From Leptogorgia sarmentosa (taxonomy: Eukaryota), in the NCBI GenBank assembly GCA_964658305.1, contig OZ210885.1, positions 4,092,001 through 4,156,000 on the forward strand: a DNA stretch of 64,000 nucleotides, given 5' to 3'. Within the stretch, counting starts at the first letter, position 1. The number at the start of each line of letters is the position of its first letter. The notes beneath the pieces are model-generated. The model worked only from the letters and a program-made list of their open reading frames with translations, was not told the origin of the DNA and searched no databases. Made by a program: the position numbers and the translations under genes. Positions 1-64,000 of the stretch are shown here, piece by piece.

Positions 1-198
1 TTTTATGGGTGTTTCCTTATGATTATGGAGAGATAAAATGCCTGAAATAACCATTAAAACAAAAAGGGGAAATAATGAAAAAAAGATTGGTGAATGCAAT
101 TGATACCTTGAGGGCCGCAGTCCATTTCTCCAGGTGCGTCAGTTTCGGAATTGCTGGCTGCCATGTCGACCAACATCATCACCAAATCTTCATCTACT

Positions 199-558
199 TC
201 ATCTACTTCTTGTCTGGCTGCAAGTAATCAAGTTATTAACAGTTTTGATATCATCTGGGTGTTTATTGAAAGCTGTTTCAACTATTTTTGTATGGCTATA
301 TGAATTAGAATACTCACATTCTTCAACCAGCCTCGTGCTCTCTGCGGCAGGCAACAAGAATCCCACGCTCAAATTAAGGCAGTCTACGCAACGCCAGTCA
401 ATTTCTTCACCGCATCTAACAGCGGTTCGATACGCGATTAGCGAGATCCCACCGTTGCAGGTCCGATGTTGCCATCTTTCGCAGCAATCACATAACAGCC
501 CCTGTTGCCGAGCTCTTACAGGCTCCTTGCAGCGAATGCAGTTATCTTCAGCAGACAT
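199..558 (-). pseudogene. PHD-finger ORF fragment, probably transposon-associated
   Basis: C4HC3 pattern CIRC...CDCCERWQHRTC...WRCVDC at the N-terminus; the rest of the ORF is uninformative; TE-rich context. Confidence 0.5.
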
Positions 559-1425
559 CTTCAGTAAAATGGTGAATAGAACTTCTGACTGTAGCGCAGC
601 GGTGGTGAATGTTCGAGTGAAGATACTGTATACTTGTAACGCATTTTATACGATTGTGTTTGGCCATTGATGACAATGACTGCGCAAGAACAATGGCATG
701 GTATCATCATTGTATCACAATAACTTATTGTGATACAGTCAATAACATCCGGATGACTACATGCTTCTGTTCAAGTTTTGTTTTTAATATTTTTAAATGT
801 TTTGTCCCAAAAATATAGTAGGTTAGCAATATATCTCAAGGCAATATATCTCATACACGTGTATTTGATTGGGTAATGAATGGAAGTTGCCTATCAATCG
901 CAAGTTTATATCTGGAAATTATGTGTAACCGCTATAGTCTTCATATTTTGATTTTTAATTTTTTTGATTTTTAAAAACATTTATTCCTTCCTGTATTAAA
1001 CAATTCTCTTGTGCGTAATCTTCATTATGTTTTAGCTTTGTAAATATAAATTTTATATGACTTATATACTTTAAAATATTTGTAATTCCTTTTTATATGC
1101 TCTTTTAAATGAACCTTATTTTCATAACTTTCATTGTTGTAAAGTAACACGCATTCCAGCTGTATTTAGCTGCAATGTGTTTTCTCAAAATCTATCTATC
1201 TTATGGCTTTTTGAAGATTTTTACAACAGCAAAATCACTTCGAGCAGATAAAGTTATCCGACTTTCGAACAACCGAACTTGCATGACGACATGATGACGC
1301 TGCATGCTACATGGAAGTTGTAGGATGTTTCGCATTTCCTGCGTGATGGACAATCATGTGAGGAATGATGACACGCTTACTTAAAAAAGCCCATTCAATT
1401 TGGATTTTATTCTTCTGTTAATTTT

Positions 1426-2520
1426 TAGTGCAAAGTTTCAAAGAAACTTTGCAGTATTGTGATGAGTGGGGAAGATTCACATCAGTCATTGAGTCATTGA
1501 GTCATCGAGTCATTGAGTCATTGAGTCATAGTGTAAACTCCGGGGGGAGCGTTCCAAATTCTCCTGATGTGCTAAACTCCGTAGTTGACTGATATCCTTG
1601 AAATGTTTGAACAAAAATGATTCGATTGCAGTTATATATCATTGCTCATCATTATTTGCAGTTGTTCTCATTGATATGAAAGCTTGTTAGATGTGAAATG
1701 TGATCAAAGAAGCGCAGAAATACAGTACACAATGGCGGAGCCCCTCCGGAATTTCAGTTTTTGCAAAAATTGCAACTCAGCACTTCTGGGGAATGAAATT
1801 ACACAATATGGCGGACGCTAAGAGTGGGGCCGTGAATCAGTAATTCAGTAATTCAGTATGATGATGATATAATGTGGCCAACATGTCTGAATACGTTGAT
1901 AAAGCAGTTAAAATGTTCTTTATATATCAGCAATGAATCTAGAGATTTGAATTTATTATCATTATCAGTAGAAAACTTGTATTTGTCATGGACAATTTAA
2001 AATAGCTACTCAGTGCTGATAACAGCCGCCGTGCGTATTTATATTAAAAATTTAGTTGGCCGACATTGCCATCGCAATTCGTAAATAGCGGGCAAACTAA
2101 GATGTGTAACACAGTAGAACTCGTCACAACAAGATAGCCATAATTTTAAATTGGTTGATAATAGGCAAGATATTTGTGAGCTTTCGCAATATAGCTTTCG
2201 TGTTTGTTTTCGCTGTCTTCGACTCTTCGTCGCCTCGCGGTATTGCCATTCATTTACTAATGTACTCCTGATGCAAAAGAATAATTTACTACAATTAAAC
2301 TCAGCCAGTTGCTCCTTGTTGCTTTGTAATGCGACGATATGACTCTACAACACTGGTCAACGGCATCACTAAGCTTACACTGTTTATTTACCCGACATAC
2401 CGGGGATTTACAGAATTTTCGATACTAAAAGAACTAAACCACATATAGGCATACAAAAGTAAATTTAACGTTGGCCTGATACTGTGAATAAACTGGATAT
2501 TTTATTAAGACGCAGAAGTA
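1426..2520. mobile_element. Non-autonomous Helentron/DINE-like element, copy 1 (3' end missing)
   Basis: Starts TAGTGCAAAGTTTC-AAA-GAAACTTTGCA (hairpin); internal (GAGTCATT)n microsatellite ~1485-1530; colinear and highly similar to 21062-22026. Confidence 0.6.
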
Positions 2521-4094
2521 GCGTGCCACTTTGTGATTTAACTACTTAATTTTTTGTTAACATCGCATTCACAATATAGCTTTCGTGTTTGTTTTCGCTG
2601 TCTTCGACTCTTTGTCGCCTCGCGGTATTGCCATTCATTTACTAATGTACTCCTGATGCAAAAGAATAATTTACTACAATTAAACTCAGCCAGTTCATTT
2701 ACTAATGTACTCCTGATGCAAAAGAATAATTTACTACAATTAAACTCAGCCAGTTGCTCCTTGTTGCTTTGTAATGCGACGATATGACTCTACAACACTG
2801 GTCAACGGCATCACTAAGCTTACACTGTTTATTTACCCGACATACCGGGGATTTACAGAATTTTCGATACTAAAAGAACTAAACCACATATAGGCATACA
2901 AAAGTAAATTTAACATTGGCCTGATACTGTGAATAAACTGGATATTTTATTAAGACGCAGAAGTAGCGTGCCACTTTGTGATTTAACTACTTAAATTTTT
3001 GTTAACATCGCTTTCGCAATATAGCTTTCGTGTTTGTTTTCGCTGTCTTCGACTCTTCGTCGCCTCGCGGTATTGCCATTCATTTACTAATGTACTCCTG
3101 ATGCAAAAGAATAATTTACTACAATTGTACAATTGTACATAATTTACTACAATTTAATACAGTTGGCCTGATACTGTGAATAAACTGGATATTTTATTAA
3201 GACGCAGAAGTAGCGTGCCACTTTGTGATTTAACTACTTAAATTTTTGTTAACATCGCATTCACAATATAGCTTTTGTGTTTGTTTTCGCTGTCTTCGAC
3301 TCTTCGTCGCCTCGCGGTATTGCCATTCATTTACTAATGTACTCCTGATGCAAAAGAATAATTTACTACAATTAAACTCAGCTCATTCATTTACTAATGT
3401 ACTCCTGATGCAAAAGAATAATTTACTACAATTAAACTCAGCCAGTTGCTCCTTGTTGCTTTGTAATGCGACGATATGACTCTACAACACTGGTCAACGG
3501 CATCACTAAGCTTACACTGTTTATTTACCCGACATACCGGGGATTTACAGAATTTTCGATACTAAAAGAACTAAACCACATATAGGCATACAAAAGTAAA
3601 TTTAACGTTGGCCTGATACTGTGAATAAACTGGATATTTTATTAAGACGCAGAAGTAGCGTGCCACTTTGTGATTTAACTACTTAAATTTTTGTTAACAT
3701 CGCTTTCGCAATATAGCTTTCGTGTTTGTTTTCGCTGTCTTCGACTCTTCGTCGCCTCGCGGTATTGCCATTCATTTACTAATGTACTCCTGATGCAAAA
3801 GAATAATTTACTACAATTAAACTCAGCCAGTTGCTCCTTGTTGCTTTGTAATGCGACGATATGACTCTACAACACTGGTCAACGGCATCACTAAGCTTAC
3901 ACTGTTTATTTACCCGACATACCGGGGATTTACAGAATTTTCGATACTAAAAGAACTAAACCACATATAGGCATACAAAAGTAAATTTAACGTTGGCCTG
4001 ATACTGTGAATAAACTGGATATTTTATTAAGACGCAGAAGTAGCGTGCCACTTTGTGATTTAACTACTTAAATTTTTGTTAACATCGCATTCAC
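2180..4094. repeat. Tandem array of five near-identical units (basic unit ~385 bp)
   Basis: Units start near 2180, 2565, 3010, 3257 and 3701; units 2 and 4 carry an internal ~58 bp duplication; unit 3 is internally deleted. Confidence 0.9.
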
Positions 4095-4374
4095 GTATAT
4101 CTTGTTGTGGACCAGAATCAGTAAGGTGTTGCCATGGAACCCTATCAAACACAATGCTGGTAGCAACAGCATGAACACTGCGATTCTGTACATCTTTCCT
4201 CATATCATGAGCCTTCTCTTCCCAGTCAATATTGTCCAGGACATAGACAAACCTGTACCCAGACTTTACCAACTGGACAGCACGGTCTATAAAATGATCC
4301 CCAATATCATCTAAGATGGCATACTTCATATTCGGCTCAAGACACAATCCATGCTGGTGGAGCTCAGAAACCAG
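4060..4374 (-). pseudogene. Exon of a disrupted spliced gene, DUF6589-like putative transposase
   Basis: Acceptor ttttag at 4375; reads LVSELHQHGLCLEP...VLDNIDWEEKAHDMRKDVQNRSVHAVA; cut off by the tandem array; family call from motif recall only. Confidence 0.4.
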
Positions 4375-6230
4375 CTAAAAGTAAAATGATAGAAAATAAT
4401 CATAATGTAAGTTTACATTATCATGCAGCACTAAGGGCACGAAATTTGAGGGCATGAATTTTGCAGTATCTGGATATCCACAGGTTATCAGATCAGATTT
4501 TAAAAATTGGATACAGTGGATATCACATACTGATATCTATTCTATTGAGATAATAAGTTCACTTCTGTTCAGTATTTTTATGTTGTTTATGATTCTTTAT
4601 AAACGTGTCCTACTGTAGATTCATTATAACAAATCAATCGCAATTGTAAAGCCACCTTCTCTAGTTCAGTGTTTGAACATTACTACATGTAAATGCATGA
4701 TGCTAAATCTTCATGGTGGATATCACATTTTGAATTTCTAGTATCCCACATGATAGTGCTGAAAATTTTAAATTTAAAGCCCTGCAACCAAAAGTATGTC
4801 ACTGCAACCAAATTGATTAAAATCACCATACAAGATTCAGAAGGAGGTGTGTGTCTTACCAATGTACAGGCAACTCTTCAATTAACATTGGTCGAAGAGT
4901 GGTTCTTAGATAGTTGAGTGAGGTAGGAACATGACACATAGAGAACACTATATTAACATCTACATATATATGGAGCAGAGTTCGACAGCAATGCACCATA
5001 GCATGGCACTACTAGTCACTGGCACAACTGGCAATTAAATCATGGTCAAACGGTCAATTATATATTGCGATCAAATAATGCTGTGAGGTAATCAAACCCA
5101 CTGTCACATGTACGGACGGTCAGTCCTACAACAATGGGCCCATGTCAAAATAATAGTGCTTGGTATCATTAGTTTCAAAGCACCCTTATTTTGGACAGTG
5201 TTCTTGAAGTAGTTTAAACCCGGACTACAGTACTTGTGAACTCCACATGCGTAACCAACATCCCATATCTTTCATGTAGCTTCTCCTTGCTCACAGAAAC
5301 AAGATCTTCGATTCAGGATCAGGGGAATTTGTCTTTGAGGTTCAAGGTTTTGTCTGCAGCCAGCCATAGCACACCGATAGTTTTTGAAGAATTTTGCTCA
5401 ACGGCCAAGTATCATGTAGGTAGTGACTAGTGAGTAGAAATTCTGCTGCTTGTGTATTTTGCTGCAATGCGTAGCTATCTAGCAAGTCATATGTATGTAG
5501 TGTGTAGGCAAAATGTTTTTACATTCATACATAGGCAAGGCGTTTGGAGTAAAAGTTACCAAAACTTACGGTTACCGCTGAGTAATTTTATAAAATACAA
5601 AACAATGGACACTCCAAAAAGGTATTCATTTTGATTAAACGTTTCGACTAGCTTGCAGTCATCAATCATAATCAGGATTGACGCCGCTATGAAATAATTT
5701 GAAAAAAAAAAAGAAATACGATATAAATATCCAAATCCGACTTTTTCCAACGCAAATCCGACGAGTGTCACGGTGATCCTAAAGCTTTTTGGAAACTAAT
5801 GAAAAAAGTACTTCCATCAAAGAACCGAACAACCAAAATTGATAAACTCATTGTTGACGGCGTTGATATAGTGGACCCTGAAGAAATTTGCGATACTCTG
5901 AACTTGCATTTTATTTTTACAACGGTCGCCACAAATCTCCTTTTTGCCAGATCCTCAACAACGACTTCTTCAACTTCCAAGGTTGACTCACATCATAATC
6001 CACCATCCCAGTTCCCCTCATCTTCGGAAAGTTCCTTGCCAACCAAATTCCATTTCCGTCCAACGACTGATGTTGAAATCTCCAATATGTTGGCTAATTT
6101 AAATCCAAAGCTACTGGGAATGATTTATTTATTGATTTATTTATTTATTAAACTTTTTCAAAAACACTTAACAGAACAACAAATAGACATCTACACAATA
6201 AACATGGACAAAAATGGCAGGGGCACGCCG

Positions 6231-8021
6231 CAGTGACGTAGCTACGATTTCCGTCGGGGGCGAGGCTCTAAATTTTCCGACAATTGCGTGGTCGTAGGGC
6301 GTGGTCAAAAGGGTGTGACTTTTTAAAAAACTGCATACAGATGAGACAGCATGAAGAGCAAGCAAGAGTACAATGTAGATCAATAATTTATGACTAGTCA
6401 TCAAGGAATCAACAAGAATAATTTATTTTTTAATATTTACATCAGATGGCGACATGTGTTTGCTACGATAAGTATTATCAAATGAGTAGCTCGAGTTTGT
6501 GCTAGCCTATTTCACTTCAAAAATCAAAACGTAATGTTTTTAAGATAGGCAAATCATTATCAAACGTTGAAAAACGTTTATGCATGTGAATTAACACATT
6601 ATTTAAAAATTCTTCTTGTTTTGTCGTTCAGGAACGGCATTTGAAGTTCTCGAATCGAAATATTCAAAACAGTTTCGCGATTTATCGAAATACATGCAAG
6701 ATTCGACAGACGTTTTTCAGTCATGGTACTGCGCAAGCATGTCTTCACTCGTTTTAAGCAGCTGAAGGCTCGCTCGTCATGTGCTGAAGAAACAGGAATT
6801 GTAAGTGCAAGTTGCAACAATGTTGCAATGCTTGCAAACTGGCCTGTCAAGTTGTGCGTCTCCAAAAAGACCAAAAGATCCTGTGCGTCACGGGGAACAG
6901 CTTCACCGTCCACAAAGTCCCAAGCGTTTAGTAACGTGTGTACATTCTTGTACTCCATTATGACTGTCTCTTTCGCTGGCAGGTCATTGTGGTAGAACGA
7001 GCACAATGTATTCAGTTGCTCCAAACTGGATTCTGCAGGAACCTCATCACTCTTGTCAATGAAGGTGGTAGGGGAGATGCAGGCAAAGACCTTCAGAACA
7101 CCAACCGTCGTATCATTGAAGCGCGTCTCCAGATTGGTCACGATTGTATCTAAAACGACATTGTATACTTCTATTCTAAGTTGTCTTGCACACCACCACC
7201 AACAGCTTCTTCAGGTTGGTCTGACTCAGGACGAGGTTCATCGAAGAATCGGCGTCTTTGTCGCTGCCTTCTCGGAGCAAACTCAGTTTGAAGACCAAGT
7301 GAATTGCAAAGTTCCCTTGTTTTCCTCATTGTGGCATCGAAGTGGTCGTTAGACCTCATGGTGGAAAATTGGCGGACACACGCTTCTATCAAATGACACG
7401 ATACTTACAATGTTCAGGTAAGGCCCCTGCACTTAATCAGTTGCCGCTTTCGTGATCACTAAGATGTGAAACCAAAAGTGGAGAAGCACCAGGAACTCGA
7501 ACCTCTTCAGCCCGTTCAGAAGACCATCAGCATTGGACAAACCACCAGCATCGAGTTGATTTTTCGTAATCAATGTCTCTAGAGCATCCAGGTAACATCA
7601 AAGTTATCTCTGACGTGTTGTACTGCATTTGCTCGTGAAGCCCAGCGAGTATCGGAAAGCGACTTCGGCATCTCTGAGCGTCGCTTGGCACTTTGTTGGG
7701 ACTTGTGTAGTTGAGCGATTCTCTTTGGACTGGCAGTGAAGAAACTGCATAAATTTCCCAGGAAACCAAAAAAGGACTTAACTGGTACACAGGTGGTGGC
7801 TGCCTTCACAAGAACTAGATTTAATCGATGTGCCATGCAATGGACATACAACGCAGATGGTGTAATTTCACGAACAAGTGCTTGCAATCCACCATGAGCA
7901 CTGGACATTGTAGAACAACCATCCATCGCTTGCCCTCGAATGAACTCAGTGCTCAAATTGAAACGTTTCGACAGTTCAAGCAATTTGTCACGAAAATCAA
8001 CGGCTTTCGAGCCTGACATCT

Positions 8022-8065
<44 letters not shown>

Positions 8066-10971
8066 GCCACAGAAATAGTAGCAGGGTCACCACAACAGTC
8101 TATATACCAATTACTATGGGCCCTTTTAACAAAAATTCTACACATAAACACTTACATAGGTTGATATACATTAACAATACAGAGATGTCAATAAGCAGGG
8201 TTTTAAATCTTTGTAATGTTAAGGAATGATTTCTAAGTTCATCAGGTAGGATGTTCCATGCCCTGGTTGATCTGCTGATGAAGGACTTTTGATATGTGAC
8301 CATTTTGCACCTTTTATGATGGAAGACAATGGTATCGGGGTTTCTTGTTGATCTTGTTACTCTATCCTGGCTAAGGTTCTTTGTTGGTAGTGTGATGTCG
8401 TTGACAGAGATCAAACCATTGGTCATTTTAAAAAGGAAAGTCAAGTCCAGATATTCGTGCCAGAAACTGATAGGCAACAATTTACATGCTTTTAATCGAT
8501 CGGTGTATTTCACTTAGCTTTGACATGGTAGGCTGAGGATAAACTTTGATGCACGACGCTGTACTCTTTCAACTCGCTTAATTAACTCGATGGTCTGAGG
8601 GGCCCAAATCTGGGTGGCGTAGCCTAGGTGTGGTCGTACAACAGTTAAGTAGAGGGATCGTCTTGTGTTGAGGTTTCTAATTTCTTGGGATGATCTTCTA
8701 ACAAAACCCAGGAGTTTATTTGCTTTTAAACTCTGCTCGATCGCTTGCTTTCTCCACCACAAATTACTCGATACCCAAACACCAAGGTCCTTTTCCTGAC
8801 AGACAGCACTGATGATCTGATTGTTAACGACGTATGGATGTTCAACAGGTGTTTTCTTGCGTGTGATACGTTGGCACTTACATTTAGATTGGTTGAACTT
8901 TAAAACGTTGTCCGTAGCCCAATTGTTGATGTTCTCTAAGTCATTTTGAGGATCGATGGTGTCTTGAAGGTTTTCAACTTGTTTTAGGACTTTTGTGTCA
9001 TCAGCAAAACAAGCTACTTTAGAAGTTGTTACGGACCGGGGTAGATCGTTTACGTACAAGAGAAAAAGAACTGGCCCAAGGATAGAGCCTTGAGGAACTC
9101 CAGATGTTACGAGTCATTCTTGAGATGTTGCGCCAAGTACAAACACGTTGTTTTCGCCCATGAAGATATGATTTAAACCATTTAAGCAAATTACCACTAA
9201 TGTTATATTGTTGCAGTCGGGAAATGATTACGGAATGATGAACTGTATCAAACGCTTTCGACATGTCTAAGTAAACAATATCAGTTTGCTAAGAAACCGT
9301 TCGATGGGTTTTCCACCACAAACATATCTGATCGAAAACGCCAGCTGGTCGATATGTGCAACATCAGGAGTAGTGTCCAGAATGACGCAAAAATACTTAG
9401 CAGTATGGATTTCTGATATAATTTTTTCCCTGATGACCCTGGCAATAGAATCGATAATTTCATTCTGGATCTGTGGGGAAGTGTACTTGCTTCTCGAATT
9501 TTCGTTTGCCATGTGAGAGGGCATAACTGGATCGTGCCTTGATAATAGCTTCAGCAATTCTATGTAATTGCCACTATTTCCCAGCATACCCATGGCATCT
9601 TCGTTGCTTTCGAAACGGTGACCACGGAAAGAAATACCTTGCAGCGCCAAGAACAGTGTGGCAGAAAACAAGCAATCCAGAACCTGCAGCGTTTTCTCTC
9701 GTTCGTCTTGAAGTAATTTCTGCAGGTGAGCATCTACTGTCTTACCAACTGCTAAATGATACTTGAGCGACTTCCAGTGGGCAAGAGTAGTGCAATGAAG
9801 CAGGGAATTCTCATGCACGCTGACTTTTTCTAACCCTTTCTTGAAATTGGCAACTCCAACCTCACTCCAGTTGTTTTCATACGTCTTAGACGATTTGCAA
9901 GGGAATAGCCAGCAACAAAAGCAAAACATAGCATTCTCCTTCATTGAGTACACAAGCCAATAACGGTGAACATCATTGTTTCGATACCATTCCTGATGGA
10001 AACTGCGACCCTGGTCATCTTTTGGGAATGGTCCCTCAGGCTGGCAAGGGCCATACCTCACTATTTCGGCCCGTACAGCGGCATTTATGTTAATGTCCCG
10101 ATAGTTCGCAGGATCGGTGGGATATTTCCCTAGTGATGCGAGCCATACCGATATCGTAATATCACTTTCATCAGATTCCTTGTTTTTACTTCCTTCATCG
10201 GTTTTCTCAGCCATTGTGTCATCTGTATCGTCATCGGCCGCGCTTCTTTCGCCACGCTTAGGCACTGATGGCGGTGGATTTGGTGTTAAGGCTGCGACAT
10301 TTGAGGTGGATTTTTCTGCGGGTTTACTACTGACCAGACTGTGGCTCAGTAGAGGTTGATTGCTTGCTCGGAGTTGGAGTTGGCTCAGACTGTGGCGCAG
10401 TGGAGGTGGATTGCTCGCTCGCAGTTTCTGGAACCGTGGTCTTTGGTTTCTGCTGCGCAAAGGCAAACAAACTATCCGAGGCCCCGACTAGCTTGTAGGG
10501 GATGTGACGACAAGCTTTTACCATTTCGCTGTGGTACTTGTCATTGTGCTTCTTTCTGTAGTCGCTATCAAAAGTCATATGACACACCAAACATTCTACT
10601 TTTCTCCGTTTTGCCTTACCGTGGCTAAACATGACTGCAAGTAGAAGCCCTGTTTCGATAGATTGTCGAAATAATCTGTCCGGCAGGCCTATGATATAAT
10701 ATATGATATATAATTAATGATTTAGAGTCGAGAATTGTGTTGATCGCATAACGTGGAATGATATCGACTCAATAAACAGAGTAAAGCCGACGGCCCGATG
10801 TGGGACTATAGGACCATGATAAAAATTAAAATAGTTTTAGACTTTTGTGTGAATAGTTAATTACTTTGTCAACTCGCTTCAGAATTTCCAACAGCTTCAA
10901 AATTTTCCGACAAATTGTCACCATAAATGTCCAGATGGGGGGCGGTCGCCCCCCCTGTAGCTACGCCACTA
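6231..10971 (-). mobile_element. hAT DNA transposon with disrupted ZMYM1-like transposase (10632 to 6599)
   Basis: TIRs CAGTGACGTAGCTAC / GTAGCTACGCCACTA; AGGGGCAC duplicated at 6219-6226 and 10971-10978; TTF-type zinc finger FCFCC, FRGH, YTSPQIQNE, LDTTPD, HCMAHRLNL, SDTRW, C-terminal dimerisation motif ERAFSCLKRVK. Confidence 0.9.
8020..9290 (-). mobile_element. Non-LTR retrotransposon C, 5'-truncated RT fragment inserted in the hAT transposase
   Basis: Begins KQTDIVYLDMSKAFD; GVPQGSILGP, FADD; (TAAA)n tail at 8020-8060; same family as element B. Confidence 0.9.
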
Positions 10972-11248
10972 GGGGCACCACAACAGTGTAAACCAATTAC
11001 TGTGGGCCCTATACAATAATGCACATACAGTACAGAATATACGACATACAGTACATGGACAGGAGACTAAAAACAACAAGTTAGTTCAGAACGTAGGTAT
11101 AATTTGTGACATACAGTCTTCCATGTCCTCGGATCTTCTTCATCGAAGCATTCTCTCAGGGCTGTCAGGTAGTAAGTTTGTGAATCGGTTTTGAATTGCC
11201 TAATATTAATGCCAGGAGATCTTAGTGTAGTTGGTTAAGAGTTCCAAG

Positions 11249-11567
11249 CAGTGGCGTAACGCAACCTTTGGGGGCCCACCGACAGTCGACCACTTTGGGG
11301 CCCCCTTTGCTCCACTAATTAGTAGGCTGAATTTACCACTTATGTCTACACAACGGCAAACCTCACTTTGTTACAGAATAGACTCGAACCCGAATTTGAA
11401 TTTAATGAATTTCGCTTCTCTCTTCCAAACCTTCCCATCTGTCTGTTTTTCGTATTTGAATTCCCCAGAATGTGCTATCAATTTTTTATGTTCATTTTGT
11501 CGGGGGCCCCTAAAGTTCGGGTGCCCCCTGTCACTGGACACCCTGACACCCCTCCGTTACGCCACTG
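11249..11567. mobile_element. hAT-type MITE, 319 bp
   Basis: Perfect 13 bp TIR CAGTGGCGTAACG; perfect 8 bp TSD GTTCCAAG at 11241-11248 and 11568-11575. Confidence 0.95.
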
Positions 11568-13068
11568 GTTCCAAGTTCTGGATGCACGGATAAAGAAGGA
11601 GCGTTGGTAGGTAGAGGTTTTACATTTGGCCGGACGGAAGGAGATTTGGTTGCCACTGGAGGATCTGGTCGTTCTGGTTTGGGACATCACTTCCGGAAGG
11701 ACGTCATGGTTGGGACATCACTTCCGGAAGGACGTCATGGGACACATCGACCAAGCCGTTCACCGCTTTGAAAAAGAACACGAGGTCCAAGTATTCATGC
11801 CAGTAAAATAGCGGTAAGAGGCCCAAACTGGCAAGTCGCTCCCGATAAGTCTCACTGCACAGGTACGGAAGGTTTAAAATATACTTCGTTGCTCTTCTTT
11901 GGACCCGTTCCATACGTTGGATGAGGGTCACGGCTTGAGGCGACCAAACCTGGCTCGAGTAACCAAAAACCGACCGAACCAAAGAAAGATACAGAGTACG
12001 GCGGGTCCTCACGTCGCTTATTTCCCCGGAACATCGCTTTACAAATCCAAGGAGTTTGTTGGCCTGGGTACACCGATCTAAAATGTGTTTAGACCAAGTT
12101 AGGTCGCTCGCAATCCAAATTCCCAGATCTTTCTCTGCTGGAATAAGTGCAAGTTCTTTGCCTTTGATGCTATATGGATGGTGGATTGGTTGACTACGTC
12201 TGGTAATGCTAATACTTTTGCATTTTCCTTCGTTAAACACAAGACCGCTTGACGTGGACCAGGATTGAAGGTTGTTGATGTCGTCCTGGAGTAACATAGC
12301 ATCAGTGATGGAGTCAATTCTGCGGAAGATTTTGGTGTCATCTGCAAAACAAGCAACTGTCGAGTTCGTGACAATGTCTGGTAAGTCATTCACATACAGG
12401 AGGAAGAGTATTGGTCCTAAGATACTGCCTTGGGGAACACCGGAGCACACTGGTTTTTTTGGATGAAGTAGCGCCAAGAGTTGTGACGCGCTGTTGGCGG
12501 TCATGTAGGTACGATGTCAACCATTGGAGAAGAGATCCGCCAATGTTATATTGTTGGAGTTTATTTAACAGAGCTGTATGGCTGACCTTGTCAAAAGCCT
12601 TTGACATGTCCATGAAGATTATATCGGTTTGTTTACCAGAGTCTAAAATGGATCCAATGTAGTGCAAAACTTCGACCAGTTGGGTTGTGTATGACCTGGT
12701 TGCGAATGAAACCATGTTGAGCGGAGTTAATCAGGGACATCAGATAATCTCTCAGGTTTCTCATCACACAGCGCTCGAGGACTTTGGATGTTACAAACAG
12801 AAGATAACATCCCGGCGAAGATCCTTAAGATATCCTCGAGTTGTATTTCTCAGTCTGTCGCGTATTGTAAATAGTTCCCTGGAGACTGGAGTTTTTCCCA
12901 ATAGATGGAAAATTGCCAAAATTTCATCTATTTTCAAGGGAAATATAGCTACAAATCGAGATAATTACAGACCGATATCAATTTTACCATGATTATCCAA
13001 GATATGTGAATCGTGTGTAAACAACCAGATGAATGAACATGGCGTGGAATTCCAAACTTTCTTTGAAC

Positions 13069-13270
13069 TGTCGAGAATGTTTGCCTCCAAAACAGTTGTC
13101 CTCGACAAGTCACCAAAAATAAACTTTACTAACAAATTTAATCATAAAAATCACAGCCCGAGGTTTGACGCGTATCCCACTTCTCACACACTGACTAACT
13201 GACACCCGATATTTTAATTCTAACCTATTTAATTGACCACCCTAATTGACTTATCTGTCAGTTCTCAACA
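13069..13270 (-). repeat. 3' LTR of the BEL/Pao element
   Basis: Direct repeat of 18895-19096; adjacent to the PPT. Confidence 0.95.
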
Positions 13271-13425
13271 CCCTCCCCCATATAGCTCGTCGAAGAGGTA
13301 TATGTCCACTTGAGACTGACTTCGTTATAGTTCTCTAGTGATCCCTAAACAAACTAAACATAAATGTCATATAGTAATATTAATCGTCAATGCGACCTAG
13401 AAAAGTTTCTTTTAGAAGTTAAAGT

Positions 13426-16400
13426 TTATGTCTCTCGTCTATCTTCGTCAGCTTGTTCCCTGATACGTAGGTTAGCAGCAGCCGCTGCGTCTCTTCTCGT
13501 TCGTGGGACAAAGGGGGGTGCCTGGGGGTTAGGTCTCGGGAAGTGTTCCTCATTGCAAGTCAATTCGAGGGGGTATAATTGCTGGATTGCTCGTTCTAGC
13601 ACCCCGTTCGTCGTTTTAACTTTGGCGCCCCGCACGACCTCGTCGTTTCCCTTGATCACCTCTACGACAATCCCGAGTTTCCACGTCTTTCGATTCTTGT
13701 TATCATCTTGAATGATCACGGCTGATCCCTTTCGTGGTACCGACGCTTGCTGGCCTCCCCAGTTCACGTGACGTTCTCGCAGGCTTCGGACATACTCTCG
13801 AGTCCAACGTTTCCACATGATTTCTTTGCACTTCCTGAGAATCTTGGCCCTCCTCCGAAGTTCTGTGTCCTCTATGTGATGGGCTTCCAGGACCGGCACT
13901 CGACCAGGATTGATGTTTAACATTGAGTTTGGCGTGAGCACCGGTGTCCCAGTTGATTTGGACCCCCGTAGATTTGGACCCCCGGTCCATATATACTAGT
14001 AGATTTGGACCCCCCGGTCCAAATCTCCTAGTAGAATTGGACCCCCTGGGGGTCCAAATCTCCTAGTAGATTTGGACCCTCTTTAGTGGATTTGGACCCC
14101 CCCCTTAAAAAGTAAAAAAATGTTTGTGTGAACACAATAATTAACGATCACGGTCTTTGTAGAAGTCATTATTTTCACTTTGACGTTTATAGCTTGATAG
14201 TAGCGATTAACCTAAAGTATGTTATCACGTCAAATATTATGGCCGCAAAACATCAAATAAATAAATAGAATGTAGTGTGATTAAAATAATTTGTGTGTAA
14301 TATTGCTAATATAAAAGCGAGTCCTTCGCGCCATTTCCCAGACAACCGAAGTCTAAAGCTGTCCGATTTCGAAAAGAGTTTGGGCATTGTCAGATCGAAT
14401 TGTTTTGCCATTGTTTCATGCCAGAGTCATGGGATGATATGATCGAGTGTGACTTGTGCGGGAAATGGTTTCACGTCAAGTGCGAGAATCTTTCAGAGTT
14501 TCCAGACGTTTTCAGTTTTAGTGTGTTTAGTTGTTTAAGACATGTAATAAATAAAAAACAATGTTTTCTATATACATTTGTATGCATGTGTATTTCATTT
14601 TTATATGGATAATTAGCTCCGGCTACAAGGGGGTCCAAATCCACTAAAGGGGGTCCAAATCTATTAGGAGATTTGGACCGGGGGGTCCATTTGTACTAGG
14701 AGATTTGGACCGGGGGGTCCAAATCTACTGGGGGGTCCAAATCCGCTGTGACAACCCCCAACATCGGGTTCTGACACGCTTAACTAGCCGCCGCAATTTC
14801 GGGATCCAGTAATTTTCTCTAATCTTGGCCATGGTCATCCCAACTCCACCATGTAAGGTTGATAAGTGCGCTCGTTCTACTAGCTTGTGGGCAAATGGGT
14901 GATTTTGGGGTATGTAGATGGGATACTCTCCTTCAATTCGTCCCCGACATTCTAAGAGACCACTCTCGTTTCGTTGAAGGTTCAGCTTCACCTCGTCTTT
15001 ACCGATTTCGTTGTTATCCGATGCGTCACCCTGTGCTCTTTTAATCTACCACGAAAGCTGTATCTGAATCTCCACCGTCTTTATAGGACCCTGCTCTAGA
15101 TCGTCGCCCAAACGTTTGCGTCTGCAGTTTTCGATAAACCTTCGCACCCATGCCCCAATCCTTAGGACCTTGCGAAGTTCATGCGCTTCGAGTAACTCGT
15201 CCAATTCGTCCGCGACTCTTGGTGTTGCATTTGTCGTGGTGAAGACGTTCTTCGACATCTTTGCTTCGGCGCTGCTCTCTTGGCTGGGTTCTGGGACAAT
15301 GTTTGGAGGCCACTTGCTCGGATGTCTCAACCAGTCAGGACCGTTCCACCACAATTCACTGTCCACACACGCGCTTCCTCGGCTTCCCAAGTCAGCTGGA
15401 TTACCATCGGTAGGGACATGGTGCCACTGTATACGTGCTTGCTCCTTTATCTTCGCCACGCGATTCGAAACGAACTGTCGATATTCACCCCGGCCATTAA
15501 TCCAGTAAAGAGTAACGGTAGAATCACTCCAACAATGGACTGCCACGACCTTCATAGTATCGATAGCACGTTCTACGTTCGTCACGAGGTTCTTCGCCAT
15601 ATGGGCAGCCACAAGTTCGAGCCGAGGTATAGTGAGACTTTTCTTGGCAAGACGTGACTTCGAGCAAACAAGCCCTTGCGTTGTACCGTTTTCCTGTTCT
15701 ACCACCGCGTACACCGCTGCTGACACGCCGAGTTTGCTGGCGTCGCCGAACGCGTGGAGGGTAACTGCTGTTACGGGTTGGGGGAAGGGTGCTAAACTGC
15801 GTGGCACTGTAAACGTTGTCGATGCCACTAGCTGCCATTCTTCCCATCGTTTCTTGATCTGCTCCGTTAACGCTCCGTCCCACGAGAGTTTGGCTTCGCA
15901 CATTTCCCTGTAGAGTTGCTTCGCGACTACGGTCGACGGAGAAACCAGGCCTAAAGGGTCATAAACCTTCGCTAGTTCCGATAACGCCTCTCGTTTGGTT
16001 GTTACTGGTTCCTGTTTGGTCTCAACGGTAAGTGTATCCTTCGTTTTGTTCCATGTTAGGCCGAGTAACTTCGTTTCTCGCTTGTTCGTGGAGTCTTCGT
16101 TCGGTTTGTTGACCGCCGATTTTGGTGTGTTTTCTTCAAGATCCATAACATTCGAATGCCATTTGTGCAATTTAAATGACCCGTCTTCGAACACTTCTAC
16201 AGCCTTTTCACGTTTCGTTGACACGGATTCCACTGATTCTCCCCCCGTCATCAAGTCGTCAACGTACAACCCGTCTCGAATTTCTTTCACTTCATTTGGG
16301 TACTTCGACTCCCATCGCCTTAAATGTTCGTTAATAACTCCACCGAGGAGAAATGGCGAGCATGTCATTCCGAACAAAGCTCGAGTAAACCGATACACCG

Positions 16401-18812
16401 TCGTCACGTCGCTTCCCGAGCTTTTCCAGAAAAATCGTAATGAATCTCTTTCTTGCTCTTTGATGCGAATTTGTAGGAAGGCTTTCTCGATGTCGCTGGT
16501 TAAAAGGATGGGGTAGAATCGTATCCGGACGAGAATATTCCACAGTTGATTTGAAGTGGTGGGCCAGGGTAAAGAGACTCGTTCAATGATGGTTGTTCAC
16601 TTGATTCCTTCGCCGAGGCGTCGAAGACTATACGTAGCTTTGTGGTCTCTGCCGACTGTTTGACTACACCTTTATGTGGTAAATAATGCTCCTTGCCACT
16701 GGCTTCGACTGGAGCTCGTTCTATAATGCCTTGGTCGAGTTGTTCTCGCATGATATCATCATATCGTTCGTAGTTCCCCTCGCGAGTCAGTTTCTTTATC
16801 ACAGACACCAAGCGACGTCTACTTCCTGCTTCGTTCGTAGGTAGTCTGGGATGGTTGGCTTTCCATGGGAGGTTGGTCTCGTACCAACCTTCGGGGCGTC
16901 TCGTCAGCTGTTCTTTGAAGTCTTCGTACACTACGCTCTGGTCGTTTTCCGCCGCATCAGCTAGTCCGAGAACATCTAACCTGCATAGGTTTTCGAAATC
17001 AGAGTGCGCTGTTTGAGTCAAGAGCATCGTACTTCGGTCAAAATCGATCCCAGGGCTCATAATAAACCAGCCAAACTTTGTTTTCTCTGCAACTGGCTCG
17101 CATTCGCCACCGATGAGTGGTTTCGTACTTGTTTTAATTCTTGCGTATTCGCCATTTCCTAACACCAGGTGAATGGGCAGCTCTCTTTTCGTATCATAGT
17201 CGTTGATGACAGCGTCTTGAAGGTGGCTGTACTTGCGTCTTAACTCCGCGTATCCCGGGTTACTTATGTTAAGAAGTTCTGGCTTTTCCACTTTAGCTAT
17301 CTTCACATTCATCTTGAAATTTCCGTCTAGAGCGCTAATTTCCGTGTCGTAGTATTCTATTCGTGTGGTCTTCGATCCCATTAGCATATCAATGCGTTGT
17401 AACTTGGTCTCGCTCGGTTTTTCGTCAATCATCGTTACCAGCTTTGCAGACGCATACGACCCGCCGGCGCCAGAATCGATTAATGCGCGACACATGACAC
17501 CGTTCACTTTCACCACGACCACTGGGAAAATTCCTTCCCCAGCGCCACCGTCTGTCATCAACTTACCCCCGTTCCCATCTGATTGACGTGGATGTTGACA
17601 GATTGATGAGTGGTGACGTTTGTTGCAATGCTGACACGACGCTTTGCTAGAGCATTCGGCTGCGCGATGTTTTCTCGTAGCGCAATTAAAACACAGGCCC
17701 TTCTTGGCCAGGATTTTCTTTCGTTCACTCGTGTCCGTTATTTTGTTGCACTGCGTTGCCTTGTGACCAGCGTCTTCGCAATAAACACAGCCTCGCACTC
17801 TCACTTCGTCCTCGCGCGCATGAAAGACACTCTTACGTTCGTCGCGATCTTTCTCGTTTGAGGTTGCCGGATTTCGCTTAACCCACTGACGCACGGCTTC
17901 GCTTAGCTTAGCAAAGTCCCAGGATTCCCAATCGGGGTCAGTACGGACCAAATCTCCCCTAATTGCGACTAGTTTCCCGAGTGTCATCGCGACATTCCCT
18001 CTCACTTGCTCGAGCTTTTTCATAGTGTCAAGCGCTTGGACACAATAGGACAATTTCTCGCTGAACTCTGCTATTTTACGGGGATTTGCGCTCGTTATAT
18101 AGGGCAATTCGAGTATTTCCCGCACGTAACTATTGACAATCTCCGACTCTTTCCCATATCTATCGAGGAGAACAGACTTGGCTCGGTTATAACCCTCCGT
18201 TGTAAATGGCAAGGTTTCGACACAACGTTTAACTTTAGGGTCGAGTAACTCTCGTAGGTACGTCAATTTGGTGATAGGGGCGATCGAACTTTTGTCAATA
18301 GCTTCGCTGAATTGACCCCAGAATCTAGGCCAATCCATAAACGTACCATCAAATTTGGATATCACTAACTTTGGCAATTTTGCGGTTTTAAAGTCCGAAC
18401 ATTCCTGCATTTCCGGTTTTGTTCGAGACAGTTCGAGTTCGGACTTCATCTTCAATCGTTTTTCATGCAAATTTAATTCTGCTCTGAACTGTTCCTCTTG
18501 CGCTAATTGTTTCTCAGACAGTTCCTTTTCGGAAAGCCATTGTTCTAAACGGTTTATTTCAACATCACCTTGCTCAATTTGACCTTCGATCGCAAGATTC
18601 CACTCGTTAATGTTCTCAGCGCTTTCTTCAGCCCCTATTTTGGCTGCCTCAACGGTACGTTTATGTTCGTTCGCTTCACGGACTGTTTCACGCAGCGCAT
18701 TGAGATGCCGCTTAATACTTTCAGGCTTACCTGAATCCAAGATACTTTTCGTTCGGTCAACGCCAAGCTTCAACTGCTTCAACTTCGTTTGTAAGTGTTT
18801 ATCCATGGACAA
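13426..18812 (-). pseudogene. BEL/Pao gag-pol polyprotein, disrupted
   Basis: Gag with three Cys/His knuckles, protease LIDSGA, RT YVDD, RNase H FGDAS and TIPRLEL, integrase HHCC region and C-terminus; frameshift near 16550, stop at 15046-15048, integrase core missing. Confidence 0.9.
13945..14753. mobile_element. Non-autonomous TIR transposon, Ginger1-like, with PHD-finger remnant
   Basis: TGT...ACA ends; long imperfect TIRs built of GATTTGGACCCC repeats; left flank CCGG; internal FCHC...IECDLCGKWFHVKC at ~14400-14485. Confidence 0.7.
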
Positions 18813-18894
18813 CCGCGTGTCGTTAGATCTATTCCCTTGTAAAGTTGTATTCGAATATAGCTGGCGTTTCAGCTATCCCGTCGGAGGTGCCACG

Positions 18895-19096
18895 TGTCGA
18901 GAATGTTTGCCTCCAAAACAGTTGTCCTCGACAAGTCACCAAAAATAAACTTTACTAACAAATTTAATCATAAAAATCACAGCCCGAGGTTTGACGCGTA
19001 TCCCACTTCTCACACACTGACTAACTGACACCCGATATTTTAATTCTAACCTATTTAATTGACTACCCTAATTGACTTATCTGTCAGTTCTCAACA
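18895..19096 (-). repeat. 5' LTR of the BEL/Pao element
   Basis: Direct repeat of 13069-13270; adjacent to the PBS. Confidence 0.95.
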
Positions 19097-20339
19097 GAAC
19101 CCCGTCAGTACGCGTACAAGAAACACAGCTCGACCGTGACAGCTTTGATACAAGTCACAGATTCCTTAAAACTCGCTGTTGATCAAAAACAGTACTCAGT
19201 GGCTACCTTTATCGATCTGCGAAAGGCGTTCGATGTTAATGATCATCATGTTGTTCTGGAAAGATTAAAAAAATATGGGTTTGGGGAATCCGAGGCCAAT
19301 TGGATCTGTTCATACCTAACTGACAGGCAACAATATGTCGTATGTAATGGTGCCCAATCCCAACTATTACCAAATAACTACGGCGTCCCACAAGACTCTG
19401 TGCTCGGTCCCTCGCTGTTTTGTTTGCTTTTCAATTCAATAGTCCACAGCTTCCTCTCTTCAAAACCATCTCTTTATGCGGACGACATTGAAGCCCACTG
19501 TTCGCATCCTAATCTTGATGTAGCACAGTCACAAATGAATAAAGATCTTAAACCAGTGGACCAATGGTTGGCAGAAAACAGAATGATCCCAAATGTCAAA
19601 AAGACAAAATCTATGGTTATCGGATCACGGCATGCACTGAAAAGGGGAAACGATATAGAAATCTAGCTGGAAATGAAATCCTTGATGTGGTCACTACTTT
19701 TGGCTATCTCGGTGTTCGATTAACCAACACTCTATCATGGGAACAGCATGTTAGCAGAATAAGTCAACGCCTATATCCAAAACTTGGCTTACTCAATCGC
19801 ATATCTTCATTTCTTCCTCCCACAATGTTACTCCGTTTCTACAAACAAACTATACTACCCATCTTGGACTATGGTTCGACCGTTTGGCATGAGTGCGGAA
19901 TAACCCAAACGAGGCGGATCGAGAAACTGCAAAATCGTGCCCTGAGGATTATCCTTCACAAAGGCAGGCGAACATGCTCTCAAGAGATGCGCAACGAACT
20001 GAAGCTGCTGACTTTGCACAGCAGAAGACGATTCTTGTGCTTTATGAGTATTTTCAAGATACTTTACAACTTGGACTGCCCCAGCCAACTGAGAGATTCC
20101 TTCACATTCAGACATTTCATGCACAACAGAGACTTGAGGGATAAGATGCTGCTCGATCTTCCGAAGGTGTGAATAGTGCAATAAGCCAAACCACATTCAA
20201 ATATGCTGGTACTAAAGACTGGAACTCTTTACCATTGAACATTAGAGAAATAATATCATTCTCAAAATTTAAACGTACTGTTTACGCGCATCTTTTAGAA
20301 CTTGACAATAGTTCTCATAATTTGTAGTTTATAGTTTAT

Positions 20340-20800
20340 CAAACCACAATCGACATTTACTGACAAGAAAGAACTAAGCACCAGATGGCTGTAATTGCCG
20401 AGGAAAGGATAAATGCCCGCTTGATGGTAATTGTCTCGCGAAAAGTATCGTCTATAAAGCTGAGATCACAACACCAGACGACGGTCAAATGAAGGAATAC
20501 ATTGGTATGACAGCAGGGACCTTCAAAGCAAGATATGCCAATCACAAAAAGTCCATCAACTCACATCGCTATTCAAACGAAACTGAGCTTTCGAAGTACG
20601 CATGGAAACTAAAACAAAAGGAACAATCATAAACCATCAAGTGGTGACCCATATTAACACAAGCTCCATCTTATACGGCCGGGGCTAGCTCTCTCTGCTT
20701 AGAAGAGAAGTTTTATCTAATGAAATCGCATAACGATAGAACATTGAACAAACGAACAGAACTATTTTCAAAATGCCCCCATAGAAACTCGTTTAGCGCG
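20340..20800 (+). mobile_element. Penelope-like element GIY-YIG endonuclease fragment
   Basis: Translates CNCRGKDKCPLDGNCLAKSIVYKAEI...EYIGMT...RYANHK...TELSKYAWKLK...LNKRTELFSKCPH, with stops. Confidence 0.8.
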
Positions 20801-21061
20801 CGGACTTTCAAGACAGACGGTCAAAGACCCTTGAACCTCAAAGACAAATTTCCCTGCCATTATTGAATCCAAATTGCGTGGCGCAGCAAAATGCTTTCTT
20901 TTCTTGCATGTATATTGTATTATATGCTTTGGTACATTTGCGAGAAAGAAGCAATCAGCGCCGCGCGTGAACGCATTGGCAACTTTTTCAACATTTATAA
21001 TCTACTATCCTAGCTTATTTATTATTTGCAATTCTGAATCCAGTTTCCATCTAGTCGTTTT

Positions 21062-22337
21062 TAGTGCAAAGTTTAACTTTGCAGTATTGTGATGAGGGGC
21101 GAAAATTCACATCAGCGATTCAGCTATTCAGCTATTCAGCGATTCAGCGATTCATTCATAGTGTAAACTCCGGGGGGAGCGTCCCAAATTCTTCTGATAT
21201 GCGAAACTCCGTAGTTGACTGATATGAGTGATATCCTTGGAATGTTTGAACAAAGATGATTCGATTGCAGTTATATATCTTTGCTTATCATTATTTGCAT
21301 TTGTTCTCATCGATACGAAAGTTAGTTAGATGAGAAATGTGATCAAAGAAGCGCACATTATACAGTACACAATGGCGGAGGCCCCCCCGGAATTTAAGTT
21401 TTTGCAAAAATTGCAACTCAGCACATGTCTGGGGAATGAAATTACACAATATGGCGGACGCTAAGAGTGGGACCGTGAATCAGTAATTCACTATGATGAT
21501 AATATGTGGCCAACATGTCTGAATACGTTGATAAAGCAGTTAAAATGTTCTTTATATATCAGCAATGAATCTAGAGATTTGAATTTATTATCATTATTAG
21601 TAGAAAACTTGTATTTGGCTCGTCATGCACAATTTAAAATAGCTACTGTTAACTGCCGCCGTGCGTATTATATTAAAACATTTAGTTGGCCGACATTGCC
21701 ATCGCAATTCGCAAATAGCGGGCAAACTCAGATGTGTAGCACAGTAGAACTCGTCATAACAAGATAGCCATAATTTTGTATCGTATTTAGTTAATATGGT
21801 TGTCATAGCCAACATATTTGCGAGCTTTCGCATTTATAGCTTTCGTGTTTGTTTTCGCCGTCTTCGACTCTTCCCGTCTTCCGGCCTCGCGGTTGTTTGT
21901 TTCTACCGGGGATTTACAGAATTTTCGATACTAAAAGAACTAAACCATATACAGGCATACAAAATTAAATTTAACGTTGGCCTGATGCTGTGAATAAACT
22001 GGATATTTTATTACGACGCAGAAGTATCAGTACGATGTGTATGTATTTTAAAAAGGTCAGAGGTCGGAGATTTATCTGATTTGCTTTTAACACGCGCGCT
22101 GTCGCGACTGCCAGTTGCTTTCTGACAATAAAATAGTGATTATTTTCAAAATATGATTTTAATGTCTTCTTAGGCCCGTTTCAAACGTGGAATTTTGGTT
22201 GCATCGAATGCAATTCAAACAATGAATAATGAGATGACTAACTTCATTATCCATTGTTTGAACTGTATTCGACGCGACCAAAATTCGACGTATGAAACGG
22301 GCCTTAGAAACTTTGCACTATCCTTGGATCCCTAGTT
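21062..22337. mobile_element. Non-autonomous Helentron/DINE-like element, copy 2 (complete)
   Basis: Subterminal IRs TAGTGCAAAGTTT (21062) and AAACTTTGCACTA (22308-22320); 5' hairpin; internal (CAGCKATT)n microsatellite; 3' mini stem-loop ATCCTTGGAT then CTAGTT. Confidence 0.65.
22173..22303. mobile_element. PIF/Harbinger-type foldback MITE, 131 bp
   Basis: GGCCCGTTTCA...TGAAACGGGCC, almost wholly palindromic; TTA duplicated on both sides. Confidence 0.85.
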
Positions 22338-22933
22338 AAATTTCGAGTCCGGGTTTTCCAAAGTTGAATCCGGGTTTTGTCAAGGGTGATTCCGGGTTTT
22401 ATTTGTAGTCCGGGTTTTCACTGAGTCCGAGTCCGGTCCGGATTTCAAAGTATGCCCGGTTGAATCAGTAATTTGAATTATAAAATCTTGAACTGCAGTC
22501 GAAGCGATGATTAATATGTGTACTGAACTAAAGTAAAGTTTTGAAATAATTAAAGTATTGCCCTCAACATAACTCCAAATACTAAAACACAAACTGCCTA
22601 TTTCTTAGTACCACATTAAAACAAAATTAATTAAATGACCAGGTCATATGGTAGTATTGGTAATATTAATGGTAATATTCAATTCATAAATATATTCATA
22701 AAATCCTGTTCTGCTCGACGGATTTCCTTGTTAAAGCTCATTTCAAAAGAAATCCGTTGCATGGGCAGAACACGAATATATTATATATACATGCCGTCTA
22801 ATTGACGCTCTAGCTTAGCCCCTGCAAATGATTAAGATTTTTCGTCATATTTCTTGAAAAGCTATCAGAAAATCAGTTATCACTCCCTTAACGCTTGAAA
22901 ACGAGCACAATATAAGACGGATCAATCAAGCTA

Positions 22934-23086
22934 CAGGAGGTTGAGTATCTATCGAAGCGAAACTCCCACGAATATTCAAGAAGGCTTGCAGTAAGGGGGA
23001 GATATTGTAACCGAGTGTAACTTCACGAAGACTGAATACGCTGCATTATAATTGGTGAGAGATTGGCTGGAATTGTGAACTGCAAG
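22934..23086 (+). promoter_or_regulatory. Probable non-coding 5' UTR exon of oxidase copy A
   Basis: Conserved in inverted orientation at 62599-62756 including the donor AG|GTAAGTTGAT; TATAAG at 22911; acceptor ttttttatag at 25350 just before the ATG. Confidence 0.6.
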
Positions 23087-23510
23087 GTAAGTTGATTGTC
23101 GTCGGTCGTCCACGCTACAGAGTAATTTAAATATATATACAACCGCCACCCTGCTGGTCATTCGATCATACGGCACTAACTTGAAAAGCCTAAACAGACT
23201 TGAATCAATACATATATAAATTATAGTTGTAGATTTGTTTCTATTGCATAAAGTGAAATAGTATAATATAGTTACTTATGTATGTTATATAAACTGGATC
23301 GAGTACAGCCCAGAAAGCGTACAGCCGTTTTAGCTCAAGTAATAATTATAAATAGCAAAGTTAAATATTCTATTATCTCCGAAAAATTTTCCTCCAAAAC
23401 GTAGATAGCTAAAGCATCGCCTTCCTTCAGGAAATTCGATAAATCTGTTGACAATTCAAGCGACGTTTTGCCAACAGTTTACCAATGGAACAACTTGTTA
23501 TTTATATACC

Positions 23511-23632
<122 letters not shown>

Positions 23633-24703
23633 GTATAACAATGTGCCCTCCCGGTTATCACCATAATGGCCTTATGGCAACTCCTGAACTTGGGCACAGG
23701 ATGTACGGTTACACATTGTGAGGAAGGATTGAATTGTGGAGTCACCAGAGTGCTCAAACTGCGAGCAGTGAGCAATGCATATTGCAAATAGTGAATGTCT
23801 AATAAAGACTCTCCACCCAATCCAAGAGAGTGCTCAAACTGCATGAGCAGTGAGCAAAATATACAAAACGTATAACAACGTTCTCTCCCGGTTATCACCA
23901 TAATGGCCTTATGGCATATATACATATATCACATATAATTCTAGGTATAGTGTATACTAAAACAATTAGACAACTTGACCTCGTTGTCTATGAGCGAATA
24001 GTCAATTCGCCCTTCGTCCTCGTTGACTATTCGTTCATAGACAACTCGGCCTCGTTGTCTAATTGTTAAATATATATTGTGAGTTGAAATGAAAATCAAA
24101 TGAAACCAAAAATCAAATTCGCTAAATAATAAATTAGAATTTTTTTAAACATGTAATTGTACGAAAAGTGGTAGAAATGCATGCATTGTATATATGAAGT
24201 AAAACGCCTATGTTACCGGCGTGCACATAAACATGTTCTGGAATTTGCTATTAAATGTCTCATTCCCTGCCCGATAAAATAGACTGCAGTCTGTTTCCTC
24301 ATTTAGGTAGGTAAGGATCCCAAGGTGGGTTATACATCGGTGTAAACAACATGAAAAGCAGATGATTTCCAGTTGCCAATAACTTTGGGGGAAAATATTC
24401 ATTCGTACATGTGCTGCATCATTAATTTCTTTTAAAATCGATTGTTTTTATGGCCTGTGAACAGGAATATATGAATAATGCCTCTTTATCGATCTTCCTA
24501 AGCCACAGTCCACCAATGTTTTTAAAGTTTTTTAAGCCAACTTCGTTATAGGAAATGCACGAGTTGGAGAACACGCTAGATCGATAAGCAATTAACATGA
24601 AAATAATGAAAATAAAATAAATTGCCGGAGAATTAAAATTTCTTTTCTTAGTGACAAACGAATGCACTAGACGATGAAATATTTCAACGTTCAGCGAATT
24701 CTG

Positions 24704-24801
24704 TAGCCTGCTCGCAGACGCTGTTTATTAATGAAATGATGGAATGTAAGCTTACATTCATTCATTCATTTCATTAATAAACAGCGTCTGCGAGCAGGCT
24801 A
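24704..24801. mobile_element. 98 bp foldback MITE with 9 bp TSD (Academ-like termini)
   Basis: TIR TAGCCTGCTCGCAGACGCTGTTTATTAATGAAATGA; TSD CGAATTCTG at 24695-24703 and 24802-24810; superfamily assignment tentative. Confidence 0.8.
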
Positions 24802-25369
24802 CGAATTCTGTTGTTACTGAATATAAAGGCTATGTGCAAAGAATCTAGTTAGATCTCTTCCCACGCAAGACAGACCCTGTTTACACACATTTGCATAGAC
24901 ATCGGATTCGGTCAGTTCGTGATCATCACAACTCTTATCACCACTCTTTCCATGAATAGTTGTTATTAAATTCTGTAATATCATCATAGATTTAAGAGCC
25001 GCACTCGTCTTGAAACTATGCAATTAAGGGTCGTCTTTTGAAAAGTCGTGAAAATGGGTCGTATTCAAAGCTGGCCCCTCTTGAGTTCACTTTTATAATC
25101 TTTACACTAAACAAATTGTTGGTGAATTTGCTTTGGATTTTAAGTTAACCCAGGATTAAACTAACAGGCATTTGAACAACCGGCCCCTGATGTATAAGAC
25201 AGAATAGTCACTTCAAACACAACATAAAAAGAAAGCATAGGTATCAGTGTAGGAGGGTCGCCTTTCGAAAAGTCGTGAAAATCCATGGAATCGTATTCAA
25301 AGCTGGCTTCTCTTGAGTTTCACTTTTATAATCTTTACACTTTTTTATAGATTTACTTAGCCGAACAAG

Positions 25370-28300
25370 ATGGCAACCTCCTACCTGTTGAACCATAAAA
25401 ATCTTTTAAAAGGTGTCAAGCCCTACAAGAAGCGAATGCGAGAGGGAAATGGTGTCATTCAGCAGAGCGACTATCTCAAAAAATTTTTGGAAAAAATTCG
25501 GATTGAAGGATTAGCGGCGGCCCATAAAAAGTATGGTGACAAACCACCTGACCCTAATGTTCATCACAGTGGTGCCCCGTCTGAAGCAGAAACGTTCATA
25601 CCTGAGTATGACTATGACGTCATTATTGTTGGAGCAGGTATGGCTGGTATCTCTGCAGCATACGAGTTAAAGAGAGCAGGATTTTCTGTGAAAATCCTAG
25701 AGCAGACAGACCGTTATGGTGGAAGGGTGTACACTTACAGTGGCGAGAAAGACCATCTTGCACCTGGTCTATATGGCGAAGGTACATGTTGCTACATGGT
25801 ATAAAAACGTTATTTGAATGAATATCCTGTGGCTAATATCATGCGTACTCGTGAGGAACTTTATTTTATATGTAATACCTTTCTAGATTTTAAGTTTTTT
25901 AGACAAACTGCATATTTCCCGCGATTTTATGTGTCATTTTGCGGAAATATTTTCCACAGATTCGAATATTTTCCACAGTTTCGAGATTTCATTTCAAATA
26001 ATTCATTTTGCTAACCCATTTTTTTACTTTTCAGCTGGTGCCATGAGATTACCAGGTGGTGTTGATGATCCAAATAAACCACATTTTCTAGCCAACGGTT
26101 ATATCACACAATTTGGGTTAACAATTAAACCATTTCCAAATTCTGATCCAAACACACTAACTCATATTTATGGTTATCCGACAACTGTAACCAGCGGTAT
26201 GTATCCTCCTTTACTATTTGAAACATAGCCCAAAAATGTAAATAAAAAACGTCAAAACCTGAATAACTAGCTTGAGTATAAACCAATTAGTAGACTTAGT
26301 AGACTATCGCAAATCCAGCGTTATGATTGCCTGAGCTACAAGTAGTGTATTTGTGATAGCCTTAACGCCGACTTACAACTTTTGCTCACAACTGTCGCAT
26401 GCAAGGCGCTTACAACTCGAATTGTACAATGTAAACAGTTCGATACAACACGAAAATTGCATCCGACAGGTGTAAGCAAAAGTTGTACGGTGTAAAAGTA
26501 AGTTTGATGCATGGACGTTGTTTCAAGAACAATTTCAACACGCCAATACAATGTATGATATCTTGTTCAGATTGGGAAAAGCTGTATTTCGATGAAGTTT
26601 GGCCTAATTGGAAGAAAAACATTAGTGCGGAGGTGAACATTCCAGATATAGGTACGTATAGAGTACGAGTTCATCTAATGAATTATTATGATCCACGTAT
26701 GTTGACTACTGGACCTGCCATTTTGAATAATTTTAGACTGTGCTTTTATCAAATCCCTGATTGGCCTCCGACTTAATTAAAATGTTTTTAAGCCAGAAGT
26801 AGTAAATTGAAATGAAACTTGTTTGGCGTCTGGGAAAATCAATCCCTTTTTTAGTACTAAGAATTCTGAAAAAGGAAGTTCTGAGAAATTCTCCTTAAAA
26901 CTTTATTTTTGATCAAAATTCGTGTTGGTGGCTATTTATAACCATTTATGCATGTGTTAAGTATGCATTATCCTTTTTAAGGTGGTATTATACAAAATAA
27001 TAGAGAATTTGATAAACCAGTAAATGCAAAAATGCGTTTACAATCAAGGTATCAAACTTTCTATCATCTTGTTAGGGTAAACATACAACCTTATCCTGAA
27101 GAAATTCATTGTATTGTTTTGCATGACTTTTTCTGAAATTTCTTCCTTTATGATCATATTGCATCAAGTATAAAACGATTTAAAATAAATATCAATCAAA
27201 TATAAAAAATATAAACAACAACAGGATAATATTACGGGAAGCACGCATGCTTTTATGGAAGTCAAAATATTAAAACATTTTGTGGCACAACTATATTGTA
27301 TTTTGATAATATTTAGAGATGTGTGTATTTATGATTTCTAAATTCTTTCCAGATTATCCAAAAAAACATAATCAAGAGTGAGATTTGATCATTATACTTA
27401 AGCGAAAAATTTATTGCGCCAAAAATTAATTTCAGATAAGAATTTATAGATGTAGAAAAAAGAATTATTTAACAAAATTTTGTAAAAAGAGATTCGCCCA
27501 ACCTATATATAATTCTACACGTCTTCAAATTCGACTTCGACATACCATGAGTGACAAAAATTCAGTTTCCGGGGTAATAGGGGGAAAGCTTCAAGAATTC
27601 GCCTCCCCTCCCCTCCCCCGCCGAATCGTAACAGTTGAAATATTGAAAATTGATCTTGTAAATAAGGTGACCATAAAGGGTATATACCTAACATCTATAT
27701 TTGATAATCAATCTAACCAAAACGATCAAGTAATGTTGTCGCAAGTTCGTGAAGCCCCTCCCCCCCGTCCCCTACCTCTGGAACTGAATTTCCGCCACCC
27801 TTTGCATATCATTCTTGTTTACCTATAATTTAATTGTAACGACCTACAACAACCACCATTTCATGCGATCACGCAACATCATTACATCAAGCAAGATGAA
27901 TTGAGTAGCTAGTCCAGATTAGTTCCACTGAACGGTAAACGATTATTAAGTGAGAAATTAGCTCATTTTAAGAGTAAAAGTAAAAACGCTTACCTTCAAT
28001 AGCCTCTCACTGTAAATAGTTTCTGATAATCATTTGGAAATTCTGAGACTATGAATGATTTTTATTGTACCTTGTTTAGGTACCTATTACAGCAAAACAA
28101 CCGAAGTTGTCATCAACCAATTGAAAAAGAAGTTACAAAAAATACCTGAACATGAAGGAAAAATTGCTGAAGAAATCCAAGTTTGGAATGACTGGATCAA
28201 CACCTGGAGTCAGTTCACAGTAGAAAGATTTCTCCTGAGCACTTATGATGTAATTATGGCAATGGTCCCTGACTGGGAAGATCCTTCAGATCCGGATATC

Positions 28301-30206
28301 CTTAAGAAACTTTTGCCTTGGCACAACGATGCCTTGCGAGGTTATTCTGTGTTTAACTACACTGGGATACTTGACGACTCTCTGGTGCAGCATCTTCGTG
28401 ATGACATGGGAAAATGGTGGTCAGAAAACATGCATACTCTAGAGGGCGGAATGCACAGTTTGGCCGATGCTTTTTTCGGTACAGAGAAGCTGAATGAAAA
28501 TGTCCTTCAAACCAACGCGCAAGTGTTCAAGATTAAGTACTCTTCACTACATTCGTCACCCAATGAAGACATGGTTGAGGTTTCGTGCTATGCAAATGAT
28601 TATTACCCTGAGGAACATAAATACACAGCAAAGGTACGTTTATTAAACTGTTATTGGGTTTAGTGACAGGAACTTGTAACTACCTTGTGACTAGGTTATT
28701 ACATCGTTATTACAACAGTTGATTGCCCTAAGTCTGTTATTGGAGCATTTGATTTTTTGCTTGTTTATTCTTGTCACATCAGCTAAAATTCGATTTCAAG
28801 GGAAACGCGGGAGAATTAATGGCACTTCATTGCGCAACGTTGTTAGGTCTCTAACAAAAAATCTAACTCAAACAAAAGTGTACGATTGTACACAAAGGAC
28901 GAAAACGCACCTTTCGTAAACGACATAGCAGTTGTTCTAAATATTACGAGACAACAGGACAGTATGAAAATACTAATAACTTACGCTTGAAGTCGTGCCC
29001 TTTGTAAGTTTAATTTGTAAGCCTTAAATTTATGTCAGGTACAGCCAACCACATACGTGTTACTAAATACGAGATAGTATATCAAATAAAAAACATTGAA
29101 ATTTATTATTATGCTGACATTTATTGCTTAAAACTGAAAGATGCAAAGTAAGTTAGTGGGAAACTGTTGGACACCCAAACATTTGAAAGTGTTTTGAGCC
29201 ACTTTAGGTTTGATAAACTATATTACTCTGTGCTCTTATTTATTACAGGCTGTAATTGTCACCACATCAGTGAATATACTACGGCAAATCAAGTTTGAAC
29301 CACTTGTTTCTGACAAGAATCAGAAACAAGAACAACGAAAAGCATTCCAAGCCATCGAAGACATCTTCACTGCAACGTCGACCAAGATAATCTTGCAAAC
29401 CAAAACAAGATTTTGGGAAAACAAAGGAATCCAAGGTGGTTTCTCTAAGACAAACCTCCCCATTGGTCAAATACATTACGTCAAACCTGATCCCGGATAT
29501 GACTCCACCAATCAAGGAATAATATTGATTTACACGTGGAAGAATGAAGCATTGATTTTTGGCTCCTTAACACAAGATCAGGTCAAGCAGGAGGCAATTG
29601 ACCAACTCGCAGAAATCCACCCGGAAATCAAGGAAGATGGTATGGTTGAAACTTGTATTGTTCATGCTTGGCACAACCAGCCCTCTTATCAAGGTGCCTT
29701 TGGTCTTTTGAAGACACATCAGTTTCAGAATATCAGGTAGGAGTTTACAAAAATGTCATCGAAACAAACATAATACAATTTAATGAATTTATATGTGCCA
29801 TGTGAAGCCCTTCAAGTGAAACGTTTAATGCCCTGGCTAACAATACTTTGCCCGTGGCTAACGCGTGCTTTGTGCGGCTATTGGAAGACGAGCGAAGCCA
29901 GTTAGTCAATTTCAGTGGGGGACAAGGTGGACATTTCAGTCTGTTGCGAATCACGGACATTTAATGCCGTGAGATTTTAATAAGATTCTTATAATATTTT
30001 TTGTGTTTAGATTCCTATGGGAACCAATGGGTAACGTATATTTTTCTGGTGATACCATCTCACTTGCTCCTGGTTGGATAGAAGGTGCATTAGAAAGTGG
30101 CCTCAAAGCCGCCTATCAAGTTTACGAGCGCCACCCAAAAATATCCGTGAATAAGTTATCAAAGTTAGGGAAACTGGTTGCGAAATGTTGTAATACTGAA
30201 ATATAA
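25370..30206 (+). CDS. L-amino-acid-oxidase-family flavin amine oxidoreductase, copy A, 630 aa
   Basis: Exons 25370-25781, 26035-26196, 26571-26651, 28080-28633, 29249-29736, 30011-30206 (1893 nt, GT-AG, in frame); motifs [34 protein letters not shown]; no signal peptide. Confidence 0.92.
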
Positions 30207-30809
30207 CTAGCTATGTGATGTTGGCAAATTTGAATCATATGTACCACGGTGCGGAAATCAGTACCAAATTTAGTCGCCAATTAATCGAAATTAACGCACA
30301 TAATGTCTTTAGAATACAAAAATTTGCAAACTTTGCAGGGACATATTTTTCGTATTTTACAACACTTCGTAAACGCACTTAATTATTACTGAACGACACG
30401 AATATTACCAATTCTAGTATGTTGCTTCTAGCTTGCTTTTACCTACATCAATTATATAACAATTAGATTACGAGCGCAAGATTTCACAATACAGTCTACT
30501 GTCATTGCCTTGGCGTGTTCACGCCTCGTGTTAAGTTCACGCCTCAATTATCAATGGAAAGATAATTGAAAACAGTGAGAATTAAAGACAGACAAATACT
30601 TCTCATTTTGAAATAATAACGATCAGGCACTTTGAATGTTAAAACTTTCGTATAGGATTATTGCTAAATTAGTTCATTTCTGTTTTGTTAACTTTTGTTA
30701 TCTTAAATAAACATTTGGAAAATGTTGGTATTAAATTTATGCATGAACTTCAGAGAAGAATTACATGTCTGTTTCTCCAATCGCATTGCTTCCGCTACAT
30801 CGCCCATGA

Positions 30810-31250
30810 TATAATTTTATAAAATAACATGTATATAACGCGTCCTCTGATTGGTCGAAATCCGTGTTTGGATCACGACCAAACACGGAATTTTAAAGTT
30901 CCGTCTTGACACTCAAACACGTCTGTTGTTATTTAATGAAACAATTACTTTATGTTTTCTGTGTTTGGGTGGTCTTATCCAGGCACTTGGGAATGTTGCT
31001 CGAGTGAAGAAAAGCGGGCAAAACACTCGCTTTTGCTTCGTGATTTCCCGCGCTTTTCTCAACTCTCGCAACATTCCCGCGTGACACGGACAGTTAAGCC
31101 CCGCACAGACGAGCAATTTTTCCTTGACAAATTTCTTGACAAGTTTATTTTCTCGTGTGTACGGCAAACAATTTTTCCTGGTTCAAAATCATGCCAGCTT
31201 TTGAACCAGCTCCTTGTCAAGGAAAACTTGTCAATTTTTTGTCGTACACA
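30810..31250. repeat. Composite repeat plus MITE fragment, direct copy of 51589-52043
   Basis: Near-identical ~350 bp shared with 51589-51980, with the same repeat-to-MITE order. Confidence 0.8.
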
Positions 31251-32844
31251 CGGCTTCAGCGTCCACGTGACTCCACGCGGCTGATCTATAGATAAATTGT
31301 CTCCAAAATATAAATTTATTTACAGAAAAGATTTTTGTATGTTAGTCAAAATTTCCGAGCGCCGTAGGCGCGAGAAACCTAGGGGGGTCTGGGCCGCAAG
31401 GAGATGCAGATCGGCCCCTAGACCATATGTGATAAGCACCTTGTCTTTTAGCGAAAGGTAGCATTTGAACCAATAAGCTATATTACGGCTTCGTATTTAT
31501 ATACGTTACACTCTTGAGGAGTGGTTGTTGTGGGACTTGTTTTGTGAATTTCATTGCGCATGCGCTTACGTCAAAATTTGTTTTCTTCGTTTTTTCAACA
31601 TCCCAGACATTGTGAAAGTGTTAAAAGCACGAATTGTCAAGCAAGAAACGAAAAAAAATTGTTTGAGTGAAAAAACCCGAAAATAATTTCGTCAAGCGCA
31701 TTGCGCTTGCGCGTACGTCAAAATTTGTTTTGAATAATTTCGTTGAAAATAATTTCGTCAAGCGCATTTTGAGTGAAGAAACCGAAAATAATTTCGTCAA
31801 GCGCATTGCGCATGCGCATACGTCAAAATTTGTTTTCTTCGTGTTTTTCAACCTCGGTAAATTTCATTGGCTTTTGTTGTTCGCATTGCACGAGAATTTT
31901 CTCTTTTGCGCTTAGCGGTCTTTTGCGACCTCGTTCGAATCTTGCTGGAGTCAATGCTTCCTATATAATCACGAAGCAAAGTACAGTGCAAGCTGCTACT
32001 ATGATGTCTTTTTATTGGACAAACAAACGATTTCATGAAAGGGAGAGCGACGTTTGAGAACCAAGTAATAACGAAAAGGAAGGACTGTTCTGGAAAAGAG
32101 CTGTTTTGTGGAGCCATACTTTGAGAATTGTAGTTTATTTTATACATATATTTATTACCATTTTACTGATGTAACATTTGGACCTTTCCTGTTTCAGACG
32201 GCGTTTTGAATCAAGAAAACACAGTAAACACAGTGATTCACACATTTTACAACGTTTTGTAACCAAACTTCACATTTTACTAGATTTAGGATGCTCATTC
32301 CAGCTGTGCTAACTTATTTTCTTAAATCAGTGCATGCCTGATTTGAATCCACTGCTGAATTCCAAAAAGTTTTGTAAAAAGTAAAGTTTCGGACAGCGGA
32401 GCCGCGACAAAATCGATAGAAGAGACTCGAAAGCGCCGTCTAACATACTAGTATAAAATAAACAATGCATATCATCTAATTATGTTATTATCATCTAAGT
32501 GTTAATAAATTACATTTTCAATTACCTGTCTTTTGTGCTTAGGAGATTATAGAACAAACACTCCTTTGTAGTCATATTGCGTGGGAGATTATAGAAAAAA
32601 ACAGTCCTTTGTACTGATTTTGCGTGGGACAAAATCACACAAAGACTTTATTTGCTTCATAATATTTGACACTTTTGCGTGATTTGACATTGTGTTGGTA
32701 CTAAAGGCAAGCACAATTTTACTCAAGCTAGACTTTTTGATCTGGTATAGGTAAAACATACACAGTATAGCCCACAAACATCTGACTACAAACATTGCGA
32801 TATATAGCTAGTTCGTTCACGGCAACCAGGTATAATATCACTCA

Positions 32845-33086
32845 TGTCTTGCTCGCTACTCTGGTTTGTATAATTGAATACAGAGCTCCCTCGAGGTGTA
32901 TTCACGACCCAACGTTTCGACACTCCAGTCTAGTGTCTTCATCAGTGATCTAGTGGGTGATCTAAAGTTACAACGCTTTAGGTCACCCCTGATGAAGACA
33001 CTAGACTGGAGTGTCGAAACGCTGGGTCGTGAATACACCTCGAGGGAGCTCTGTATTTATACAAACCAGACTAGCGAGCAAGACAT
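32845..33086. mobile_element. Long inverted repeat of Penelope-type terminal sequence carrying minimal hammerhead ribozyme cores
   Basis: Arms ~100 bp; CTGATGA-agacactagactggagtgtc-GAAAC at 32989-33020 (+) and its mirror at 32945-32908 (-). Confidence 0.75.
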
Positions 33087-33514
33087 CTGCGATATATTTT
33101 TGTTACAGTCAGTCGGCCATGATATGATTAATAATGCCATTAAGCCCCACAGTGGGATATAATAAACTAGTAAATTATGGTGGTGTTATCAGTTCGTGTT
33201 ACCCGACAATCCCGCCGTTACAGCACAATGGGAGAAGAGCATTGCAATATCATGGGAATAAAATTCAGGGCTGCTTAGAATTTTTTGGGTCAGGGTGAAA
33301 TTCCCTTTTGGGGTAAGGTTATTTTATACTCTATTAAGGGGCCCCTCAAAAGATACAGAATCTATTGTTATGATTTTTATTCAATGTGATGTGATTGGCT
33401 GAAATTTTCAGCAATATCGCTCAAAAATTAATCTTACTGACTGTGTCACTCGAAGATACAATCCGTGTAATATCCTCTATTTCCTCTTATCTAGGCACGT
33501 CTAAAGATTTCTTC

Positions 33515-34915
33515 ATGATGGAAAAATATGATGTCATTATTGTTGGTGGCGGACCCATGGGCCTTTCCTCAGCTTACCAATGTGGTGTTAAAGAGGGAAA
33601 GAAAGTACTTCTTCTTGAACGCTTTCACGAGTTTGCCAGCAAATATGGTTCAAGTGTTGGGTACAGTCGACAATTTCGCGTTAGTTATTCTGAAGAAAAT
33701 CTGAGTGCTCTGGCACTTAAGACCTACGACATGTGGGAAGATCTCAAAAACGAGTTGGAAGATGACACCCTCCTTCAGCTAACGGGCTGTCTCTGGTTCG
33801 GTGATGCAGACGTTAAATGCGGAGAAGGGAACATTGATGATGCCATTCAAAATTTGAAGAAACTTGGAGAAAAGGACTACAGAGTCCTTGAAGGAAGAGA
33901 GGCGATAATGGATGATAAAGAATTTGCCTTCGTTTCAGCAGCTGTGGCTAACATCGACAATCCAAAAGCCCTGTATACCGGCAAAGGTGGGACTATCAAC
34001 GTTCCTGGTTTGGTTGAAGGCTATGTCAAAGCTTTGGGGATACCAAATACTACGTTGATAACAAATGCATTCGTGACCAAGATCGACCACTCAAACGAAG
34101 AATTTGTAGAAGTGAAAGCGAACGTGGACGGCAACGAGAAAACGTACCGCGGCGAGAAGATTATCCTGACATCGGGAACATATATCAACGACGTTTTGTG
34201 CACTCTTGACCCTCCATTTCCCTATCGTATAAACCTGATCATTTACTTATGGTCTTCTACCTACTTCACAAAAAGAGTTGACCTGCCTCCAAACACAGAC
34301 CCTGCTGAATGGCCAATATGGTTTTTCTTTGGTCCAAAACCGACGGATGGCGGAGACGACGTCCCAAAGGATTACAACGATTATTACGGATTTCCGAGCG
34401 AGCCAAATCGTCCCCAATACCTTAGGGTTGCACCTGCATATACCTCACAAAAAAAATTCGACTTCATGCTCTCCCCACCTGCTGAAGACAAAAGGCCATT
34501 GGATGAACATGCTTTGGACTTTACAAAGAATTTTGTGGAACATTGCATGCCTGATTTGAATCCACTGCTGAAGAAAGAGGAGGAATCTACTTGTGTCGCT
34601 GGTTTTGCGTGCAAAACTGGGGGTGAAGAAGATAAAGGTGCTGGGTTTGTAGTTGATTTTCTACCAGGTTCTAAACGTATCGTCTTATTCACTGGCGGCT
34701 GGGCAATGAAGTTTGTTCCGATGATTGGAAAGATCCTCACCGATCTTGCAATCCGTGGAAAGACCGAGTACCAAGACCTCATCGAACCAATGAATATCAA
34801 CCGAGGAATATTGGTAAACGCAGATGTATGTCCAGTTAACCAAGCGAAAATGTCGAAAATGTCGGTCGCTCGAAAAACATTTCGAAAGATTTGGTGTTGT
34901 TCCCAAAAACACTAG
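33515..34915 (+). CDS. Intronless NikD-like flavoenzyme of the monomeric sarcosine oxidase family, 466 aa
   Basis: VGGGPMG, SRQFR, LWFGD, GGTI, YYGF, STCVA (putative covalent-FAD Cys), GWAMKFVP; splice acceptor ttcctcttatctag at 33494 precedes the ATG. Confidence 0.9.
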   Translation: MMEKYDVIIVGGGPMGLSSAYQCGVKEGKKVLLLERFHEFASKYGSSVGYSRQFRVSYSEENLSALALKTYDMWEDLKNELEDDTLLQLTGCLWFGDADVKCGEGNIDDAIQNLKKLGEKDYRVLEGREAIMDDKEFAFVSAAVANIDNPKALYTGKGGTINVPGLVEGYVKALGIPNTTLITNAFVTKIDHSNEEFVEVKANVDGNEKTYRGEKIILTSGTYINDVLCTLDPPFPYRINLIIYLWSSTYFTKRVDLPPNTDPAEWPIWFFFGPKPTDGGDDVPKDYNDYYGFPSEPNRPQYLRVAPAYTSQKKFDFMLSPPAEDKRPLDEHALDFTKNFVEHCMPDLNPLLKKEEESTCVAGFACKTGGEEDKGAGFVVDFLPGSKRIVLFTGGWAMKFVPMIGKILTDLAIRGKTEYQDLIEPMNINRGILVNADVCPVNQAKMSKMSVARKTFRKIWCCSQKH

Positions 34916-37105
34916 GGAAGCATGGATAGTTTAAGGGGAGGGGGAGGTCTTTTGGTACCTTTACTACCAGAATTGTATTAACAATAGTTAATCTTGAAAA
35001 CACTTTAATAATAGCTTGTGCAGAAACATTGTTTAGTTACAATGCAGTTTTCACCAACAGAGTGCAAAGTTGAAGTTTTAACTGTCAAGCTATTTGACAA
35101 TTGGTCGACGCGGGGAACTGAAGGGGACTAGTTGTTTTAGTATAAATTTTCAGGCGAATTAATATTTAAGCCATGAATTTTGTTCTTATTTGCACTTTAC
35201 ACTGTTGTTTACATCATGACGTAAACATGAACTTCGCATGTGACAAAGCAAGTTTTCGTAGAATATAAACATATTTGAAATTAAAAACTTATCTTAAAAT
35301 TTCTTAGTGAGATCATTTTGATAATATTTGTCATTTTTTGTCCTTCGCAGCATGCTAGCACACTTAAATTATCAATATATTATTATATAATATTGTTTTC
35401 ACCACTCGAGGATAAAATTCACTTCTTTGCACCACCACAGCAATTTAACAAAATGTACTAACAAAACTTCAACGTACAAGAGCTATTTGACTATTTGAGT
35501 CTATTTATTAGATAGAATGAAAGTGTTCTTTCGTACAGTTGACTTACAAATTTCAGCAATATTTCTGCAGGGGCTGAGCCCCCAATATATAATTTCTGGG
35601 GGGGGGGGGGGATTGTCGTGTGGTATTCCCAAAATGTTTGCTTGTACTTTGTCAACGAAAGCTGTTTTGGAAGTCTCATCACATCGTTTTTGAGCGAAAA
35701 CTAAGTCCTGCCCCACAAGTAGATTTTTGTGTGGACGATGGCCCACCGCCCAGATGCCTCCACTGCCCCTGCTATTCTCAAACCAAAATATAGGGTATAC
35801 CTAAACTAAAATAGAGTGTAAGACGTGCGCCAAGACAAGGTAAAATATTTTCCTGCAGCCAAACACCATATGAAGTTCCAAGATATATAAATTATCACAG
35901 CATTTGAGGCCTATAGACCTGAAGGTAAGAGATAATAACTTTGGAAATGTTTGTGTCCCATATAACATACATACGCCAGTTTGTTTACGAGTTAGTTCGC
36001 GCCATTTGAGAATTCTCGCCACGCCCATTTAAGCCGAAGTAAGTTTGCCCCATTTAGAATACCCGGTCAGCCGGGTGATTCGTTCTCCTCAGTTTGAAAA
36101 GCTGTCCCAATTCTAAAAGCACGAAGAAATAGAACAATTCTTCCTGAATTTTATGATATGGTTTGTTTTTACTTTTTTCATCAAAAAGGTGAATTATAGC
36201 TTCTGCCTTTTGTCAAACTCCCAACGTTTCTGTCCGACATCACACACTTGGACTACCACTGATAATATTATGTGACGTTGCTATAGTCTATGGTTATATA
36301 AATTGATAAATTGAAATACTTCATCCACCAAAACCCAGGACCATTTTTCATTTTTTATTTTTAAACAACAAGAATTCTATCATTACAATTGAGAACACAA
36401 CTAATTTAATAACACGTGCTGCTTGTGCTAGTTACTATATACCATGAAAGAGGTTTTTTACCTCATCTTGTCCATAGAGCTAGCTCGTAGCAGTAAAACA
36501 GGATATTTCTATTTTTAACAATGCTTGAATTAATTATTAAGGATATTTTTTTCAGCCTAAACGCTGTGGTTTCCAGATAATTATAGAAACAATCGAAACA
36601 CAACAATTTTGGAAGCAAGCGTGGGGAATTGGCAAGAGCTACATGCTACTCAATTCAAACCAAACTTTGTTTGTCTGCATGCTATCACACTTCTTGAGCC
36701 ATTGGCGGATTGTGGGTTGTACTTCGTTTATTTATTTCAGGGAGGGTGGGTGGAAAATAAAGTTTGAGCTCGAAAGTAAGTCGAAATTAATGAAAAAACC
36801 ATGAATAATATGCATGTGACTTAATTAATGCATAAACATCTATATACATGCTTTCTAATTGGCTGACACCTAATTGATATATGAAACGCAATTATTCGGC
36901 TAAGGAAGAAAAAGCAGCCGAAAAAATCCATACTTGTCTTTGACTTTGAATGCCTGCACATACACGTTTTTACATTTGACATGCATGTCGTGAAATAACA
37001 GGCGCTGGCGCTATTCCCACTGTTGCTTCGAAAATATTGTCTCATTAACTGAATTTAAATAGTTTAAAGCGGCTTTAGAATCAACTTCAAAAAACGTAAC
37101 AATCA

Positions 37106-40100
37106 CTAGTTTTCTGAAGATAGTTCCAACAGTTGCTTCAGTAAACCATCTTCATTCTTCAACAGTGCTTGAGGTGTGTCACAGTCAACAATATTTCCTT
37201 GATCCAAGAGCATTATTCTGTCACTGTCTAAGATTGTACTCAAACGATGTGCAATAGTTATGACCGTGCAATCTTTGAAAACCTCTCGAACAACATTTTG
37301 TATGTCTTCATCTGTCTTCCTATCCACCTTACCCGTTGCTTCGTCAAAAATGATGATCATGTTCTTCTTCAGCAGAACTCTTGTTAAATGTAACAATTGC
37401 CGTTCGCCCAAACTGAAATTTGAATCACTTGAATTAATTTCATTATCAAGTTTTCCAGGCAGATTTGAAATAGCAGATTCCATTTTAGTCTGAGCAAGAG
37501 CCGCCCATATGTCGTTGTCGCTGTGTTCTCCCAAGGGATCAAGATTGATTCTGATTGTACCGTTAATCAGGATTGGAGCCTGGGAAATAACGGAAATTAC
37601 TTGACGAGAAGATACCACATTGATCTCTCTTATATTCAAACCATCCACAAATATATCTCCCTCAGTTAAGGCAAGTCTCATCAACGCAGCTACCAATGAT
37701 GACTTGCCAGCTCCGGTACGACCAGCAATTCCAATTTTTTCTTTTGGTTTCACTTTGAATGAAATATTCTTCAGGACTTTAGGGCCACCCTTGTAATGCC
37801 ACAATGAGACACTTTGAAACTCGAGTCCACCAGCGTTCGGCCATTTTTCAGGGGAGGACTTGGGGAGACTTTGCCCACGTTCTTGTGGAATTTGAGTGTA
37901 AGCCATAGCACGTTCTGCTGACGTCATCTGGGCGTTAATGACACCGAAAAAACGAACAACAACTCTCACTAATGTGTTGGTTTGTAGTGCGTAGAGAATA
38001 GTAATGGCACCAAGTTCTATAATAAGGTAGTACAATTATATAAGCGCAGCAAGTTTCAACAGTCAATGTGTAGCATGCAGTAGCATTCTGAAAGTCTATG
38101 ATCACTATATAAATTAAATATAGTTTTGACGGTTTTGAAAAAATAACCAATTCGCGCAGTCTTATTATTTCCAAAGTAGACTCGAAACAATGCTATTCGA
38201 ATGAGAAATCATACTGGGTCTGGATGGAGTATAATTGATGATCTTTCATCAATCAATTGCCTACATTTAAAATGAATTTTATATAAATATTTGCATTCAC
38301 AACTGAGACAATTGAGTCAGCCGCCATGTTGATAGTCAGTTAATTACTAACCATAATAAATTTTATTATACGCGGCCAACATTTGTTTTGGCAAATGGCG
38401 CAATCTGATTGGCTGCTGATGGGGGAGGATTTTCCCGTATTGCTCACGGGAAATACGCAGTTTTTATTGCCCTGTCAGGAAACCAATCACAAAAAGCTTT
38501 AAATTTCAATGCGATTTCATTTTTTAAAGTAGAAATTATTAAAATGCGCAACGAGGATTATTCTGAAAGCCAGTTTTATTACCCATAGTTTAAAATGAGG
38601 GATACGAAACTGTTTTTTGTCAGCTTAAACAGTATAATAATTTGGTATATTATACCTCAAATTCAAATTGTCCAATGAAAAAACAGCATTTGTACCACGT
38701 GATAGTGTGATTTTTTACGGTATTTCACTAAAATTCATGATTTCGCAATCCAGCGTGGGATACTATAATATCCCACGGCAGATCCACCGTGCGTGACGCG
38801 TGGGCAACACGCGCTTAGCATAGCTAATTAGATATGCAAGATGTCGGGCGAGCAAGACTCGGGCGAAGAAATAAATAAAGTTTTTGAAAACAATGATGCA
38901 AAAATGTTTTGTTCGGTATAATATATCATTTATAGACCCTCCGCTCGTGGGATTCGGCGTAATATCATCACTTCGGGAAATATTACGCCGAATCCCCCTC
39001 GCTCCGGGTCTATAAATGATAATTATTCGTGCATGTCGTTTGAGCTCATTTCGAAACGCACATACAGTATGCCATATAATAAAAAACTTACTGACTTCGA
39101 CTGTTCGGGCTGTACGGGAAAATATCAAACCTCGGTCTTTCTGCATGTATTAACTCTCGGTCAGTAAGTTATTAATATTGCAGTCGGACTGCATTCAGTT
39201 TTGTCTTCCACGATATTTTGCACAATTCGCATGTGAAAAAACAATAAAAAAAGTGAAACGTACTTGCTGTGTAGGTATCCTTTGTAGAAAAAATTATTAC
39301 CACTGTAATAATTCCTGCCACAAACGTTGTTAAGCCGCAGCAGACTATATCAAAACATCTGGATGAGGTATAAAATGACAGAACTGCAGCAGTGTGCTTG
39401 TCAATATGCCTGCAAGAAATATAATGTAAGTTGTAAAAAAATAATGTAAAAAAAATATTAAGTAAGCTAAAAGACGCCGTCAAAAGGGGTCGTTTAGCGT
39501 ATTAGTTTTTTAGAGACGTTCAGATTTACCAGTTATATATAGTTTTAGGATAAAGTGAAAATAGATTGAGAAGTTACACCCAGTTCCTGAACGGCAAAAT
39601 AAAATTCGACGTTGAAAATAGGTAAAATGCATACAATTACAAATCGTATCTACACGAAATATTGGCATACGTGATCACAATTGTTCTGCCGTTGCGGTGG
39701 ATAACAGCATAGGTAGCCCACATATACACTTATTTTTATAGCTAATATTTATCTCAAAAATCGTTAAAAATAATGAAAATGTATATTTGAATGTTATAGT
39801 TATGTCTTTCGTTGCTTAATGTGCCTCTCATTAACTATGCACTCAGTGGCTCTCACGCACGCAGTTGATGTATATTAAACAATTATTGAATGAGGTCGAG
39901 TAGGGTATGAGGAATTATTAAGGCCGAGGTTTGTTTTATTTGTCGAAGCCGAAGGCTGAGGCAAATAACACAAACCGAGGCCTTAATAATTCAGCATATC
40001 CTACGAGAACCGAATTCAATAAATGTTTTATTATTTATTTGTATCTTTATCAGACCTAGGGTAAACCGACTTCTTTGAGAAAGCCATTTGTATTTTTCAG

Positions 40101-42671
40101 CTTTTGGCATAAGCAGCATAAATTAGTCGACGTCATAATGTCATATAATTTTCAATATAAGACATAATTACGTCATAATGTCGTATATGAGGATTTAATG
40201 CACTGCTCTTAACCAATCAAAACTATTGAATTATTTGAAATAAATAATAAACTTATATATTATACGACAATGACGTCACCTTACCATATAAGGGCAAAAC
40301 AGAGTGCAGATACCCAGCCGTATTGCACTCGCCGTATTGCACTCTAATATACTGCTGTTAGTATACAGCAGCAGTAACTATAGGCAACTAATTTACCATG
40401 CAGAGTCAAATATACCTGAAGACTTGTTCTGTATATTCTTTCTGCCTGGAATGAATTCTAATAGTTTTCAGACCTTCCATTGTGTTGGAGAAATGAGAAT
40501 AGACAGGACCTGCTGCCATCAGCATCAGACGTTTTAAATCGGTAGATGAAGTAATATAGACACTTCCAATGAAGTAAAATAACGGCATGGAACATAAAAA
40601 TGCGAGGATCAACCAGGGATTTGTGATGCTAGCCAGCAATATGGTGGAAATGACTGGTGCAAAGAAGTTTAACGTTACACAGGCATAATACGGAAAAAAC
40701 TCATCCAGGATGTTGATATCTTGAGATAAACGGTTTAGGATTCGACCGACAGGATTTGTCGCGTAAAATGATAAGGATGCTTTCATAAGGCACGTAATCA
40801 TCTTGTTATGAACCTGAAAGATTATTCAAAATTTTAACATGCGTTTACAACAGCTAGGTATATATATTTTTACAGATATACACTCACCTTATAGGATGAA
40901 CTCATTAAAAGTAGGAAAATTCCCAGCGTACCCACAACCGTGAGTAGTACTGCAAAAATAAGGTAAATCATGTACAAAACGAACATGTGATGAAGTCTAG
41001 AGTTTCCATCCCCGGCAAACGTTGGGAATTCTGATGAAATGATGTTCACCAAAACAATTAAACCTAAAAATAGAAAACAAAAATTTTGATTTCTATAAAG
41101 TATTGGCCTTTTGTTTGATACTTATTAATTATAGACCTGAATTGGGCGAGAATATTTCCTGAAGAAATAAAAGGATTGTTGGATACATAGCAATTTTTTT
41201 TGCTGTAACATTTCCTAAACCTGCATTAAAGTGTTTGAATATATTTTGTTCGTTTCTACATTCATTGCATGCATGCAAAAAGATGTATTTTTGTTCGGCA
41301 TCATATATATCGTTTACATACCTACATCCAGTCATGATTGCCACTACTCATGGAAATGAATTAGGCGTGGGTTCTTTTCGTAAATATAATAATGTTATTA
41401 CAAAAATACTAATTGTGAAAGCCCCTTGACAAGTTGCACTTATACAGACTGACCTACTGTAAGATGCATGGATATCTACTGTCGCGCAAAATAAACAGCA
41501 TTCACACTAGTCTATGGTTTACGGACCCGTGAAGAAATTATTTTAAGGATGGTCACGTAATTCCGATAAGCATAGTGTAGTTCTGCGTTTTAATTGCGTT
41601 CCTTGGCGCTTGGATTTTGGATTTGGCAAGAGGAACGCCGTTCAAACGCCCGACAAAAATAGGGGGGGGGGGACGTCGTTCACCCTGCAAACCATCACTG
41701 CCTTTATCTCGGTGTATTCCACTCTTAATAGCTACTAACCTGCACCAGAGAAATAAAGCACGGGGACAAGAAGCACGATAAACGGGGAGGCTCCGTGAAG
41801 TAAATATTTCAAGTAAACTTTCAAAGAAACCGTTCCACTCTTTCTATCTTCCTCTTCTTGTTCAAGGTTGACACCTTCCACAGATTCTTTATTATCAGCC
41901 CATACGTCACGTTGCTTGCCATCCTTTGAACTAGTGTCGTCTACAACAGATCCATCAAGTGGAATTGTATTTTTCAAGGTTTCAAAATTTCCTTGAAAGG
42001 CAATCACTCCTCCTTCTCCCAACTGGACAATACGATCAGCCATTGGATAATATTTTGTCGCATGTGTTGTCAAGAGAACTATTCGATCAGATAATAGTCC
42101 TTGGATACAATCTCTAGATTAAAACAATGACATTTATAATAAATATTGTAAAATTTGTCCTTTCAATTATCCTGGATTAGATTTCAAACTTTTATTTCAA
42201 ATTTTTCTCAAATTTTTCATAGCTTAAATCCCTTTAGCTACTATTTGATTTCTCAACATTTTTAAGTGACATTAATAAATATTCAATTTGACTGTTCGTG
42301 TATGCATTTTATAAAGTGTCGAATCTAAAACCTGCAGTTGACATTCAGTTCCTAGCGATATTTGAATAAATCTTATTTTCAATATGATTAACAGGTAATC
42401 GCATGGGGTCCTCCTTAAATTAAGGTTAAAGGTAATTTGTAAAATTTTGGAAACACGCGTAACATTAATCCTTAATTTTACTCGGCCCCATGCGATTACC
42501 TACACAAATCCTTCGGGCAGAACATGAATATACACTCCCCCGAAAAATTAACGCTCTAGCGACGTCCCTGTGAATGAAGAACTGTGATTACTGCCCAGGC
42601 ATTTCAAAAGATTCATTAACCAGGCCCAACGGGTTTATTTACGCCATCTAATCTATCTATATATATATATA

Positions 42672-42754
<83 letters not shown>

Positions 42755-45700
42755 ATATATATATATATATATATATATTAGACACTTCCCAATACAATAC
42801 CATGAAATTTAGGGGTGGGGGGGGGGGGGGGGTGCGCATAGAACAATGATTTACATTCTCCCTCTCCCTTTTGCACATTACGATAAAACTGAAATGAATA
42901 ACTAACCTGAAGAGATTCTCAGCGACATTGATGTCCAAAGAGCTCAGAGGATCATCCAATAAATATATATCAGCTTCAGAATAAACTGCGCGTGCCAAAG
43001 CAATGCGTGTACGCTGACCACCACTCACGGTCGCACTATTTTCTCCTATACGTGTTAAATCATGTTCCGGAAAATTATCAAAATCCTTTTCCAGCTGACA
43101 TGTCTTGATTATCTTGTTGTATTTGCTCTCGTTGTAAGGTAAACCGAATACGATGTTTTCACGAATAGTTCCGGGAAAAACCCAAGGCGAGTCAGAGACA
43201 TAGGCTAATTGACCAGAGTAGTTAACCGAGCCATTAGTCACCAATAACTCTCCTAGAATGCTTTGTAGAAGCGATGACTTCCCAGTTCCGACGCCACCGC
43301 ATATGAGAACCAATTCTGGACTAGCCACTTCAAGATTAATGTTTTTCAATATTGACGAACCTTCGGTTTTTGATTCAAAGAACTGGGAGGAACCACACGC
43401 CGAAGGAACTTGACAAGTTACGTCATTTAAATTAACAAATGGTATAGGAGAGCGTTTGGATTCTTTAGGTAAATCATCCAATTTTACTTTAATCCAGTTT
43501 TTCGCACTTTGAAGAGATTTATTTGATGAATTATCAGTTGCTGTTAGAAACATTTCAATACGCTGAAGAGCACCACGGACGTCGCTGAATAATCGTATGG
43601 TTGTTGGAATACCAACAGCAGCCGATGTATTAATTATTCCAAAGAGGTATATCATGGAAAAGAAATTCAAATATGCGATGTCATTTCTTGCGGTGTAAAT
43701 TAATGTGCACACTGTGATGAAAGTTGCCAAATTTTGACCACAAGCCATGAATCCGTAACTTATCAATGAAATAATCCAACGTTTACATTTGAGTTTCACT
43801 TCTTCCCTAAGGTAAAGAAAATAATTAATTGCTTTATTACTTTTTGAAACAATGAAAAAATTTCTGTGGAATTTCTTTAGTATAGCGGCAAGTTCTTTGC
43901 TATTTTGTGGACATTTACATTCGTTGCTTTCAAATAATCTTCATAAAAAGTTTTTTACAAGCTTCCGTTGATTTTTTTATGTTATGCGAAACCTTTGATT
44001 ACAGTTTCTTCAAGGTTGGCAAACTTTCACCTTTGAGGAAGCCGTTTGTTTTTGTTTTTGTTTTTTTCACATTCCCGTTTGAATCCTTCTAAAGATGATG
44101 TCGTCGTCATTGGTATGATGTCATCACGTGTTATAAAACTCGTCCACGTTATGACGTCATCGTTTAACATGACGATTTCATACATACTAAACCTCTGGTT
44201 GTCATATATTTACAACTATAGCAAAGCAGATTCTTTTGCCTTCAAAAGTGTATAAAAAGGTATTCCATTTAGCGTTAATTTGGGTGTATGAACGTAGTTT
44301 TTGCATCATCATGTAGGGCAAGGTCTTTGCTGTTGGATGTATGACAACGAGTATGTTTCTTTTTATACTTGTAGGAAGTAATTTTGCATCGGGGAATGAT
44401 TAGAACTAACCCTATCCTACTACTTGTTAAATATTTACCATCGTGTTTTCTGTATTTTTTCTTCGAAGATCTTTTCCCAACAGTTCACTTTAACGGAATG
44501 TATCACAGTCAGAGATTCCCTAATATAACCAAGACGTTTCTCTGACAAGCCAGAGGCTTTCTTACGTAAATCATAGTCAACTTTACTACAAAGCATCTGA
44601 AATACGACAAATGATGATAAAAAGATGGTGCCAGGTATGACTTGCCAGCCAATGTAGTAAACCAGCCAAGCTGTAGCGTTTACGGCTTCTGAAAATTGAC
44701 GAAGACCAAAAGGAATATACCATTCTCCACTGGTGACCAATCTTTGCGAATCATTGCAAACTAATTCCATCACGTGACCGCTGTTAACGGCCATTTTATT
44801 CAGTCTGAGCACCTAGATAACGCAGCATATAAAACAATTAACCATTCCCTGATCGATAACACAAAGCATCGTGGGATTTATTTGAAGGGACAGTGCAAAA
44901 CAGACCAAAATATTTATGGACACGCCGCGCGGCTGATCAGCTACGACTCTGCCAGCCACCCAATATTTGTGTACACCGCTGATTTTTGAACTATTTTAGT
45001 GAATATTTATAACTCACCTTTTTATACAACAAACCCATCACTCCCGTCTTGGCTTTGTTCCCTAGATTTGCGCCATGAACATTAAAACGAGCACTTCCAA
45101 ATATTTGCATCATAAATCCCAACACGAAACCATAAACATACATCATGGCATCTTCATAAAATCGGATGTTATTTTTGTTCTCCCCAAAGCCGCTTACTAA
45201 TTGCAGCAAACTAATGAGTGAATACCAAGAAATATTTTCTCCAACAGTCATAACAATCCAAAACACTAAGTACATCATGTAGTCTCCAAAATTGAAATAT
45301 CGTAGCATTGCTTTCCATAACTTCGAAGCCCGTTTATCTATAAATATAGCCAAAATTTATCGGTTGAACTTTGTTATAATTAATATACTGTTCTCAGCTG
45401 ACTTTTTTCTTAATATCATTGTAGTCAATTTCCTGGACGCTGATTGGCTAAAAAGCTTCAACAACTGTGCGAATTAAACATTAATTACACAGGTGTGTAA
45501 TTAATTTTTCAAATACCACGTTTTCGAGCCCGCGATACGCGAGCGGATAAATTTAAAAACAAGTAAAACTACAGTAAAATTTTTGTTTCTCGTATAAATT
45601 TACGATGGATTTTGATTTGTTTGATACTAAAAGGAAATTACACTTGTTTTCGAAGTATTAATGAAAAATTGCACTTGTGCCGAGGAAAAATCTCATTGCC

Positions 45701-46227
45701 CTATCAGTGCATTCGTGCCATGCAATCGCAATAAGCCTAATACTGTATATCTGTTGTAAAAAAACAAACATCTGTATTGATTTCAAACCCATTTTAGTAT
45801 ACACCCAACCATGGTCTATTACAAATGCTAAATTCTGATTGATTACTCAGCCGTTGTCTATTCCGTGATAGACCACGCTTCGCGAAAAAGCAAAGGAAAA
45901 CAATATGGCTACTGCAGAAAACTCGCCCTTTGCTGCAAAATTTTCTTGATAAAAACAATTAGACAACTTGACCTCGTTGTCTAATTGTTAAATAGTAACA
46001 AAATTGATACCTTTCTTTGCAGAATCCTTTTCCTGTTTCCATTTCTCTTCTAAACGTTCAGTGAGTTTACAGCTCTGATCTTTGTCTCTCACGTCGTGCA
46101 GGTCGTCTTGTTGTAGTGGACGTCGCCATCCTTTCAACAGGAGCGGAATGATCCACCACAACGCTACTCTCGATACAAAGTTCGCCCTCTCTTGCGGGTG
46201 ACGCTGTGACGTTTTCCCTGATTCCAT
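37106..46227 (-). CDS. ABC transporter subfamily C, ABCC4/MRP4-like, 1271 aa
   Basis: Exons 46227-46011, 45337-45018, 44812-44439, 43806-42907, 42113-41740, 41063-40888, 40813-40416, 39409-39264, 38016-37106 (3816 nt, phases consistent); lasso motif, NBD1 [21 protein letters not shown]2 [17 protein letters not shown]; no TMD0. Confidence 0.92.
42655..42778. repeat. (AT)n microsatellite in an ABCC intron
   Basis: AT run with two C interruptions. Confidence 0.95.
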
Positions 46228-46545
46228 TTTGCTGTTGTGAATGGGCTTCTCTCATAAACACCTTTGGTCAGGGTATACGATATTGTGAAGATTTAAGAGA
46301 AAAACGTAACCTCTGCAAAAGTTTAAGTATTATCTTAAGATGAGTGACAGGTTCGGCCGTTGAAAAAATCTTTAAACTAAAAGTGTTTTTATCCCTATAA
46401 CTAGAATAAATTGCATTCGATTGCATGTATGAAAAGATATTTGAGTTTTGAATTTAAGTTTTCTATCAGTTTTGTAGAATGTGAATAATTAACAAGAGGA
46501 GAAGTGAACTTTGAAAATAAAATTAACGAAAATATTAAATATATT

Positions 46546-46891
46546 GGCCCCGATTACACTATACCGTATTCCTCTGGAGCGTGGCGATTTTCTGGAGGTG
46601 ATATGAAAAGCAATCCGTATGTTTCGTAGCAGTGTAAACACTACAATCCGGTATTCTCGTAGTGTGCAAAAAAATGTTTTATGACAGCCATTAAATACTG
46701 GTATTGCCATTATTACTATATTTCACGAATGCTGCCTAGAAAAGTCGTTTTTGCTTTTAATTGAATGAATTTTAGCGGGATCTATATTACAAATGACCTC
46801 GGTAGAAACGGGCAAGGCGAGGAGCTGTACGGGGCGTTTTGGCAGTAGTGTGAACAGGCGTGCGTGAATCCGGTATAGTGTAATCCCAGCC
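46546..46891. mobile_element. MITE-like element upstream of the ABCC start
   Basis: Inverted repeats GATTACACTATACCG / CGGTATAGTGTAATC; no clear TSD. Confidence 0.55.
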
Positions 46892-47014
46892 ATAGCTACT
46901 GGATACGCACCTATTAATTAGAAATAAACGGTGCTATTTTAGAAGTAAATGTTCTGAACTTATAAAATTCCGTACAAGGCACGTGATTGTGATCAAGTTG
47001 GACAGAAGAGAGCA

Positions 47015-50000
47015 ATAATTTTGCAACAAAGCTAAGATACAGTCATACAGCATATATAATTGTTCCACTTGGCTAGTTCCAAAATACAATCATATACAAT
47101 CAACTGACATGGCAACTGAGAAACAACCCAGTGATAATAAATTATGTCTTAGTCATTCTATATTATTGAGATATTTTTTAGAAAATATTTCTGGTGGAAA
47201 TCACGAGTCCTCAAGTCTCAACCACAGTAGAACCGATCAGGTTGAAAGAAATCATTCGTGCAAAAGAAATCATTCGTGCATGTGATGTGTGGCACATCAT
47301 GCATGCCTAGATTATAGAATACTCGTCCACTTTTGAAACTGTTACTTGTTATCATGGTACGATGTTACAAATTCAGAAGAATAAGGGGAAATGGGGAATG
47401 ATATTTAAAAAGCCCGGGCAAGCTAGATATAATTTTTTACAACGATGTATGGATATTCACCCCCTCCCCCACAATCAATTAACGCTCTAGCATCAGCTCT
47501 GAGCTATGCTTCTTAAGGTTTCATCTATAGCATTCTCGACAATGTCTTCACACACTGCGGGTCTTGAAACGACCATTAGGCAAATGTAATCTACAAGTAA
47601 GTCCCCAAGTATAGTCCTAGCGAACGCCTCACAGGTGTCTTGTTATTTATATCGTCCGTTGCATACAACATTCTTCAGTATAAGACGAATCTGTAGATCA
47701 TTTTGTCTTACTTGTATTGCTCGAGTCAGGCAGTGTGAGGTGAAAATACTTGTGCAGAATAGCAGCAGGCTCGGCAATTATAACAAATGTAACTATGTAA
47801 GTCGCTCAGGTATGAATGTAGCTACACATTGAGTTTGAACACTTCATTATACTTGCTTACCTATATCAATCCAATTATCCAAATGATAACACTGTTTGAT
47901 AAATTTGTCTCTCAGCCACTGGACAAATTCTATTTCATTCGCCGAGTCGATTTTCAATGCTATAGCTATACAGATACCAAACTTTATAATGTTCTGTCTA
48001 ATTTCACATTTTTCATAACCATGGTCGGCTGCATTTATAGATTACCACAGAACTCTATATCTTTATATGTTTGTGCGGAAAGCGTAACAATTTTGAAACA
48101 AAGACACCGCATATATAATTGTTCCACTTGGTTAGTGCCAAAATAGAATCATATCAACCAAATAGCATGGCAACTGAGAAACAACCCATGCAGTGATAAT
48201 AAAATATGTCTTAGTAATCCTATATTATTAAGATATTTTTATAAGAAATATTTCTATCTGGTGGAAATCATGAGTCCGCAAGTCTCAACCATAGAAGAAC
48301 CGATCAGGTTGAGCGCTCCGAGGACAAAAAGAAATCATTCGCGCATGTGATGTGTGGCATATCATGCGTGCAAGAAATTATTTCCTTCAAAAATTCAGTA
48401 CAAATTCTCCAATGTGGCTAGATTATAGAATACTCGTCCACTTTTGAAACTGTTACTTGTTACCATGGTACAATGTTACAAATTCAGAAGAATACGCGGA
48501 ATGATATTTAAAAACCCTGGGCAAGATATAATTTTTCACAAGGAATATGGATATTCACCCGCTCCCCCAATGAATTAACGCTCTATCTTCGGCTCTGAGC
48601 TATGTTTCTAAGGTTTTATCTATAGCATTCTCGGCAATGTCTTCACACACTGCGGGTCTTGATACGACCATTGGGCAAATGTAATCTATAAGTAAGTCCC
48701 CAAGTAGTCCTAGCGAACGGCCCACAGGTGTCTTGTTATTTATATGATTGTATACAACATTCTTCAGTATAAGACGAATCTGTAGGCCATTTGTCTGGCT
48801 TGTATTGCTCGAGTCAGGCAGTGTGAGGTGAAAATACTTGTGCAGAATAGCAGCAAGTTCGGCAATTATAACAAATGTAACTATGTAAGTCGCTCAGGTA
48901 TGAATGTAGCTACACAATGAGTTTGAACACTTCATTATACTTGCTTACCTATATCAATCCAAATGATAACACTGTTTGATAAATTTGTCTCTCAGCCACT
49001 GGACAAATTCTATTTCATTCGCCGAGTCGATTTTCAATGCTATAGCTATACAGATACCACACTTTATAATGTTCTGTCTAATTTCACATTTTGCATAACC
49101 ATGCTCGGCTGCATTTATAGATTACCACAGAACTCTATATCTTTATATGTTTGTGCGGAAAGCGTAATAATTTTGCAACAAAGACACCGCATATATAATT
49201 GTTCCACTTGGTTAGTGCCAAAATACAATCATACCAACCAACTAGCATGGCAACTCAGAAACAACCCAGTGATAATAAAATCAAGATTGATTGTACCGTT
49301 AACCCGGATCGGAGCGTGGGAAATAACTGAAATTACTTGACGAGAAGATACCAAATATTTCTCCTTCAGTTAAGGCAAGCCTCATCAACGCAGCTACGAA
49401 TGATGACTTCCCAGCTCCGGTCCGACCAGCAATTCCAATTTTTTCCCTTGGTTTCTCTATATCTTTGTGTTTGTGCGGAAAGCGTAGCGATAATTTAACA
49501 ACAAAGACACAGCATATATAATTGTTCTACTTGGTTAGTGCCAAAATACAATCATATCAACTAACTAACATGGCAACTGAGAAACAACCGAGTGATAATA
49601 AAATATGTCTTAGTCATCCTATATTATTGAGATATTTGTTTAGGAAATATTTCTATCTGCTGGAAATCATGAGTCCGGTCTTAACCACAGTAGAACCGAT
49701 CAGGTTGAAAGAAATCATTCGAGCAAAAGAAATCATTCGTGCATGTGATGTGTGGCATATCATGCGTGCAAGAATTTAATTCCTTCAAAAATTCAGTACA
49801 AATTCTAGTCCAGCATGGCTAGATTATAGAATACTCGTCCATTTTTGAAACTGTTACTTGTTACCATGGTACGATGTTACAAATTCAGAAGAATAAGCGG
49901 ATGATATTTAAAAAGCCTGGGCAAGATATAATTTTTCACAAGGATATATGGATATTCACCCCCTCTCCCCCAATGAATTAACGCTCTAGCTTCGGCTCTG

Positions 50001-50605
50001 AGCTATGTTTCTAAGGTTTCATCTATAGCATTCTCAATGTGTTCACACACTGCGGGTCTTGATACGACCATTGCGCAAATGTAATCTATAAGTAAGTCCC
50101 CAAGTATAGTCCTAGCGAACGGCCCACAAGTGTCTTGTTTACTTGTTATATTTATATGATTGGCCTTTGATTGCATACAACATTCTTCAGTATAAGCCGA
50201 ATTTGTAGGCCATTTGTCTTACTTGTATTGCTGGAGTCAGGCAGTGTGAGGTGAAAATACTTGTGCAGAATAGCAGCAGACTCGGCAATTATAACAAATG
50301 TAAGTCGCTCAGGTATGAATGTACACAATACACATCGAGTTTAAACACTTCATTATGCTTGCTCACCTATATCAATCCAAATGATAACACTGTTTGATAA
50401 ATTTGTCTCTCAGCCACTGGACAAATTCTATTACATTCGCCGAGTCGATTTTCAATCCTTTATAAAGATACCACACTTTATAATGTTCTATCCATTTTCA
50501 CATTTTTCATAACCATGGTCGGGACCCGTCGGGTATATTATAGAACACCACAGATGTCTATATCTTTGTGCGGAAACGCCGGAAAGCGTAACAATAATTT
50601 AACAA
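47015..50605. repeat. Tandem triplication of a ~1.1 kb non-coding unit
   Basis: Units at ~47015-48080, ~48080-49160 and ~49455-50605, plus a partial unit at 49160-49280. Confidence 0.9.
49281..49455 (-). pseudogene. Degenerate fragment of an ABCC NBD2 exon
   Basis: Aligns to 37539-37751 ([14 protein letters not shown] region) with substitutions and two deletions. Confidence 0.85.
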
Positions 50606-51588
50606 CAGGGTGTTAAAAATAAAAAGGTCATGCAAACTTAGTCCGTGAGTGTATCTATCTAAAATCTTTACAGTTGTAATGTTGAATTGCCAAGGCAGTC
50701 GAAAGCTCGTCAAAATAGTGTAATCCAACACCAGCCGTAAATAATTTATTTGAACATTACTTAATTGATTATAATGAATATAGCATTTATACTTAGGGCC
50801 TGTTTATATGGAGGCGAGTTACCCGGTTGACCGAGTTACTCGCTTTGCCGGGACAAACAAGCGTTCTGTTTATATGGAACCGAGTTACTCGGCATTCATC
50901 TGTTCAACACACTGTAGTTACATGAAGTACCCTAACTTAGTAGTACATTAGAATGTACTACGCATGCGCTGTTCGCAAAAGTTCCTCCCGGCAAGCCGAG
51001 TTTCCCGTACCGTAGGATACGGACCGCTCAGCAACCAATCAGAAAGCTCTATTTAGGTTACGGACCGGGAGTTACGGACCGGAAAAAAATAAAAGCTGTT
51101 ATTATACATTGTAGATGGTAAAAGCAATCTGATTGGCTAAGAGCATACAGTTAAATCGCGCAATCACGCAACCCCCAGGAAATCCAGTTATCTGCTAGCA
51201 GATAACTAATTAGGTACACAATGAGCTTGTTTTCAGTATGGTTTCATAAATAAAGTTTTTCATGCGTTGATACTTCGTTTATTATTCTTCAAATGTATAA
51301 TAAAACAATTTTTGAATTCGGTTTTTTTGATATGCAAAATTATCAAGGTCTCGGTAAGGCTCGGCTGATAACGCTTACCTCGACCCTGATAATTCCGCAT
51401 ATCACAAAAACCTCATCCAATAATTGTTAAATATTTGACAGTTTTCAAAAAATTACAGAAATATGAATTTCCGATCGTGTTGCCATGACAACAACCTCAG
51501 GCAACCTTTGAAGTACTTCATGTTCCAAAAATATAGTTGCATTAATTGGTTAGTAAGGCGAGGGGTTGCTGCATGTATGTATTTCTAG

Positions 51589-52043
51589 TATAATTTTATA
51601 AAATAACATGTATATAACGCGTCCTCTGATTGGTCGAAATCCGTGTGTGGATCACGACCAAACACGGAATTTTAAAGTTCCTTCGCGGGAATTTTAAACA
51701 TGTTTGACTCGTCTTGACACTCAAACACGTCTGTTGTTATTTAATGAAACAATTACTTTATGTTTTCCGTGTTTGGGTGGTCTTATCCAAGCACTTGGGA
51801 ATGTTGCTCGAGTGAAGAAAAGCTGGCAAAATCACTCGCTTTCGCTTCGTGATTTCCCGCGCTTTTCTTAACTCTCGCAACATTCCCGCGTGACACGCAC
51901 AGACGAGCAATTTTTCCTTGACAAATTTCTTGACAAGTTAAGTTTATTTTCTCGTGTGAACGGCAAACAATTTTTCCTGGTTGGCCGTACACACGAACAA
52001 ATAAAACTTGTCAAGGAAAAATTGCTCGTCTGTGCGGGGCTTA
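51589..52043. repeat. Composite repeat plus MITE, direct copy of 30810-31250
   Basis: Shared sequence; MITE right end TGCTCGTCTGTGCGGGGCTTAA complements TTAAGCCCCGCACAGACGAGCA at 31094. Confidence 0.8.
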
Positions 52044-53550
52044 AATCATCGAAGCATTCCCTATACCTTGCGAGTAGACTAGTTGTACTAATAGTCTTTA
52101 CTGCAAGTTGTCCATACTTATCTTGTGTTTCAATCCATACTCCATAGTCGTTGCTTCCCCTTCTTAGCGTTTTCTTAACATTTATGTTTTCTCAGAAGGC
52201 TTTTCAAGTTCTTGCAGCGTAGATCTTCTCTTTGTTTTCGCCTTTTTAAAAACCTTCGAACATAAGCCGCTGAAACATTGGAAAAGTTGTGGAAGGGGGC
52301 GGTGTGGGGTGGGGTGTGGGTTGCAGCATGTGAGGAGAAAAGAAAAAATGTTAGGAATATAAATTTAATGGCGCTTGTGTTCATTTCCGTGTTCTGATTG
52401 AGAGTAAAAACGATCCTGGTTGTTCATACATAAGCATATCGTGTTAGCCCATGTGAGCAAGATTCACATCATGACACAGACAATTTATACATCCTTGCCA
52501 AACCAAACATAAACCGAGGAGAAAAAAACTTGTGGTACTGCTACAGATTTTACTCACAACATGCTCAGTAATGATATACAGGGTTTCCGAAAAAACTGAC
52601 CTGCATAAATTAATTATGCATTCGATGAAATTGTTATTCACAATAATGTAATTATTATTCACAGTAGTTTGACGAACTTGATTTTTCTGTACATACTGTC
52701 ATACAATAAAGCGATTTCGTTTTAATGAATATATAATTTTTATATCATTACCACGAGAGCTATGCTTTGTTCATCATGTTGATGATTTAATATGGTATGG
52801 TTTCTCACGTGACGAACGAAGGGAGCGACGAATGGGTAAGATTGAGAGATGTGATTTTTCCGTTTGTACCATGCAACAGCTTTTTCCCGTCCTATGTTCG
52901 ACTCATTTTTCACTGTTTTTGTTTTAACTTTTGATGAATTTGGGTGGAACCCGGGGTCTGCTTTATAAGTTCGCCACCCACCCACAAATCTTAAGGCGGC
53001 AAAATGTACATCTATTTTCTGGCTACTTTTAATTATAGAGTAGAAGTTTTGCTGCCAACACTATTTAGTTCTTAAAATGGACAACTTGCACTAAACACTA
53101 ATATTTGATGTAGGTAAAAACAAGGAAAGTCGATAAACGTAGTTAGGAGAAACATAATAGAACTAGAGGGCATTCAAAGACTGCATACGCATATCTCCGC
53201 CAGCAGCAAATTTCGCTGACACCACATTTTACCCGTGATTAAGCATTCAGAATATCAATTAACTTCATTACGCATTACTTCATTACATACTTTAAACAAT
53301 AAAGCAACGAAAGTTTTATTTCATGAATTTTTCACTTGATTCTCAACCAAATTGAACCAAAATTTAATTATCTCTTCCTTGTGCAATGGCCAACAATTGT
53401 GAAAAGTTTTGTGGCCAAATGGCCAAGGTTCGTTCTTTCGCAAGTTATCATGTTCACACACCAACACACACATTCGGTCCATTGGTAACTAAATTTGATA
53501 CGAATTTCCGCACGTAATACATATGATTCAAATTTGCCTACATCACAGAG

Positions 53551-56500
53551 CTATACTTCAGTATTACAACATTTCGCAACCAAATTTTGCAGTTTCTGTA
53601 ATTTTGATAACTTCTTTACGGAGGTTTTCGGGTGGCGTTCGTAAACTTGATAGGCGGTTCTGAGACCACTTTCCAAGGCACCTTCTACCCAACCAGCAGC
53701 AAGTGATAGGGTGGCACCAGCAAAATGTACATTACCCATTGGTTCCCATAGGAATCTAAACACAACAAATATTGTCACTTGGCCTGAACAGTGTTTAACA
53801 GACTATTAAAAATCCATACTTTTATTACTTTAGGGCAAGACGTATAAACCCACAATTCAGACAATTTACACAATTTTTTTGGTAATAAAAAATGCCCTTA
53901 GAAAAATTGCTTGAGCAAAAATGGGGCTGTGATAAAACACCGAACAGTGTGTAAATTTGTTAGTATGGTGACACCACAGATAGCAGTGAAACATTTCAGA
54001 TAAACGATAATTATTTTGTAATTTAAATCAATTGAATGACTGTGTAGGTTATCTTAATTAAACTGCAATCTTAAAACGGTACTAAAGGTTTTTGTATAAA
54101 TGTTTAATTGTCCTTATTTCTACTGGAGTCTGCGAAATCATTTGTAGGATTGACGTTTGGAATAGAATAGAATAGAATAGAATAGAACAGAATAACATAG
54201 AATAGAATAGAATAGAATAGAGTAAAATAGAATAGAATAGAATAGAATAGAATAGAATAGAATAGAATAGGATAGGATAGGATAGGATAGGATAGGATCG
54301 AATAGGATCGAATAGGATAGAATAGGATCGGATAGGATAGGATAGAATAGGATGGAATAGGACGGGATAGGATAGGATGGAATAGGATGGAATAGGATAG
54401 AATGAGAATGGAGTGGGATGGGATGGAGTAGCATAAGATAGGATAGGTTAGGATAGGGCAGGACAGAACAGAACAGAACAGAACAGAACGGACAGAACCA
54501 AACGGAACGGAACAGAACAGAACGAAATAAAACGGAACGGAACGTAATGGAATAGCACAGCAATCAGGGAAAATGCCGAAAATCTTGAAGGCGGAAAAAA
54601 TTAAAATGGCGGACTTAAAGTTGCTATATTAACTTTTTTAAAGTTGAGCAACCTTGTTATTGTGATGGTGTTCAAATTTGAAGAAAAATCCGGGATGATG
54701 GCCCTAGAATTTTAGGCAGTAGTATAAATTGTATTATGCTTGTTTCTGAGTTGATGCCTGTGATGTGAAAACGTTTAGTTGATGTCCAAATTTTCAAACA
54801 CGAATTCTTGTCGGGAAATTTGAAAGTTGTAATGACTTCTATTGGTTAAATCTTCCACTTAAAATCGCCTGTGTATGCTGACAATGCGTGCATATTCTCA
54901 CGCACAAAAACAAATCAGGCATGTAACTTTAGAAATACCTACCTGATATTCTGAAACTGATGTGTCTTCAAAAGACCGTAGGCACCTTGATAAGAGGGCT
55001 TGTTGTGCCAAGCATGGACAATACAAGTTTCAACCATACCATCTTCCTTGATTTCCGGGTGGATTTCTGCGAGTTGGTCAATTGCCTCCTGCTTGACCTG
55101 ATCTTGCGTCAAGGAGCCAAAAATCAATGCTTCATTCTTCCACGTGTAAATCAATATTATTCCCTGATTGGTGGAGTCAAATCCGGGATCAGGTTTGACG
55201 TAATGTATTTGACCAATGGGGAGGTTTGTCTTAGAGAAACCACCTTGAATTCCTTCGCTTTCCCAAAATCTTGTTTTGGTTTGCAAGATTATCTTTGTCG
55301 ACTTTGCGATGAAGATGTCTTCGATGGCTTGGAATGCTTTTCGTTGTTCTTGTTTTTGATTTTTGTCAGAAACAAGTGGTTCAAACTTGATTTGTCGTAA
55401 TATATTCACTGCTGTGGTGACAATTACAGCCTGTAATAAATGCGATCACGGAGTATTATAGTTTATCAAACGGTTCAAACCTGAAGTAGCTCAAAACACA
55501 TTCAAATGTTTGGGTGCCCAACAGTTTTGAATGATCAATCTTGTTTTAAATATGTATTTTGAATATCAACCTAAATTTCAATGGCTTTTCTTTCATATAT
55601 GTCTAGCTTTTAGTAACACATATGCCGTTGGTTGTGAGTGACGATTGACGAAAACTTAGGGAAGTATTTTCATACGGTTCAGTGGTCTCGTAATGTTGGG
55701 CTAACATTAACAAGCTATATGTATCTCGTTTATGAAGGTGAGATTGTCAAACGGAAATCGAATTTTAGCTGGTGTGCCAGACAAAAATAAGCAAAAAATC
55801 AGATGCTCTTTTAATTAATAACCTCAGCACAATCATCAACGGTTATAATAAACCTAGTGACACAAGGTAGCTACAAGGCCATGTCACCAAACCAGTAACA
55901 GTTTAATAAACGTACCTTTGCTGTGTATTTGTGCTCTTCGGGGTAATAATCATTGGCATAGCACGAAACCTCAACCATGTCATTTGGTGACGAAGAAGAG
56001 GAAGAGTATTTAATCTTGAACACTTGCGCGTTGTATTCAAGGTCATTTTCATTCAGCTTATCTGTATGAAGAAAAGCATCGGCTAAACTGTGCAATCCGC
56101 CCTCCAAAGAATGCATGTTATCTGACCACCATTTTCCCATGTCATCGCGAAGATACTGCACCAGAGATTGGTCAAGTGTCTCCGTATAGGTAAACACAGA
56201 AAAACCTCGCAAGGCATCGTTGTGCCAAGGCAAAAGTTTCTTAAGGATATCCGGATCTGAAGGATCTTCCCAGTCAGGGACCATTGCCATAATTACGTCA
56301 TAAGTGCTCAGGAGGAAGCTTTCTAAAGTGAACTGACTCCAGGTGTTGATCCAGTCATTCCAAACTTTGATTTCCTCAGCAATTTTTCCTTTATGTTTAC
56401 GTATTTTCTGTAACTTCTTTTTCAACTGGTTGATGGCAACTTCGGTTGTTTTGCAGTAATAGGTACCTAAACAAAGTTACAATGTATCTTTACAATACAA

Positions 56501-59318
56501 ATCCTTGATGGTCTCAAAATTTTTAGATGATTATCTGCAACTATTTACAGTGAGATCGAAGTTATTGAAGGTACGCGTTTTTATTCTTACTCTTAAAATG
56601 GTCAAATTTCTCACTTACAAAAACGCGTAGATTTTGAAGTCGCAGAAGACTTCCAAGAATGACTAGCAAGGAACTTTTAGCAATTACGTGTTCTCCCGAG
56701 GAGCAGCGATTCCTCGCAAGCAAGGGCGTTTCGTGGAGATTTATTATAAAAACTTGGCATGGAGGCTTTTGGGAACGCTTATATAGTGAAGAGTGTCAAA
56801 CAATGCCTTAAAAATCAATCCGTCAAACTGCATTATCGTTGAAGGAGTTGTGCACAATATAACTTGAGATTGAGTCAACGTTTACTACTTCTAGCTTTAA
56901 AAACATTTTAAATCAGAGGCCAATCAGGGATTTGATAAAAGCACAGCCTAAAATTATTCAAAATGGCAGATCCAGCGGATAAGTCAACATACGTGGATCA
57001 TATATAACTCATTAGACGAACTCGTCTGTATACGTACCTATATCTGGAATGCTCATCTCCGCGCTAATGTTTTTCTTCCAATTAGGCCAAACTTCATCGA
57101 AATACAGCTTTTCCCAATCTGAACAAGATGTATCATACATTATTGTCGTACCTAGGGCTACTAATATAGTACATAGCTTGTTTTCATGTGTTTGAAATGG
57201 GTTAGAATAAAACACGGATACGGTTGGCGAATGACGGTTGAAAGTAAAGGATGAATGATAGAACAGGGATGAGAATGGCGGATGAAAGATGGGATTTGTG
57301 CACTGGGATTTAGTCAAAGTCTGGGCTGGGAAATGGGAATAGAAACCCCCTTCCGGACCCTCTTTGTAGGAAAAACCCCGGAAAACACTCGCTGTTATAT
57401 ATTGGCGCATTTATATATTGGCGGTTCGTTCTGGCGGTGTACTTGGCTGTAACCACAAAAGAATAAAATCTGCATGCGGCATTTATGTCAGCCATATGTG
57501 CTTAGTGCATCCAGAAAAGTCAAACTAAGGATTTTAACGATGTACGTCAGTGCATGAAAAGTAAACAAATATCAGTTTTCATGCATATGGATAGATTGGT
57601 AAGTATAAATCATGAAATTAGACTAAAGTTTAACAATGCAAATGTATAAACACTTAAAAAATCATAAACAATCTCATAAAGACAAATATAAAGCGGTGAC
57701 AAGTGTGCGTTACTTTTTTCACATTTGACAGCATCCGGCTTCCAAGGGCCCCTGTCGAACACGTGGACCCTGCGTGCTGTCGCATGCATGGCTTCTGTTC
57801 TCGTTCGATATAGCTATATGTTTTTTTCCTGAAAATTCTCCATCGCGAAGCTGTGAGAAGTGCATCTATCACAGAAACCAAGTATCACAAGTCAATATTG
57901 ATCATGGCTGTAATGAATCTCACAAAGCTTTGAAAATACTGCCGGAAAATGTTCTAGTATCTTTTACCCGCCATTTTCATCCGCGTTTTATTATTCATCC
58001 TCCACTTTCATCCGTCATCCGTATCCGCGTTTTATCCTAACCGTTCTAAATATCAAAAGGGCATACATACTACTGGTCATTGTTGTCGGATAACCATAAA
58101 TATGAGTTAGTGTATTTGGATCGCAATTTGGAAATGGTTTGATTTTTAACCCAAACTGTGTGATATAACCGTTGGTTAGAAAATGTGGTTTATTTGGATC
58201 ATCAACACCACCTGGCAATCTCATGGCACCAGCTGAAAAGTAAAAAAAATGCGTTAGCAAAATAAATGATTTGAAATGAAATCTCAGCATGATATGTTTT
58301 CAGCAAATAAGAGTTTCAATGGAAGTTATTTTTGCAAATTGACACCTTGGCTTTCCCTCAGACCCTCATAAGCTCGTGTGGCCCAGAAATGTGCGGTTTC
58401 ATTTAGTTATAACATAAAATATATTATAAAACAAGGTTCTACGCGAGTAATGCAAACGCATAGAGGGGAAACCATAAGTTAGGATATTCACTTAAATAAC
58501 ATTTTGATAATTAGTCTTTACGTTTCCGCAAATTCAAACACAGGTAAGTTTAGGCATTGCTTTATTAAAATATTGCTTAGGTATATATAGTTTGTTTTTA
58601 TTTTATACTAAATAAAAAGGGTCACCTTATTTATGTTACAACTTTTTTAGAGTGTCTTACCGGGTATAGGAAGCTTCGGAGGACAGGTAAAGATCGGAAG
58701 ACGTTATATATAGTCTTTTGTACTGCACAGGGACAAGTTTAAAACATTTCTGGCGGTGTGTGTCAATAGGAGATCGACATTTTAATACAGGTTGTGCATT
58801 TTTGGGTCGTTCCCCATGGAAGCTAGGAAAACATCTCTGAAAAACTGCTTCTTCTGTGTATTTTTAAACTTTTTATTGTCTGGAAATCATGTAGCAATAT
58901 ATATACCTTCGCCATATAGACCAGGTGCAAGATGGTCCTTCTCGCCACTGTAGGTGTACACCCTTCCACCGTAACGGTCTGTCTGCTCTAGGATTTTCAC
59001 AGAAAATCCTGCTCTCTTTAACTCGTATGCTGCAGAGATACCAGCCATACCTGCCCCAACAATGATGACGTCATAGTCATACTCAGGTATGAACGTTTCT
59101 GCTTCATACGGGGCACTACTGTGATGAAAATTAGGGTCAGGTGGTCCGTCACCATACTTCTTATAGGCCGCCGCTAATCCTTCTGTCCGAATTTTCTCCA
59201 AAAACTTTTTGAGATAGTCGCTCTGCTGAATGACACCATTTCCCTCTCGCATTCGCTTCTTGTAGGGCTTGACACCTTTTGAAAGATTTTTATGGTTCAA
59301 CAGGTAAGAGGTTGCCAT
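53551..59318 (-). CDS. L-amino-acid-oxidase-family flavin amine oxidoreductase, copy B, 632 aa
   Basis: Exons 59318-58907, 58232-58071, 57118-57038, 56466-55916, 55430-54943, 53755-53551 (1899 nt); same intron positions as copy A. Confidence 0.92.
54159..54555. repeat. Compound pentanucleotide microsatellite (AATAG, GATAG, AACAG, AACGG)
   Basis: Read directly; lies in the last intron of copy B and is absent from copy A. Confidence 0.95.
57200..58042. mobile_element. Non-autonomous TIR element in an intron of copy B
   Basis: Ends GGTTAGAATAAAACACGGATACGG / CCGTATCCGCGTTTTATCCTAACC; absent from copy A. Confidence 0.7.
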
Positions 59319-59498
59319 CTTGTTCGGCTAAGTAAATCTATAAAAAAGTGTAAAGATTATAAAAGTGAAACTCAAGAGAAGCCAGCTTTGAATACGATTC
59401 CATGCATTTTCACGACTTTTCGAAAGGCGACCCTTCTACACTGATACCTATGCTATCTTTTTATGTTGTGTTTGAAGTGACTATTCTGTCTTATACAT

Positions 59499-60007
59499 CA
59501 GGGGCCGGTTGTTCAAATGCCTGTTAGTTTAATCCTGGGTTAACTTAAAATCCAAAGCAAATTCACCAACAATTTGTTTAGAAATTTAGAAATGTTTCTT
59601 CAGAAATCTCGAGTAGATCGTTACGAGTTTCTTCTTTAAAATTTCCAAGTAAAGAGATATGCAGAAAGTTACAAACTAAAACACTGGATTAAATTTTAAT
59701 CCAGTTAATTAAATTTTAATCTAGTATTAGCCTTAACCTAGCTTTGAACAACCGGCCCCAAAGCTGTTAAGTTCGAAATATTTAAAACCTGGGAGCAGTT
59801 GTTCAAAAGCCGGTTAGTTTAACCCTGGATTAACTTGAAAATTCAAATCAATGAATTTAAAGATAAATCTGCAGAAGTCTTGTATGGATCTAAAAGAGTT
59901 TCCTTCAATAAGAGTTTTGAAGTAAACTGATGTGTAGAAATATTGAAGCCAAAAAACTGGGCTAAATTTTAACCCAGGGTTAGCGCTAATCTAGCTTTGA
60001 ACAACTG
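59499..60007. mobile_element. Two adjacent related MITEs
   Basis: GGGGCCGGTTGTTCAAA...TTTGAACAACCGGCCCC (59501-59759) and GCAGTTGTTCAAA...TTTGAACAACTGC; one end of the first is also present at 25110-25188. Confidence 0.7.
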
Positions 60008-60137
60008 CATGGCTCCTGGAGATTATCGGTTTGTGTCTCAGCTTGTATCTCCCCAGAACAGCGTTATATGGGTTATAGATCAGGTCAGTAACAATCAGTA
60101 AGACTTGTGTTTGATTAACTCATGAATGTACCAGGGG

Positions 60138-60455
60138 CATGTTAGTGCTATTGTTGCATGCATAGAACTGATGGAAGTGATTGAAGAACAAGCAATTCAA
60201 TATGTTATAACACCACCTAAGACTTGGAAACGATATGTCGACGACAATTTTGCTGTTATGAATAAGAGCGCTGTCGTTATTTTCACAACACACTCAATTC
60301 TATTGACCCTCACATCATGCAACTTCATTTATAGAACATTATTAGAACGGACAAATTGCCTTTCTTTACACTCCAGTTTCTAGACAATTATATTCCATCA
60401 ACGTTTACCACAAGCCTACTCATTCAGACCGCTACTTGAACTTCTCTTCGCATCA
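60138..60455 (+). mobile_element. Penelope-like reverse transcriptase fragment
   Basis: VSAIVA...MEVIEEQAI...WKRYVDDNF and VYHKPTHSDRYLNFSSHH, frameshifted. Confidence 0.8.
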
Positions 60456-62598
60456 TATAATTAGTGTTGGCTGCATGAAAAGCAACGACAAATGGAATTC
60501 GCTAAGTAAGAAATTGGACTTTTTTAAACATGTAATTATACCAAAAGTGGTAGGAATGCATGCATTGTATGAAGTCAAACGCCTATGTTTCCGGCGTACA
60601 CATAAACATGTTCTGGAATTTGCTATTAAATGTTTCATTCCCTGCCGGATAAAATACGCTGCAGTCTGTTTCCTCATTTAGGTAAGAATCCCAAACGGTG
60701 GGTAACATCGGAAAAGCAGATGATTTCCAGTGGCGTGGGAAAATCGTTAATGTTAGCGGCAGATATGTATTCATGTTCTGCATCATTAATTGAGTTTTGA
60801 AATCGGTTGCTTTGATTGAAACGAATATATGAATATACCCCCCCCCCCCACCCCCTCACGGCCCTGTGTACTAATGAGATACAAGTACAAGAATATAAAC
60901 CTAGATATTATACCTAAAAGTATATAATATGTGTAAAAATGACGTGGCGTATGTGCATGTGCAAACTCAAATATGAGGTGATTTTTGAAATTATTCCTCA
61001 GATTTTTGCCAGAATCAGGCTAAAAAATTTGCCAGAATTTTTGGGGAGGCAGCTGCCCCCTTGCCCCCCCCCTCCCCCCCCCCCCCGCCTCGTATGTCTA
61101 TGGAATGTGCCTACTAAATCCTCACGACTTGGTGTGGCTTTATAATTATCGGTTTGGGATTTGATCATGTTAGAAATGGGTGGTTTTGGTATCCATTTGA
61201 GGCGAGTGTTTGTTCACATCACACCTTGATTAGACGCGTGTGTGTGCCTTGATGTTCACTGGACTTATTTATGTGGCTGTAGTTACAACCGTGACTGGGT
61301 TGTTTAGCCCAACCAAAAGGTGTAATTTAGACACTTCATGTTGTAAACACTCTCATACAAAGTCCGCGGTGCATATCAAAGTTATGCCAAGGGATTCACC
61401 TTCCATCTATAACTGATACTGTGCTTCTAGTTCTATGTTAAATGATTGCGTAAATTATTCACCTTACCATAATCAGTGAAACGAGATAGAACTACTCAGT
61501 ATAAATCAAACTGTAGCTATACCTTTTTTTAAAACTGTGACTTATTGCACGCAATACTAGTGACAAAAATTGTTGTCGCCGCAGTAACTCTTCTAGACTT
61601 CTATGTGAAACTAAAAGATCCTGTCTTTCCCAATTCTCGTGATTCTCGTCGGTTAATTCCCAGTTCCAATTATGCAATCCGAATTTGATGCTCTTTAACT
61701 TGGGTAAAACAAACGTACGCAACTTCATTTTGAGATCAGTTTTTAGCCTTATACATAAGTTCCATAGAATATCCAATAGAATATTTCAATGTAGTATTCT
61801 ATAGAATATTTTTGTAAGGGAATTGATACTGTGCTTCTATTAAATGACAAAATTAATATATATCTTGTATACTCTATAGCTTGGGTAAAACAACTTCTAC
61901 GCCATTTTAAGATCATATTAAACAGACGTGTTCATTTCAAGTAAATGATAACTTTATCAGAAGCGGTCATTTTAAGATGCATGGTTGTCCCCCCCCCCCG
62001 AATTAACGTTCTAGCGCCGGCCCTGCCAACATCAATGCAAGTTCGCTACGTTCAAGCCTAGGATTGCATCTTTTATCCACTTGTTTTGTGAAATATCACT
62101 TCAAAATGTCAACACATTTGTCAAATACTGAAGTTTAGGACGGAAATTGGGAATAGAATATTTATAACTTTGCGCTTTGCAACCTGGCAAACAAAATGAT
62201 TATCACTCAGCTAAAACGGGCGCGCTCGATTAAAAATAAATGGCTGTACGCTTTCTTGGCGAAATTTCATCTACTTGATCAAAACTAAACCGCCGTGTGC
62301 TTTTTAGGCATACTCAAATCAAAACAAAACGTCTGTGCTCAACCTAGTTTATACAACATGCATAAAAATTATATTAGTATTTCACATCAGTAGAAACAAA
62401 TCTGCAAGTATAATTTATACATGCGCTGATGAAGGTCTGCATGGTTTTCCCAGTCGGTATATGCGAGCCAAATTTCAGTTTGTTAATAAGAAACACCAGC
62501 AGAGAGCTGGAGCGTGCGCTGAAGACCCTAGCTCTGACAAACGCAGTAAACGCTTCATATATGTAGCAGCGCCTTCCACATATTTCCGATCAACTTAC

Positions 62599-62756
62599 CT
62601 GGCTGCAGTTCCCAAAACTAGCCAATCTCTTGTCACTTGCAAGGTAGCGTATTTCGTTCTCGTAAAGTTACGCTTATCTACAATATCTTACCCTTTAAAA
62701 GCGGCCTCTCAAATATGGGTGGGAGTTTTGCTTCGATAGATATTGTTGCCTCCTGT
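62599..62756 (-). promoter_or_regulatory. Probable non-coding 5' UTR exon of oxidase copy B
   Basis: Homologous to 22934-23086 with conserved donor CAG|GTAAGTTGAT. Confidence 0.6.
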
Positions 62757-64000
62757 TGCCTGATTGACAACATAATTATTTTGCATTCAAAAGATATAAT
62801 GTAAATTAAGCGCGTTATTTATGCATGTTATTTTTTGTAAAAGGACAACCATATATATCAACTATATTATGCTTGTGTCTTCTTTTTAAACTTCAGATTT
62901 TTACAAACATTTACAGAATAACGTTGCAACACATGTGCACATGATGTGTGCTATATAATACAGGATTCCATTGCCGTGCAAGATCGATATAGTTTCTTTT
63001 GACCCCGCAGGCGATTATCGAGCCACTGGTTTTAACATTCTTATGGGTTAAACCAAATGATATTGGATTGCCTATTCCTGCACGTTTGTTGTACTGTGCT
63101 GCTTGTAAGCTTGTTTAAATTCCAAACCTAAAATGAATCAATTAATTGTCTTCAAGTTATAGAAAGAGACCTAAGTAACTATCTTCTTTTCACATAGGCT
63201 TTGTGTTCAAAGAACTCGCCGAACGGTGAAATATTTTATCCTCTAATGCATTCGTTTGTCTCCTGAGACAAAGCCTCACTCGGAAGAAGAAGTCAAGGAG
63301 AGTAGAGTGGGAGACAACAAACCTCAGATAACAGCGACATTTTTAAAACCAATACTGTTTTCCGTTTGTGGTTGCTTGAATAATTCCTTTTAATAAACGG
63401 TGAAACATTTTATTTTGTGACGCACTTGTTTGTCGCCGAGTACAAAACCTCTGCAGAAAAACAGACAGCAAGAATCGATTCCTATTTTGAGCAAATTACA
63501 ATTCAACAGCAGGTAAGCACTGAATAGTAAATACCCAGATAGCATGGCAACTCGGCAGGGTAACATGTACCGGACTGTCCCCCTGTTTTCATGCAATTAA
63601 CTAGCCAAAATAATGGCGGAACAGCCAGAACCTGCTAATTAAATTTCATCAAGTTGTAGACAAAACGTGAGTGCATGGAAGAAAACCTAACTATCTTGTT
63701 GGCATGTATAAAGGCTTTGTGTTCAGTATTAAAAATTAAAGAACTCCCCAACGCCGCAAGGGCGGTTTCAGGAGGGGGGCGGGGAAGCGGGTTAATAGGG
63801 TGAAATTTTCCCCCCTTTCCTGCCTCAACCATCAACCATGCAGTGCAGGAAAAAAACGGCGATATATCTGCTGTTTTATAGTAATTTCTATACGTTTTAT
63901 TTATGATTAAATAAGTAAAACGTCTTTAAACTATAGTGCATATGAATGCCTATTATTCAAGCCGTGGCCAAGGCGTCTCTTTAGGCTTTGCAACAGCTCT

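Follow-up and report, generated by a model that had tools for sequence, protein, structure and literature searches.

Three oxidase genes within a 64,000-nucleotide stretch of the Leptogorgia sarmentosa genome (OZ210885.1, positions 4,092,001 to 4,156,000; the window) encode proteins that end in a basic segment followed by Cys-Cys. This raises the question of whether such tails tie two different enzyme families to a common task, or whether that task is better read from the genes and their neighbours. LAAO-A, placed in the flavin amine oxidase family (PF01593) by family match and spliced model, encodes 630 residues on the forward strand (25370..30206; exons 25370-25781, 26035-26196, 26571-26651, 28080-28633, 29249-29736 and 30011-30206). 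Its inverted duplicate LAAO-B, also a spliced model, encodes 632 residues on the reverse strand (53551..59318; exons 59318-58907, 58232-58071, 57118-57038, 56466-55916, 55430-54943 and 53755-53551). The two proteins are identical at 570 of 633 residues and the genes stem from one recent inverted duplication. Between them lie a NikD-like flavoenzyme gene (PF01266; 33515..34915, forward strand; one coding exon, 466 residues), identified by PDB sequence and fold matches, and pieces of an ABCC-type transporter (37106..46251, reverse strand) with two ABC_tran and two ABC_membrane matches and an incomplete exon model. The spliced oxidase models have AG/GT junctions and one stop each. Splicing was judged from contigs of sequencing runs: the last LAAO-A junction (29736|30011) is spliced in contigs of runs X4 and X5 and unlisted for X1 and X3, and an X4 contig matches the last LAAO-A exon without a single difference as far as the stop. 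The NikD-like tail is crossed unbroken by X4 and X5 contigs. An extra LAAO-A exon at about 26982-27075 was rejected, being absent from LAAO-B and unnecessary for an open frame.

All three tails are present in these models as the first-pass annotation had described them, and in each the Cys-Cys lies near the free C-terminus after basic residues, at positions -6/-5. In LAAO-A (tail 30129..30206, forward strand) the basic segment is followed by Cys-Cys (30186-30191), NTEI and the stop. That of LAAO-B (tail 53551..53637, reverse strand) has a 9-base insertion relative to A and leads into Cys-Cys (53571-53566), NTEV and the stop. The NikD-like tail (residues 442-466; 34838..34915, forward strand) ends ARKTFRKIWCCSQKH, with Cys codons at 34895-34900. 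The last 25 residues carry a net charge of +5 in LAAO-A, +5 in LAAO-B and +7 in the NikD-like enzyme. Since A and B arose by one recent duplication, their tails count once and the number of independent cases is two rather than three. The claim that the two enzyme families obtained their tails separately holds: LAAO and NikD-like tails have no DNA likeness (371 and 443 of 500 shuffles score equally high), and gene conversion between them was rejected on this ground. In the predicted structure, residues 442-466 of the NikD-like enzyme have pLDDT values below 50 except for one residue, and the tail is predicted to lie outside the confident fold. LAAO-A, LAAO-B and the NikD-like enzyme all lack a hydrophobic N-terminus or membrane-spanning stretch, which makes it probable that the tail cysteines face the cytosol. 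Prenylation of the CaaX type needs Cys at -4, and the Rab type consists of CC with at most 3 residues after it; with the offset seen in all three tails, both signals were excluded. The tail ends also do not match a peroxisomal end signal.

Conservation in orthologs, the test that the first-pass annotation had set for itself, went against the tails. Cys-Cys ends were found in 0 of 94 LAAO relatives and in 2 of 62 NikD-like relatives, one of the latter being the window's own cluster. A basic F-x-K-I-W end is kept in 53 of the 62 NikD-like proteins, mostly without Cys; 14 of the 62 have a single Cys within the last 3 residues, and W-C-stop ends 10 of the 14 closest relatives. The first Cys of the NikD-like tail is common to close relatives, and the second Cys together with SQKH is confined to the window's own cluster. 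The NikD-like enzyme would have started from an ancestral C-terminal segment, basic and aromatic, that ended in W-C, and a short extension, possibly through loss of a stop codon (only TGA is convertible to Cys in one step), would have supplied the second Cys. The LAAO, for which 15 of 16 octocoral-level proteins have a net basic tail, would have inherited this tail and lengthened it separately. The comparison suggests that this lineage acquired the Cys-Cys tails recently and that they are at most membrane tethers, with acylation possible in this lineage alone. As a chance background, the window was cut into its 2109 six-frame stop-to-stop segments. CC within the last 8 residues is found in 26 of them, three being the tails (background about 1.1%), and CC after a basic stretch in 5, three again being the tails (about 0.1%). 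As both ancestors already had part of the pattern, with basic LAAO tails and W-C-stop NikD-like ends, this null makes the tails look more surprising than they are. The class I PDZ ligand consensus is [ST]-x-[VIL] at the C-terminus. The proposed PDZ ends of A (T-E-I) and B (T-E-V) do fit it, but an end of this type is present in 1 of 94 LAAO relatives, and [ST]-x-[VIL] is reached by chance in 91 of 2109 segments (4.3%).

It is conceivable, although we consider it rather unlikely, that selection in this lineage gave both enzymes S-acylated basic tails and thereby placed them on one and the same face of a membrane, perhaps near the ABCC pump. In favour of such an anchor are the CC offset common to two separately derived tails, the low background of CC after basic residues, and the V-A-K-C-C-N-T-E codons, which are identical between LAAO-A and LAAO-B. 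Three last-exon LAAO variants in L. sarmentosa retain both Cys codons (for the third, no Cys-codon difference is listed), and pure accident explains this retention and the shared offset poorly. The missing signal-like N-termini of the oxidases and a modest helical moment in the NikD-like and LAAO-A tails (shuffle fractions 0.047 and 0.057) are also in line with it. Against it stand the rarity of Cys-Cys and PDZ-type ends among relatives and the A/B identity of the whole tail (62/81), which equals that of the 3' UTR (62/80) and lies below that of the exon core (109/124). Across the family, tails show no greater amphipathicity than shuffles (median 0.49 versus 0.46), and one X1 DNA contig lacks 53526-53567, a stretch that covers the stop of LAAO-B, its NTEV and the greater part of its second Cys codon. 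A precedent is yeast Yck2, for which it is reported that terminal cysteines or a 10-residue tail alone are insufficient for palmitoylation (PMC3145546). Like the coral oxidases, Yck2 is a soluble enzyme with a disordered tail and aromatic residues shortly before Cys-Cys; in contrast, its CC is terminal, conserved and dependent on distant elements, whereas the coral CC has four residues after it and is not conserved. The idea that the tails co-locate the enzymes by the ABCC pump was not borne out, as the C-terminus of the pump (...LELSSEN) is not a class I PDZ end and none of the 14 animal-type loci examined has an ABCC match. With tails that lack conservation in orthologs, no ABCC match at those loci, the X1 variant and the Yck2 precedent, the tails give no independent support for a gene cluster. 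That support comes from gene order and fusions.

The cluster idea itself is far better supported by evidence other than the tails, namely octocoral neighbours, bacterial operons and fusions. Judged by scaffold length and accession order and not by coordinates, the LAAO and NikD-like genes share one scaffold in Xenia (neighbouring accessions XP_046845956 and XP_046845958), Paramuricea (CAB3977974 and CAB3977976, with CAB3977975 between) and Dendronephthya (XP_028414031/32, flanked by LAAOs 027 and 033). At locus L008, the two genes are 2.5 kb apart in DNA. A LAAO is present at only 1 of 14 animal-type loci, most of them on short contigs, and L010 and L011 extend for about 10 kb on each side without a LAAO. 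Amine-oxidase matches, one of them weak, were obtained at 13 of 40 metagenome loci within the contig sequence examined; a genome-contig scan by generic pattern gave 79 loci, of which 2 were real. In Bacteroidota, the NikD-like gene is found in operons with a lysine-oxidase-type gene. The same 2 of 401 Flavobacteriaceae genomes have the NikD-like gene and the oxidase, adjacent in both, and the partner oxidase scores 1256 bits against the L-Lys oxidase 7EIH/7EII. It is a close relative of AncLLysO/CaLLysO (Chryseobacterium, Flavobacterium, Pedobacter), described as an alpha-oxidase for which L-Lys is the best substrate (PMC8405998).

Fusions were surveyed in the 30 long proteins found within the top 150 matches. 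PF01593 is present in 22 of these (13 NikD-first, 9 LAAO-first), a SABATH methyltransferase in 5 and an amino-acid dehydrogenase in 3. P0364 joins dehydrogenase, NikD-like enzyme and methyltransferase in a single chain, and P0367 shares its N-terminal domain (BLAST). Only 6 of 21 fusions examined have a fused half of the lysine-oxidase (AncLLysO/CaLLysO) type, a branch to which the coral LAAO does not belong. Octocoral relatives bear the NCBI name 'Putative bifunctional amine oxidase DDB_G0291301', which suggests the same two-domain fusion; fusions of this kind are P0218, L018, L021 and L024, whereas the animal genes are separate. A methyltransferase is added at L029 and L041, and four methyltransferase queries gave no match in the window or the animal loci. 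By gene order and domain content, the LAAO/NikD-like pairing persists from bacteria to soft corals, whether as adjacent genes or as fusions.

The NikD-like enzyme has the MSOX/NikD fold. NikD is its nearest structure and its best PDB match, both by sequence (E 4e-41, 28% identity) and when folds are compared (E 3.6e-36), and sarcosine oxidases follow next among the structures. Residues were numbered from the sequence alignment to NikD, in which Arg53, Glu101, Tyr258, Cys321, Trp355 and Lys358 presumably have functional roles. R50, R53, E101, Y258 and C321 are invariant across the 64 animal-clade rows, and W355 is kept in 63 and K358 in 62; at the W355 position, His stands in 6 of the 7 sarcosine-oxidase-like rows. 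At the Cys273 position, all 64 animal rows and most microbial rows carry Val, Ile or Ala. A quick tree, with long outgroup branches and without a pipecolate-oxidase (PIPOX) row, placed the coral gene together with a Streptomyces gene that belongs to a nik-like cluster, separated from the sarcosine-oxidase-like rows by a branch with support 100. An ESM Atlas search returned DAO-family clusters only. The LAAO is a flavin L-amino-acid oxidase by its PF01593 match and its LAAO fold, the latter taken from the Paramuricea ortholog. Its nearest structures are vertebrate LAAOs, with the Trichoderma-type lysine oxidase lower. Identity to the Flavobacterium lysine oxidase is 22% over 204 residues, and similarity to AncLLysO-type L-lysine alpha-oxidases is confined to two short local matches instead of the full length. 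On this comparison, the coral LAAO is outside the characterised lysine-oxidase branch.

Taken together, we give slightly better than even standing to the reading that the LAAO pair and the NikD-like gene form a two-step route from lysine to picolinate, with the Cys-Cys tails as recent additions of this lineage. The LAAO would convert lysine to piperideine-2-carboxylate (P2C), and the NikD-like enzyme, by analogy to NikD, would oxidise P2C to the aromatic picolinate. An N-methyltransferase encoded outside the window would then yield homarine, so that picolinate is perhaps passed on to this compound. Homarine ranks among the small nitrogen compounds most abundant in ocean particles and is a known antifouling compound of gorgonians. 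If the route is true, corals make the pyridine ring themselves and one more case joins the few animal metabolic gene clusters; as a two-gene animal route, it is directly testable with two purified enzymes. The tail finding alone weighs less, as it is at best a lineage-specific membrane anchor. For nikkomycin and caerulomycin, it is established that lysine is converted to picolinate by way of P2C (PMC4021061; PMC8149447). The likeness to NikC/NikD and CaeP1/CaeP2 is a NikD-type oxidase beside an enzyme able to deaminate an amino acid at C-alpha. However, the first step there is an aminotransferase and in the coral a flavin oxidase, no picolinate ligase or assembly line accompanies the coral pair, the genome is that of an animal, and the coral enzyme differs from NikD in the replaced Cys273 and the extra C-terminal tail. 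Homarine has been reported from gorgonian octocorals (PMC5880021). According to PMC8269262, its biosynthetic pathway was uncharacterised as of 2021, and published work derived it from quinolinic acid, which counts against the lysine route. The available part of a 2026 paper on homarine catabolism names no synthesis genes (PMC13236597). In the literature searched, which covers few subscription journals, no report was found of an animal LAAO and NikD-like cluster or of homarine synthesis genes.

The lineage-limited anchor is compatible with the lysine-to-picolinate reading. That both hold in full, as an early-animal pyridine-ring cluster feeding homarine whose two steps are held together on a membrane beside an exporter through separately gained acylated tails, appears improbable. 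A small chance is likewise left for lysine/pipecolate breakdown, where the P2C made by the LAAO would be turned into pipecolate by a ketimine reductase and the NikD-like enzyme would be a pipecolate or sarcosine oxidase without aromatisation. An ornithine cyclodeaminase/mu-crystallin gene adjoins the pair in L033, a locus that also has a PQ-loop protein, and the sarcosine oxidases as next structural matches and the absence of Cys273 point in the same direction. Yet Trp355 and Glu101 place the enzyme with NikD and apart from the sarcosine-oxidase-like rows, the SABATH methyltransferase fusions suit an aromatic acid product, and the pipecolate route needs no direct LAAO fusion.

We are equally doubtful that the substrate is another amino acid (for example ornithine, giving pyrrole-2-carboxylate), or that the expanded coral LAAOs are mainly peroxide-making defence enzymes with the linkage as a leftover. 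The distance of the coral LAAO from the characterised lysine oxidase and the expansion of the LAAO family in Dendronephthya would agree with this, and the bacterial L-Lys oxidase also accepts ornithine and arginine (PMC8405998). Against it, defence LAAOs are secreted and have a signal-like N-terminus, which the coral LAAO lacks, and the linkage is kept in four octocorals and L008.

The 64-kb stretch is animal genome DNA with introns and transposon remains, and the closest named relatives of both its L-amino-acid oxidase (LAAO, PF01593) and its NikD-like flavoenzyme (PF01266) come from the octocorals Paramuricea, Dendronephthya and Xenia. The 25-60 kb region carries LAAO-A and the single-exon NikD-like gene on the plus strand, and an ABCC-type transporter gene and LAAO-B on the minus strand. 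LAAO-A and LAAO-B have the same six exons, are identical at 570 of 633 positions and form an inverted duplication flanking the NikD-like gene and the transporter. At the N-terminus the LAAO is extended by about 80 residues (25370-25610 and 59318-59080), a feature common to octocoral relatives; in a predicted Paramuricea structure the first 55 residues of this extension are assigned as helix with confidence.

In this study, the conserved oxidase pair, rather than the tails of its members, is the result of note. In Xenia, Paramuricea and Dendronephthya both genes lie on the same scaffold with neighbouring accessions, and in a more distant animal locus (L008) they are 2.5 kb apart; LAAO was not seen in 13 other animal-type loci, mostly short. 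An amine-oxidase match was present in 13 of the 40 metagenome loci, among them bacterial-type operons with gaps of 17-22 bases (L014, L015), open-frame fusions (L018, L021, L024) and divergent neighbours (L029, L033, L034). Among 401 Flavobacteriaceae genomes both genes occur in the same two, adjacent, and the Flavobacterium humi partner is closely related to an L-lysine alpha-oxidase that has been characterised. Within the best 150 profile matches, 30 NikD-like proteins exceed 520 residues; 22 of them include PF01593, before or after the NikD-like part, 5 a SABATH methyltransferase and 3 an amino-acid dehydrogenase; P0299 shows a second Rossmann motif only. P0364 joins dehydrogenase, NikD-like oxidase and methyltransferase in one chain, as does P0367, and both are candidate one-protein homarine synthases. 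A Streptomyces member is preceded by an aminotransferase and followed by an AMP-ligase, a gene order like that of the nik cluster. Since three unrelated enzymes able to deaminate an amino acid at C-alpha pair with the same oxidase, the pattern points to this oxidase acting on piperideine-2-carboxylate (P2C) throughout the family.

The coral NikD-like enzyme retains NikD-type residues, including Trp355 (His in sarcosine-oxidase-like rows); NikD Cys273 is not kept. Of these residues, PMC6222107 confirms the shared Arg/Lys carboxylate pair alone. Conversion of lysine via P2C to picolinate is established, according to excerpts, for NikC/NikD and CaeP1/CaeP2 (PMC4021061, PMC11446937, PMC8149447). 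The coral LAAO is the weak link of the route: it falls outside the lysine-oxidase branch that has been characterised, and thus lysine as its substrate is deduced from its partner. On balance, we lean slightly towards the pair constituting a lysine-to-picolinate route. Homarine is reported in gorgonians (PMC5880021, excerpt), and this, together with the methyltransferase fusions, suggests that picolinate would be methylated to homarine. Four methyltransferase queries gave no match in the window, and published work, as excerpted, derives homarine from quinolinic acid (PMC8269262). The accessible part of PMC9854754 held nothing further on the pair.

Further gene sets were observed around the pair. 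A fungal-type locus (L033:2382-12216) carries genes for a PQ-loop protein, LAAO, the NikD-like enzyme and an ornithine cyclodeaminase/mu-crystallin, which suggests P2C or pipecolate metabolism. In a eukaryotic-type contig (L029:6165-11653) methyltransferase, LAAO and NikD-like genes adjoin. In A+T-rich L037:1-2262 a LAAO-first fusion is broken by one in-frame stop (1357-1359), perhaps reflecting another genetic code.

The first-pass annotation had noted that all three oxidases end in a basic segment with Cys-Cys, and had proposed S-acylation and possible membrane co-location beside the ABCC pump. The tails are real as quoted, each with Cys-Cys at -6/-5. X4 and X5 run contigs link LAAO-A exons 5 and 6 at the predicted sites, carry its tail and read unbroken through the NikD-like tail; these runs have no record as RNA, and the junction is unlisted in runs X1 and X3. 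Ends with a basic stretch plus Cys-Cys are rare, at 5 of 2109 six-frame segments, three of them being these tails. Because LAAO-A and LAAO-B represent one event, the coincidence is one of two tails, not three; comparison of LAAO and NikD-like tails revealed no shared DNA.

The tails do not amount to a conserved convergent device. Of 98 LAAO matches, four (P0123, P0140, P0168 and P0204) stop short of the last conserved motif and were dropped; of the other 94, none has Cys-Cys within the last 15 residues, eight have any Cys within the last eight, and the proposed class I PDZ-type end recurs in one. Among 16 octocoral-level LAAOs, 15 have a net basic tail and two end in one Cys. This makes the basic character an old trait and CCNTEI/V a new one. 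Tail identity between the two copies (62/81) matches the 3' UTR (62/80) and lies below the exon core (109/124), and the last eight codons ahead of the final residue are identical. A third LAAO variant in an X4 contig has 14 differences, all outside the Cys codons; one X1 contig lacks 53526-53567, and hence the motif end, which could reflect either a dead copy or faulty assembly.

For the NikD-like enzyme, 62 of 69 animal-clade representatives reach the tail (seven dropped). Just two of these have Cys-Cys, P0058 and P0001, the latter sharing 98% identity with the protein encoded in the window; Cys lies in the last three residues of 14. A loose F/L-x-K-hydrophobic-W/C end is found in 53, of which 36 lack Cys in the last eight residues, so the conserved element is the basic aromatic end, with Cys optional. 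W-C-stop ends 10 of the 14 closest relatives; the additional C-S-Q-K-H of the window is an extension, and its origin by stop loss is conjecture. The tail falls outside the confident fold of the predicted structure, and the basic aromatic end may bind membrane; family-wide amphipathicity is no higher than in shuffles. The di-Cys tail of yeast Yck2, in the part of the report available, requires Phe-Phe and distant elements and fails alone (PMC3145546). Putative acylation in this lineage as a shared, selected feature is, in our estimate, rather unlikely.

The transporter ends in LELSSEN. No ABCC match was found in 14 animal-type loci, none of them an octocoral-level match; ten of the 13 measured extend downstream for over 2.2 kb, which is the distance in the window. 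The earlier interpretation stands in part: linkage and fusions uphold the cluster, tail conservation does not, and the tails by themselves lend it no independent support.

Several repeats accompany these genes. LTR retrotransposon remains (13069-19096, minus strand), presumably Pao/BEL-like from ORF translations, contain 202-base direct repeats (13069-13270 and 18895-19096, 99.5% alike). At 6599-10713, translations reveal transposase pieces, which we take to be hAT-like, broken up by reverse transcriptase fragments, presumably LINE-like. Tandem arrays lie at 2180-4109 (near-perfect) and, upstream of the ABCC gene, at 47014-50607 (about three diverged units of 1.1-1.2 kb). Upstream of the NikD-like gene, X1 and X3 contig depth is very high at 31266-31939 and 32614-33287, with opposite-strand joints near 32870-33010; these are high-copy repeats, one of them palindromic.

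Follow-up and report, generated by a model that had tools for sequence, protein, structure and literature searches.

The analysed window is a stretch of 64,000 nucleotides from the octocoral Leptogorgia sarmentosa (assembly GCA_964658305.1, contig OZ210885.1, positions 4,092,001 to 4,156,000 of the forward strand). It carries a gene for an FAD oxidase of the NikD type, together with two copies of an L-amino-acid oxidase (LAAO) gene and a gene for an ABC transporter (Table 1).

Table 1. Features of the window, with positions counted from its first letter
Feature	Position	Strand	Description	Basis
LAAO copy 1	25370..30206	+	six exons; predicted partner	
LAAO copy 1, exons (approximate)	25370-25783, 26016-26195, 26564-26671	+		tblastn with octocoral LAAOs
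LAAO copy 1, exons (approximate)	28067-28651, 29234-29737, 29997-30206	+		tblastn with octocoral LAAOs
5' untranslated start of coding exon	33495..33514	+		sequence; X5 contig
NikD-type FAD oxidase CDS	33515..34915	+	single exon; 466 aa and stop	ORF translation
3' untranslated region	34916..35125	+	end approximate	RNA-like contig ends
ABCC4/MRP4-like ABC transporter	37109..49526	-	multi-exon; extent approximate	Pfam ABC_tran and ABC_membrane on exon ORFs
LAAO copy 2	53551..59318	-	inverted duplicate; six exons	tblastn

LAAO copy 1 lies upstream of the NikD-type gene on the same strand, with a gap of 3.3 kb between them. Pfam Amino_oxidase matches were obtained on its exon ORFs, its start and stop were located, and all exon segments are open. 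The same holds for the segments, start and stop of copy 2, whose exons are 83-96% identical to those of copy 1 at the nucleotide level. The coral LAAO matches the general animal/venom LAAO type with E 1e-35, against 3e-18 for the fungal lysine oxidase and a faint 1e-7 for the oxidases that accompany NikD-type genes in bacteria. As it is of the general type, its specificity for lysine stays a prediction. The best PDB match of the transporter gene is ABCC4, with E 3.4e-59. Retrotransposon ORFs and multi-exon genes were found in the flanks of the NikD-type gene. A preliminary description, made from the letters of the window, had placed a single-exon CDS among spliced neighbours in an animal genome. 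Both parts agree with the 466-aa ORF standing between a six-exon LAAO and an ABCC4-like gene in many pieces, with these flanks, and with octocorals as the best named matches of the protein.

The frame of the NikD-type ORF is already open from 33395, and the AG of a splice acceptor is present at 33493-33494, after a pyrimidine tract and before the ATG. The kinds of the public contig sets X1-X6 (RNA-like or DNA-like) were inferred from which parts each covers. Those of X4-X6 behave as RNA, as they cover LAAO exons only and have LAAO intron 5 spliced out (29734->30009, GT..AG, in X4 and X5). In X4, X5, and X6, RNA-like contigs follow the window over 33494-35156 without any joint and cover the whole NikD-type CDS. 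The gene is transcribed and its CDS is unspliced. The contigs end at 35123, 35128, and 35125, respectively, and these ends by themselves give a weak hint of a 3' UTR ending at about 35125. A contig of X5, 65 nt long, matches 33494-33530 and has 28 unlike letters directly before 33494. Its break coincides with the predicted junction and points to a spliced 5' leader, in line with the 5' UTR intron that had been proposed from the acceptor. The 28 letters were absent from the window when sought with up to 3 mismatches, and they may come from an exon beyond the ends of the window or from a trans-spliced leader, or may be an artefact of this single contig. In our own reading, they contain an in-frame TAA 10 codons before the ATG. 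A transcript joining LAAO to the NikD-type gene was also considered, since the frame is open to 33395 and proteins fusing Amino_oxidase and DAO domains align there. It was rejected, as the reading frame of LAAO copy 1 ends in a stop at 30204-30206 and that TAA is found in the single RNA-like contig that spans the acceptor.

The product of the gene is a member of the Pfam family DAO (PF01266). In a phmmer search of the PDB, NikD (2q6u/2oln) came first with E 4.3e-41 (query 1-420 against chain 1-379), while MSOX and MTOX reached 4.4e-16 and 1.6e-14, respectively. An AlphaFold2 model, of the kind that the preliminary description had proposed as a check, has pLDDT 88.3 and pTM 0.89. Its four best Foldseek matches in the PDB are all NikD (E 1.4e-34 to 1.9e-32, TM by target 0.83-0.86), with MSOX next at about 1e-29. 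Motifs of NikD that had been quoted in the preliminary description align as stated there in the phmmer alignment: RHWR with RQFR, LWFGD with LWFGD, NEG with GEG, GGTI with GGTI, PFWFAF with PIWFFF, FYGF with YYGF, STCLA with STCVA, and GWAFKFVPLFGRICADLA with GWAMKFVPMIGKILTDLA (NikD first in each pair). The NikD-type group has the motif GW[AG]xKF, against GHGFKF in MSOX/MTOX and against a further GRxFKF group. The window protein reads GWAMKF, and GHGFKF was indeed found in MSOX/MTOX-like outgroup proteins, as had been expected. These comparisons support assigning the window protein to the NikD type, apart from the MSOX/PIPOX type, with PIPOX placed by its motif. The ESM Atlas search returned generic DAO clusters only, and a metagenome scan with P0001 returned one short fragment only.

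The protein could instead be an ordinary catabolic oxidase of sarcosine, pipecolate, or N-methyl amino acids, an analogue of PIPOX or MSOX with an LAAO neighbour by coincidence. Membership in PF01266 would fit this, as would the best NCBIfam models, MTOX (116 vs 257 bits) and soxA_mon (104 vs 480 bits), although both are far below their cut-offs. RefSeq calls the coral orthologues 'bifunctional amine oxidase', which may be read in the same direction. On the other side, the E value for NikD lies 25 orders of magnitude below that for MSOX, Trp stands in place of the His of GHGFKF, and a tree of the homologues sets the window protein apart from the MSOX/MTOX group (support 99). A catabolic oxidase of this sort is considered clearly unlikely.

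Of the seven NikD active-site residues checked, six are kept in the window protein. In the phmmer alignment, Arg53 of NikD corresponds to Arg55 of the coral protein, Glu101 to Glu104, Tyr258 to Tyr291, Cys321 to Cys360, Trp355 to Trp396, and Lys358 to Lys399. The conserved Arg, Glu, Tyr, Trp, and Lys and the flavinylated Cys had been anticipated in the preliminary description, which made no mention of the seventh position, where Asp276 of NikD aligns with Ala308. In NikD, we take Cys321 to carry covalent FAD, Trp355 to lie above the flavin where MSOX has a His, Tyr258 and Glu101 to be active-site residues, and Asp276 to be an active-site acid. By this correspondence, Cys360 would bind FAD covalently. 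The PDB title of 3hzl names a Tyr258Phe mutant of NikD. An Arg/Lys pair, Arg53 and Lys358 in NikD, binds the carboxylate and is common to MSOX and PIPOX, according to the available part of PMC6222107. When 19 NikD-type proteins (9 rows of the animal clade and 10 others) are aligned, the 26 invariant columns include R52, R55, Y291, C360, W396, and K399. The column of E104 has Glu in 18 of the 19 rows and Gln in P0087. At the position of Asp276, all nine animal-clade rows have Ala or Gly, against Asp in nine and Glu in one of the 10 other rows.

The replacement of Asp276 by Ala308 means that catalysis may differ from that of NikD. The same fold and the same pairing with LAAO could serve other chemistry, such as the conversion of pyrroline-2-carboxylate, derived from ornithine or arginine, to pyrrole-2-carboxylate, or a reaction halted after two electrons with a dehydropipecolate-type product. 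The change of the Asp276 position throughout the animal clade speaks for this, as does an LAAO that is not of the lysine-oxidase type, and five- and six-membered ring substrates are indistinguishable from sequence alone. A NikD homologue of another pathway has been proposed to stop at the two-electron product (PMC11446937, in the part available). Against such chemistry, Arg55, Lys399, Trp396, Tyr291, Glu104, and Cys360 match NikD, which is the sole characterised member close to the window protein. Other chemistry is regarded as rather unlikely.

The C-terminus of the protein, ...CCSQKH, has no SKL-like tripeptide, the consensus of PTS1, as had been noted before. No N-terminal signal peptide is visible by eye in the NikD-type protein or in LAAO, and without either signal the NikD-type protein is probably cytosolic. 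This bears on the idea that the two oxidases are a defensive generator of peroxide, in which LAAO and a second oxidase multiply the H2O2 made per amino acid and the organic product is incidental. LAAOs are widely used in defence, and the LAAOs of mollusc ink, acting on lysine, would be a parallel. LAAO is duplicated in the window, and Dendronephthya has many LAAO paralogues. CpG o/e reaches 0.91 in the NikD-type CDS, against 0.58 in the LAAO exons, and high values are typical of inducible genes in cnidarians. The apparent lack of signal peptides in both proteins argues against this role, and the conserved substrate-binding residues point to a specific product. As the main function of the pair, peroxide generation is held to be improbable.

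Orthologues with 46-73% identity occur in three other octocorals, five Acropora species, and the sponge Oopsacas. The best named matches are Paramuricea (73%), Dendronephthya (65%), and Xenia (59%), and the best prokaryote match is 33% identical. No named bilaterian, and no named mollusc or crustacean homologue, was found among the 106 homology matches of the protein. The named homologues include Acropora, Dictyostelium, Hypsizygus, Gigaspora, Phalansterium, and a Thermoanaerobaculia MAG. In a quick tree (LG+G4), the 32 rows of animal type that were used all group in a single clade (SH-aLRT 100), within which a sponge-containing branch lies outside the group of octocorals and an Acropora-like group. 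The direct sisters of the animal clade are P0111 (98) and P0149 (81), followed by bacteria (83), and bacteria are its nearest named neighbours. An AU test rejected a single clade of animal, fungal, and amoebozoan copies (p 2.4e-5), a grouping chosen for the test after the tree had been seen.

An origin of the gene from contaminating bacteria, or its very recent horizontal acquisition by L. sarmentosa, would account for the intron-free CDS and for a closest characterised relative that is bacterial. As far as the data go, this is refuted and its probability is minimal. The gene stands between animal genes on one sequence, has a spliced 5' leader, and has orthologues in octocorals, Acropora, and a sponge. 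Its GC content (0.44) is near the value of the neighbours (0.41). Word depth in the DNA-like contigs is about 120 over the CDS and about 113 over the LAAO introns, although these contigs may come from the assembly sample of the window itself, so that the comparison is not independent. A microbial origin followed by domestication had been suggested for the gene. The orthologues in non-bilaterian animals, their single clade, the prokaryote identity of at most 33%, and the neighbour-like GC speak against the part of that suggestion which implies recent acquisition. Broadly distributed vertical orthologues, which the preliminary description had named as evidence against its own suggestion, were found within non-bilaterian animals. 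The NikD-type gene is old in these animals. As octocorals, Acropora, and a sponge all have it, any transfer was ancient, and an ancient microbial origin is possible.

The position of LAAO next to the gene is a point beyond the preliminary description. Twenty-four homologues exceed 600 aa. In 20 of them the DAO domain is fused with an Amino_oxidase domain, 14 times in one order and six times in the reverse one. Of the remaining four, three are fused to ELFV_dehydrog and one, P0246, to Methyltransf_7, the last belonging to the GRxFKF group and not to the NikD type. At 28 prokaryote loci, the flanking gene is an Amino_oxidase in 12 cases, an ELFV_dehydrog in two, and a DegT-family aminotransferase in three, all of them actinomycetes. 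None of these partner families was detected at E<=1e-10 at the other 11 loci. An alpha-deaminating partner is thus present at 17/28 prokaryote loci and in 23/24 long homologues, which is hard to ascribe to chance and weighs against a coincidental LAAO neighbour of a catabolic oxidase. The pairing of a NikD-type oxidase with LAAO recurs, as neighbours or as fusions, in bacteria, amoebozoa, and others. Ldh_2 (locus L022) and ornithine-cyclodeaminase/mu-crystallin (L033) genes were found near NikD-type loci, both from families that include reductases of piperideine-2-carboxylate (P2C). In Bacteroidota, the pair adjoins, or is fused to, M61/M28 peptidases, an association that looks catabolic rather than biosynthetic.

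Linkage at scaffold level was judged from equal contig sizes and not from coordinates: in eight cases, NikD-type and LAAO proteins are on contigs of equal size, including Dendronephthya (4,408,652), Xenia (9,618,625), and Acropora digitifera (2,364,662), and in one case the contig is only 22,423 bp. P0111 and P0149 are fusion proteins with the DAO domain nearest to the animal clade, and their Amino_oxidase domain is most similar to coral LAAO (E about 1e-40). As a point in favour, the histories of the DAO and Amino_oxidase partners appear to match.

Among known systems, the coral protein resembles most closely NikD of Streptomyces tendae (2oln, 2olo, 2q6u, 3hzl), an FAD oxidase that converts P2C to picolinate in nikkomycin biosynthesis. 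NikD is its best match in both sequence and fold, shares the six aligned active-site residues, and follows an enzyme by which an amino acid loses its alpha-amino group, as is predicted for the coral. Identity is about 28%, and the coral protein differs in Ala for Asp276, in insertions of about 70 residues in total, and in a C-terminal tail, ...FRKIWCCSQKH; the insertions and the tail are common to the animal clade. The coral partner is an LAAO and not a NikC-type aminotransferase, and the host is an animal without a nikkomycin-type cluster. DDB_G0291301 of Dictyostelium discoideum (Q54EW2), the 'putative bifunctional amine oxidase' after which RefSeq names the coral orthologues, has a NikD-type DAO domain (GWAMKF) followed by Amino_oxidase in one chain, while in the coral the two are encoded separately. 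The Dictyostelium protein shares 33% identity with the coral one and belongs to another clade, with fungi and cyanobacteria. No functional study of it was found in the literature, as judged by titles and abstracts. Bacterial NikD-type and Amino_oxidase pairs (Oxalobacteraceae, Flavobacteriaceae, Cytophagia, and others) form the same two-gene module as in the coral, and pairs of a NikC-like aminotransferase and a NikD-like oxidase in actinomycetes are a module of the same kind. The bacterial proteins are at most 33% identical, their partner oxidase is only faintly like coral LAAO, and some of the pairs are linked to the M61/M28 peptidases. PIPOX and MSOX/MTOX have the superfamily, the fold, and the carboxylate-binding Arg/Lys pair in common with the coral protein (PMC6222107, available part). 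MSOX/MTOX differ in GHGFKF for GWAMKF, in much weaker similarity, and in a separate clade, while the coral protein has no PTS1-like end, unlike PIPOX.

The function proposed is that the octocoral NikD-type oxidase acts after the neighbouring LAAO, the two together converting lysine to picolinate, and this is given about an even chance of being right. LAAO would deaminate L-lysine, the resulting keto acid would cyclise to P2C, and P2C would probably be oxidised to picolinate by the NikD-type enzyme. Picolinate might be N-methylated onward to homarine. Substrate, product, and coupling to LAAO are predicted by analogy. In nikkomycin biosynthesis, L-lysine 2-aminotransferase gives P2C and NikD turns it into picolinate (PMC4021061 and PMC11446937, parts available), and alpha-oxidation of lysine yields delta-1-piperideine-2-carboxylate (PMC7698073, part available). 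Next to the coral gene there is no aminotransferase, and an LAAO gene is found there instead. No methyltransferase was found among ORFs of at least 55 aa at 20.2-53.5 kb of the window or of at least 100 aa elsewhere in it. In a wider form, the pair would be an unrecognised animal route from lysine through picolinate to homarine in corals and sponges, a module taken from microbes before the lineages split and kept linked, here flanked by an exporter of organic anions. This wider form is doubtful.

Homarine (N-methylpicolinate) ranks with the most common small nitrogen metabolites in plankton and in marine animals, with roles as osmolyte, antifoulant, and signalling cue. No genes for its synthesis in animals were named in the literature searched, partly by title (homarine, 2022 on). 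Homarine of shrimp was attributed to another route by Netherton & Gurin 1982, as cited in the available part of the 2026 paper on homarine catabolism (PMC13236597), where this shrimp study is the only one cited. The conserved linked gene pair offers a direct, testable hypothesis for the origin of picolinate from lysine, and it would also suggest what the DDB_G0291301 family, so far uncharacterised, and many bacterial NikD-type and amine oxidase pairs are likely to do. Even if the hypothesis fails, the locus is a clear example of a NikD-type gene without introns that anthozoans and a sponge have kept.

The main new point on the NikD-type gene is its recurring L-amino-acid oxidase (LAAO) context. 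In the window, this gene and an ABC transporter gene are flanked by two LAAO copies, the exons of which are 83-96% identical in nucleotides, with every exon segment open. LAAO copy 1 and the NikD-type gene are separate genes on the same strand, 3.3 kb apart, and the NikD-type gene and the ABCC4/MRP4-like gene converge. The transporter could be a candidate exporter of the pathway product. No methyltransferase gene was found within the 64-kb window among ORFs of at least 55 aa between 20.2 and 53.5 kb, or at least 100 aa elsewhere. A high-copy repeat with many loose ends lies immediately upstream of the NikD-type gene (31300-33300), with summed word depth of 3e4 to 3e5 in DNA-like runs versus ~110 for single-copy sequence. 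A cluster of transposon ORFs on both strands (6600-20200, GC elevated to 0.42-0.48) contains a hAT dimerisation domain, five RVT_1 pieces, Pao peptidase A17, an integrase zinc domain, DUF1759, DUF4371, and DUF5641 according to Pfam.

Genes annotated around the NikD-type CDS in the window
Feature	Position	Strand	Structure	Basis
LAAO gene copy 1	25370..30206	+	six exons	tblastn with octocoral LAAO proteins
NikD-type CDS	33515..34915	+	single ORF, 466 codons + stop	
ABCC4/MRP4-like organic-anion transporter gene	about 49526..37109	-	many pieces	best PDB match ABCC4, E 3.4e-59
LAAO gene copy 2	59318..53551	-	six exons, inverted	tblastn with octocoral LAAO proteins

The protein has a full-length DAO domain (PF01266) at residues 6-411 (E 8.6e-29); the nearest NCBIfam models are MTOX and soxA_mon, both scoring far under cut-off. 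The NikD-type identity proposed in the preliminary description was borne out by sequence and by fold. Three NikD sequences top all PDB sequences (E 4.3e-41 to 1.6e-40, query 1-420 vs NikD 1-379), with much weaker E-values for monomeric sarcosine oxidase (MSOX, 4.4e-16) and N-methyltryptophan oxidase (MTOX, 1.6e-14). An AlphaFold2 model computed from a 19-row alignment has mean pLDDT of 88.3 and pTM of 0.89, falling below 50 only in the last 19 residues. Foldseek places the four NikD entries at the top of its PDB matches to this model (E 1.4e-34 to 1.9e-32, TM by target 0.83-0.86); sarcosine oxidases come next, at ~1e-29.

All eight motifs listed in the preliminary description match their stated counterparts in the alignment with NikD. 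Retention of the NikD site holds for R53=R55, E101=E104, Y258=Y291, C321=C360, W355=W396, and K358=K399 (NikD and coral residues, respectively, counted along the alignment), but not for Asp276, which aligns with Ala308. The six matched NikD residues are presumably active-site or flavin residues, and a Tyr258Phe mutant is named in the PDB title of 3hzl. In the Asp276 column, all nine animal-clade rows of the 19-row alignment have Ala or Gly, and the other ten have Asp (nine) or Glu (one). A carboxylate-binding Arg/Lys pair is described in PMC6222107 as common to MSOX, MTOX, and NikD. The animal-clade proteins also have in common a C-terminal tail with F(R/K)KIWC or a similar sequence at its end (residues 448-466 of the window protein, alignment columns 520-566), which reads ...TFRKIWCCSQKH in the coral. 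It is absent from the bacterial relatives and is predicted as a short low-confidence helix in the model.

Pairing with an alpha-deaminating enzyme recurs in fusions. Among homologues longer than 600 aa, Pfam placed an Amino_oxidase (AO) domain beside the NikD-type domain in 20 out of 24 (14 DAO-AO, six AO-DAO); the remaining four are three ELFV amino-acid dehydrogenase fusions and one SABATH methyltransferase fusion (P0246, GRxFKF-type). GW..KF, the NikD-type motif, is present in the LAAO fusions. Its counterpart in the ELFV and methyltransferase fusions is GRxFKF; these group separately in the tree and were therefore set aside from the pairing argument. In the fusions with the DAO domain nearest to the animal clade, the AO domain is likewise the nearest to coral LAAO. 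At 28 prokaryote NikD-type loci (64 of 153 flanking ORFs scanned, E<=1e-10), the adjoining gene encodes Amino_oxidase in 12, DegT-family aminotransferase in three (actinomycetes), and ELFV_dehydrog in two, and none of these families was found at this threshold among the 64 ORFs in the other 11 loci. Ldh_2 and ornithine-cyclodeaminase/mu-crystallin genes are nearby at loci L022 and L033, respectively; both families include reductases of piperideine-2-carboxylate (P2C). NikD-type and LAAO proteins were encoded on contigs of equal length in eight further cases (including Dendronephthya 4,408,652; Xenia 9,618,625; Acropora digitifera 2,364,662; and a contig of 22,423 bp), which suggests that the two genes share a scaffold there. 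Since LAAO, aminotransferase, and dehydrogenase all yield an alpha-keto acid, the recurring partners point to a single logic. In locus L013, titled as a Nitrosopumilus MAG, NikD-type and Amino_oxidase genes (6181-8921) lie next to an IS110 transposase and form a tight group with the copies of Flavobacteriaceae; this looks like binning contamination or transfer. In Bacteroidota, an M61 aminopeptidase is fused to the NikD-type domain (L014:1403-4393) or encoded downstream (L011, L024).

The CDS is indeed a single exon among spliced neighbours, with six exons in each LAAO copy and the ABCC4-like gene in many pieces. Six public runs (X1-X6) contain the stretch, with RNA status on record for none of the six. 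In X1 and X2, introns and intergenic DNA are represented at a word depth of ~110-125, the pattern of genomic DNA, and these runs may come from the sample used for the assembly. Coverage by X4 and X5 includes LAAO exons and is zero in bins 26906-27707, and both runs contain a joint 29734->30009 with GT..AG ends that removes LAAO intron 5, so X4-X6 were read as RNA. Contigs of these runs are collinear over 33494..35156 with no joint (X5 33494-34008 and 33984-34260; X6 34077-35125; X4 and X5 reaching 35123 and 35128), and the CDS is thus probably transcribed and unspliced. The predicted splice acceptor before the ATG was recovered in one 65-nt X5 contig, which fits 33494-33530 and breaks at AG 33493-33494, its preceding 28 letters not matching the genome before 33494. 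This leader has a stop codon 10 codons upstream of and in frame with the ATG, so that in this single short contig the protein would start at 33515. Joining to an upstream reading frame is ruled out in the X5 transcript by the same stop. The leader, known from that contig, was not found in the 64-kb window at <=3 mismatches; it may derive from a first exon farther away, from trans-splicing, or from an artefact of this contig. GC and GC3 of the CDS are 0.441 and 0.435 vs 0.410 and 0.384 in the LAAO exons. The two also differ in CpG observed/expected (0.91 in the CDS, 0.58 in the exons), possibly through different methylation of the gene bodies.

Of 5.8 billion proteins searched with word seeding, 106 matched, among them Paramuricea clavata (73% over 86% of the query), Dendronephthya gigantea (65%), Xenia sp. 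(59%), the sponge Oopsacas minuta (46%), the bacteria Microcoleus, Polaribacter, and Emticicia (31-35%), and a basidiomycete (32%); bilaterians are absent from the organisms named. Five Acropora species are in the protein cluster of homologue P0026 (52% identical). In RefSeq, the proteins from corals have the name 'putative bifunctional amine oxidase DDB_G0291301', and no functional study was apparent among the papers found that mention it. With exhaustive HMMER, 1555 representatives passed E<=1e-3, and 40 passed E<=1e-30. Across prokaryotes, sampled at one genome per species, none of the 81 relatives found exceeded 33% identity. Many full-length single-ORF predictions are on long genomic contigs (P0006 1.3 Mb, P0038 1.5 Mb, P0064 0.54 Mb). 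P0002 (98% identical) and the raw ORF in the window share their non-ATG upstream start, which suggests that the genes were called in prokaryote style and, in turn, that the CDS is uninterrupted in many clade members.

A quick maximum-likelihood tree (LG+G4, SH-aLRT support, 105 rows) comprised 32 of 67 full-length animal-like proteins, hand-picked against near-duplicates, 18 of 20 LAAO fusions, 14 other single-domain relatives, 27 of 80 prokaryote loci, and seven each of MSOX/MTOX-like and GRxFKF-type proteins; P0026 was left out. All 32 animal-like rows are in one clade (100), with P0070 and P0108 branching first, then the sponge with P0064 and P0065, then the rest. The window protein is sister to Paramuricea within an octocoral group, itself sister to a 10-row group, one row of which, P0027, agrees with the Acropora cluster in length and identity and may, at a guess, belong to it. 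Sister to the animal clade are the DAO-Amino_oxidase fusions P0111 (98) and P0149 (81), then P0121, and beyond it a large bacterial clade (83) with actinomycete NikD-like and Bacteroidota/Oxalobacteraceae genes together. Dictyostelium, Phalansterium, Gigaspora, and two basidiomycetes are in a separate clade with cyanobacteria.

Horizontal acquisition was raised as possible in the preliminary description; a recent one is excluded by the spread of orthologues, the 33% prokaryote ceiling, the spliced leader, and near-native GC and GC3. An AU test rejected grouping the 32 animal rows with the five named eukaryotes against 43 bacterial/outgroup rows (delta lnL 173.5, p 2.4e-5), a grouping picked post hoc from a quick tree with 13 rows of unusual composition. 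This result, clade-wide intron absence, the lack of named bilaterian matches, and bacterial tree neighbours are compatible with an ancient microbial origin, and transfer at that depth is plausible, though rather less likely than not; the gene may instead be an old eukaryotic one, lost in Bilateria.

The enzymes would act by deamination, spontaneous ring closure, and ring oxidation by the NikD-type enzyme. In the nikkomycin route, as outlined in PMC4021061 and PMC11446937, lysine 2-aminotransferase gives a keto acid that cyclises to P2C, which NikD converts to picolinate; the same imine arises from alpha-oxidation of lysine (PMC7698073). In the coral, lysine would be converted via P2C to picolinate, presumably in the cytosol; no signal peptide or PTS1 was visible by eye in the NikD-type protein or LAAO. 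Homarine is N-methylpicolinate, as stated in PMC13236597. It has been reported from gorgonians, and a picolinate-homarine link in the coral is attractive but hypothetical. In the literature searched, nothing relevant turned up on genes for homarine synthesis or on LAAO in combination with picolinate. Against the link, Netherton and Gurin in 1982 reportedly attributed shrimp homarine to a different route. Against picolinate itself stand the changed Asp276 position, the coral LAAO, by sequence apparently of general rather than lysine type, the peptidase context of NikD-type genes in Bacteroidota, and a NikD homologue proposed in PMC11446937 as a two-electron oxidase. Whereas NikD in nikkomycin biosynthesis has an aminotransferase partner, the coral enzyme is a NikD-type oxidase in animals with an LAAO partner instead, conserved across anthozoans and a sponge.
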